DNA from: Paragordius varius
Taxonomy: Eukaryota > Animalia > Nematomorpha
Length of the DNA stretch: 64,000 nt
Assembly: GCA_964247055.1 (NCBI GenBank)
Contig: OZ176054.1
Span: 10,416,001 to 10,480,000, forward strand
Direction of reading: 5' to 3'
Shown: piece by piece, positions 1-64,000 of the stretch
Numbering within the stretch: the stretch's first letter is position 1
How the letters are laid out: the number at the start of each line of letters is the position of its first letter
Notes under the pieces: generated by a model
Told to the model about the DNA's origin: nothing
Seen by the model: the letters and a program-made list of their open reading frames with translations, nothing else
Database searches by the model: none
Translations under genes and position numbers: made by a program

Positions 1-279
1 TTTTATCGTATATAAAATATTTGTCTTGGATTTTAAGTTTTTAAGCGTATCACCATTCATTAATAAGTTATTGTGGAAAGTTGTGCCTATAGTTTTTCAA
101 GTTTATACAAATTCTTTACACATTTCATGTTTTTAGACATTAAAAAAAACTTTGGTGTTTAAAAATAAATGCGCAAATTTAAACTTTATTTAGTGTGTAT
201 ATATACGCGCAAAATATCAAAAAATTACCAACGAAAATTTCAAAGGATGAATTTGAGATTAGGATAAAAACGAATTTTA

Positions 280-2537
280 ATGGGTCAAGAGACTGAATTT
301 GAAATATTTTTATATGATAATATTATTTGCAATATTTTACAAAATTTATCTGTTTTAGCTCATTATACTACCACATCTTTATTGAGTGAGAATCACTTTT
401 CATCACCATCACCACCAAATACTGAAGGCAAGACAAAAAACTTAGCGTTTCGCCTTATAATTTTACAATCCTTACATCTTTTTAATGGAATTTGGATGAG
501 TCAATCCCTAAAAAAGAATAATAATAATTTTTTAACGCAACTATCCTCCGCTATCATAAAAGTAAACCAATCTGTTGAAAATGCCTTTGATTTCATGTTA
601 ACGGCTTTAACGGACATTATGAAAGGTTATTTTTTCATTTTAGCTTTGGGTGAGGAAAAAGTGTGATTTGTTTTAAATTTTATGTGAGAGGGGAAAAAAT
701 TATTTAATATTGTTTATTTAATATTGGTTTTCCGCAAATGGACATAAATTTTTGGGTTATGAAAGGGGCTAAACCAATGAAATATAATTTATAATTTAGT
801 TATAAAAAAATTTAACCCAAAGAAAGGGCTTTAAATACCGCAAAAAAATAGTCATGGCCAAAAATAATCATATATTTTCATTTAATTATCTTTGCATTAT
901 CCATAAAGTATCTAACATTTTTAACCATTTTTATAATCAAAAATCTTTAAGCTATCGTCTTTTCCGTTTATTTTTTGGATTATGGGAACTTTTTTTATAA
1001 ATAATATACATAGTTAATCCACATATCATATGCAATTATAGCCGAACAAGAAAATGATGAAATGGTTTGTCAAATTGTGTATTCTTTCTACCTTATGTTA
1101 CAAATTCAAATTGAAAATGTTTTAAACCATGACAGTAAATTTACATTAATTTAATTTTTTATTTATTATAAAACGTTGAACTATTCTGTCCTTGATGTTT
1201 TGAAGGTTATGATTGAAAAACACTATAAATATTAACATTTTATTACAAGAAAAACAAATACAAGTATATTTCCTACCCAAAATATTTTTGTTTTAACCAT
1301 CAAAGATTGGTGTCTTTATTTTTTTATAAACGGTAATTACACCACATAGGTTGACAGAAAATTATGCAATAACAATTTGGATTGACATATTTTAATATAT
1401 ATATATATTGTACTTATTATTGTAATTAATATATTAATCAATAATCATAAATTTCAATGAACATAATAAAATTTATCTTAACCTTATTATATAAGGTTTT
1501 AAGACATTTAAACCCTATTTAATGAATAATAATTATTTAAAGCCGTTTAATATATTTATTTACACCACATATTACCCTTTAAATAGATTTTATGGACGAA
1601 AATTGTAGTAAAAATAACTGAATTTTTGATTTCTAAAAATGTTTTTCCAAATTTTGCCATAATAGTAAACAAAAATTATAATATATTATACAGTTAAAAT
1701 ATAAAATACTGATGTTCATTTGTTTGGTCTAAAAACGATTTAACATGTTAAATCAATCATTATTATCTAATAACAATTGATAAATATACCAATCTGTTAT
1801 TCATATGTTTGTATTAAAATCGATATACTATAAATAATTTGGAAAATTATGATATATCAAATTTTAGCATTTATATTATTTGTGATTAGGTATTATACCC
1901 ATACTCATAGACTTAATGCACGATCGTAATCCAATGATTAAACAATTATCTCATGCATGTCTTAACATAGTTGGGGTAATTTATTTAATCTTGGCTTAAT
2001 TATATCAAATTATGATGCGGAATATTAAAATATCAATGTAATCTAAAATTTAAATTTTTCCTTTAAGGAAGAATTGCAAATTTAATATACAAAGTGAGCT
2101 ATATTAGATTTTTAATATTCTCCAGAGATAACATTTAAGACTGTAATTAATATGTGGTTAAGAGATCTACAACTCAATATTTAAATGTTCATATTGGCTA
2201 TATGCAAGATATTAGGGGTAATATGGTTATATCGACTCATTTTTCCCATAAAAATTATTTGTTAAAATTTGTTCTTTGCTATATTTTATAGCAACATTTT
2301 CTCAATTGTCTCTGCTTGAAAAAATGTTCTTTTTGGATAAAAAATGTTGCTTATTACTGAAAAATGGGGTGTATATAGATAAGTTTTATCAATTTATCTG
2401 TCATAATTTACTTTCTTTTTTGGCAATAGCTAAAGGATAAAAAACGGTGGGGACCCCTTATAACCCGGGAAATGTTTGTCAAACACAATGCATATTGGTT
2501 GGAAATGATTGAAACGCTTAAAGATTCATCCTTTTGA
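280..2537 (+). CDS. KIFAP3: Kinesin-associated protein 3 (KAP3), last four coding exons; 5' part upstream of window
   Basis: GT-AG exons in consistent phase: (~280-359, acceptor uncertain)-625, 1042-1134, 1890-1975, 2430-2537 (TGA). Spliced peptide ...ALTDIMKA-EQENDEMVCQIVYSFYLM...IIPILIDLMHDRNPMIK...RWGPLITREMFVKHNAYWLEMIE matches from memory the KAP3 armadillo C-terminal motifs ([26 protein letters not shown] / YLIDLMHDKN / KFRWHNSQWLEM). Confidence 0.82.
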
Positions 2538-2596
2538 GATTCTGCAAAAAAAACAAAAGTGCAATAGTTTTGTAAAAATATGTGCAATATTGCTTA

Positions 2597-2870
2597 CAGT
2601 AAAAATTGAAATTATATGGACAAAATGTGAAAATATAAAGGCAAATATTTTTTTCTAAAAGACAACTATACGTTTTAAATCTTGATTTTTTGATTCTAAC
2701 TTATTATTTAATAGCAGTGAAAAGTGTGATATAGAGATATATGTTACTAACACAATCAATTTTATATTTTACAATTGTATACAAAATCTTATCGAAATTA
2801 AGATTTGAAAAAGTAAGGTTGTTTGCCTTTATATCTTTACGTTTTGTCCGTATAATTCCAATTTTTACTG
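2597..2870. mobile_element. Tc1/pogo-type MITE (TA-CAGTAAAA...TTTTACTG-TA), family copy 1
   Basis: ~30-bp imperfect TIRs CAGTAAAAATTGAAATTATATGGACAAAA / TTTTGTCCGTATAATTCCAATTTTTACTG flanked by TA; lies 60 nt after the KAP3 stop codon. Confidence 0.75.
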
Positions 2871-3863
2871 TATACATGATTATTTTTTTTACTCTTGTTA
2901 TTTTTTGTAAATCTATTTCTATATATTATTTTTTATGAAATAAAAATAATTCATATATATATATATTTATATATTGGACTATTTATTATTTAAAGAATGA
3001 TAAAAAATTTAATTTGATATAAAACAAGTATATTTTATATATATCTAATTTTTTGATTTGCTAAAATTTTTGCTTCAGAGATTTTAATTGCTTTATACAC
3101 GCATGAATGATTAAAAATTAATTTAATCATTAAATGATCATCAATTATTTTAATTGTTTCATTTACTTTAAATGGCGAATATAGAAATTATCAAAATTAT
3201 AGTATTTATATTTCATTCAAACTTAATTTTAACCAAATTAAATTGCATTTTATTTACTTTATATAAAAATATTTTAGTACATTTTAAACTGTTAAATACA
3301 ATTTTAAGGTTTTTTAATAAAAAGAAAATTTATTGGTTTGCTTTTTTATTAACGATCAAACGAAGCTACTTGTAAGTCTGTGACAATAATAATAACACAA
3401 CTCAACCCAAGAAAGGGAATCGGTTATTAATTTTTAAAACTCTTTAAATATAAATTAAATTAAAATGATTAATTCTATTACGTTATATGTTATTTAGAAA
3501 TATATTAATCTTGAAAACAATACGCAATCAAGATTTCACTATAATATGCTCAAAAATTATTGCAACAAATTATTAGTTAAGATATATTTTCTTTGTAACA
3601 AACCCGTTAAGCCTAAATGATAAATTAATAAACTATATGATATTCATTTTTTTAATAAAGGGGACAGAGCTTTTTCCAAATATTAAAAGAAGCGATTAGT
3701 AAACCTCAAATTTATAAAAATTAATTACCAATGCAAACATGTGAATTAGCAATTATGATATGCCATTTTTCAAACAAAAACGCAACATTTTTTCATCCAA
3801 ACGCAACGTTTGCTTGAAAAAATGGTATAGTTAGGAACTTGTGTAGTTTTGTATATATAATTA

Positions 3864-4040
3864 TTGGTTTAGTAGGTAGGGCGCTGGACTTTCACACTGA
3901 TTGACTAAGTTCGAACCTCGAAACTACGCATTTTTCCATCATCACTGTCAGCCCTGGGCAGGCAGGCGGGTCTTTAAAGCCTTCACATGTTCGGATACAG
4001 TTTGAATTCTTACCCTTTAATAAGAAAGGAAAAAAGAGAA
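3864..4040 (+). mobile_element. tRNA-derived SINE
   Basis: A-box-like TAGTAGGTAGG and B-box GTTCGAACC followed by a non-tRNA body. Head and body recur at 26832-26930 (+); the 3' body recurs at 46310-46402 (-). Confidence 0.65.
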
Positions 4041-4152
4041 TTTTGTTATAAACTTTTTAAATATCCTTTTTTCTAATGGCTATACTATTCAAAGATAGCA
4101 AGCTTGAGGGACTATATATTCCTTAAGACTGATATTATATACTATATATATA

Positions 4153-6555
4153 TAAGGTGACCAGACGTCCCGCTTTTGGCGGGACAGTCCCGCTTTTTCA
4201 CACTTTGTCCCGCCTCCCGCTACGTTTTTAAGATGTCCCGCTTTTTCAAGATTATATAAAAAATAATTTTTTTTAATACATTTAAATTTTTTATTAAAAA
4301 TTTATTTTTTTTATTCGTTTAAATTTTTTATCATTAGTTATCTTTAAAAGCTATATCAATTTTAAATTACAATTTTTTATTATTTTTTTCAAATTTATAT
4401 CATGTGATTATACACTTTGCTCCCTACTCTTACTACCAACATTATCAAAAAGACTAATTAGTACCACAAATCGGTAGCTTATATAACTTCAGAAAATTAA
4501 GGTAATAAAGTATATTTTTATACTAATATTTTAGTTATATCACCTGCCAATCTTATCAAAAAGACAAATTAATAACAAAAATCGGTAGCTTATACGTTTA
4601 CTCCAGAAAATTAAGGTAATATTTTTTTAAACTAATATTAGTAAAAAAATATGAGTACAAAAAGAGGTTATTAATTCAACTATGAATTAATGAAAGAATT
4701 TTCTTTTATCAAATAAACGAAGAATGAATCATTTGTTAAATGTTTTTTATGCAAGGGGAATCCACCCTACCACATGGCAGAAAGCATGATTTTACAAAGC
4801 ATATGGAAACACACAAACATAAGAATTGTTTAGATATGGCGGCATCATCTTACAAAATGAGCGATTTTTATCGAAAAACCGCTTTTGGATAGGAAGAAAA
4901 GAATTTGGCACTAGCCCAAGGCGTTTTATCTTTTCACGCGGTAAATCACAATCATTCCTTTAGATCTATGGATTGTACCTCACAGATTATTCGTACCTTA
5001 TTCAATAAAAAATTTACATGTGCCCGTACAAAGGCTGAAGTCATTGTATGCAATGTCCTTTCGCCACATGCATTTTCTGAAATACAAAAAGATTTGCTGA
5101 AAATTAATTTCATATCGCTATACTCTGCTGCATCAAATCACATGGAAACAAAATTATTTCCCACTTTAATAAGATATTTTTATCCAGAAACCGGAGTAAA
5201 AATTAAAATTTTAGTTCTATTTTTCTCGGTGAAAATTCCGACATAATTTTTGCTTCAATAATGAATATTCTAGAAAAAAATAATTTAAAAAATAAAATCA
5301 TCGTATATTGCGCTGACAACACCAATACGAACTTCGCTGGAAAAGCAAGGAGGGGAACAAAAAATATTTTTTATAAATTAGCAGATAATCTTAATCAAAA
5401 CATTATTGGCGCTGTGTGTGCACATATATTACACAACGCTATTCAAACAGCTGCTGATTTGATATCCCTAGATATGGAAAAATTAGTTGTTAAACATTCC
5501 TATTTTTATATATACACGGTACGCGTTGAAACGCTTAAGGGAATTCTGTGAAAATGCAGAAGTTTATTATCAAAAAATGCTTGGATTTTGAAAACTCGTT
5601 GGTTAGCTCTTCTGCCAGCTATTGAAAGAATTTTAAAAATATATGATCCTTTATAATCCTATTTTTTATCACAGGACAAATGTCCTAAAACTTTCGAAAA
5701 ATTTTTTTGAAAGTGATTCTTCAAAAATATAGTTATTCCTATATAATCAAGCTTCTCTCTTTCAAAATGTTATTGAATTGGTAGAAGGTGACAAAATTTT
5801 GGCAATCAAAGTAGCCAATGAAGTTGGTAACCTAAAATTCCAAATGTCAAGAAAGGTTAGAAAATAATTTTATACCATTAACCATCCGCAATATTATAAT
5901 TAATTTACAAAAACAAAGCTTAATAAATCGCCAAGATATCCTGTACCATATAAAAATGTTTTATACAAACTGTATAGATTATTTTGAAGACTGGACGGTG
6001 CAATCCAATGATCATTGGATAACATTAAAACCAGAATTTAATTGGTGCGATGTACAAAAATCATTTGATTACATCTGCATATCCCATTAAGTTATGGACT
6101 ACAAAAAATACAGTAGAAAAGAAATTGTTAGAAATATTTCATCATTTTGAAACAAACTATGTTCCATACAATATTTTAAAAACTGTGGAATTAGCACTAT
6201 CTTTACCTAAAACCAACGCTGCTACTGAGCACGTTTTTTCCACACTAAATCAGGTGTGAACATCGGAAAAATCAAATTTACATGTCGAAACTTTAAAGGC
6301 CATTTTATCTGTCAAATATAATTTGACAAATACTTGTTAAGACTTATATTTTAAAAAAGGATGACAATCTGCTAAAACGCATTCCCTCAAAAAAAATATA
6401 CCAAAAAATAAAATATTTATATATTATAATGTATTTGTGTTAAAAATAAATAAATATTACAATAAATTTTTTGCATAAAAATTGTTGGTTGTACCCTCAT
6501 GCCCCCCTTTCTCAGATTTGTCCCGCTTTTTTCTTCAAAAAATCTGGTCACTTTA
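4153..6555 (+). mobile_element. hAT DNA transposon (Blackjack-like TIR), full length, inactive
   Basis: TIRs TAAGGTGACCAGA / TCTGGTCACTTTA; 8-bp TSD TATATATA (4145-4152, 6556-6563); subterminal GTCCCGC repeats; internal transposase remnants. Confidence 0.92.
4651..6400 (+). pseudogene. hAT transposase pseudogene
   Basis: Fragments in shifting frames: N-terminal zinc finger, YCADNTNTNF, CAHILHN (CxxH), RWLALLPAIERIL, LSLPKTNAATEHVFS (hAT dimerisation motif); many stops and frameshifts. Confidence 0.9.
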
Positions 6556-6608
6556 TATATATAGCATCATTTATTGCAGGTAAAAAAAATTACAATATGA
6601 ATCAAAAT

Positions 6609-7053
6609 TTAGTTATAGGGAAACATTATGTGTATAAATTCGCAAGGACATCTACAAATATCCGCATATTTGTCTTTGATTGAATATCCATAACATCGTT
6701 GGCGACAAATTCTAACTAATTTTTTTTAATTTATGATATGAGAAAAAAAATTTTCATAAAAAGAGCCGATAAATGTAATATTGATATGCAGCATATATAT
6801 AATCCTGTGATGAGTTAATTTTAAAATTGACTTATTAAAATATTGCGAGCAAAGGGGAATTATGTCATTTTTAGTTTATAGATTTAAAGTTTTTTAAAAA
6901 AAATCTTGATTATTTCAAAATGACTTATTTTCATTTGATTTATTTGATTATCAAAAAAAGCATAATTACCAGGACATTGGCAAACCTTACAGCACTTTCC
7001 TGCAGGTAAGAATTGTAATTCGCAGTCTAGTTTGCGGCAAAACACATTGCAAA
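6609..7053 (-). CDS. Small Cys-rich protein, last two exons (VWC-like half domain plus antistasin-like repeat); upstream exons not resolved
   Basis: Exon 7053-6970 (84 nt, phase 1-1, ag|...|gtaatt) encodes CNVFCRKLDCELQFLPAGKCCKVCQCP; exon 6715-6609 encodes RICRQRCYGYSIKDKYADICRCPCEFIHIMFPYN*. Cys spacing resembles the VWC C-terminal half (Cx3Cx4C..PxGxCCxxC) and antistasin (Cx3C.YG...D....C.C). Confidence 0.55.
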
Positions 7054-8059
7054 CTATCATATAATCATATTTTTGAAAATATAAAAAATTCTAATCTCAA
7101 ATATTTTACATGTATTTCGGAAATTAAATATAAAAGTTGTTTAAAAATACTTTTTGATTTGGAATCCGTTTCATAAATAGGTAAAAAGATCAACAAGTGA
7201 TTTTTAGTAAAAGTACCGATGTATAGAATTTCATTTATATGGTGAAAGATTGCGAGTTTATTAAATAATAATTTTATCAAAAAAATATTTATAAAATTTA
7301 TATTTAAGTTTAAAAGGAAAAAATTCAAATTTTTCTCCCGTATTCGTATTATTATATTTAATCAAATTATATTCTAAGGCTAAATAATATTTTAAATCAA
7401 GGTTTCATTTTATAATAAATTAGACAATTAAAGGTAAAACTATTCACAACAAAATAAGCGCAAAATATCAAAATTTACGCAATTTTTTTTATTTCGAAAA
7501 TTAAGTCTTGATTATTATCTATTCAACACAGTAGCGTATGGGTAAAACAACAAAATGTTAAAATTTAGACAATATGTACATTTAATTATGGACATAATTT
7601 GTGTTATAACACACACTACTGTATTACCGATTTAACCAGCATAAAACATACTTAAAGATAAGTTTAAATTGATAGTTTTTGATAAATTTTCCATAATATT
7701 GATGGTAATATTTTTGGAAATTTTTATTTAAAAATGTACTTTCCAGTTTAATTTTCAGTAAAATAATTAATCTATTTTCGTTTGTCATTATTTGACGGAT
7801 TTTACAATTGTTAATATAAAAACGATATAACCTTATATTTACAATGGACCTTTTATAATTCCTTCCGACTTTTTATAATAAATTTACTACAGCGCCTATA
7901 AAAAACACTGACGCTGATTATCATCCACTGTATCGATTTTTTAAATTACAACCGTTTAAAATGGAGAACACTGTCCGAAAAAATTACGTTTCTGGGTATG
8001 GCGGAACTATCATTTAAATTAGTCAAAAAGAAATATTATTTATTTTTTTTAATAATAAT

Positions 8060-8620
8060 TATTAATCTATATATTTATAAAAATGAAAAATGGTGGCTTT
8101 GTGATCTGTTTCCGGAAAACTGGTAGACCCATTCAAATCCAAATATCGAAAAAATATAATCATTAATGAATTCCCCGAAAATAGCTTCGCCCTTTTTTGA
8201 ATTAGGCCCCAAATTCGGGCCCACCCTGTGTAAAAAACAGATTTTTTTGAAAACAGAAGTCCACAAAAATCGTTTCTTTGAGACAATTCTCCAGAAAACG
8301 TGTTGGACCATTCGATTTCAAATATGAATATTTTTTACTTGTTTTCGATTGCGCCGAACATAGTCAGCTCGCCTTAATTTAGGCCCTCTTTTTACCCGCT
8401 CCCACGGTGAAATGCCATTTTTTTCAAAAAAAACTAAGTTCCAAAAATAATTTTTTGAATCTTTTCCCCCAGGGTATGAGACCGTAAAAATTCAATGAGG
8501 ATTCCAGGTATTACCTGTTAAAAGGCAAAAAATTTAGTCGTGCGTTTCATATTGGCTGCTAGGTAAGGAGATACCCGCTAAAAATTGCCCCGTCCTATCG
8601 AAATAGCGCGCTTTTGGGCT
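8060..8620 (-). repeat. Dispersed, inverted homologue of the 61-64 kb tandem-array unit
   Basis: Reverse complement shares long blocks with the array (GAGCGGGTAAAAAGAGGGCCTAAAT, GACTATGTTCGGCGCAATC, GAATGGTCCAACACGTT, AAGGGCGAAGCTATT, CAGATCACAAAGCCA..CATTTTTATAAATATATAGATTA). Confidence 0.9.
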
Positions 8621-9900
8621 ACATTTCAAAAAACCTATCAGGCCATATTATTTCAATAGTTTAAAATATTAACCGTAACAAGGCAAAAATTTAGGTCTTC
8701 CGGTTTTTCAAAATTAGCCGTTAATTAGGCCCTTCACGCCCTGAAAAATACCACACTATAGAGTGATTTTTTAGTTTTGATGCAATTTTTCCAAAAACTA
8801 ATGAGAGCACATGGAATCAATCATGATTCCAGGTATTCTCCGTATAATGGCAAAATTCATGGACGTTTTTTTATATTAGCCTCTGGATAGGGGGCTACCC
8901 GCTTACAACTGCGCCACCATATTGATGCAGCGTGACTTTGGTGGCATATTTAAGAAAATTTATCAAGCCATAAATAAGGGCTTGAAATATTACCCATAAA
9001 AAGGCAAAAATTTAAGTAGAGAGGATTTATTGAATTACCCCTTAATTAGGCCCCTGCCCTGAAAAATGCGCCACCATAGAATGACTTTTTGGTTTTGAGC
9101 CAATTTTTCGAAAATCCCACGCGAGCATATTGAATTAATGATGATTCCAGACCCAAATTAAAGCAAACATTTTAATCAAGCGTTTTTTGTTTGGGCCCTG
9201 GTTAAGGGACTGCCCGCGTAAAACTTCGTCAGCATATCGATAGCCTTTGGAGCCAAATTTTAGCCTATGAGACTGTGCGAGTTCAAAAAGAGCGTAAAAT
9301 ATTTTTTACCCCTTAAAAAACAAACATTTTAGTATAGGGGGTTATTTTAATTACCGCCAAGTAAAGTTTTACGCCGAAAAATGCGCTGCCATAGAACAAT
9401 TTAGTTTTGATTTTAAAGAACTTATAGGAACATCCACATGTTCCTCATATAAAGGCAAATATTTTTCCCAACTTTTTTATACTTGCCCCTGGGTAACGAG
9501 CTACCCTTCAAGATTGCGTCACTGTATAAAAATTGCATTGTATTGGAGCTAATTTACAGAAAATTTAAGCAGCCATATGAGCTCATTAAAAGCTTGAATA
9601 CCTGTGTGGTAAAAAAGGTCAGGTGTTATTTTATTAGCCGTTAATTTGGGCTTTTATGCCCTAAAAATACGCCATCATATAACGATTATTTAGTGTTGAG
9701 GTATTTTTTCAAATAACCCATGAAACGATGAAAGATGATTCCAAATATTTGCCCTATAAAGGCAAAGAAGGTAACTCAACGCTTTTTCCATATAGGTCTA
9801 TAGGTGTAGAGGTCTACCGGTTTCAAAGTCATACGTCATATAAAAATGGCGTGGTTTTGGAGCTAATTTTTATAAAACTTAAGAAGCTATAGGAGTTCAG
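8480..9900. repeat. Old degenerate tandem array, ~160-bp monomer / ~315-bp dimer
   Basis: AAGGCAAA-like motif at ~8522, 8680, 8847, 9001, 9161, 9318, 9452, 9611, 9759; GATTCCA motif only every second unit (8500, 8825, 9143, 9737). Confidence 0.75.
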
Positions 9901-10429
9901 TTAAACACATTTCTGGGAAATTTGTCTAATAACCACAAATGATTTACCTTTTATATCCCTTGATCCCAGCTGTGTGAAGACAATTTCAAAATAAAATTTT
10001 ATGATTTCGTAAAACGAAATGATAGTTGAATATTAACATTAATAAGGGGCAGTTTAAATATGGTCGATTTCTAGTAAACATTCGAGCCTATGCAAAAACC
10101 CGTAAAAGATAAAGACATTTTTTTTATTAAATATGTTTTTATATATTTTTATCTCCATTACCTCTATTTATTGCAGAATAATTTTCGTGAGACTACGTCA
10201 CAGCGAAGGGTGTAGGGCCAGCTATATTCATTTAAAAATTGTAATGTATTTAAAAACGGTCATGTTGTGTGGGCTTCCTTTTGGAATGATAGAAGTCTCA
10301 ATACAAAAATCTATGAAGAAGGAAGTGTTTCCGCTGTAAAAATTTATAATTAATGTATACTCTTAACATTGAAAAATAATAAACAAGACAGCTTTGCATA
10401 TTAAATTAAATTAATAAAAAATAAAAACA

Positions 10430-10503
10430 AGGCACTGCCGAGATTCGAACTCGGGATCTCCTGTTTACTAGACAGGCGCTTTAACCAACTAAGCCACAGC
10501 GCC
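10430..10503 (-). tRNA. tRNA-Thr (AGT)
   Basis: GGCGCTGTGGCTTAGTTGGTTAAAGCGCCTGTCTAGTAAACAGGAGATCCCGAGTTCGAATCTCGGCAGTGCCT folds to a full cloverleaf; anticodon arm CCTGT-CT AGT AA-ACAGG; downstream T-run terminator. Confidence 0.96.
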
Positions 10504-11817
10504 ACTAGGAATTTTTCATAAAATATTAATTTATATAAAATTGCTTGGTGGGTTTTTTAGAAGCAGATGCGTGAACTACGTAGCTTCAATTCAGCTTTCC
10601 TAGATGCGCAATAACAGATTATATGGTTCAATAAATTTTTATTTTATCCAACAAAAAGTGCCCAAACGAATTCCTTTTTATAATAGTTTTTTATTCTTTG
10701 CTAGAATCATTATTATATTATCCCAACAAGATGAAGTCAGATTGGGGTTGAATTCCGATCGATAGAATTTTATGTATGAATAATTATACGTTAAACCTTA
10801 TATGCAAATAATTGCTTATGCTTACTGAGTTTTTGCTAATGGCCTACTTTTATCTAATAATTATGTTATTAATATGGAGAATATATTTTTATGTAAATAT
10901 AATGTTTTAACATTTTTTATTAGGTATGATGGGATTTTATGTTATAAATTTATACGGGAGCCCACAAGAAGGGCAGCCAATAGGGATTCTTGACAATTAC
11001 CCATAGCCACAGACACTGACCCTAAGGATAGGCCTATAAGCAGTGATACATCCACAACCAGACTGACATAATGATATTATCTGTATGACCAACACATACA
11101 CCTTGAACAACTATGCTATGATAACAGGTATTAATACGCATACAGGGTTTAACATATAGAATATAGGACTTAATCTTATTATTTAGGCTAGGTTTGAAGC
11201 AATTCACAAATAGGTTTTGTATTGGGCATACCAGCCTAAGATAGTTAAGCAACCTAAACATTCACTCTCTATTACTAATGCAAACACCACTACATACATG
11301 TCTATATCTATAACGTATCACTATATCCTTAGATATAATCCCAGCCTCGATGCTCCTAAACGGCTGTCCCTGTACCACCATTTGGTGTATGGAAGGAGAG
11401 CAAGGGACGTCTTTGGTTGACAGTGGTGACATGCAATTAAAAATTTCTGGAAAAATTAATACATGAATTAAGTGGGTGTAATGGAATGTTTGAAGTTGTA
11501 AATATAATTTTATATAATAAAGTCGAAATATAAGTTTTATTAATAAATTTTTTATTTTTTAATAATATATTCATACGTTTGCTAAATAAATTCTTGTATT
11601 TTCATTCACCTATGAAATCCTTATATTTTAACAGTGGTGACTGGGTCTGCTACACCTTTTTTTGATACACTTTGATACACATATTTTGCAATCGGCCTAT
11701 TTGTTTCAATTTTTGTTAATGAGAGCTTTTATTGATCTAGTTTTTTAATTGGTTAAAAGGAGATGTTACATTTCTATTTTTAATTATAATTTATCAATTT
11801 CAATTGTTACTATAATT

Positions 11818-12435
11818 TAATGTGACCAGATAGGCTGTTTTTCGCAGTATAGTACTGCGTTTTTGGAAAAAAACTGCGCCTGTACTGCCCTGACTTTTGT
11901 ACTGCTTTTAAAATTTTTTTGTAATATTAATTACCTTATATAAAAAATTAATGTAAAATTTTATAGAGTATCCGCTGTTAAAATAATAATTTGTAAAAAA
12001 TTAAAGGTTCATTCGGTAAATGCTAATATTAATCTATTTTAATTGGTTAATATTTTATTTGATTGAGTACATGGAATCGGGTTTCGGACCGGTAAAATCG
12101 CTTATGAAGGCAATCGCCCAGTGGAGGAACTATAATTCTTTCGACCGTAAGATTTAGGCTAAAGGCCCTTTAACTCAGGGCTTTCGCAAAAGCGGCTTCA
12201 AAATATAAAATAAACACAAAATGAATTTATGATGTTTTAGTAATTAAAAGTTCAATGTTTGTTTCATTTGTTTCAGTTAATTTAATGCATATGTTGGATA
12301 TTTTTAACTGTTTCTAATAAGTTAATAAATAGTAAAGAACTATATCATCAGATAAACCGCAGCACTGGTGTAAAAATAGGCAATGTATGTTTTAATTTTG
12401 CACTGCGCCAGGATTCAAAATGTATGGTCACATTA
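11818..12435 (+). mobile_element. Non-autonomous hAT element (TAATGTGACCA termini), copy A
   Basis: TIRs TAATGTGACCAGATA / GTATGGTCACATTA; perfect 8-bp TSD CTATAATT (11810-11817, 12436-12443). Confidence 0.88.
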
Positions 12436-14912
12436 CTATAATTTTATTGAGAAATGGCGGCTATTAGCAATTTTTTAATGCTAGAGACCTGTAAATTGAT
12501 CCCAGTTTTTCAAAATAAAATTACAAACTGCCAAAATTAGCTCTCGTTACTATGTTAAAAAATAAATAAATTTTGAGCTTTCTGTTTCAACAAATATATT
12601 AAATGTAACCAACAATGCTATTTTTAATATAGAATGTGAGCCAATATTCAATACGATCTATACAGATATAATAATAAAAAATAATTTAAAGAGTGTTTTT
12701 ATGCTAATATAGAATTTTTTTAATAGATGTGTTACGCTAAAAATAGTTATGGTAAAGAGCTCCCTCTGACTGTTAACTTATTATTATCTGTACTAGTATA
12801 GTAAAATAATCTAAAAATAAATATTAACCATAAAATATCAATAAACATTAAAAAACCTAAATTTTTTAACTTTTGACTCATATATATTTTTTGGATTATT
12901 TAAGACAAAAAATTTTATATTATACATATTTAGACTATTCCAATGCATTTTTCGCACATTTTCTATATAAGTTTAATAATTTTTCCCATCATCGCTTCCC
13001 GCCATTACTCGACAAGTATATATATAATTATAAATTCATGTTATAAACTTTATTTAGGTGGTTATCAGAAAAATTTAAAATCAAATCATTCTTTGAACTC
13101 TCTATTTAAATTGAAATAATAAAACATTAAAATAAAAAAGTCATTTATGGAAAATCGATTTTTACAATTTGCAAACGCGTGTTAAAACATGCAAAATAAT
13201 TAGGTGTCTTATAAAAAAGATTTCTATAAAGTCATAAATATTTATAATTAATTAATTCTAGAAAAAAATTATATTCGATATTATATTTTTGTTAATATAT
13301 ATTTAAATATATTTATCAAATAAAATATAATATTCCCACCTAATGTTAAGAAAATATATATTTATAGTTTCACAAATATTATTAAGATTTGTAAAAATAT
13401 ATATCTAGCCAGCAATGCTCGATAGCAAACATTATGACTTTTAATTGCAATGGTAGGCTAATAATAATAATCGCCGTTTATGTTATTATTATTATTAATA
13501 TAAAGATGGCGTTTTCCGCCTTAAAATTAATTGTATAATATGTAGAGTAACGTTTTAAATTTAAGAATAAATGATTTTTTTTCAATTATTGGGAAATTTT
13601 TTATTTTGTTAAGAACAGGGCTGTTCAACAGTTGATTTTAAAGCCAATTGTAGCTTATTGAAAATTTTGAATGGCTCTTTAAGAATTTTGAAAAAAAACT
13701 TTTCTTTGCAAAAAGTTTAATTTTTGAGTGATGATGAAATTTTTAAAATTTATCTTAAAAGGCAAAAATTTTAAATTGATTCCCAAAATTTCCATATTAC
13801 AATCTGCAAATCTTAAAATACTTGCCACGGGTAACCTTTTTTTTGGTAGTTATTAGGTGAAAAAACCGTGTTTCTGGAAACTACAGCTTTTTAATATAAC
13901 AATATCCATATTATTAGAGTTAGTTATTACGTTTTTGAATAAATTTGCAATCGTAAACTTTTTTGACATTTTTCAAAATATCTTGGGGTGGGGAGCATTA
14001 AAAAATTATTTTAAAGTCACATATAACTCTTAATGTTGATCGTCAATGTTTTATGTGGATTTTTCGTATATTTTTAAATATTTAATTTTACTATATTTAA
14101 AGGGATTTAGTAAAAGCTATATATCGGGATTAATGATTTTAGATATTTAAAGCTTTTTTACATTATTATAGTATGTTATTATGATATCAATTTCTACAAA
14201 TGATTAATTTTCTCAGATATTTAATTTTACAACCTTAATCCATTCGTCCAATCCTCTCTATAATTACTCTGCCAGAGAAAAATATTAATTTAATTTATTG
14301 TGTCAAATACATTTATTAAAATAATGTCACCAATTTGATATCAATAATTTTTAATAGATCTTTAAATTATTAAGGCTTAATTATATAAAAATAACTGCCC
14401 ATCGCATGGGTCATCTTAAAGGAATATATCAAATCTAGGTGAAACAAGTAGTGCAATTTTATATTGATTTTTATTTAAACGTCGGATTTTATTTTAATAC
14501 AATTATTAAAGATATCTAGGCAGCCATACATAGATTTGTGATATAGTCTTTAAAATATTTGAGAATTGTATAAAACATAGTTCTGGAGGAATTTAAGTGG
14601 GGTAAGTTTAAGAATGAATTGGGATATGTAATATGTTTGTGCTTTCATGGTAGATATAATTAAAAAATTAAGTTTTGTCATGCATTTAATAATTTTAACA
14701 CATATTAGTACATTTTTACTAGTTGTTATTTGTATAAAATTAACACATCTCTAGATGTCTATGTAATAAATTTATTTTATACTTATGTCTTGATATATAT
14801 TAATTCAAATGTGGCTATTCTAGCCAATTATGTTGGACACTCCTAGTTTAAAAGTTGCATTGGTAGTATATTAATAATTACATGCACATATATATATATA
14901 TATATATATATA

Positions 14913-15094
14913 CAGTTTTTATCGTTAAATGGGTATAAATATTTGGTACAAGAGCTCTCTGGTAATTCTTATATTTTTGGAGGAATATGATATTGCAATA
15001 CTATAAAGCTCTTATTTTTTCCATTCTTTACCTAATATTTATGCCCATTTAACGAAAAAAATGAATCTTTGATAAAATAAATTATACATGACTG
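14913..15094. mobile_element. Palindromic Tc1/mariner-type MITE (CAGTCATGTA family), internally deleted copy
   Basis: Homologous to 55194-55420 and 56956-57190; TA-flanked; right end ATACATGACTG-TA. Confidence 0.75.
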
Positions 15095-15413
15095 TATTTA
15101 TGTATATAGCAGTGGTATTCAAACCGCGGCCCTAAGAGTAATTTAAAATTGCCCTATGACCTTATGATATCTAAATTATTTTTTTTATTGATGAATTTTA
15201 TAAGAATACCTAAAAGAATTTTCGCTTATTTTAATATTAATTTATTTTCTTTTTGAATTTAATTTTAGTAATTTTTATTTTTTACCCAATTTGAAATGCA
15301 GAAAAATTTCCCTATATTAAAATGATTTCAAAATTTTGGCAAAGTTTTCTTTTACTATATTCTATTTTCTTTTCTATTTTGAAATTTTTATTGCATTCCT
15401 TTTTTGAATTTAA

Positions 15414-15992
15414 CACTTAGATACAACACACTCATTTTAGTCCTTCGATTCAAATTGGGGTAGTTAGATACCCCAGGCCTGTTTAAAATCAAATACTTCA
15501 AAAAGTATGGAAGCAATCGAAACTATGGCAAAATTTTGCACTTATATAACATTAATAAACCGAAATATATAAAAAAATTTATTTAAAAATACTTGATATT
15601 ATACTTATTTTGAGCTAAAACTGAAAGGTAAAAATTTAGTCAACGTTACATGTGTCAAATTGTAAAATTAAAAACTAATACAAAATAAACCGCTTTTTCT
15701 ATTTCTATCAATGTTAGATGTAATTTATATAAAAATTAAGCCTTTAGTTTTACCCTTAAAGTTAAATGAAGACGATATTTTGCAAAATTTTTGTAAAATA
15801 AAAATGTCGTCGAAGTAGTTTATGGAACTTTTTTTTCAAAACAAAATTTTATCAAGATATTTTGGCATATTTATATAATATTTATCAGGTTGAAGCAAAT
15901 TTAAATTGGGACCGTTTCCTTCAGTAGTTTTTTAAAAATTTTAATTTAAATTTAGTCTAGGGTATTTAGATACCCCAATTTGAATCGAAGTG
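15414..15992 (+). mobile_element. piggyBac-type MITE, copy 1
   Basis: TTAA on both sides; ends CACTT...AAGTG; internal repeat CTTCGATTCAAATTGGGGTA sits ~30 nt in from one end but abuts the other (asymmetric spacing typical of piggyBac). Confidence 0.82.
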
Positions 15993-16377
15993 TTAAGCAA
16001 GGTTTAAAATTATTTAAATACTTAATTTTCATGTAAACGAATAAATTTTAAATAATTTTATTGGAATGCTTCATAAAAAGTAAGCAAAATCAGAACAATT
16101 GGTACATTTGTATAATTTTTGAGTACCGAGAAGAGATATATTGTAAAGATGTAATCAATGCTATTGGCGAAGTTCTATATAAATATATTTAATGTAAATT
16201 ATTGCGATACTACCGAGGCAACAGGCTACTTTTTAACAAAATAAAAATTATTATACATATTAAAAATTTATACAGTATAATTTTGTTTACTCATGTTATT
16301 ATTGTGATACCAACGGTAACTTTTAAACAAAATAAAAAATTGTCATCGATATAAACAAAAATTACATAGTGTTAAAT

Positions 16378-17831
16378 TAATGTGACCAGATATTTTGAAA
16401 TTGGACGCAGTACAAATGCCTGTTTTTACACCATCGGTGTGGTATATTACCCAGTTTCACGTAAAAAAATTTCTGATGAAATATATATATTCTGATAGGA
16501 AAATATTACGATTATTATTTTGGTTTAACCTTATTTCGTTTTTAAAGAAAGTTTTTATACTTTTGTAGTAAGTGCTCCGTCTAAATTGCAAAAGGTGCGC
16601 AATTTTTTTAAAATATATTTTGTGGTTAAAGCTTAATGCTTTATTTCATAAAAAATCACTAAATATACCATGAACATATATATTGCAAAACAATAAAATT
16701 TTAGATGTGGGCTCTGAAAGTCCCAATTTTTTTGGCTCTTTTGTTCTAAAAATACACGCAAAAATTCTGACATTGTGCAATAATTTTGTTTATATACTAA
16801 ATTTTGATATCAACTAAATACATTTAAAAAAATACATACTTTTAAAACTTTATTTTGGTAAAGCATACTTCATACTATTTTTAGCATGATGGAAAAGATA
16901 TGAACGGTTGAAATGTTATAAAACTTTATATATATAATTAAATGTTATACATTTTGTACACTCAGAATTTTAATTAGATTATTTGTTCGTTTTCAAATTT
17001 TTAACTAACAAAAATTGTGTTTTTTCACAAATTCTCCAAAATTTGCATACAAACAAGCCTTTAAATTAAAATTCTCAACCTATAGTAATGTTCTACAATC
17101 TACATCATCGAGTTATTTAGAAAAAGGCTTTTATTATAATAATTTTTCCACTTCAAAATATTTTGACACGCTTCAACAAAATATCTCAAATTTGTTTATG
17201 CAAAAAATAAGAAAACTAATAAAAATTAAAGTTTAGGAATAAAATTAATAAATATCATACGTCCCACCATGTGAGTGTAGAAAACGTAAAAAAACTCGTA
17301 ATTACGACAAAAAGGTTTTTTGAAAAAATATGCCTATATAATAAATTTTAAGTAATATGTTACGAGAATACAATATTTATATAATTTTCCATAACAAAAA
17401 ATGAAATTTCGAAACTTTATTAAACATTTATGAAAATATCATAAATTATTTTATTTTTTTAAATTTTGAGGCACCTCATCCTGAGTGAAATAGCCATTAG
17501 TCTGAATCTTACTAGGTGAAGTCCATTTCGCCACTGAGCGAAAGGCTGCAATCTTTTTTGTATAATTAGAGCCGAAAATAAAATATTAACCAATTAAAAT
17601 TGCCCCGATCTTGTTTTTTTACAGCAAATTTCTTTACAAATTATGGATTTATTTTAACATAGGCTACTATATCAAATTCTAAAATAATTTTTTTATATAA
17701 AAGAATTAATATATATTTATAAAAATTAATTTATATTTTTTTTCAAAAAGCAGTACAAAACGCAGTACAGACGCAGTTTTTTTCTGAAAATCCATACTGT
17801 ATTGCGAAAAACAGCCTATCTGGCCACATTA
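16378..17831 (-). mobile_element. Non-autonomous hAT element (TAATGTGACCA termini), copy B, inverted relative to copy A
   Basis: TIRs TAATGTGACCAGATA / TATCTGGCCACATTA; 7-bp duplication GTTAAAT; ~110-bp end blocks match the ends of 11818-12435 in opposite orientation. Confidence 0.82.
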
Positions 17832-18628
17832 GTTAAATATTATCATTTTCTGTTTTAGTTCATTTATAACATTATTTTATTAATGAGTTGATTTTTGTTA
17901 AAAAATTTCCTATTAACTTTTAGTTATATTATTAGTAATATGCCATCTACTTATTGATAGTATAATCACGTATGACTAATAAAATTCGGTTTTTTACAGC
18001 ACATTGTAAAAAACATAAAGATCGAAGTTAGCCTAATTTATTCAATACATCAATGGACTAAGACAAAGATATCACAAATATCTTGTTAGTTAATATCATA
18101 TTCATGATTATACGATTTTTAATGAAAAAACGAACATATTTTAGAAAACGAACTAATATGTGAACATTTCTGATCAATAGTAATCGAGTTTCGGGCTTGT
18201 TATTATTTGGAAACATATGTTTTATTTTTGTCTACAGCTTTCAAATAATTTAATGAAAATCTTAGCCAAATCAAAATTTTAAATTCTTTTGATGGTCTTG
18301 TTAAAGTTCGAGCGAAAAATATATTTACCAATAACTTATGAAAAAAATGGTTAAAATTAAAATTATAAAATTATATTTTTAATTTCCTGCTTAATTTTGC
18401 CTTAAATGAAAGCAAGAAATCTTAAGGTCGTCAGTGACCCAATTCATATCGAGTACATGTAAGTATTTACATTTAAATGGTAATACCCCAACGAAATTGT
18501 TAATCAAAAATTTAGGGTACCAAGTGATCGATTCCTATTCAAAGCCCTAATATTTAATTTTCTAATTCCTTTTACAAAGAAAAATGAAAAAATATATAAT
18601 TAATTATAAAATTTTCTTTTTTAATTAG

Positions 18629-21600
18629 GCGAACCGATCTTAAGCAATGTGTCCAACAAGATGGTAATACTAAATCCGCTAGAAGGTGGTTTTTCGAATT
18701 CATTGTTCAGATAAAATCATTGTTTTGAAAGATAATATATATATTTATATCTAAAATTATATCCGATCTCAATGAAACCACGAAAGAATCAAGTTTAGAG
18801 AAAAAAAATTATATTTTATTGCATTATTTAAGATTCTAAAATTGAATGACATCAATTTATACCCGTACACACAATTGATTGAATTAAAAAACAATATATC
18901 CTTTTTAAGAATTATACAGATAACACGTATAACTAAAAGATAAGTAATTATTAAAGACAACTAACTTATTATATTTGAATATATGTGATTGATAGTGCGA
19001 CTAATTTATATCTCTGGTTTATATTTTGCAGATTAAAATAACGGGTTATAAGCAATCAAGTGATTTTAGAGTAGGGGTCGGTCCTTAAAAAAAATAATAT
19101 ATTTATTATTTTTAAATTTTAACTGTAATTTTAATTCTTAGAACTTTAGGTTAAAAAATTATTAAAATTTACAAAACAATGACAAGACACCAAAATATCT
19201 CATTTTTTACTTTTGTTTATTATAATCCTAATAATTTAGATCCATTGAATATTAACGAAACGTATAACCAAATTATAATGCCTAATTCCTTGGACGGTAT
19301 ATTATAAAATTTGTTTTTAGTAATAAAAAATATGTATGGACAAAATATACTTTTACAAAAATTAGTTATTAAGTTAGATAACTCTGAATTAAAATTTAAA
19401 GAATGTGTTAGGTTGATAAGATTTTTTTAAACGGTTTCATCTCGGGAAATGGCCGATATTTGGATGATTTCGTATTTAAAGTTCAAAAATTTGATTGGAC
19501 CTAGTGGTTTTTAGATGAATTTATTTATATTTGCCGCATATCATCAAACATTGCCAAACAAGTTCCTTTTCAAGTTCTTCTATATGTTTTAATTTTTAAA
19601 TCCTGCTCATATATACCATTTGCACTCAAGAGTGTCCTTAAACACTTCAAGTTGGTCCTTAAGATTTTTACATGTATTTTTTTATTTAATTATTTTTTAA
19701 CCTAATTTTCTTCATATTTCTTCATTTAAAAATTAAAAATTTTACTGGGAAACCACTTTTTTATTTTGATTAATTTTTTCTATTTAACAAAATATTAACT
19801 TTTAAATGTTAATGAATGAAAAATTCTAAATAATAACTTAGAAAACTTATATATTTTTTAATTGGGTCTTAAAATCTTATATATATCCAAAATAATTTTA
19901 AGAAATTAATAAAGTTATACGGTTTTTCAATGAATAAAAGTTGATATTGATTTAAAATTTATGTTAAATAATAGAAAATAGGTTAAAAACGATAAGATAG
20001 ATGAATAATTGATTTAATTTATAAAAGTTAAAAATATAAAAAAAACGTCAAATTACCAACTTGAAGTATTCAAGGACCAACTTTTAATGTTCAAGGACAA
20101 ACTTGAACTGTTCCAGGACCAACTTGAAATGTTCAAGGACACTCTTGAAATGAAAGGACACTCTTGAAGTGCAAATGGTGTATCAGTAATGCCCTTTGTT
20201 TAAATCAGAGGTGTCCAACACCACCCGCGCGTATGCGGCCCCTCGAAATATTTCTACAGCCCGCAAAAAATGTCATCTAGTATAAAGTTTTACGAAAACT
20301 AATTAAAAATTATTTTTAAATAAATTTCCTGAATTTTGGCAACGAACTTGTAAAATTTGTTAAAATAAATTATAATTTTTACAGTCCTATGTTAAATCTA
20401 ATAAAATATATGCGTGTGCGGCTACTCGCCAGTTTTTTTGGACCTTAATACGGTCCGCAAAGCCATTTATCGAGGACAATCTAATCTAAATGATCAATTT
20501 TAAAATTTTAGCGCCTTCAACCGAAAAATTGACTTCTAAATGAGAAAGAAATATATTTGTAAACGTACAAAAGTGATTAAAAATTGAAATAACGGTTTTA
20601 GGTTTGATAATTTTATATCTTTTTTAAATTAATATTCAATATTTTAATTTTAGAGTTTGAACCTCCAATTTACGTTAATAAGACAGAATTAGAAGCGCTA
20701 TCTCACTCAAACCAAGGTTACTTTAAATACAATATAATCAAACATATTCATATCAATTCTGTAATATACTATTTTACAATACCAATCTTAACTATGTTGA
20801 TTTAAAAAAATAGGGTTGCTTAGTTTTCAGCTAGTATTTTAGATGTTAATTTTTAGTTTAATGTCATAATTTTTACTACTTATTAACGATTGCATTTATA
20901 CCATAACAATTTTTTACATATAATATATTTGAAAAAGGTATGACCCTAATCAAATAATTATGTCTTCATAAATTTAAACTCTAATTTAAAAATTAATAAG
21001 TAAGATACAATCTGTCTTAGCTAAAACATTATAACTAGACGTTTTTTTGTATACTATAAAATTCTTGAAACCTAGTTTATAAAACTGTAATTTATGGTTG
21101 AGATTTTAAATATTATTTTAAAAAGTTAATTGCGGCTTGTTGCCTTAAGCACACAGTGATCAAAACAAACATTTTGTCGCCTTATTTATTATTATTCGGG
21201 CATATAGGTATCTTAATTTTTTATATAGGAAACGTGCTTAATTATAAACGTATTAGGTTAAATTTAATCAACTTTTAAAACATTATACTATAGGCTCATA
21301 TATTCAGAAGAGAAATTTTTAAAATTTAATCTGTAACTTGTCAAATTATATTGAAAGGGCATATATTGTTGGTATTATAAAATTGAATAGCATTTATATA
21401 ACCACTATGAGTGTAAGCATAACTATGTCTAAAAATATGAAAGCCAGGGAGATTCCAGATGTTCAAGCAGGATTGAATGGGCATAACACAAGAGATCACA
21501 TCTCGATTACATCCAAGCTTTTGACTCGATTAACCATGCCCATTTATGGCGAAGTTTGGAAGCAATGGGAGTTACAGCAAAGCTTATAACCTTGCTCAAG

Positions 21601-23522
21601 AATTTGAGAGCCATAATACTAACCCCAGTGGGCAGAACCAACGAAATTTTAATACAGAAAGGTGTTAGACAAGGATGTTGCACATGTTTAATATTTGTTC
21701 AGAAATGAACATGAAAAAAGTAGATGATGCCACTGAAAGCCTAAGGATAGAAGGGAAAAGGATTAAAAATCTAAGATTCGCAGATGACACGACTCTGATC
21801 GCCGATAATGTAAAAAGTTTAAAGAATATGATAAGGTTAGTAGAAGAAGAAAGTAAAATATATGGATTTATTGAACCTCAATCCGAAGAAAACCAAAATT
21901 ATGAGTTTATTAGAAAATAAACCTAATATTACCATAGACGACAGTCCAGTAGAAGCAGTAAATAAAATCTTATACTTAGGCTCTCTAATAGATATAAACA
22001 GCTCCTCCACGCCAGATAGTAAACGCCGCATAGCATTAGGGAAGTCAGCTGGGAACAAGTTGACTAAATTATGAAGTAAAGATATCACTACAAAAAGAGA
22101 GTAATGAAATGCATGGTTTTTCCGGTTGTTACTTATGCTGCCGAAAGTTGGACACTAAAACAGAATGATAAAAAAAGGAGGGCAGCATCTAAAATCAGGT
22201 GTCTCACAAGGTTAAGAATTACTCTTATTGAGAGTCACTTAATGGAAGCTATAATATAAAGAAAGTTCATATATATTGGTCACATTCTAAGAAGTACATC
22301 TCTTGAGAAGGATTTGATTTATGGAAAAGTTGAAGGGATAAGGATAAAAGGAAGATCAATGTTAAGATGGCTGGATACTGTAAAAAAGGAAACTGCTAGA
22401 TGTATAAGGGAATTGGAAGAAATAGCATGGGAAAGAGAGAAGTGGAGAGAGCTCGTCATTTTAATTTCCAAGGGGTCGAACTTGACTTAAGGAGCTAACT
22501 ACCATTATAATTCACATTGAAAAAAACAGAAAGGACAAAGTTAGCCTATTTTAAACACCAATGAACTAAGACTAATATATTACAAATATCTGTAATAAGT
22601 ATTGACATATATTCACATATACCATTTTAAATGAAAAAAACGAACATATATTGAAGAAAACGAACTGATATGTGAACATTTCTCAACAATAGTAATCGAG
22701 TTTCGGGCCTGTTAATGATTGGGAACAAATGTTTTATTTTTGACAACAGCTTTCAAATAATCACTATTTTTGCTGGTCTCAAAGTTAAATAGGAAATACA
22801 TTCACCAACAACTTATTAAAGAAATGGTTTAAAATAAAAATAATCAAATTTTACTCAATTTCCTGCTTAAATTTTGCGTTGGAATGAAAACAAAAAATAA
22901 GAATTATCAGTGTTTCATGAAAGTATGATTGCTAACTTCTGAAACGATAATTTATAAAAACTTACTTTTAATAAACCTAAGGTCGTTCGTGACTTAATAC
23001 ATATTGACGACATGAAAAAATGATTTGCATATAAATGGTAATACCCCAACGAAACTGATTAAAATTAAGGGTGCCAAGTGATCGATTCCTATACAAAGCT
23101 CTAATATTTAATTTTCTAATTCCTTTTGAAAAGAAAAATGAAAAATATATATTAAAGAAATTTTCTTTTTTTTATTTAGACGAACCTAACATAGGCAATA
23201 CGTCCAACAATATTGTAATACTAAATCCGTTAGGTAGGTTTTCAAATTCATTGTTAAAATTAAATCACTATATTGAAAAATAATACATATGCCTATGTAT
23301 ATCCATAGAAAAATCGCCTCTCATCTATAAAAATATATCCGATCTCGATGTAACCATTGCGAAAGAATCAAGTAAAAATTTGAGGAAATTATGTTTTATT
23401 GCATTTTAAGATTATTTAACGACATTTGGTTATCACAATTAATTAAATTTAAAAAACAATATTGTCCCTTTTTACAAATTATACAGATAACACGTAGAAC
23501 TAAAATACAACTAATTATTAAT

Positions 23523-23571
<49 letters not shown>

Positions 23572-26500
23572 TAATAGTGTTTCAATTTATATATATATGG
23601 TTCATATTTTTAACGAGTTATAAACATTCAAGTGGTTTTAGAATAGCGGGCTTTTAAAAAAATATTCTTCTTTATGTTTTTAAGTTTAACTGTATAATTT
23701 AAATTTTTAAAACTTTAGTTTAAAAAATATATTATGTAAATGAAAATGGTAAAATTTTGCAAAACAATGACAAGACACCAAAATATCTCGATTTTTATAT
23801 TATTTATTTTAATTCCTAATAATTTAGATCCATTGAATATCAACAAAACGGACCCCCAAATTAAAATGCTTAATCCCATGAACGGTATATAAATTTGTTT
23901 TTTGTGATAATAATACTATATTATTTAAGTTGTTTAGTTTAATTATCGTTAGGTTAATTTTCGCGGTTTCTTAGACGAGATATTAATTTGTGATACATGC
24001 GGTGATAAACATACATAAAAATCATTATCAAGTATCGAGTCTTAAGAATTTTTGTGCATATGATGTCAGAATCACTCAATAATACGGAATATAATTATGT
24101 ATATATATGTTAATTTAGAAAACAGATTATATGCTTATTTAGGAGAGGCAATTAGTGAAAATAAAATTAACCCTTATGAATCATCAAAAGTTTAATAGAT
24201 CTTTGAAATTTTATCTCGGGAAAGCGCCGATTTTGAATGATTTCGTTACTTGACATTTTAAAAATTTGATATCATTTGGTATTTTTTGAATAAAATCTTC
24301 TATTTTAATGTATTTGCCGCCTATAATCAAACATTGCCAAACCATTTCTTTTTCTAGTTTTTTGGTTTAATCCGGCTCATATATAAAGTTATGCCTTTAG
24401 CGCATTCCGTTCATCTAATTAATTCTACAGCCCGCAAGAATTTTGTAATATAAAACTAATTTTACGAAACCTCATTTAAACTTAAAAACATTCATTTTTG
24501 GAATAAGTTTTTCCGAATTTTACCAATGAATGAACTAGCAAAAATTGTTAAAATAAATTGTAATTTTTCCAGTCTTATGTTAAATCTAATAAAATATTTG
24601 TGCCCATATATTTTGCGAATGCGGCTCGCCAGATTTCTTGATCCAAAAACAGACACCCCTATAAAGGATCAATTTGAGATGTTTTAAGACCCCTTCAAGA
24701 AAAAAAATGATTTCTAGGCATGATTAATTTTTTAAAATTTGAAAGAAATATATTATTAAACGTAGGGAAAAGTGATTAAATATTAATAGGGTTTTAGGTA
24801 TGATGATTTTATATGTTTTAATATTTTCATTCTTGATTTATTTATTATAGAAAATGAACCTCCAATTTACGTGGATATGACAGAAACATGGCCATCCATA
24901 TCAAATCAAGGTTACTAGTCTAATATAATCAATCATACAGATCTATTCTGTAATAAACCATTTCACTATACCAATCTTACCTTAAGTTAGTTTTTTAAAA
25001 ATAGAGCTGCTTAGTTATTAAATTAGATACGTAATTATAAAATCGAAATCAATGTTTAAATTTTTTCCATAAATTTCAATGCTGAATTGCTATTACCAAC
25101 TGCTTTTTTTCATATATAAGGGACCCCCCTAATCAAAAATTATGTCCTTACAATAAACTATAATTTCAAATTTAATAAGTAAGATACATTTCTTAGCTAA
25201 AACATTATATCTGGACGTTTTTTGTATTCTATAAAATTGTTGGAAAACCTAAAACTGTAAAACTATTGTTGAGATGTGTTGAAATATTGTTTAAAAAAAG
25301 TTATGCTCCTTGTCCAGCACACTGTGATCCCAAAACAAACATGTTGCCATATTTAAGTGTCATATTTAGGGTGCATGAGTATTTTATTAATATTTTAATG
25401 GCGGGAAAAGTGCTTCGGGAGTTATATAACCTATTAAGGTTAAACTCATTCAACTTTTAAAACATTATACTATAAGCTGATATAAGGCATTTTTAAAATT
25501 TAATTTATGTAAAAACTTTTCAAATTATAGCTATCGAGGGGGCCTATTTTGATATTAATATTAAGTAGCATTTATATAACCATAACCAGTGCTACAACCT
25601 GTAGATAATTATGTGTAAAAAATAAGTAACTAATTCGATTAACTAATAAGCATACCAATTAATAAAATGTAAAAATTACAAGAAAAATTAATCAGCTGTT
25701 CGGCACGTTTTTTGGGCGTTTTATATGTTAAAAGTAATTCCAGCATTTCCGTAAAAAATCTCCCATTTAGTCAGATCAAAAATTTCAACACACTATATTT
25801 TTATGCTAACAAATATAATTATAATAAGGATTTTATCTAACACAACCTTTTCTATATTGATGGCAAAGATGTGATTTTAGATTAAGGATTCGTGTTATAA
25901 AGGGTGCTTTAGAAAATTTAATGCTATGTTTGCTCTAACTAGCGTTTATTAAAAACATTATATATATACTGCTAAAATATTTAAGATTTACTCTTTATTA
26001 TCATTTTATAATCTTTCCCTATTTTGTATACAATGACATTTTGGGGTAATATACCATTTGCACTTCAAGAGTGTCCTTGAACACTTCAAGTTGGTCCTTG
26101 AACATTTCAAGTTGATCCTTGAACACTTCAAGTTGGTCATTGAAGAGTTTAAGTTGGTCCTTGAACACCTCAGGTTAATCCCTGAACAGTTTAAGTTGGT
26201 CCTTGAACATTTTAAGTTGGTCCTTGAACACTTAGAGTTTGACCTTAAAATTTATAATTTTGATTTAACCATAATTTTTGCATTTATTTTTTTATTTTAT
26301 TATTTATTAACCTAGTTTTCTTTATTTATTAAATATTTATTTAAAAATAAATTTTTTTAATTGAAAAACTACTTTTTTGTTTCAAACTATTTTTTTTGCA
26401 ATCGAACAAAATTATTGACTTTTAAATGTTTTTAATGAAAAATTTTAATTAATAACCCAGAAAACTTATATATTTTTTCATTTCGTGTTAAAATCTTATA

Positions 26501-29500
26501 CAAAATTTTTTTAAGAAATTAATTATACGGTTTCTCAAAGATTAAAAGTTGATATCGATTTGAAATTGTTAATTAATAGAAAATAGGTTAAAAACAATAA
26601 AATAAATTAATTATTTACGATTTGATAAAAGTTAAAAACAAAACAAAAAAGTCAAAGGACCAACTTGAAGTGTTCAAGGACCAACTTAAAGTGTTCAAGG
26701 TCCAACTTGAACTGTTCAGGGACCAACTTGAATTGTTCAAGGACCATAAAATGTTCAAGGACCAACTTAAAGTTTTCCAGGACACTCTTGAAGTGCAAAT
26801 GTATTCTACTTCAGAGAGAGAGAGAGAGAGAGGTATGATGGTATAGTAGGTAGGGCGCCGGACTCTTAAACTGCTTGCCAGAGTTCGAACCCCGAAACTA
26901 CGCAATTTTTCCATCATCACTGTCAGTCCAGTCAACAAACTAATTTTTTAAAAGTTTGTTGTTTGAATTATAATTATCAAACCCTCTTTACATGTAATAG
27001 ATAAAAACTATAAATTTTACATTTTTGAGAGCCCCAAATTCAGATAGCTCCAAAATATGATGAAGACGAACAGCTGATATTAAAATTTATAAATATTGAA
27101 AATTTACTTGTAATTTAAAATTAAGCTTATAAAAATTATTTTTATTTTGATAACATTAATTTGCCTGTTGTGTTTGCGATTAAATAATTAAAAAATGTCG
27201 ACAAAAAAATTTAAGATTACGATTGTCTTACAATTTTAAATTAATCAAAAAAAATTGCATTATGCGCCCATAAAACCAAAGGAATCATTATACTTTCCAA
27301 GGCCCAAAGCTAAATGATTTTTTAAGATAATTAAATTTTAAATGACTCTAGTGCATATAACCACCTCAAAAGGTCATGGATGTGTTATCGAAATGATAGA
27401 CTTCAATATTAAAAAGATTGATAATTATTTTACAATAAAAAAATTATATTGAGTCCTCACACACTATTATGGTAAACTTTAAGTATAATTCATATTTTAT
27501 ATATTAGGCGCCTTAAATTCTAGCAAAATTATATTACTCCTTCCATTAGATGTTAAATAACTTACACTTTTTCAGCATATCTGCGAATAACACATATTTA
27601 TTTCTATCTAATTATATATTATGCCTAAGGTGGTGACCAGACGTCCCACTTTTTCACACTTTGTCCCGCGTCCTGCTACGTTTTTAAAATGTCCCGCTTT
27701 TTCACGATTATCTAAAAAAATTTTTTTTTCAATACCAATAAATTTTTTTTATCCGTTTAAATTTTTTATCATTAAATATCTTTAAAATCTATTCAATTTT
27801 AAATTAAAATTTTTTATTTTTAAATTAAAAATATTTATTTTTTTCGAATTTATATCATATGATTATACACTTTGCTTCCTATCATCATTATCAAAAAGCC
27901 AAGTTAATAAACAAATCGGTAGCTTAAAAGACCAATTGATAATACAAATCGGTACCTTACACGTTTATTCCAGAAAATTAAGGTAATATAATATTTATTA
28001 TACTAATAGTAGTTTATAAATATGAGCACAAAAAGAGGTTGTAAATTCAACGATAAATTAATGAAAGATTTTCCTTTTATCAAAACGAAGAATGAATCAT
28101 TTGTTAAATGTTTTTTATGCGAGGGGGAATTCACCCTAGAACATGGCGGCAAGCTTGATATTACAAAGCATATGGAAACACAACAACATAAAAAAATGTT
28201 TGGATATGGCGGCATCATCTTACAAAATGAGCGATTTTTATCGAAAAACCGCTTTTGGAGAGGAAGAAAAGAATTTGGCATTAACCGAAGGCGTTTTATC
28301 TTTTCACGCCGTTTATCACAATCATTCCTTTAGATTTATGGATTTTACCTCACAAGTTATTCGCACGTTATTCCATAAAAAATTTACATGTGCCCGTACA
28401 AAGGCTGAAGCCATTGTGTGCAATGTCCTTTCGCCACATGCATTTTCTGAAATACAAAAAGATTTGCTGAAAATTAATTTTTTATCCCTATTCTCTGATT
28501 CAAATCACCATGAAAAAATTATTTCCCACTTTAATAAGATATTTGGACTCAGAAACCGGAAAAATAAAATTTTAGATTTAATTTCTCTACCCGGTGAAAA
28601 TTTCGAAATACATATTCTAGAAAAAAATAATTTAAAAGACAAAATTATCGCATATTGCGCTGACAACACCAATACGAACTTTGGTGGAGGAACAAAATAT
28701 ATTTTTCAAAGATTTACAGGTAATCTTAATCAAAACATGATTGGCGCTAGGTGTGCAGCGCATATTATGCACAACAGCTTCGGGTATGCAGCGCATTTAA
28801 TACACAACGTTATTCAAACAGCTGCTGATTTATTGCCCCTAGATGTGGAAAATGTAGTTGTTAAAATATATTCCTATTTTTATATATAAACGGTACGTGT
28901 TGAAACGCTTAAAGATTTCTGAATAAATGCAGAAGTTCAATATCAAAAAATGCTGGGATATTGTAAAATCGTTGGTTAGCTTTTATGCCAGCTATCGAAA
29001 GAATTTTAAAAATGTATGATCCTTTAAAATCATTTTTTATCACAAGACAAATGTCCTACAACTTTAAAAAAGTTTTTTGAAAGTGATTCTTCAAAAATAT
29101 GGTTGGAATTCTTACATAATCAAGGTTCTCTCTCAAAATTTTATTAAATTTTTAGAAGGTGACAAAATTTCGGCAATCGAAGTAGCCAATGAAGTTAGTA
29201 ACCTGAAATTCCAATGTCAAGAACGGTTAGAAAATAATTTTATACCATTAACCATCCGCAATATAATAAATAATTTAGTAAAACAAGGCTTAATAAATCG
29301 CCAAGATCTGTACCATATAAAAATGTTTTATACAAACTGCAAAGATTATTTGGAAGACTGGACTACACAATTCAATGAAATTGATCATCATTGGATAACA
29401 TTAAAATCAGAATTTAATTGGTGCCATGTTCAAAAATCATTTGATTATATCTGCTCCCAAAAATTCTCAAAAATTGATCTTTCAGAAAATGATCTTTTTT

Positions 29501-32500
29501 CTGAAGTATCATTAGTTAAAAGATATATTAATAATGAAAAACTTAAATTATGGACAAAAGAAAAATATACAGTAGAAAAGAAATGGTTGGAAATATGTCA
29601 TCATTTTGAAACCAACTATATTACATACAATAATATTTGAAAAATTGTGGAATTCACACTATCTTTACCTGGAACCAACGCTGCTACTGAGCGCGTTTTT
29701 TCACAGTAAATCAAGTGTGGACATCGGAAAAATCAAATTTAAATGTTGAAACTTTAAAGGCCGTTTTATCTGTCAAATATAATTTGACAAATTCTTGCGA
29801 AGACTTCTACAATATTTTAAAAAATGATGACAATCTGCTAAAACGCATTCACTCAAACAAAAAATAAACCAAAGAAAAATATTTTCTTATATTTATAAAG
29901 TTTTTATGTTAAAAAATAAATAAAATTACTTAAAATATTGTATAAGTCTTCATAATTTGTCAAATTATATTTGAACACATAATATGGCTTTTATTCAACA
30001 TTTAAATTTGATTCCGTGTCCTTACTTTATTTACTGGGGAAAAACGCGTTCAATAGCAGTGGTTCAGGTAAAGATAATGAATTATTATTGTATGGAACAT
30101 AATTTGTTTAAAAATGATGTTTTAACCATTTCTATCCTACGTATTTTTATCTGTCCATAATATAAGTTTTCATTCAATATATTTATTTAATAATGAGACT
30201 TCATAAAGTGTCATTGTGCACCGTCTTGTCTTCCAAATAATCGTTTCTGTTTATATAAAACATTTTTATATTCTGAATATTCATTGAGCCTTGTTTTTAT
30301 GGATGCTTTATAATATTGCGATTAGGTAATGGTATAAAATAATTTTCTAACCTTTTTTGACTTGGAATTTTGACCTTTGTCCTGTGATAAAAAATAGGAT
30401 TCTAGGAGATCACATTTTTATAAATATTTCAATCGCTGGCAAAAGAGCTAACCAAAAGTTCTACAATATCCAAGCATTTTAACATCTATATTTTCTACAT
30501 CGGTAACAAATCAGTAGCTGTTTGAATAGCGTTGTGTATCTGCCAATAATGTTTTGATTAAGATTATTCGCTAAATTGTTAAAAATATTTTTTGTGCCGC
30601 TTCTTGCATCACCCAGCGCACTTTGTGATGATTTCGTCTTTATATTTTTTTCTAGAATATTACAATCACTTCACCCTTTGTTCGTGCACATGTAATATTG
30701 AATAAAGTACAAACAACCTGTAGGTACAAATTTTTTTATATTTATAATGTATTTGTGTTAAAAATAAATAAATATTACAATAAATTTTTTGTATAAAAAT
30801 TTTTGGTTGTACCCCCCAATGACCCCCCCCCCTTCTCAGATTTGTCCCGCGTTTTCCTTCAAAAAATCTGGTCACCTTAATTATGCCTATAGAAAATGAA
30901 CCTCCAATGTTAATAAATGTATCCGGAAATACGTTTACTCCAATCAACTCTAAAATGAAAATGAGTAAACACCGAAATAATATAAATTTCAAGTTTAAAA
31001 CCTTTTTCAATATAATGCCATAGATGTCGTTTCAGATTACTATTTAATTCATAGTTAAAGAACATATTTTTACATTTCGGTTTGTCGCAAATTTTAATAT
31101 CAAACAATTTGTTATTTAATAACAGGGTGCCATTTTCAGGAAACTTTATGTACCAATAAACTTACTTGCATTGGGGTTCTTCGAAACTATTATTGAATAT
31201 ATATTGGAACCAAAATATAAATTATATTTACAGTAATGAAATATTTTAAAACACTACCATAATTTTAGTTTGTTGAATATAACTCATTCTTTTAAACTGC
31301 AAAGTATGAAATAAGAGTGTAAATTGGTAACATAATCAATTATAATTATCACTTGTATTAAATATAGGGTGACCAGATTATTAAATAGAAAAAGCGGGAC
31401 AACCCTGAATGGAAGGGAGGAGGGCATTACTATCAAAAATTTCTAAAAAAATTTATCGAAATATTCTTTATTAAAATTAATACAATTTATAAGTATAAAA
31501 AACCACGTTTGGTCACCCTAATAAAATTGTTTAATGGAAGAATAATTGAGAATTAAAAAAGTATGGTTGTCACTCAGAAATATATTTCTTTTATCATTAC
31601 TATTATATGTATTATATTTTAGACCGTTTGAATTCCAGTAATATAACTATCCTTACTCCATTAAATAGTAATTTTTTCTACTTTTTTGCACGTCTGAGAA
31701 TAACTAATAGTTAGTTATTCATATTTTAATATATTATATTTTAGAAAACGAACCTCCAATTCTCGTAAATATATCCGAAACTACAACTGACCCAATTAAC
31801 TCTGAAACGAAGATAAATGAGAAAAGTAAAAAATGATGCCTATATTTTTTATTAGTATATCATTAGTATTTGGGAAAACGTTTCTAAATGCTAAAATTTA
31901 TATAGAAATTTAATAAACACTAATAAACCGCTAATAAAAAAGCCGTCAGTGCATTTGTGCATTTAAATAGCTTCGGAATTTGAAATATATAAAGTATATT
32001 AACCAAAGTTAAATTCCCAATCAAAGTTTTCTTATTATAAATATATTTTGAAATTTTAACCTAGGCTTTGCCATTTTATTGCATGGTAAAAGTCGAAAAT
32101 TTTAAACCAGAGCGCTAAAGCTTTATATGCATTTAGACTTATTAGAACTTTAGGTATATGCTATAAATTAGTGATATATTTAATGAAATAAAAATTAAGG
32201 ACAAAAATTGTCCAATGTGTTTTACTGGTTTTTGTTTTTGCCATTCATTTTTGAATATCGCTTTTGGCCCTACAATATTGGTAATAGTAGAATATTCAGT
32301 TTTTATCAATGTTCAAAACGTAGATCTCAAGGTTTAAAATATTATTTCTACAAACTTTATAAACACTATAATTTAGCCCCGTTTTTTTCACAAGGGCCTA
32401 TTTTTCAGGCATAAGAATAATAACTTTATTTTAAATTATCAATGAGTAAAACATTTTTTTTGTAAAAAATCTATACAGGTTTTATTTAAATCAATATAAT

Positions 32501-34078
32501 TTATACAGATATACATATATTTTAGGACACAACAATTCTAGCAAAATTATCATACTTACTAAGTTAGATGGTAAATTTTTATATTTAATAGGGGTAACGC
32601 ACCCTTATTCTCAAAAACGGTTTTTTGGTTTTTTTAATATATAAATTTGCTTATAGAAAAAGAACCACCTATCTTTGTAAATGTACCCGAAAATAAAACT
32701 ACATCAACTAACCAACACGAAAATATGAATGAACAACCATCAAGTATATTTAATTTTTTACGAACAACTCATAAGGCAAGTGGAGTTCCCAAAAGGGAAC
32801 GGCCCCCAGGGGGACAAGGAAAATTTAAAGGAAGCGCGAAAAATTTGTTGAATTTAATTAAGAAATAAAATTGGAAACAAATTTAGGGATATCGAGTGTT
32901 CGAATTATTTAGATTTGTCACCGATATGGGAATTATATTTCAAAAAATGCAGATCTAATGATCTCATTGATTGGGATTTTAAGCTATGATAATATATTTT
33001 GCATTTTTATCTTGGATTTTTAAGGGAGGCGCAAAAATTTTCATTTTCAATTTGGTGGGGCGTTAACAAAAAAGGGTTGGGAACCACTGCAATATGGTAA
33101 AAACACCAATGTCTTTTAAGCCTAATTATAACAGATTAAAATAATGATAAATAAAGATGTTTCTGAATGTAAAATTTGTCTAAAATTTTGGGATTTATAT
33201 TTTAGATCAGGGGTTATATGTATATATTTAAAGCTCTCTGCTTTATTCTTTAGAAATTATATGGACAAAAATAATCAGCTGTGCACTTAGTTTTTTCGTT
33301 ATGGTATTTAATCCCCATTTCCTGGATCTGAATATTTTTGACCTCCTAGCAAACGGATTTAATAATATATAAATAAATAAATGAAATTAGTTAAATACTA
33401 TGCCGACAAATGTTACATACCTGTTTGACATATATGCAGATTTTAGCTTTATCTAAAATCAAAAACAGTACAAAATTAAAATAGCTTAGGGCCACAAAAA
33501 GCATTTTTAGGGATATATGCAAACCGTCTGTGATTTTAGTACCACTGAGTTAGAGGTAGGTTAAATATTTATTCGTGTATATTTTGATACTCTTCTCAAA
33601 AAAATATATTTTTTTAAAATAATAAATATATTTATTATACACATATATATATTTTACAAACTATAAAATTAGCTCCTCAAAAGACATTTGCGACAGGAAC
33701 TTCACAACTGAGCAAACCTGCATCATCAGAACCATCTCTCCTTTCCACATCAGCCAAAGGTTAATTTATATAATTTAACAAATTTTTAAATTTTCTAAAA
33801 AGTTTGAAATAAATATATTATTTTGCTAAACATACAGGCGAAGCCTTACTTGCTGTAGGTAATAGATGTTAATTAATACTATATAATTTATAAAATATTT
33901 TTAAATTTAGTATTTTAATGTTATTGAAATATTTCCGATAGCTGCAGCTGCTGGTGGTGGTTTAGGTATGTTGATTTTTGTTTTAAAAAACTTTCTATTC
34001 AGATTGGCTGAAAGCTATTTCTAAATGCCATTTATCAATATAATTTATCTAGTCTTGACAGGTTATATATATATATAC

Positions 34079-34111
<33 letters not shown>

Positions 34112-36212
34112 CAATAATTTTTATGCGGTAATTTCAGAAATATGTAAAGTCATCAAAAAACTCAAAAGAATGATTATTTTCAGAATATAAGAATCCTTCT
34201 GGTGTTGTTTTAAAATGGGGCTCTTTCGTGTAAAAACTAAAATATCCCTAATGACCAAAATATAAATTAATTAGGGGTACATTTAGCTAGAAATCTCTCA
34301 AAAAACTTAACACCACGTTTGAAATTAAGAAATTTTAGCATATAATCAAAGTTTTTATGATAATTTTCTAACATACATAAGGGTACCTAAATTTTTAACT
34401 GTAGAAATTAGTTTTGACCGCACAAGGCCGAAGATTTTTTCATCAAATTATTTGCTAATGCTCATATTTAAAATGAAATTTTGAGATGCTGGTATTTTAA
34501 ATGCCATAAATTATGATTAAAATAGTGCTACAAAAAATGAGATTGCTATATTACAAAATAAGACTAAATTTTTTATAATGCCATACCTCTAACATCACAA
34601 ATAAATTGAATGTCCAAAAGACAATCATACTTTTTTAATCCTTATTTTTTTTAAATATAATTCATGTTTTAGACAACCAAGTATATCTATAAGATGGCGA
34701 TGTATATTGATAACACAATCAATTATATATATATTTGTAAATAAATCAATTACATGAGAAAAATTTAAATTTAAAAAAAGTATGATTGTCTTTGAGAAAT
34801 TTTTTTTGACTGTTTTATCCCTATATTTTCAGTTTTTTTACTGTAAATTCAAATTGTTTTCTTTTACCCAAGCATGGTAATATAACTGTTGTTGTATCCA
34901 CAAAATAGGATGGATTGCAAATCAAAATGGCTGACATCTATATATAAAATAAAATTAGTTATCCGTAATCACAAATATTTTAGCGTCTCCTTGAATGAGT
35001 TTAAATCATATTTGAATATAGGTGCGGGTGCTGAAGCCGCCGCTACAGGAGGGCTAGCTACGGGCGCAGCTTTAGAAGGTATGCAAAAAATATTTTTCGA
35101 TTCAAAAAAATGATATATCTAAAAGTGTTGACAAAAAAATGTTATGCCAATGTGTGATGAATAAAATTTTGAACTGATATGTGATATACGTAAATTGAAA
35201 ATTGTTATAAATTATTTGTATAATAAAAATTAAATTGTTAAAAAAAGCAAAAACAGTATAAACAAACATTTAAGACTTATGACCTATTGGGGTAGGTTAT
35301 ACCCCAGACCGTTAAAAAAATTTTAGCCTTTTAGCCGCAGCAAACTTATTTTTTAATTGGATCCATATCTTAAACTTATTCGCCGTCATTTTTTTTATTT
35401 TTAAGCGCTAATTAAAAAACTATATGCATTTATGATTAATATATATATGATTAACTTTAAATTTCAAAATTTAGCAGATATTGATTATTGATTATATCAG
35501 CAGATCGTTTAGGGACTCTAGAAGTCAAAAAACATGAAATATAAGTTTTTTATATAATCACGAGAAGCGGGTTTCCTAATTCAATTTTAACTGAATTTAA
35601 GTTCCCATCAGAAACCAAAATGTCACCGTATACAAAAAAATGAAAAAGTAATAAATTTTGTTTATGTCTAATTTTTTAAACTTAATTATTTTAACACCTA
35701 TCGTAATAAATGCAAATTGGGGAACTTAATACACACTGATTCGTTAGTTGTCAGATAGGAGATAGAAAATTGTGAGACGAAAATATCGTGTTTTATAAAC
35801 ATACATATTTATCATGTTTTGTCCTTTGGATTTTTTCGGTAACTTTACTGTAAAAAATTAATTTATTCTTAAATATATTTCTGATAGCCGGTGCCGCTGG
35901 AGCCGAAACCGTTGCAGGTCTAACTTTAAATACTACTTATAATATAGATGCCTATCCAAAATTATATAAATTATATTATCTTTTGCACCTTTAAATTTTA
36001 CACATATTGCAAAAGCAAAAATTATTTTTCAACTATATATAGCAAATCTTGACACAATCGCTGGTGAGAATGTCGGAGAATCCTTCGAAATGTCAAACAC
36101 AGGTGTAATAATAAAAATATTATATTTTTTCAGTAATGTACTCACAATAAGTTTAACTTAATATATGAATTTTAATTAACTCTCTAATTTAGATATTATT
36201 GAACTGGATTTA

Positions 36213-36250
<38 letters not shown>

Positions 36251-39200
36251 CAAATTTGGATGAAACTGCCCTATCTCAACCTGGGCCTTCTAACGGTATA
36301 TACAGATAAAATTAAAATTCTCGAGACAAAACTTTTATAACTGAAACAATATTTTTTTAACTATACTTTTTTTAACCTTAAATTTACCATATGATCTAAT
36401 TGCAATTTCGGAATATAAATAATTTGGTGTACTCCTAATTTACAACACTATTTCCTTGCAGTTATAAATAAGGATATAAAATATGCCGGTTTTTTTAAAA
36501 AAAACACATGTCTTTATATTTTTACATTTTGTTTGTTTTAATTGCGATTTTTTACTGTAATTTAATGAAAAGCTTTGAGTATCCTTATAATTATTTCGAA
36601 TTTATTTATATAAATATTATTGAATGTTTAGCACAAATCAGACCATCTCCATTTGAGGGTATGCCATAATAAACGCTTATACATGGAATTTGTAAAAATC
36701 TTTTAAACCAATAATAATAATATAGAGAGCCCACCAGGTCTAGTGTTCACATCTTAATATATATTATTTTTCAAATCTATAATTATTTTCATAAAATTTA
36801 CTTTTAGATGCCAAAATTCCTCGTTTGAATGGTAATTTAAAATTTAAAATATATTTTAAAACTACAATTTTTTAAATTTTTTCATATGACATATTAGTTG
36901 ATGCGGAATCTAATTTAAGTATATAGACATTTAAATTAATATTCCCCAAGAGTGTTTAATCTTATACACATAATTATACATAGGTGAAAACAATGAGCAG
37001 CTATTTACAGGTGTGAAATAATTAATTTTTTAAAACACAGATAGCGATGATACTATAAGTGATATCGAATCTCCCCAAGCTAATGAGGAAGTTGATGGAC
37101 AAGGCGCTAATGGTAATACATTTTATGCTTTATGAAACAAAATAAATATTTTGTTTGAATATACCATCAGTCAATATACTAAAAAATAAGTTAATAAAAA
37201 AATTTTTTAAAAATTAATAGTTGATTAACAAATAGTTAAAATATGGTTTTTAAAAAAATTATATATATGCATAAACTCAGAAAATGTTGAAAATGCCGAA
37301 CCCGGAGAAAACCCAGAGAGTGATGAGGATGTTGAAAATTATGATGAGGAACCCATAGGTTTTTAAAATATGCATTCTAAAATCTGGCAAACATTGGCTA
37401 CTCTTTATTATATTAAGCTGAACTTTAAATTAAAATTCTACATAATTTTTTCATCCAATCTTATCAATTTTCACATATTTTACATCTTTAGGTAAAATTT
37501 AATAAAATAAGACTTTAAACAGACCCTGATATACGGTATTTTGGCAAAAATATTTTTCTAATTTTCTTGAAATTAAATATTTTAAGTAAAAAAAGTAAAA
37601 ATTTGATGTTCAGTTACTCTTTAAGTTGATATGTTTTGCTTTTGCTTATGATGTTCGATTGGTAAAATTATGTTAGTTCATGAAAGTTATTGAAACCGCT
37701 TCTATATTAATCCATACAAAAATTTTCGACGTAATTGATATTCAAAACACCAGTATAAGACCTAATTTGATTAAAAAAATTGCGATTTTATCAATATTTT
37801 CATTAATTGTTAAAAATATATTCGGACACCCTTAGAACCAATTTTGAACGGTTAACTTTATTTTGTTTAGCTTTGTGACATTTTATCTTTTATGAAGGAT
37901 GACGACGGCATTCTAAATATATTACGTTATTTTTTCTATTGGTTAGATCCTAATGATATTGTAGACAATCCGGAATACATAGCTTTGCGTAGAAGTAAAA
38001 TTTACGATAAATAGAAAACTATACGGACAAAATCTAAATATGTAAAGAGAGTTTTTTCAAAAAACAACCATACTTTTATAAATCTTAATTTTTACCTTAT
38101 AAAATTATTTAATAACAATCGTAAAAATACATTATAATTAATTGTGTTACCAATATACAACTCTATTTCATACTTTACAGATTAAAACAATGAGTATATT
38201 AGAAAAAACATGATATAAAGCGGGTGGTTGTCTAATATTAGTAAAAAATATTAGTCTTTCGTTATATTTTTACGTTTTGTCCATATAATTTCAATTTTTA
38301 CTGTATCTTTGACATATTAATTATAGGTTTCGATACAATGACACGACGTAAATACTCATTATATCATGATACGAAAAATTAAAACTTTTATTTAATATAA
38401 TTAATATAGTTTTCGAAAGAATTTCTTACGGTATTAGATATTTTTTGCATTTTATCCTGATGAATATTTTTTATTTTTTTTTATTTAGCCGCTGATATCA
38501 CAGTGGAAAGTGGTGTGGCGATTTGGCAAAATGGTATAATAATAATTTTTCATGGTTTAACCCTCTAATGTTGTTGTAGCTAAGAACGGCGGCGATTTGT
38601 CGCTATTTTTTAAGTGTAGTTATGCCAGATTGTACGGTTAAATGTGATGCATGTCAATTGCATTGTTAGTTGGGTTTATTCAGATAAATTATCGATTCAA
38701 CGCATTTATATCTGCCAAGATTTCTTGAGCCTTCAATTTTTCCTGACATGAGCTGATACTCCAAGTTTTTGGCTTTAGTGATCTGGCCGAAGTATGATAT
38801 GTTTCATTTTGAGCCATAAGCCGCATAAGGATTCAGGTTTAATGTTATCGAGGTTTTCATGTTTTTAATTTAAATCTATTTAATTTATCTGTAGCAATTT
38901 TCTCCAGGACAACATTATAAAGGCATTTATATATCTTTCATTTCCTTTTTATGCAACGGCGTAAACAATGCTTGAGAAGATTAGAGATATGACTAATCTG
39001 ATCTTGGTTTTGAGTTTGATATCGTGAGATGACCATAGTTTAATGTATATATTTATCATATTTGCTTATATCATGTTTAGGTGCGTAATTTATTGTTTTT
39101 TAGGGTTATAATTATAAAGATTGGTCAAAATTAGTGCATTGTAAATTAAGAATTTTAATAAGAAACCCATAAATTACAGTAAAATTATGCCATGAGTATA

Positions 39201-41564
39201 AATTATGTTTATAGTGCTCTCGATTCCATATCTTACAACCTTGATAATCATATAATATATGTTAAAATTTGGTCCAAAAGCTTGAACGTTATCGTTTCAA
39301 TTATATTTATACAATCATTTGAAATATTGTTGCTTATTATTTCGCGCAAAAATAAATTAGATATCGATATATATAATATACATAATATTGTTATCATAGA
39401 GGTGTTTTAATAATTTTCATTGCATAAATTTAGCAAATAATTTTAAAGATGTGAATTTTTTCAATTATTTTGTTTTATACAACGCATAAAAGAATTGACT
39501 TTGACATAGTTTGCTTGCATAGTGCGCTAATCTGAAGAACTTTTAAAGATGATAAAATTACGTCATATTTTTTAGCTGTTAGAATGCGTGGATTCACTGG
39601 CTTTCTTGAAGGTTATATCGATATAATTTATGGTTCATGCTTAATTTATTTGCGGAAAATATATTAAAATAATTTTATTTAGTCCAAAGAAATAGTGGTA
39701 TTCCAAATGGTATGCTAGTCATTTGTTAACTATAGCCCCAAGTTTTCAAAATTTATATATTATTTAAATTTAATTTTAGAAAAAAAATTAGAACATAGAT
39801 ATTAACAAAATGGCCTAACAGCTGATTATAAAAATTTGTATTTAATGTGTATAATCATTAATAAGCTATTTTTCCGATCTACATTAAATTGTGTAGTTAT
39901 AAACAAGATATGTTTTATATCATCAATTGGACAACCTAAAACAAATCAAAAAACTAGTGTGCCAAAAAACGGACCTTTTTAAACAAACAAAACATTGTTA
40001 AACTTTTACGTTTAAGGCCTCGCCAAATTTTACTTAAACTTTAAAATTTAAAAATTGATTTTTGCATCTTAGACGCTTTACTTTATTGTCCGGTATTGGT
40101 ACACATGTTTATAGATTATGTACTTACTGTAAAAACACGCTTTGTAAAATTTTAGTCATTTAATTCACAGATAAAAAAATATATTATATAAATTCATAAA
40201 AACAGGTGACTGTTTAAAATTAAATTTAAAATAGTCCTTATATGCAAAATGATTTCCGAATATTGGAATACTACATTTTTGACCTTGCTATATAATCTTT
40301 TATATGATTATGAAATTTAGCAATGCGTCTCTTTTTATCAAGTAAACATACTTAACATAACACCATTTTTATAAAAAAATAATATTTTATTACTTGTAAA
40401 GGCATTAGAGAATCAGCAAACCGTAATTTTATTTATATATTTGATAAAAATAAAAGATCGATTCATTTAAAAACCCAACAATAAATTTGTTTATGAACAT
40501 GTTTTAGAGATTGAAGAAGTTGTTAATCGTAAGACCATTTTATTTTTACAAATTTTACAATTAATGGGGTTTATGTTGAGCAATGATTTTAACCAAGGGT
40601 GTGTAACATGCAGCCCGCGTAAAATTCGCAACTACATATTTCCCAAAAATATGGCTAAAAAATCTTAGTATAATATTTATATCCTAAACAAATTTCTGGA
40701 TAGTATCCAAACGAATTAAAAAAATTATAATGTGTTTGCATTTTACAAATCTAATAAATATTTATTTACCATATATATTACACATTCCACCCGCTGGGTT
40801 TTTCAAAAATGCGGCCGCGAAACCATTGATGTTATATCAATAAAAATATTTATCAACCAAAAATTTAATAACCAGCTATTTTAATACATTAATATCAGAT
40901 AAATTAGTTGTTTAAACACCAAATCCAAAAATTGTATCAATAAATATGTTATATATTGTATATAGAATTGGAAAATATCGCACAAAGTTTGTTTTTGAAT
41001 ATGATTTATGCAAAAATATTCAAAAAATTGATAATAATCTAATATCTTTAGATGTTCCACTTCAACCAGGTTCATATATCCGAAGAAATTCACAAAATAT
41101 AAATATTTTTTGAAAAATATTAAAATAATTATATACGTATTTTCGTTATGAAGCTGCTGAAGACATACAACAAGCATTAGGTATTAATTAAGAACTACGG
41201 AATAATTTAAATTCACTTTTCAAAAATTTAATGTCTTAAATTAAAAAACCCAATAGAAGAGATCAATTTCAACAATTGTAAGAACATTCCTTATATTTTA
41301 ATATGGATAATCTTTAATTTGCAATTTTTTTTTATTATATAGTTAACAACCCTGATCTCGAAAGTATTAATATAATTTTTATGAATTTATAAAAATTGAA
41401 ATAATTACCACCATATAACCAAATTAAATGCTGTTTGCGAACAGCTGCCCTTTTCAAAATCATTTTATATTGGAAATATTAAGCAAATTTTAAAAAACTG
41501 ACTGATTTTTTATGTAACATCAGCTTATGATGATGATCAGACGATACCACCCATTAATAAATAG
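18629..41564 (+). CDS. Unrecognised multi-micro-exon gene: low-complexity, N-glycosylation-rich / Ala-Gly-rich / acidic protein (~540 aa if all exons used); first exon not found
   Basis: AG/GT-bounded, stop-free, phase 1-1 exons: 18629-18685, 19240-19296, 20654-20716, 23180-23233, 23309-23371, 23828-23884, 24851-24910, 30893-30964, 31623-31667, 31745-31825, 32526-32570, 32657-32743, 33673-33759, 33838-33858, 33942-33965, 35022-35078, 35888-35917, 36043-36102, 36251-36295, 36632-36658, 36726-36737, 36808-36831, 36898-36918, 36984-37010, 37041-37112, 37281-37358, 37947-37994, 38489-38533, 39576-39611, 39683-39709, 40402-40422, 40508-40528, 41052-41069, 41154-41180, 41343-41363; terminal exon 41524-41564 (TAG) with AATAAA at 41579. 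Exons stand out as GC-richer islands. The weakest are 36726, 40402, 41052 and 41154. Confidence 0.75.
19614..20180. mobile_element. Fold-back MITE with 21-bp modular arms, family 1 copy a
   Basis: Ends TATA-CCATTTGCAC / GTGCAAATGG-TGTA; arms contain repeats of CTTGAACACTTCAAGTTGGTC; absent at the paralogous site (~24390) of the duplication. Confidence 0.85.
20206..20483. mobile_element. hAT (Charlie/Buster-like) MITE
   Basis: Starts CAGAGGTGTCCAAC with GCGGCCC subterminal motifs; paralogue at ~24410-24660; related copies at ~40590-40830 and ~41903-42186. Confidence 0.6.
21444..22499 (+). mobile_element. RTE-clade non-LTR retrotransposon, 5'-truncated and degraded
   Basis: RT motifs in shifting frames: REIPDVQAG, AFDSINH, KGVRQGC, KNLRFADDTTLIA, LNLNPKKTKIM, YLGSLI, KRRIALGK, FPVVTYAAESWTL, YIGHILR, GKVEG..KGRS.LRWLD; resembles BovB/RTE ORF 3' half. 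Confidence 0.9.
26052..26803. mobile_element. Fold-back MITE with 21-bp modular arms, family 1 copy b
   Basis: TATA-CCATTTGCAC start; ~8 left and ~6 right 21-bp units (source of the heptad-like ORFs 26058-26315 and 26622-26846); core homologous to 19670-20040. Confidence 0.85.
26832..26930 (+). mobile_element. tRNA-derived SINE (head resembles tRNA-Lys CTT), 3'-truncated
   Basis: TGGTATAGTAGG A-box, GGACTCTTAA anticodon-arm remnant, GTTCGAACC B-box, then body shared with 3864-4040; preceded by (AG)n. Confidence 0.65.
28022..29866 (+). pseudogene. hAT transposase pseudogene
   Basis: Zinc finger CFLC...HMETQQH, YCADNTNTNFGG, CAAHIMHN, LSLPGTNAATERVF; broken over several ORFs. Confidence 0.9.
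29929..30660 (-). pseudogene. Inverted, internally deleted copy of the transposase 3' region inside the hAT element
   Basis: Reverse complement is collinear with 28612-29820 (and 5265-6350) but ~730 instead of ~1200 nt. Confidence 0.88.
31365..31520. mobile_element. 156-bp hAT MITE (TAGGGTGACCA termini)
   Basis: TIRs TAGGGTGACCAGA / TTTGGTCACCCTA; GCGGGACAA subterminal motif as in the large elements; flanks match 6/8. Confidence 0.75.
32777..33089. mobile_element. hAT (Charlie-like) MITE
   Basis: Right end GGTTGGGAACCACTG, degenerate left end AGTGGAGTTCCCAAA. Confidence 0.5.
38003..38303. mobile_element. Tc1/pogo-type MITE (CAGTAAAA family)
   Basis: TATACGGACAAAA / TTTTGTCCATATAATTTCAATTTTTACTG-TA; further copies at ~45329-45615, ~49140-49422, ~50625-50930, ~55473-55765. 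Confidence 0.7.
38610..39042 (-). mobile_element. RTE-clade retrotransposon 3' fragment, heavily deleted
   Basis: Minus strand gives LWSSHDIKLKTKIRLVISLIFSSIVYA and SYFGQITKAKNLEYQLMSGKIEGSRNLGR, i.e. RTE C-terminal motifs. Confidence 0.75.
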
Positions 41565-42540
41565 AAAATAGCCCTTATAAATAAATCTTCATAAAATCTT
41601 TGATACCAATAATATTTTTCAAAGCTTGTTGATAAATATTGATAAAACACATAGAGATGAAAATTTTTTTACAATACACGTTATAATTTGTTGATTTTTA
41701 AACTTTTTATTTATATTTTTTAGACCATTTACCCGATTATACAGGTAATATATTATTATTGGAATTCGTATTCATCATTTCTATATTCTGTAGAACCGTG
41801 AGAATTATGTCTATATCAAAAACTTTATTGTGATATAAAAATTTTGTGTTAAATAAATATTGATAATACAAAATAAATTCGGGTATATTCAATGGTTAAT
41901 AACAGATATGTCACAAGCACCGCGGCCGGATGCGGCCTACAAAATAAGAAACATTAAATAAAAAGAAAATTATATAATTTGCGAAAATTTCGCTATTTAT
42001 TCTTAAAATAAAAACAATATTGATACCTTCTAAACAATTTTTTAATAATATAACCAGCGGAAATGGATGAATAGGTTTCATTCATATGGTGATGTTCGTT
42101 TTATACAGTTTTTACCTAATAAAATAATTATTAATGATCATTATTTTGTCGTGGCCCGCCAGTTTATTTCTTGTGACTAACATCTAGGTTGGGGTTTATA
42201 ACAATAATTATATGGTAAAAGTCTAATTTATAACTTAAAAATAAATACGTTATATCGAATAGCCAAAATTTTTACTATTTTATTAAGAATTATTGTTATT
42301 GAATGTGATTTATTGAATTGCGTCAAATATTATGTTTATCCAAAAATTATATCGATATTACTATAAAAAAATAAAAATGGACAAAATAAATAAGATAAAA
42401 GAAGTATAAAACAATTAATGTTTTTAAAAATTTGCAATATTTAGCATGTGCAAATTTAAATGATCGAAAAAAGGGTATGAATGTGGTGATTAAATATTGC
42501 AAAAAACAAGCGTTATTTGTTTTAAGCTCCAATCAAGCAA

Positions 42541-43262
42541 TCAATCAAACGAAATAAGTTGAATATCCTTATTTATTAGAGGCGTTTTGGGTTCAGGCTT
42601 AGTACTCATACTTATATTATTAGTATTTCCTTGAACAACAGAGTTATTATTATACAAATCAGCTGATATTTGACCCGTTTCCATATGAGAGGGTTTAGCG
42701 ATGGGGGCAGATATGTGTTCCAAATTGGATTGTCCATGAAACATACCATCCTGGCCATTCGAATTCGGATTCATATTATTATCTTAGGAATATGGATAAC
42801 ATAAAAAATATAAAAAAGTTAATATTATTTATTGAAATCGAAAAAAACTTTAAAATAAATTGTTGAATCAAAAAATAAACACCGTTTATTACGAATTTTT
42901 TAAATTCGGGAATCGGGTAATAATAGCCTTAAGATTTTGTGGAAATGAGCATTTCATTATTTTAAAATGTATCTAAACAAAAAAATAAGGAGGCAATTTT
43001 GATTAATTAACCAATAAATCAAGTTATCAAAATGAATTCATCATGCAACTGAAACCACCCCATTAAATGTAACCAGGCAAAAAATTTCAAGCCTTTCTTT
43101 AATGTAAAAAGGTTATGAAATAACATTATTTTATTAAACTTTTTGTTAATTATGGCGTTTTTTGTTTTAATACATTTACAAACTGTATAAATGAGTAGCG
43201 GTTAAACTGGTTTATATTTTGAAACCGGCCTCTAATTTAATTTTGTTCAAGACTAGATACAG

Positions 43263-43294
<32 letters not shown>

Positions 43295-46200
43295 AATATA
43301 AAGAAAACAAGACTAAAAAAGGAAAAGATTATCAATATATTTTATGCCAAAAAAAACACTTTCTTAAAGCTTAACTATGATAAATATATAATTTTATGTT
43401 TTGCCATTAAGTTTATAAAATTTTGTCTTAAGCGGTAAAAAAAAAATAATTACTTATAAAATTTGTCCCCTTTTCCGGTTGTACAACATAAGGAGCTTGG
43501 GGTTGGAAACCGACAGAATTCGAGAGCAAATTGTTTTGCTGTAAAGAATTTTGTTGAAAAGTAGACGGTTGTTGAGGTGTAAAATATGCGTTTTGGGGAT
43601 ATGCCCCTGTATATGAATAATGGGGCGCCATTATTGAAGGATTAACAGGCTAAGTAACAAAACACAAAAATAAAGAAAATAATCAAAGTTAAAAAAACAA
43701 AGAATAAAAAAGCCGTTTTGTATTAATGATATTGATTGAAATATTAAAAGGTTACACCAATCTTTTTTAAAAAAAATCTTTGAATAACCACTAACATAAT
43801 ATAACGTAATTTCATAATACTAAAAATTCCCAACACTAATTTTAAATTAATTTATATTAAGCTTATCAAAGTATCATCTCTTAGCATCTTTAGCGTTTAA
43901 AGCTTCTTATCAAAGTTTCACCAATCAAGTCTAGGAACCTCAAAACAACCCCTTAAAATTAAAAAAACATTAAAATAAAATATCGCGCTAAATCTCAAAA
44001 AATAGGCATAAAAAATTAATGATGAAAGACTTTAACTATGTCAACCATTCATGAATTTTAACAAATAAAAGCCACAATTCAAAAATTAAGGAGCCTATTA
44101 TTAATCCCTTATTAATTTCATTTATTAGAGCAGGGTTACTACACATGACTTTTCTTTCTAAACTGTAAGTAAAATATATACTCTTTTATACAAATATGCA
44201 ATTACATGTCTTTGCAAATCACAATAAAAACTTAACAAAAACAATAATATAATATATTTTAAATTTTAAAAAAAATCTCAAAGTGTAATCCGTGTACAAT
44301 TAAAAAAGGAATATATGCGAAATAATTTTAAAAATTACGCCCTTATATTTTTGCAAAATTAATTGTAGGTTTAAAAACCGGTAAAAAACCTGATTAAAAG
44401 TCGGAGGATTCATTGTTTGAACCGCGCCAGGATCCATATTCGGAATGTTGGGATCTTTAAAAATTTAAAGTTTAGGGGAAATTAAATATTTGACATAAAA
44501 AAATTATATGTATAAAAAATGAAATCATAAAGACAAACCAAAAACACAAATACTTTTCCATATTTTTATACACCAAAATTCTTTCTATTCTCGGAAAAAT
44601 AAGGAATAGAAATGTATACTTTTAACAATCTCAATATACATATAACAATTTTAATTATAGTTTGTATTTAAAAAAGTTTGACAATTGCAAGAAAATTAGT
44701 TTTTATTTATAGAAATAATCAAAAAACTTTACTAAACACTAGTTTTTTTAGAATAAATCAATTTAATAATTATAATTCAGTAATATACTTGGATATGGTT
44801 GTTGATTTTGATGTTGTACTGAATAATTTGGTAAAGCACCATTAAATTGATTCATATTCCAACTAAAAATTGTTCAACACATATATATATTTAAAAAATT
44901 TTTTAACCTTTTTTTAAATTAAAAAAAACATGGCAAGAGCATTAGATAATACATTTTTCACGTTCGAAACTTTTTTTATGATTATATTTAAAAATGTATA
45001 TCATTATACTTTTTAATGATTTTATTATAATATCATAAACCCAATTTAATTTAAATTATATATAATCATTTATTTTTCAGAAAAACTAAAATAAAAAAAT
45101 GTATTATACTAATTTTGGCCACCAGGGAAAGCGTATTGAGAATTAGAATCATACATCAGCTGTTGAGGCATTGGCCCAGATGGCATATTATTCGCAGAGC
45201 TAGATACCATATGATTAAGAGTATTGGCTTCTAAGCGTTGGAGTGTTATCATACGTTGATAATCTAAATATTCCTTTTTTGCAATAACAAATATATATTG
45301 CATTTTATACAATTATATATATTATATACAGTATATATTGAAATTATATGGACAAAAAGTATAAATATAAAGACAAATATGTTTTTCTAAAAGAAAACCT
45401 TACTTTTTAAAACTTGATTTTATTAATATAACTCATTGTCATAAATTGCCCAGTATAAAATAGAGATGCAAATTGTCAATAAAATCTATTATGCATTTTA
45501 CTCTTGTAATTAAATGAATATTATCGGATATATTAAGGTTTGAAAAGGTATGGTTGTTTTGGAAAAAAAATATTTGTCTTTATATTTTTACATTTTGTCC
45601 GTGTAATTTCAATTATATAAAGAAATAATAAAGACAAAACATAAAATGTAAATAGTATAAAACATTTATTTTCTTGGTAGTATACCATTTACAGTTCAAA
45701 TTCACCCTTAAACAATTCAAATTCACCCTTGAACAATTCAAATTCACCCTCGAACAATTCAAATTCACCCTCAAATAAATAACATGTTTTTTAAGATTAA
45801 AAATTACCTATATTTATTAAAAAAAAATTGTTTAAAATTAGGATTACTGAAAACATAATAAACTATGCCAAAAAGATATATTTCAGATTAATGATGAGTT
45901 TTATATAAAGCACAAAACACATAATTTAATTTTAGGGTAAAATTGAATTGTTCAACGGTGAATTTTAATTGTAAATAAATAAATAAATTAAATAAAAAAT
46001 AAATCATCACAAATCAAAAAAAATGGTATTTTTAAACTTTATTAGCTATTACTTGTTTTTTCTTTCGCATAAGTTCGAGTTTTTGTGCCATTTGTTGGTG
46101 TTTAGCCTTTTGGCGAGCCTCATACTCGAGTCTTTCCTTCTCGGCGAAATCTTCACGAAGTGCTTCAAGGGCCCCTCGGCCATCCTTTATTTGTGACAAC

Positions 46201-49200
46201 TTGTCTTGTAGCGTTTCAAGGTGATCTAAATTACAAATTTTGTTGAAAATTAAATACCATTCTGTACTGAGAATATGTAATTTAAAGATTTAAATATACA
46301 GTTTAGAGTCTCTTTTTTCCTTTTTTATTAAAGGGTAAGGAGTAAGGACTTAAATTTGTATCCGAACATGTGAAGGCTTTAACACTCGTCTGCCCAGGGC
46401 TGTAAATATAATTTGATGAAAATACTATTCTGCAGATTATATATGATTTACAATTCAAATTCACCCTTGAACAATTCAAATTTACCCTAAAAATAAATTA
46501 TGAAATATCAGTCTAATATGACTCATCATTAATATTAAATCTATTTTTATGGCATAGTTTATTAATTTTTCAGTATTATTTTAATTTTGAACAAATTTTC
46601 TTTTTTTTAAATATAAAAAAATATAGTTATTTTTAATCTTAAAAAACACATAATTTATTTTAGGGTGAATTTGAATTGTTTAATGGTGAATTTGAATTGT
46701 TTAAGGGTGAATTTGAGCTGTAAATGGTATATATATATATAAAAATTTTAGAATATAAATAATAGCTTGTAAGGTACAGTGTTAACTAAGCAAAAATATC
46801 TTATGTTGGCATCGAAGCAGTGTATTATGTTTAAAATAATAAGCTAAATAAATTATTTTGAAAAAATTAGCCTAGAGGCGATAACTAAACATTGACATAT
46901 TATTTAGTCCTTATTTAGGATTCATTTTTAACCGCGAAATTATGTAATTGTGAGATAAGAATTTTCCAAAATACATTTATTTTTGGTTAAGTTTATAATT
47001 TGTTTAAGAGCAATTTCATGTAAAAATAGTAATATATATTTTAAATTACATTTGTCTGTTTCTATAGATAAAAATAACTAGGTCTCTTATAATCCCAATT
47101 ATGGAAAAATACATGGTTAATAATCCGCAATACTCCCCCCTTCTCATATAAATAAAATAAAAATAGATCCCATGCTAAATAAACACTTTATTACCTTTTC
47201 AATTTTTTGTCCTAGTTTACATTTTGGAGTACTTTATATAATATACCAAAGCTAAATTTTGTATATAAACTACAGTGATAGGAACTGTTCATTGGGTAAA
47301 AAACAACAAATAGTCAACATTACAAACTTTTTCTCCCATCTTACAATATTATAATGTATATGATTATGGACTAAATATGTTTTATATCATACGATACCGT
47401 TTTCCCGCCAACAATATAGTGAATTAACTAACTATATTTTTATGAGAATACTCTAGTTTGGTAGTTTTAAAAAATACTTCGTTTCGTTTCAAGTTGAGCC
47501 AGCTGTTCAAGTAATTTCGGTTGTAGAGCTGTGAGCGTTGTGAAAAGTGTTTGAACAGATGAATCATTTATGATAGATCGATTCCTGGAAGCATTACTAC
47601 GCATTCGTTTTATGAAAATATCCATGCCATTTTGTAGGGCGCGGGCAAAATTTTCTGGATTAGGGCAGCCATCTTCAGATGATGGCTCATTATCATTATT
47701 ATATTGCGAAAAATTATTTGTTAGAGTATTCGAGGAACCAGTGTGCAAATTAGACTGTATAAAAATAAAAATATATAATAAAGATAATAGAATTACGCAT
47801 TCATTTTAATTTTTTTGCTAAAGACTTTACTATGAAAGTCGAAAATTGAAATATTTTTATAATATATACGCGTTGCAGGTTAATTTTTAAGAAATTTTAT
47901 ATATAAAAATATGTATTAAAAATGACAGAATTATAAAGATTAAAAATAATGAATTAATAACAACCCTAACATTTACCAATTTCCAATCAAAATTTTGCCC
48001 CTATCGAACACTAAAATTAAACTAATTAATATAACCAATTAATATAGCTATTCGTCCCAAAGACAAACTGAATAAAGCTTATACCAATCATATTCAACTA
48101 ATATAAAGACAAAAAAAGGGACCTCTAAAAACCTGGCAATCCGCTTTTCAAAAGGAACTAGACTTTCTCAATGTAAAAATCGAATAAAAAAGCAATAGAC
48201 AGAAAATAATGTAAAACTATAACACGCACGCTTACCTCCTTTGGAAGGAGAAAAAATATCGTGTAAAGGTGATAATGAAAGTCATAAAAAATATAGGTAT
48301 AAATTATCACACATTATGTTCTAATTTAAACAGTAAAATATAAAATATAGTCAAAATATAAAGATTAAAAGACTAATATTTTATTTTCCATAGTTTAGTA
48401 CCTACCTTGATTTTAAATAAAACTCACAACATATCATTTTTGATTTACCGAAATAAGGGTTAAAGTTGTAGATTGGCAGCATACTAAACTCTTTATTTTA
48501 CAAACTTAGGCATTGAAAAGGTGTCAAAATATATATTAATTTGTAAAATGTACACAGTAAAAAGCAACAATTTTAAATATATTTTTTATTAACAACAAAA
48601 AAGGGTGTGCATACTTGTTTAATATTCAAACTATTATTATTATTATTTTGAGCTGCTGTTGATATAATCGAGGGAGTAGGCGAAGGACAGCTGTTTGTAT
48701 TTGTCATGCTTTGAAAATCTGGTGCACTCGGCTGCGTTAGGTTTTCATGCGGGACGCCAGAGTATACATTATTCAGGCTCCCTACTATATAATTATATAA
48801 AAAGTAAAAAAAAAATTCTTAAAAAATATTTATTATTATTATTAAACTAAGGTTTTATATAAAAAGTAAAAAAATTCTTAAAAAATATTTATTATTATTA
48901 AACTAAGGTTTTATATAAAAAGTAAAAAAATTCTTAAAAAATATTTATTATTAAACTAAGGTTTTATATAAAAAGTAAAAAAATTCTTAACAAATATTTA
49001 TTATTATTAAACTAAGGTTCTGCATATTATTATATGTTAATAAAATTGATATTAAGTGGGAAAAAATCACATGAAAACCTAACATTAAATACATTAATAC
49101 CTTCTAAAATTTGCATAGAATCAAATAAAAATCTGTCTAAAAAATTAAATTATACGGACAAAACGTTAAAATATAAAGGCGAAAATTTCCTTTTCAAAAA

Positions 49201-50757
49201 ACCACCATATTTTTTTAGACCTTAATCTATCCTATAAAAAAACATTCAATTCCAATCGTAAAATACACAATTAATTGTGTTACCAATTTACATTATTTTA
49301 TACTTTGCAGAATATAACAATCAGTCAGATTAATAAAATCAAGAATTAAAAAGTATGATTGTTTTTTAGCAAAAAATATTATATTTTACGTTTTGTCTCT
49401 ATAATAGCGCAATTTTCAGTGTATATTTAAAATTAGAATCTTAAAATTAACTTTTTTAACGATTTAGAAATTAAAAAGTATAATTTAAAAACCTAAATTA
49501 TTTTTAGCTGTAGAGTTTGGCCCAGTACTACTCAACAAAGACATTTGTTTCTGTTTATTTTCCCAAAAGGCCCGATCTAAATAACGTGCCAACTCATTCT
49601 CCATATCACTTTCAATCAAGGCCGTGGTGGAATTATTATTATTTGCGCTTTGATTAGTTGTTTGATTGCTAGATTTTGCCTAAAAATTAAAAATTATACA
49701 GACAGACAGACAAAAAAGGGTAAAATATAAAGACAAATATTGTATTTTTTTTCTCAAAAAACCCTGCTAAAATACTTTTTCAAACTTTATTCGTTCAAAT
49801 ATACCACATTGTGAACTGACAAGTATGATATTATATAAAGATGTTAATTGGTAACACAAATAATTATATATAAATAATTGTAACTATATATAGTTTATAT
49901 CGGATATATCAAGGTTTAAAGTATGTTTGACTTTTTAAAAAAACTCCCATTTTGTATGTATAGTTTCATTTTTTATATATAGAAAAAATAATACCTTATT
50001 TTCAGTGGTAGATTTTTCATTGGGCCCTACACCCAGGTATAGATATTTTGAAGCCTGTAAATAAATTAATATTAATACATTTTCAATAGGTACGAGTAAT
50101 TGGAGTAAAACTTTAAACAGTTTATTAGGAAAAAAATGAAATAAGGGTAAATAGGTTCATATAACAAATGATTAAATAAGTAAACATAATTAACTATAAA
50201 ATATACGAAAAAATATAAAAAACTACCAGAAAAAAATAAAAAAAGAAAAACTTAAATATTAAAATTTTATAAGTATTGGTGATTTTAATATTCATTCAAC
50301 ATTTGTTTATAAGAATAATAATAAAAATACACAGTTTTAGTTGATATTTTATTTATTTGCTAAAAAAGATATTTTCAATGAAACACATCAATCCTGACTG
50401 ACTGATATTAATAGCTTAAAAAATAACAGTAGTTGTTAAATTTAAGGCCCAAAAAAGTATAAAAACATAAATGGACATCAAATTTAAATTCTTAAAGTTC
50501 AATATTTAATGACCCTTAGATAAACTTTACACATATTATCCAAAAAAAGGAAAAAACCGCTTTAATATTTAAAGCATTTTTCACTTAGGTTATCATTTTA
50601 TTCCAAATAAACCAACAACGTTTACAGTAAAAATTAAAATTATACGGACAAAACATACCAATATAAAGAGGAATATTTTCTAAAAGACAACCATACCTTT
50701 TACAAACCTTAATACTTTAAACCATAACTCATTGTTTAAAATGGCAAATGGTGAAAT

Positions 50758-50791
<34 letters not shown>

Positions 50792-53700
50792 CTAACACAA
50801 TCAATTAGATATTTTAGAATTGTATTTAAAGAATTTATGTAGGAAAATAAGACTATACAAAAGTATGGTTCACTTTAAAAAAAAAATATTTTCTTATTTT
50901 TGTTACGTTTTGTCCGTGTAATATCAATTTAAAAAAAAGGAAAAAATATCGGTTAATTAGTTGTTATTCATTACTTAACACTTGGATACAACACATTCAT
51001 TTCAGTCCTTCGATTAAAATTGGGATAGTTAAATACCCCAGGCCTGTTTAAAATTAAATTCTTTAAAAAATATGAAAGGAATCGAAACCATGGAATAATT
51101 TTGTACTTATATAACATTAATAAACCGAAATATATAAAAAAATTTATTCAATATATTTGGTATTACTTATTTTTAGCTAAAATCGAAAGGTAAAGTGAGA
51201 TGTGTGCAATGGTAAAATTGAAAAATAATACAAAATAAACCGCTATTTCTATTTCTATCAATGTTAAATGTAATTTAAATACAAAATTAGCTTTAATTTT
51301 ACCCTTAAATTACATGAAGGCGATATTTACCAAAAATTTTGAAAAATCAAAATGGTAGATATTTTAGCATATTTAAATAATTTTTATTAGGATAGAAGCA
51401 TAAATTTAAATTGGGACCGTTTTCCTTCAGTAGTTTTTTAAAATTCCTAACTTAAATTTAGAGAGGGGTATTTAGATACCCCAATTTGAATCGAAGTGTT
51501 AATAGATCGAACTAAGTTAAGACACACTTACCGTAAAAAACTCAAAAACTTTCCAGATTTTACCTTATTCCATTTGATTAAAATAAAATTTCATTTTAAA
51601 CCGGTTAATACCCAACCCAGCAAACTGACCAACTTTATTACAAAATTATATAAGAAAAACCACCCCCTTTTTCAGAAAATCAATTTTTAGTGTGCCCCAA
51701 TTGAAACAAACCAAATAATTTTTAATATATATATCAATCATTACGCTTTTTACCCGGTTTATATCTCTAAATCAATCAACTTTTTGACCCGTAAATAACT
51801 CAAAATGAAAGGGAAACCCTGCCTTTTCACACATGATTTTTATTGTACATTACACATAATTTATTATTATTTCACACATTTTTTGATCGAATAACATCGA
51901 TTAAATGTTTAGATTTATTAGAACATACCCAAATTTGATCCTTATGGTACACGAATGAAATTTATGACATATTTTTACCAGTTAACGCTTTTTAACCAAT
52001 TAAACCCTAAATCCACCAATCAGCACACTTTATTACAATATTGAATATTTGTGTATACTTTAATTTTATTGTTACATTTAACAAAGATTATTGTTTATTA
52101 TACATTTACAGTTTAAATTCACCCATGAATTCAAATTCACGCTTTAATTACCCCTCAAACAATTCAAATTCACCCTAAAAATAAATTATGGGTTTTGGAA
52201 CAAATACTCATTATTAATATAAAAATATATTTTTATGGCATGATTTATCATTTTTTCAGTATTATTTTAATTTAAAACAAAATTTATTTTTTTAAAATTA
52301 CTTTAAAATATAGGTAAAATGTTATATTCGAGGGTGAATTTGAATTGTTTAAGAGTGAATTTGAATTGTAAATGGTATAGTAATTAAAATTATTGTTCAA
52401 TTTAAATATTTTTAAATTTTATAAAAAGAAAAAAACCGCTTTTTCCAAATTAGATTCAGCTTCGCTTGCACTGAGCGCCAGAGCCAATTCGATTTCTTCG
52501 TTAAGTTCCTGTTCAGTTTTAACGGCTGGTCCTTGGGGTTGTTTACTTAGCGGACTCATAACATATTCAGGGGGTAGGCCTCCTGAGTCTAATGTCGACT
52601 GTGATATGCACAATAAAAAATTTAATTGTGGAATTATATAAATAAATTAATAAAATTTGTGGGATTGTGAATTATATATATAAAAATAAATTTTTTGCAC
52701 CAAAAAACTTTAATTATTTTATAATCCAAGGTTTTGCATTAAAGACACTATGTTTTTTTATAAAATTAATAATAAATTAGAGTTAAAAATTTAATAATAT
52801 TTTATTTTGGGGGAAAAAAATAATTATTAATAATTGTTCTTTTAATATAACGAACATTGAATTTTGATAGATTCAAGTTGGTTGTATATATATTTTTTAT
52901 TTTTATTTCAAAGAAACTATAATTTAGTTAACTTATACATTATGATTGTAAAAAAAGTAAAGTTATTAAGGTCAAAATATAAATTTTCGAGAAAAAAATC
53001 AATTTTAGAGAGTAAAAGATATTTCAAAAAATAAAAATATAATTTAACTTCTACTATTTTTATAAAAAAGTCAATTTTTTTTAAAAAAAAGCTTAATTAT
53101 GTCACATAGATAAAGGGCGCTAAAAATCCAAATAACAAAAATTATATTATTTGGTTTTTAAAAACCCTGAGATGATCTTTTTAAAATAACAATTGTTCTA
53201 TAAAGCTTTTCAAGATATCTACTATGTGCAAATAATACTAAAATTGGATATAGTAATTTTCTACGAGTCTTCAATTATTATTATAGGTAAATTTCAAATT
53301 TTTATCCCTTATTAATTGCCCAAAAATTATCAACATGATTTTGATTTAAGTATTAAAATTTTTTACAAATAATACTGATACTCCTAATTTCAAAAGTTAT
53401 TTTTAAAAAAGCAATTAAAAAAACAATAATAAGCTTGCATAAAAAATATTTTTTAAGCGTGAAAAAATATATGACACCAATTAATATAAAAAATGTGGGA
53501 TTTGTCGTAAAAAACGTGAAAAAATAAAATATAATTTATTAATTCTCAAATTTTCGCCATAGGCAACATGAGCAAATTAGTTAAGAAAATTATTTTATTT
53601 TAATGTAATTTCGCAATAATTTCCACATTATTTAAATTACAAACCCTCAAAAAAAATTATTATAAATACTTTATTATCATTCCTTTGGGGTTTGACATGA

Positions 53701-56700
53701 GATTCGTATGTGGGAAATTCTGAATCAGAATATTCATCTTCCAAATAACCAACTAAATAAATATGCATTTTAAATTTAAACAATCTTATTTTATTTTACA
53801 AACAAATCTAATTAAATCATTTTATTAATTTTTATAACTATATAGCAATAAAACACTACTAATTACTCTACAGGATGAAATATGTATCATAAAAATTAAA
53901 TTAGTAAAAAAAGCGTAAATCATAATATATACCATTTAGAGCCCATATTAGCCAAAAAATTCAAATTCACCCCCTTAAACAATTCAAACTTAGCGTAAAT
54001 TAACTATGTGTTTTCGAATTTAAAAAAACTGCATATATTATATTTTTATAAAAAGAAATTAGGCGTTTTATATATTAACAAACATAATCCTGCAAAAAAT
54101 AATAGACTATGTATGTTGCCATTAATAAATTATTATTCCTATTAATGATGCTCTATATTAGCATGAAAGGACAAAATTTATTTTTAGCGTTAATTTGAAT
54201 TGTTCAAGGGTAAATTTGATTTGTAAATGGTATATTTAAAAAAATGGTTTTTCTATATGTCAAAACCTTTATCAACTAAAAAATAGTCTAAAAATAAAAA
54301 TCGTTAAAAGATTTATGAATTAACTTTTAATTTTTCGCGACAGAATTGCTATACTTATTCATATTATTATAATTTCTTTCTTAATACAAAACAAAAAATA
54401 ATGTGTGGAATTAAACATTAGATTATAGAAAAGATCGAAATTAGACTTGGAAACATTTGTCCATCCAACTTTTTTACCACATTCCTCTATATATATTATA
54501 TCATTTATAATTCAAATTCACCTTTGAACAATTCAAATTCACCCTAAAAATAAATTATGTGTTTTCGGGAAAATAAAACTCATCATTAATATGAAATATA
54601 TTTTTACGACAAAGTTTATTATTTTTTCAGCATTATATTAATGTTAAACAGAATTGCATAAAAATTTCATAAAATAAAGGTGGGTAAATTCGAATTGTTC
54701 AACGGTAAATTTAAATTGTTCAAGGGTGATTTTTAATTGCTCGAGGATGAATTTAAATTGTTCAAGGGTGAATTTGAATTGTTCAAGGGTGAATTTGAAC
54801 TGTAAATGGTATAAACATCAATATGTTTTTATTTCCAATAAAAAGGTTAAGAGGTCTTAACAAAGATCAATATAATTTATAAAACTTAATCCAAACAAAA
54901 GAATATTATTAAACAATAAAACAAAAATTACAATCTTTATCTTTGTGATAAGAATGTTTTATGGATTTGCCACCAGTCTTTTCCTCTACGTTTCCATTCC
55001 CCATATGTGGTGTAGCATTAGCTTTTTCATAACAGGCATCACAAACGCGAACCTCCCTTTCTATCCCATACTTTGGAATAATGGAAGTTTTAGCCGAACA
55101 TTTTTGACAAAATATTTGTCCACAATTGCGACAATGATGCTAATAAATACAATACAAAATTGATAAAATCAACATTGTGTGTAGATTAATTAATAGTCAT
55201 GTATCTTTTATATTATCAAAAATTTATTTTTTTCCGTTAAATGGGTATAAATATTTGTTAAAGAATGTGGAAAAAACAAGAGCTCTATGGTATTATCAAT
55301 AACATATTAATCAAAAATGTATAAGAATTACCATAGAGCTCTTGTTTTTTTCCATTCTTTGCCAAATATGCATACCAATTTAACGAAAAAATAAATTTTG
55401 ATAAAATAAAGGAAACACTGTAAGCTGAATTAGTTACAAATATATTTTATAATTTTAATTTCATATTTATTGCGGTAAAAACTAAAAACATATACGGACA
55501 AATGGTAAAAATATAAAGACAAATATTTTTTAAAAAATACATAGCCATACTTTTGAAATCTTGATTTATTTTAATATCACTCATTGTTTTAAATGGCAAA
55601 AAGTGTGAAATAGAAATATAAATTACTAACACATTCAATTCTATATTTTACAATTGTTACTAAATAGCTTATAAAAATTAAGTTTTATAAAAGTATGATT
55701 TTGTCTTTTAGATAAAAATAGTTGTTTTATATTATTACGTTTTGTCCGTATAATTTTCTATTTTATTATATTTTATTGTTGTGTTTTGATTCAAAGAAGT
55801 AAGTTAAATGATTCGAACGAAAGTCATTAATAAATTTATTTGTGTTAATAAATTTGCCGATGATTGAATCAAATTATTGTAAAAACAATGATTTTAATCA
55901 TATGTTTAATACACATTGTAAAATTAGATCTAAAAAACTAAAAAACGGAAAAAAGGGACTCAAATTATAATAGATGACCCATTCATAGCTTGAATTCAAC
56001 CTTAACATTTAAAATTCACAGCAAGTATAAATGATTGTTTTAGCTAATTAAACACTCATTATTTGTATGGAATATTTCTTTTGTTAGTTAATTTCAAAAA
56101 GTATATATATTAAAAAAACGTAGATAATTTTTTATATTCAAAAAAACTTAATTTATCTAGGGTCAATCTGAGATATTCAAGGGTGAATTTAAAACGTTAG
56201 AGAGTGAATTTGAAGTGTAATTGGTATAATATAAAAAAAGGAATGATATTTAATATAAACTCCAAACAGACCAAGTAACGAGGAAAAAATATGTGATTAA
56301 AATCTAAATTTTTAAGGCAGAATTAAAAGCAAAAACCACGATAGAACAGCTAAAAAAAATATGGATTTTTTATTTTTCCTATGTTTTTTTAATCAATTAA
56401 ATGGATCAATAAAACTATACATTAACTATGAAATTAGTTCAAATTAGACACATTATAATAAAATATAATTTTTTTGCAATATAGTGTGATTCACCATTTT
56501 TAATCTGTAATGCCCTTCTAGCATACTTATTTTCATGTCTTGTTGTTTTTTCATAAAACATTTAATCACTCTACAATTCTTTTTCTAAATACCCAATTAA
56601 ATTAAACAAAAAAAATGGATTTTTTTTCAAAAAACACTAAACTTTCCAAATAGTAAACGTCAACCCCTCATTAATAAAATGACGTCAATAAAAATTTAGG

Positions 56701-58817
56701 AATTTTTTTATCTTATTATCACATTTTTAAATATAAAAAAATATATATATATATAAAAATTTTTGCGTTCAAATTATGATTAAAATAAAATTTACTGTAT
56801 CTTATTCTACAGATATTTGCAAATGATAAGAATGATAAAAAATGATTAATAATTTATTACAATTCCCACTCAAATTTCTCAAAAAATAAATTATTACGCA
56901 TCATGACCCTTATTAAAAAACAATAAAAATTACAAATTTATTAATATTAAGTTTATAGTCATGTATCCTTTATTTTATCAAAAATTTATTTTTTTCGTTA
57001 GTTGGGTATAAATATTTGATAAAGAATGGAAAAAACAAGAGCTCTATGGTAATTCTTATACTTTTTCTGATAAATATGATATTGTTAATACCATAGAGCT
57101 CTTGTTTTTTCCATTCTTTACCTAATATTTATACCCATTTAACGGGGAAAAAATTAAATTTTTAATAAAATAAAGGAAGATACATGACTGTAATTAAGTT
57201 TTAAAGTTAATTACAATTATGATATTTTAAAGATATTTGTAAAAAAAGATAAGAAATAAAAAAAAGCCTTTTTTATGCACAAAAAAAAATATAAAAAACA
57301 AAAACCTTTCGTTGTACCAAACTAAATGCCGTCTTACAATTGAAACAATGTTCCCCGTCAACCCAATCAGGCGGATTTTCAGTCGAAAACATGGCATCAC
57401 TTTCTTTCAACAGGGGGAAATTGTATCCTAAAAGGTGTGAAAAAAATGGCAAAATATATTTTCTTTGATTTTTTTTAGACTCATAATTTTTATAAATTAG
57501 TTTAAAACTTAAATTTGTGAAAAAAGAACGCAATATAAAAAACTTTTCATTCATTTATTATATGTGTCTGTCGTGTAGACTTTTAAAAATCTTAGTGTAA
57601 GAACTAATCATCTTCAAAACTAAAAGTATTTTAACTATGATAATCTGTTAAAAATAGAATGAGCTTGATATTTTCTACTTAGAATAAAATTTTAGTTATT
57701 TAAAAAAAAATTTTAAAAAATACAACGCAATAATTAATTTATCAAAACTAAATATAAAAATTAATATTGCAAACAGTAAACCTTCCATTTTCATTAAAAC
57801 ATAGGTGTCTTTAACGACGTGATAAGATGGTTCATTTCTAAAGGCATGAGACCAGACCTGTATTAACTCCAAAATTTTCTGACGTATAGCAGTTTCTTCT
57901 GGTAACATCTAACCTCCCAAAAATTGAATAAAATTAAATAATTTGAATATACACAGTAAAAATAGATATAACGAGTTAAAGAGTATATTTTTGTAATATT
58001 TAACAATATTTATAAATTTTACCTTACGTTTTGGATTAATAACTTTAAAAACTAAAATAAAAAAAAAAATTTTTTAAGGACAACCGGATTTCTAAAACCA
58101 TGCTTATTATGAAATAAGGAATAGATATTTAAATGTACTCATTTATTTTATAATTGTAAATACATAAGTTACAAGTTTGAAAAATATGATTTTCTTAATT
58201 AAATTAAACATTAATGATACAATACTTATCATTTTGTCTTTATAATTATATTATAAACTGTAATATTGGTAGTTTTTAGGGTTGGAGGTCGGACCGGTTA
58301 TATATATCAAAACCTTAACAATTATTTAAAAATAACCGAAAATTAAAATTTATCACGTGTAAATCTTTCATGATGATGATGACGGGTTGATCTTTTATTC
58401 ATTTCAACTACTATAGAAACCACCCAATAGAAAAAAAAATAAATTAAAACAATTCCAAAGGCTTGGGAAAAAATCATCTTTCGGGCACATATCACTAAAA
58501 GTAACTTTCACTGTATATACATGCGATGCATTGGTATTAAAATTGTATAACCATATATATTTGAATTTATACATGAAAGATATATTAATTATTTTGAAAC
58601 ACTATTATGACGGTTAAAAGTTATATTATAAATCTAATAAATAAAACTTTGCATAAATCCTTCAAATCTTGCATAAAATCTTTGGTGGCAACTTCCTTGT
58701 GTAAACCGGCCCCACAATTTTTCACGAGGGATTCAATGACTTGGAGAGTTAGCAAAATGACATGCGGATTAATGTGCTCCAATCGTTTACGAATTGAAAT
58801 CATTGCCGATTTCGGAC

Positions 58818-58866
<49 letters not shown>

Positions 58867-59099
58867 CAACTTATTAGTTATTTTTTCAAAATTTATTAAA
58901 AATTTATGCTACAAAACTTAAAGAAGGTAAGAATAATTATTAATCGATAATTACGTTATATCTTTTTGTCGTATCATATCGCATAATTGCAAGGTTGAAT
59001 TCCAATCAGGCTCCAATAACAAAGAGCTTGTTGCTCTTTCTGATAATAGTTAATACATATAAAAATACCTAAAATATTCTCAATTGCGACACGAAACAT
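42541..59099 (-). CDS. HGS: Hepatocyte growth factor-regulated tyrosine kinase substrate (Hrs/Vps27, ESCRT-0), 18 exons, 863 aa
   Basis: Exons (minus): 59099-59069, 59039-58955, 58816-58648, 57908-57782, 57427-57306, 55139-54932, 53752-53670, 52598-52437, 50054-49995, 49679-49493, 48781-48615, 47754-47478, 46225-46053, 45273-45110, 44862-44789, 44454-44390, 43649-43454, 42782-42541. All GT-AG, phases consistent, total 2592 nt. VHS ([13 protein letters not shown]...LVKNCG), FYVE (CFNC...[13 protein letters not shown]...RVCDAC), UIM ([15 protein letters not shown]), [11 protein letters not shown]/coiled coil, P/Q-rich tail, terminal clathrin box QLISFD*. Confidence 0.96.
45683..45975. mobile_element. 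Fold-back MITE with 21-bp modular arms, family 2
   Basis: TATA-CCATTTACA start, repeats of CTTGAACAATTCAAATTCACC; further copies at ~46448-46728, ~52103-52377, ~53932-54230, ~54505-54808 and a half copy at ~56170-56225, all in HGS introns. Confidence 0.8.
46310..46402 (-). mobile_element. SINE 3' body fragment
   Basis: Reverse complement CAGCCCTGGGCAG..AAAGCCTTCACATGTTCGGATACA..CTTACCCTTTAATAA..GGAAAAAAGAGA matches ~3949-4040. Confidence 0.7.
48795..49020. repeat. Minisatellite, 4 x ~55 bp
   Basis: Unit ATAAAAAGTAAAAAAATTCTTAAAAAATATTT(ATT)nAAACTAAGGTTTTAT; length varies by ATT and A-run number. Confidence 0.9.
50979..51498 (+). mobile_element. piggyBac-type MITE, copy 2
   Basis: TTAA-flanked, collinear with 15414-15992. 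Confidence 0.82.
55194..55420. mobile_element. Palindromic Tc1/mariner-type MITE (CAGTCATGTA family)
   Basis: Near-perfect hairpin centred on AACAAGAGCTCTATGGTA...TACCATAGAGCTCTTGTT. Confidence 0.78.
56956..57190. mobile_element. Palindromic Tc1/mariner-type MITE (CAGTCATGTA family), most complete copy
   Basis: TA-TAGTCATGTATC...GATACATGACTG-TA; ~100-bp arms. Confidence 0.82.
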
Positions 59100-59624
59100 T
59101 AGGGCAAGGTTTAATAATCAATACCGATGAATATATGAAAACAAGAAAACAAGCTGTTTCAACACTATGCTGGTTAAATAATTATTTAGATAAGAAAGTA
59201 TGATGGTTTCGGTGATGTAATTTTTATTTTCAAGATAATATTTAATATAATTTTTGGTAACATATTATACTTTTTTAAATAGTATGCAGACGATTGTATT
59301 ATAGTAGTATATTTTAGGTGATAATCCAGTAAATAAACTAGTATTTTTCCTACCTTTTCACTTTTTTAGTTAACCTTTTACCCACACTTAATATTTAAAA
59401 ACTCGACACTTGAAAATTGTTTTAGTTAATTTTTATGAATACTTTAGTTAAAAAAATTATTTTTTTTATAAGTTCAAGAGTTTAGAATCGGGACAGCTCC
59501 AGAACACAATTGAAACAAACAGCTAATTTTAAAAAAAAACATATTAGTATTTGCTAGTTAGATGTAGCGTAAAAGCATTTAGGTATTTATTTACATTTTT
59601 AACCATCATATATATTAATGCTAA

Positions 59625-60172
59625 CACTTCGATTTAATTTGGGGTATCTAAATACCCCAGACCAAATTAAATTAAATTTGTAAAAAAACTACTAAAATAA
59701 ACGATTTATGCTTCTATGCTAAAAAAAATTATATAAATAAGCTAAAATATATTAATGAAATTCCATTTTGAAAAAAAAAGTTCCATGTCAAACTACTTAC
59801 GCGCCATTTTTATATTGCAAAATTTTAGCAAAATATCGTTTTCATTTTTTTTTCCAGGTATAATAAGGCTTATTTTTTATTTTAATCACATCTAACATTG
59901 ATGTAAATAGAAAAAGTGGCTTATTTTGTATTATTTTGCAATTAAATAAGGCAGACATGTCACGTTGACTAAATTTTTACCTTTGGGTTTTAACTTAAAA
60001 GTAATAATATAAAGTATTTTTGGAAAATGCTTTTATATATTTCGGTTTATTAATGTTATATAAGTCCAAAATTTTGCCATGATTTCTACTCCTTAAATAA
60101 TTTTTAAATTATAATTTTTAACAGGCTACCAATTTGGCTCGAAAGACTAAAATGAATGTCTTGTATCAAGTG
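59625..60172 (-). mobile_element. piggyBac-type MITE, copy 3 (inverted, more diverged)
   Basis: CTAA-CACTTCGATTTAATTTGGGGTATCTAAATACCCC ... CTTGTATCAAGTG-TTAA; ~530 bp upstream of the HGS ATG. Confidence 0.75.
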
Positions 60173-60811
60173 TTAATCATGAACTTGAACTTAAAGAAAA
60201 AGCGGCAAAAATATTTTAGGGAGCATTTTCTAAATTTTATATTTTAAATAAATTGTATAACACAGCCAAATAAGTTAATTCATATATATTGTGATAGGAA
60301 AATTTACAAAATCTATTATGGTGCTTTTGGCTTTGGCCCATATGAGAAATTTTGGAAAGTTCTTTATACTTTGGTGTAAATGCTCTAATGGCAAAATTTT
60401 TGCATATTTTTAAAATAAAATTTTTTCGGCTTCATTCTTAAATATATATCACTAGTATATACCTAAAACTACATATATAAAGCAAAACTCAAAAATTAGT
60501 TTTTAGAGTCGGGTTTGAAAGTCCCAAGTTTTTTGCTCTTCAAAAATGGATTTTTTTAAATCAAACGCAAAAATGCCGGCATTAAGCGAAAAAAAAATTA
60601 TATAAATATTTTGTATCAAATAAAGATATTTTTTAAAAAATGGGTACTTTTTTCAAAAAGCTATTTTCACCAAAATTTTGTTGAAGTGTGCTTTACCCTT
60701 AGTCATAATGGAAACAGGAACGCTTTAAGATAACACAAAACACTTGTTCTACATTTATATCACCTCAAAATTTTGATTAAAATATTCGTTGGTCTTCAAT
60801 AATTATAAATA

Positions 60812-60863
60812 ACTAGCGTAAATCTCGTGCTGCTACGCAGCCCGAGGAAGTCCTTCGGACTTC
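60812..60863 (+). mobile_element. Putative Helitron/Helentron-type terminus with two hairpins
   Basis: ACTAG followed by hairpin CTCG-T-GCTGC-TAC-GCAGC-C-CGAG (60824-60846) and perfect hairpin GAAGTCC-TTC-GGACTTC (60847-60863); GC-rich island in AT background, ~130 nt before the array. Confidence 0.45.
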
Positions 60864-60994
60864 TGGGGGGGTATTTGAAAAAAGGGACAATAAAATGATC
60901 TACATATGTGGATTATTTCGAAACATTATTTAATAGCTATGATTTCATAGGAATCTTAAAACGGTGCATTCATGCTAATTTATTGTTTACTTGG

Positions 60995-63900
60995 GGGAAA
61001 AATAGATTTAAAAAATTATTTTTGTGGACTTTGTTTTTTTAGAAAAAAATGGCATTTTACGGGGGGAGCGGGTAAAAAGAGGGCCTAAATCAAAAAAGTG
61101 ACTCGACTATGTTCGGCGCAATCGAAAATAAGTAAACAAAAATCATATTTAAAATTGAATGGTCCAACACGTTCTCCAAAAAATTGACTTAACCCATTTT
61201 TCACACGGGGTGGGCCCAAACTGGGGACCTAATTCCAAAAAAGGGCGAAGCTATTGTCGGGGCATTCATTAATGATTAAATTTTTTCGATGTTTGGATTT
61301 GATTGGGTTCACCGGTTTTCCGGAAACAGATCACAAAGTTATATCGAAAATCAATTTTTAGCGGGTAGCTCCTTACCCAGCAGCTATCATCAAATAAACG
61401 GTAGACTAAAATTTTTGCCTTTTAACAGGGAATACGTGGAATCCATATAGAATTTTTACGGTCTCATACCTAGGGCGAAAAATCGATTTAAAAAATTATT
61501 TTTGTGGACTTTGTTTTTTGAGAAAGGTGGCATTTTACGGGGGGAGCGGGTAAAAAGAGGGCCTAAATCAAAAAAGTGACTCGACTATGTTCGGCGCAAT
61601 CTAAAAAAAGTAAACAAAAATCATATTTGAAATTGAATGGTCCAACACGTTCTCCAAAAAATTGACTTAACCCATTTTTCACACAGGGTGGGCCCAAACT
61701 GGGGACCTAATTCCAAAAAAGGGCGAAGCTATTGTCGGGGCATTCATATTTTTTCGATATTTGGATTTGATTGGGTCTACCGGTTTTCCTGTACCAGATC
61801 ACAAAGCCAGCATCTTCCATTTTTATAAATATATAGATTACCATAAATAATGTATTAATATCCATATATCTTTTAACATGCTATACATATGATAGATACT
61901 CCTTACTCAGCATCTATCATCAAAGAAACGCTTGACTAAAATTTTTGCCTTTTAACAGGGAATACGTGGAATCCATATAGAATTTTTACGTTCTCATACC
62001 TAGGGCGAAAAATCGATTTAAAAAATTATTTTTGTGGACTTTGTTTTTTTTGAAAAAAAATGGCATTTTACGGGGGGAGCGGGTAAAAAGAGGGCCTAAA
62101 TCAAAAAAGTGACTCGACTATGTTCGGCGCAATCTAAAATAAGTAAACAAAAATCATATTTGAAATTGAATGGTCCAACACGTTCTCCAAAAAATTGACT
62201 TAACCCATTTTTCACACAGGGTGGGCCCAAACTGGGGACCTAATTCCAAAAAAGGGCGAAGCTATTGTCGGGGCATTCATTAATGATTAAATTTTTTCGA
62301 TGTTTGGATTTGATTGGGTTCACCGGTTTTCCGGAAACAGATCACAAAGTTATAAAAATCAGTTTTTAGCGGGTAGCTCCTTACCCGCCAGCTATCATCA
62401 AATAAACGGTAGACTAAAATTTTTGCCTTTTAACAGGGAATACGTGGAATCCATATAGAATTTTTACGTTCTCATACCTAGGGCGAAAAATCGATTTAAA
62501 AAATTATTTTTGTGGACTTTGTTTTTTTTGAGAAAGGTGGCATTTTACGGGGGGAGCGGGTAAAAAGAGGGCCTAAATCAAAAAAGTGACTCGACTATGT
62601 TCGGCGCAATCTAAAAAAAGTAAACAAAAATCATATTTGAAATTGAATGGTCCAACACGTTCTCCAAAAAATTGACTTAACCCATTTTTCACACAGGGTG
62701 GGCCCAAACTGGGGACCTAATTCCAAAAAAGGGCGAAGCTATTGTCGGGGCATTCATATTTTTTCGATATTTGGATTTGATTGGGTCTACCGGTTTTCCT
62801 GTACCAGATCACAAAGCCAGCATCTTCCATTTTTATAAATATATAGATTACCATAAATAATGTATTAATATCCATATATCTTTTAACATGCTATACATAT
62901 GATAGATACTCCTTACTCAGCATCTATCATCAAAGAAACGCTTGACTAAAATTTTTGCCTTTTAACAGGGAATACGTGGAATCCATATAGAATTTTTACG
63001 TTCTCATACCTAGGGCGAAAAATCGATTTAAAAAATTATTTTTGTGGACTTTGTTTTTTTTGAAAAAAAATGGCATTTTACGGGGGGAGCGGGTAAAAAG
63101 AGGGCCTAAATGAAAAAAGTGACTCGACTATGTTCGGCGCAATCTAAAATAAGTAAACAAAAATCATATTTGAAATTGAATGGTCCAACACGTTCTCCAA
63201 AAAATTGACTTAACCCATTTTTCACACAGGGTGGGCCCAAACTGGGGACCTAATTCCAAAAAAGGGCGAAGCTATTGTCGGGGCATTCATTAATGATTAA
63301 ATTTTTTCGATGTTTGGATTTGATTGGGTTCACCGGTTTTCCGGAAACAGATCACAAAGTTATAAAAATCAGTTTTTAGCGGGTAGCTCCTTACCCGCCA
63401 GCTATCATCAAATAAACGGTAGACTAAAATTTTTGCCTTTTAACAGGGAATACGTGGAATCCATATAGAATTTTTACGGTCTCATACCTAGGGCGAAAAA
63501 TCGATTTAAAAAATTATTTTTGTGGACTTTGTTTTTTGAAAAAAATGGCATTTTACGGGGGGAGCGGGTAAAAAGAGGGCCTAAATCAAAAAAGTGACTC
63601 GACTATGTTCGGCGCAATCTAAAAAAAGTAAACAAAAATCATATTTGAAATTGAATGGTCCAACACGTTCTCCAAAAAATTGACTTAACCCATTTTTCAC
63701 ACAGGGTGGGCCCAAACTGGGGACCTAATTCCAAAAAAGGGCGAAGCTATTGTCGGGGCATTCATATTTTTTCGATATTTGGATTTGATTGGGTCTACCG
63801 GTTTTCCTGTACCAGATCACAAAGCCAGCATCTTCCATTTTTATAAATATATAGATTACCATAAATAATGTATTAATATCCATATATCTTTTAACATGCT

Positions 63901-64000
63901 ATACATATGATAGATACTCCTTACTCAGCATCTATCATCAAAGAAACGCTTGACTAAAATTTTTGCCTTTTAACAGGGAATACGTGGAATCCATATAGAA
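60995..64000 (+). repeat. Young higher-order tandem array (A ~479 bp + B ~531 bp, dimer ~1010 bp), continues past window end
   Basis: Anchor TTTGTGGACT at 61021, 61501, 62031, 62509, 63041, 63519 (spacings 480, 530, 478, 532, 478); identical 63-aa ORF at 61637, 62647, 63655. Confidence 0.97.

Follow-up and report, generated by a model that had tools for sequence, protein, structure and literature searches.

A very probable, unannotated gene of about 35 small, frame-neutral exons in a horsehair worm, with an acidic, sugar-coated and predicted secreted product

The window (the whole 64,000-nt stretch of Paragordius varius DNA that was analysed) contains on its minus strand the gene HGS/Hrs (VHS 3.5e-18, Hrs_helical 2.3e-16) and on its plus strand what is very probably a real, unannotated gene of about 35 small, frame-neutral exons, the product of which would be acidic, sugar-coated and secreted. 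This gene would extend over approximately 29 kb, starting at about 12.9 or 18.6 kb and ending at about 41.4 or 41.9 kb. A sequence-only reading of the window had described 35 internal exons of 12-87 nt, 15 of them no longer than 36 nt. The chain re-derived here is slightly shorter, with 33 internal exons (12-87 nt, median 45), 14 of which are 36 nt or shorter, but the rest of the description stands: the chain is stop-free and every exon is bounded by AG and GT, has a length that is a multiple of three (3n) and is entered and left in phase 1. In such a class 1-1 exon, translation would enter at codon position 2 and exit after codon position 1.

The upstream part of the chain, the head (18.6-32.7 kb), contains exactly seven A-type and five B-type exons, all on the plus strand and in gene order. 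They are listed here with the two mobile elements found in their introns.

18629..18685, plus strand: exon A1, 57 nt, EPILSNVSNKMVILNPLE; A family (nhmmer 1.8e-16), acceptor at the 97th and donor at the 89th percentile
19240..19296, plus strand: exon A1', 57 nt, PLNINETYNQIIMPNSLD; A family, acceptor at the 98th and donor at the 99th percentile
20654..20716, plus strand: exon B1, 63 nt, FEPPIYVNKTELEALSHSNQ; B family, conservation begins at the acceptor
21300..22500, plus strand: reverse-transcriptase-like retroelement fragment in the B1-A2 intron, from ORFs and translations
23180..23233, plus strand: exon A2, 54 nt, young duplicate of A1, 3 nt deleted in frame
23828..23884, plus strand: exon A2', 57 nt
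24851..24910, plus strand: exon B2, 60 nt, 3-nt in-frame deletion relative to B1, sequon lost (VDMT)
27508..27551, plus strand: A3, decayed copy of the A type, 44 nt, its donor (22nd percentile) having lost one G
28000..30660, no strand assigned: hAT-type DNA transposon inside the 6-kb B2-B3 intron, with ORFs, repeated at 4.9-5.55 kb
30893..30964, plus strand: exon B3, 72 nt, weak donor, immediately 3' of the hAT insertion
31623..31667, plus strand: exon A4, 45 nt, RLNSSNITILTPLN
31745..31825, plus strand: exon B4, 81 nt, 77-nt intron after A4
32526..32570, plus strand: exon A5, 45 nt
32657..32743, plus strand: exon B5, 87 nt, E-P-P-I kept through three synonymous changes

Conservation among the A and B copies ends at the splice sites, and the older module copies are conserved only inside exons: the first 36 nt of the older B exons are 71% identical, versus 38% for the intron upstream and 42% for the intron downstream. 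Three exons lie within a tandem duplicate of 4.5 kb. In this young duplicate the exons are no better kept than the introns (70-81% identity versus 44-81% in the flanks), and the only exon indels are two of 3 nt, while gaps make up 22% of all alignment columns. A sequon occupies the aligned site in all seven A copies, its Ser/Thr being encoded by TCC, AGC, AGT or ACG, and the head as a whole has 12 sequons versus 5.6 +/- 2.0 expected from composition shuffles (P=0.0035). No further A or B copies or upstream modules were found. A glycosylation module of two or three exons, duplicated in tandem, describes the head better than a set of independent cassettes does. The interval 27508-27551 is not a symmetric exon, as it is 44 nt long with a poor donor, and its inclusion would shift the frame. 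With A3 frame-broken and the B2 sequon lost, part of the head may be decaying.

We propose that the gene grew by tandem duplication of exon-plus-intron units, as seen in the 4.5-kb three-exon unit, and that transposons would later have inserted and one copy decayed. Such growth would most simply account for the uniform phase 1, since the frame survives duplication of an exon unit only when the exons are symmetric.

Downstream of the head lies the core (33.7-38.5 kb), the exons of which are single copy:

33673..33759, plus strand: Ser/Thr/Pro-rich exon, 87 nt, GC contrast 20.6, picked blind to frame
33838..33858, plus strand: micro-exon EALLAV, 21 nt, flanking introns of 78 nt and 83 nt
33942..33965, plus strand: micro-exon AAAGGGL, 24 nt
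35022..35078, plus strand: Ala/Gly exon AGAEAAATGGLATGAALE, 57 nt, 65% GC, GC contrast 25.7 (the top frame-blind island)
35888..35917, plus strand: Ala/Gly exon GAAGAETVA, 30 nt
36043..36102, plus strand: exon NLDTIAGENVGESFEMSNT, 60 nt
36251..36295, plus strand: exon NLDETALSQPGPSN, 45 nt, its start resembling that of the preceding exon (36043)
36632..36658, plus strand: micro-exon QIRPSPFE, 27 nt, followed by a 67-nt intron
36726..36737, plus strand: micro-exon SPP, 12 nt, flanking introns of 67 nt and 70 nt
36808..36831, plus strand: micro-exon AKIPRLN, 24 nt
36898..36918, plus strand: doubtful micro-exon DAESNL, 21 nt, weak acceptor (41st percentile), its sole support the 66-nt/65-nt intron spacing
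36984..37010, plus strand: micro-exon ENNEQLFT, 27 nt, followed by a 30-nt intron
37041..37112, plus strand: acidic exon SDDTISDIESPQANEEVDGQGAN, 72 nt
37281..37358, plus strand: acidic exon NVENAEPGENPESDEDVENYDEEPI, 78 nt
37947..37994, plus strand: exon PNDIVDNPEYIALRR, 48 nt
38489..38533, plus strand: exon ADITVESGVAIWQN, 45 nt, GC contrast 18.2, acceptor at the 100th percentile

The exon at 36043 had also been given a 21-nt form (36043-36063), which scores worse than the 60-nt exon. The tail (38.6-41.8 kb) is made of short cassettes, several of them alternative or doubtful:

39576..39611, plus strand: exon VRMRGFTGFLE, 36 nt, good sites, 71-nt intron to the next exon
39683..39709, plus strand: exon QRNSGIPN, 27 nt
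40508..40528, plus strand: doubtful exon IEEVVN of the sequence-only reading, 21 nt, weak sites
40966..40986, plus strand: alternative exon LENIAQ, 21 nt, new here, 65-nt intron to 41052
41052..41069, plus strand: alternative exon VPLQP, 18 nt
41257..41277, plus strand: doubtful exon EINFNN, of the type in the sequence-only reading, 21 nt, weak sites
41343..41393, plus strand: terminal exon as first proposed, or an internal 21-nt exon NNPDLE through a donor after 41363
41724..41744, plus strand: possible micro-exon HLPDYT, 21 nt, best splice scores in the tail
41794..41880, plus strand: possible alternative terminal exon, acceptor score 4.5, AATAAA at 41852 and 41872

Three of the micro-exons (36898-36918, 40508-40528 and 41257-41277) have weak splice sites and are poorly supported. 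The terminal exon with AATAAA survives in part, as its stop (41391-41393) and its AATAAA (41556) are present, but a route through 41343-41363, 41724-41744 and 41794-41801 is equally good. On that route the last exon completes a split Glu codon with two bases and adds one Pro codon before the stop TGA (41799-41801). The 3' end of the gene is thus ambiguous between two routes.

Upstream of the head, four candidates combine an ATG, a hydrophobic stretch and a phase-1 donor, and the best of them may be the first coding exon:

12943..13015, plus strand: candidate for the first coding exon, ATG with 24 codons and 1 base, signal-peptide-like (MHFSHIFYISLIIFPIIAS|RH), ends in phase 1

This single-copy candidate has a hydrophobic core, an in-frame stop 12 nt upstream, a donor at the 93rd percentile and a GC contrast of 8.4, and it stands 5.6 kb upstream of the rest of the chain. 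The call draws on hydrophobicity in AT-rich DNA, where runs of Ile, Phe and Leu are common. A frame-blind search for exon signal at 0.1-18.6 kb found none.

The number of exons proves nothing by itself: the region contains 559 phase-1-open 3n AG...GT intervals, and the other phases and strands are about equally rich. The proposal of a hidden gene made almost wholly of symmetric phase-1 exons is instead borne out by frame-blind tests, codon periodicity, a class of intron sizes and the module family. When GC-contrast islands were picked blind to frame between 32.4 and 41.7 kb, 14 of 19 on the plus strand had lengths that are multiples of three (binomial p=3.8e-4), 11 of these 14 being phase-1 open, and only 2 of 9 on the minus strand did. 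The head and the tail (38.6-41.8 kb) show no GC-contrast excess of their own. At a score of >=8, the core yields 20 non-overlapping phase-1 candidates on the plus strand and none on the minus strand. Its codons carry G at a frequency of 0.48 at position 1, versus 0.14 at position 2 and 0.11 at position 3, and their third positions are 73% A+T, as is typical of the genome. Ten introns are 65-86 nt long, and configurations of exon, short intron and exon number 21 in phase 1 on the plus strand, versus 1-12 in 17 controls. Measured against all GT and AG sites, the leave-one-out splice scores of the exons have their median close to the 90th percentile. Finally, a sequencing run of a related organism contained 0.17 of the words sampled over 10 kb and 0.47 of those from the exon-dense 341 nt, and the higher share is only a hint that the exons may be conserved. 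An excess of 3n islands on the plus strand at 41.7-63.8 kb was rejected as a second gene, as a 1-kb tandem repeat and the antisense strand of HGS exons account for it.

HGS itself has ORF-sized exons, and its best acceptors are in different phases. The earlier statement that an all-phase-1 structure is not genome-wide is upheld for housekeeping neighbours such as HGS, and for those only.

The deduced protein is approximately 515-530 aa long, with no cysteines, a pI of about 4.2 and 81 Asp+Glu versus 27 Lys+Arg. It would begin with a probable signal peptide, followed by five N-glycosylation repeat units composed of A-type exons (N-x-S/T ... I-L-x-P-L) and B-type exons (E-P-P-I-x-V-N-x-S/T), and a Ser/Thr/Pro linker. 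Beyond the linker, an Ala/Gly/Glu-rich segment spread over micro-exons would lead into a strongly acidic segment and a tail of short cassettes. The peptide parts listed by the sequence-only reading (T/S/P/N, Ala/Gly, acidic and short-cassette tail) are all present. In composition the product falls on the disordered side overall, although the Ala/Gly segment alone does not. No transmembrane-like exon with usable splice sites was found, so we read the product as a putatively secreted, heavily N-glycosylated protein. The idea of a type I membrane protein whose tail carries an NPEY motif was dropped for the same reason.

A HMMER search with 66 aa from three joined core exons against 1.84 billion representative proteins, predicted and transcript-derived ones included, gave only two hits, one being a repetitive acidic protein and the other a bacterial surface repeat protein. 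Both are low-complexity, compositional look-alikes and were rejected as homologues. Six exons had no match in Pfam. The ORF at 34889-35113 had no match among the called ORFs of the species and its relatives, its self-match being missing too.

The locus had been called MEG-like, after the micro-exon genes (MEGs) of Schistosoma. MEGs alternate short 3n internal exons with much longer introns, escape automatic annotation, encode secreted parasite products and are lineage-restricted (PMC10526429). Those of Schistosoma have 10-20 exons, mostly of 15 bp with a range of 6-81 bp, and products of at most 189 aa (PMC10526429). The architecture of the present locus matches: its 33 internal exons (12-87 nt) are short and 3n, only the two of 87 nt just exceeding the MEG range, its introns are much longer, it is unannotated, its predicted secreted product belongs to a parasite, and no homologue was found for the 66 core residues and the six exons searched. 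By the definition that DeMarco et al. (2010) reportedly gave, micro-exons of <=36 bp make up the greater part of a MEG's coding sequence. Here 14 such exons hold 330 of 1581 nt (21%), and most of the testable MEG properties are likewise absent. The gene has about 35 exons, of median length 45 nt, its product of ~515-530 aa (about 520 aa, with internal repeats) compares with 189 aa for the longest MEG, and no sequence relationship was found with the 66-aa core search or with Pfam on six exons. Alternative splicing has been shown for MEGs. A MEG also carries its N-terminal signal peptide in the first exon, for which 12943-13015 is the candidate here.

In the bicycle genes of aphids, nearly all internal exons start at codon position 2, many are micro-exons, and the encoded secreted proteins carry paired CYC motifs (Korgaonkar et al. 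2021; Stern and Han 2022, PMC9168663). One large gene of this kind, megacycle, contains >100 micro-exons and encodes about 2000 aa (PMC9168663). Bicycle genes are expressed in the salivary glands and their products enter the host. The present gene resembles them in its many micro-exons and in the start of all internal exons at codon position 2, but it lacks paired CYC motifs, encodes no cysteine, belongs to another animal lineage and has no detected homology to them.

Class 1-1 modular genes for extracellular proteins, tropoelastin among them, follow Patthy's exon-shuffling rule, and elastin exons all split codons in the same way. The likeness extends to uniform phase 1, 3n exons, duplication of exon units and a low-complexity, Ala/Gly-rich product. 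However, the alternation of hydrophobic and Lys-Ala cross-linking exons seen in elastin is absent here, the Ala/Gly segment being without Lys; hydrophobic repeats of the VPG type are missing, the product is sequon-rich and strongly acidic, and many exons are far below whole-domain size.

Overall, the best explanation, and in our judgement the likely one, is a real, unannotated and lineage-restricted protein-coding gene on the plus strand with internal exons that are all 3n and of class 1-1. We consider it extremely improbable that the chain is a chance product of picking among hundreds of AG/GT-bounded open intervals in AT-rich DNA. The 559 phase-1-compatible intervals have counterparts in similar numbers in each other phase and strand, the exons first proposed were chosen partly by the symmetry criterion, and some tail exons are no better than background; nevertheless, the frame-blind tests, strand asymmetry, periodicity, intron-size class and repeated module family contradict a chance origin, which is largely refuted for the core and the head and may still apply to the small exons 36898, 40508 and 41257. 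An unexpressed relic, decaying with its frame still intact in most exons, is very unlikely. It would fit the lack of a protein trace and of an RNA trace (0.00 of the sampled words in the RNA runs listed for the species, the runs holding the words being DNA-like only), the broken A3, the B2 exon without a sequon, the transposons in the introns and the exons of the young duplicate, which change about as fast as its introns. Against it, more than 30 exons are open with intact AG/GT sites, the core has strong codon periodicity and AT-rich third positions, exon indels are in frame, and older module copies are conserved solely inside exons.

Whether the preferred single gene is really two or more, with the A/B array (18.6-32.7 kb) separate from the Ala/Gly/acidic core (33.7-38.5 kb and beyond), also has to be weighed, since phase-1 exons can always be chained and a continuous frame is no proof of linkage. 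Head and core are sharply unlike in composition and GC contrast, but they are collinear on the same strand, the 929-nt gap from B5 to the next exon is an ordinary intron size here, and neither a terminal exon for the head nor a start exon for the core was found; we regard separate genes as unlikely, and head and core would be joined in one transcript. The sequence-only reading went further and proposed MEG-like combinatorial diversification, in which many combinations of skipped symmetric cassettes would give a population of variant secreted proteins. Its premise is correct: any subset of exons stays in frame, all internal exons being 3n and phase 1, and is stop-free as well, because they all end in G or A, none in T, and no new junction codon starts with T. 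The similar starts of the adjacent exons 36043 and 36251, as in duplicated alternative exons, the two routes at the 3' end, and an exon phase and size class common to fluke MEGs and aphid bicycle genes point the same way. Yet the same architecture occurs in genes without combinatorial diversification and is the expected by-product of exon duplication, which is directly visible here, and the head units resemble structural repeats with conserved motifs rather than free cassettes; diversification thus seems improbable. Broader still, and a long shot, the gene could belong to a large, undescribed nematomorph class of phase-1 micro-exon genes, independent of fluke MEGs and aphid bicycle genes, that would vary a glycoprotein coat, secreted or on the surface and facing the insect host, through cassette skipping and a birth-and-death turnover of exon modules.

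A full-text literature search found no paper naming both horsehair worms and micro-exon genes, and the words exon and intron are absent from the Gordionus genome preprint. The roughly 25% GC and the DNA transposons seen here agree with that published genome, which has 26.9% GC and 63.8% repeats. Host manipulation by horsehair worms makes hidden, rapidly evolving secreted glycoproteins natural candidates for effectors or a coat, although such a role for this product is speculation. Expression of the gene would mean that standard annotation overlooks a class of genes for secreted proteins in an AT-rich, transposon-rich genome. The locus adds an animal lineage to the few in which long series of symmetric phase-1 micro-exons are known to encode secreted proteins, and its three-exon tandem duplication makes the mechanism of growth directly visible.

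In the region of the plus-strand candidate gene, 559 AG...GT intervals have a length divisible by three (3n) and are open in phase 1, and each of the other phases and strands gives a similar number. The count of chainable exons is thus by itself no evidence for a gene, and tests that ignore frame were therefore applied. Each AG...GT interval was scored on nothing but how its GC content contrasts with that of the flanking sequence, and non-overlapping maxima were chosen. Between 32.4 and 41.7 kb this yields 19 islands on the plus strand, 14 of them 3n (binomial p = 3.8e-4) and 11 of these 14 phase-1 open; two of nine islands on the minus strand are 3n. Three non-3n islands coincide with exons of the chain, and each is the same exon extended to a later GT. 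In the core (Ala/Gly and acidic exons, 33.7 to ~38.5 kb), 20 non-overlapping phase-1 candidates reach a contrast score of at least 8 on the plus strand and none on the minus strand. The frequency of G in core exons is 0.48, 0.14, and 0.11 at codon positions 1, 2, and 3, C is highest at position 2, and position 3 is genome-like (73% A+T). It is thus codon positions 1 and 2 that make the exons GC-rich, a signature of coding sequence.

In leave-one-out scoring of splice sites, the medians lie close to the 90th percentile among all GT and AG sites, and 24 of 27 acceptors are TAG. Ten introns measure 65-86 nt, including one run of four (67, 70, 66, and 65 nt); beside this tight class are putative introns of just 30 nt (37011-37040) and 49 nt (41745-41793). 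Under generic splice rules, the plus strand in phase 1 contains 21 exon/60-90-nt intron/exon configurations vs 1-12 in 17 controls (other phases, strands, and regions), a Poisson probability of ~2e-7 given a mean of 5.3. Plus-strand control counts were raised by a ~1010-bp tandem repeat (60800-64000), which is GC-rich relative to the genome, has at least three copies, and extends past the window end; related sequence occurs at 8060-8310.

Internal exons of the best chain number 33, have a median length of 45 nt, and include 14 of no more than 36 nt. The features that frame or interrupt the chain are:

12943-13015, plus strand: candidate first coding exon, with an ATG start, MHFSHIFYISLIIFPIIAS/RH, a phase-1 donor at the 93rd percentile, and an in-frame stop 12 nt upstream
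21.3-22.5 kb: reverse-transcriptase fragment in an intron of the gene
28.0-30.6 kb: hAT transposon in an intron of the gene
41391-41393, plus strand: stop of the first 3' end option, with AATAAA at 41556
41724-41744 and 41794, plus strand: second 3' end option, with TGA at 41799-41801 and AATAAA at 41852 and 41872

The exon at 12943-13015 is a putative first coding exon, proposed by inference. The tail beyond 38533 is uncertain. Tail exons at 39576 and 39683 are good; those at 40508 and 41257, of the type chosen in the sequence-only reading, are weak, and 40966, 41052, and 41724 score higher. The terminal exon with AATAAA described there (stop at 41391-41393) is one possible end, and the second route is another. 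Just 3' of exon 38489-38533, the sequence at 38560-39000 is GC-richer, and a candidate alternative terminal exon at ~38580-38640 is phase-1 open to a TAA, with no poly(A) signal noticed nearby. The adjacent exons 36043-36102 and 36251-36295 each open with Asn-Leu-Asp (CAAATCTTGAC and CAAATTTGGAT); the pair resembles a tandem exon duplication that has since diverged and may serve as alternative exons.

Support for the head (18.6-32.7 kb), where GC contrast is low, is of another kind: the head is made up of exactly seven exons of A type and five of B type, all plus-strand and collinear (A A' B / A A' B / A (hAT) B / A B / A B); no additional copies were found on either strand of the window. A-type exons encode N-x-S/T followed by I/V-x-I-L-x-P-L, and B-type exons encode E-P-P-I-x-V-N-x-S/T. 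Units 1 and 2 are a young 4.5-kb tandem duplicate, introns included, in which exon conservation is not above intron conservation; its exons carry two indels, both of 3 nt, while gaps make up 22% of all alignment columns. In older B copies, identity over the first 36 exon nucleotides is 71%, compared with 38% and 42% in the introns on either side. Conservation sets in exactly at the TAG acceptor, and the fifth copy (32657-32743) retains E-P-P-I despite three synonymous changes. Every one of the seven A copies has a sequon (N-x-S/T) at the aligned position, with codons TCC, AGC, AGT, and ACG, and head sequons number 12 vs 5.6 expected by composition (P = 0.0035). The second B copy (24851-24910) has lost its sequon. 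Symmetric phase 1, claimed earlier for all exons, holds for those of the chain but not for the third A copy (27508-27551), which has lost a G at its donor and, at 44 nt, would disrupt the frame if spliced in.

The deduced product of ~515-530 aa has no cysteine, a pI of ~4.2, 81 Asp+Glu vs 27 Lys+Arg, and 12% Asn. By charge-hydropathy it lies overall on the disordered side, except for the Ala/Gly segment and the putative signal peptide. No transmembrane exon was found in the locus, searches with core residues and single exons found no homologue, and core exons are single copy within the window. Sampled locus words were absent from the listed RNA runs of the species. In one relative's sequencing run the share of sampled words is 0.17 over 10 kb vs 0.47 over an exon-dense 341 nt, which no more than hints that exons are conserved. 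The simplest account is an orphan gene with an acidic product predicted to be secreted and N-glycosylated. On this account the gene grew by tandem duplication of exon-plus-intron units, which forces all exons into one symmetric phase. As none of the internal exons has T as its last base, every subset of exons stays in frame and stop-free, and there is thus a real potential, at the level of gene structure, for cassette skipping.

A similar design is seen in class 1-1 modular genes for extracellular proteins, tropoelastin among them, although elastin motifs are missing here. Aphid bicycle and megacycle genes share the exon phase, but bicycle genes are defined by CYC motifs and the protein here lacks cysteine. 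The likeness to Schistosoma micro-exon genes (MEGs) put forward earlier stands for the 3n micro-exons and extends to long introns and orphan status; MEGs also encode a secretion signal, for which the exon at 12943-13015 is a candidate here. However, MEGs comprise 10-20 exons, most of them 15 bp, and encode at most 189 aa, whereas here exons of up to 36 nt hold just 21% of the coding sequence and the product has almost three times that length. The locus is therefore classed by architecture and not by family, as a further example of a known gene design outside the three families. A full-text search found no literature naming both horsehair worms and micro-exon genes.

The gene is convergent with the 3' end of HGS/Hrs on the minus strand (~42.5-58.9 kb; VHS, 3.5e-18; Hrs_helical, 2.3e-16), whose exons are ORF-sized and whose best acceptors differ in phase. 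The window is AT-rich (~22-36% GC per 2 kb), in line with the published Gordionus montsenyensis genome (26.9% GC and 63.8% repeats, mostly DNA transposons). Of two hAT-type transposons in the window (4900-5550 and 28000-30660), the latter lies within the 6-kb intron between the second and third B exons, flanked by the decayed A exon and the third B exon (30893-30964). Introns of the gene also carry foldback elements with 21-bp sub-repeats: MITE-like elements at 19611-20183, 26049-26233, and 26655-26820, in two introns, have arms that are arrays of the unit CACTTCAAGTTGGTCCTTGAA in opposite orientations, and the two insertions are ~80% identical over 500 nt. Sequence at 33592-33632 is low-complexity intron. 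Short, GC-richer palindromes of the GGGGTA...TACCCC type (15421-16001 and 35275-35310) recur in non-coding parts and are probably MITE termini.
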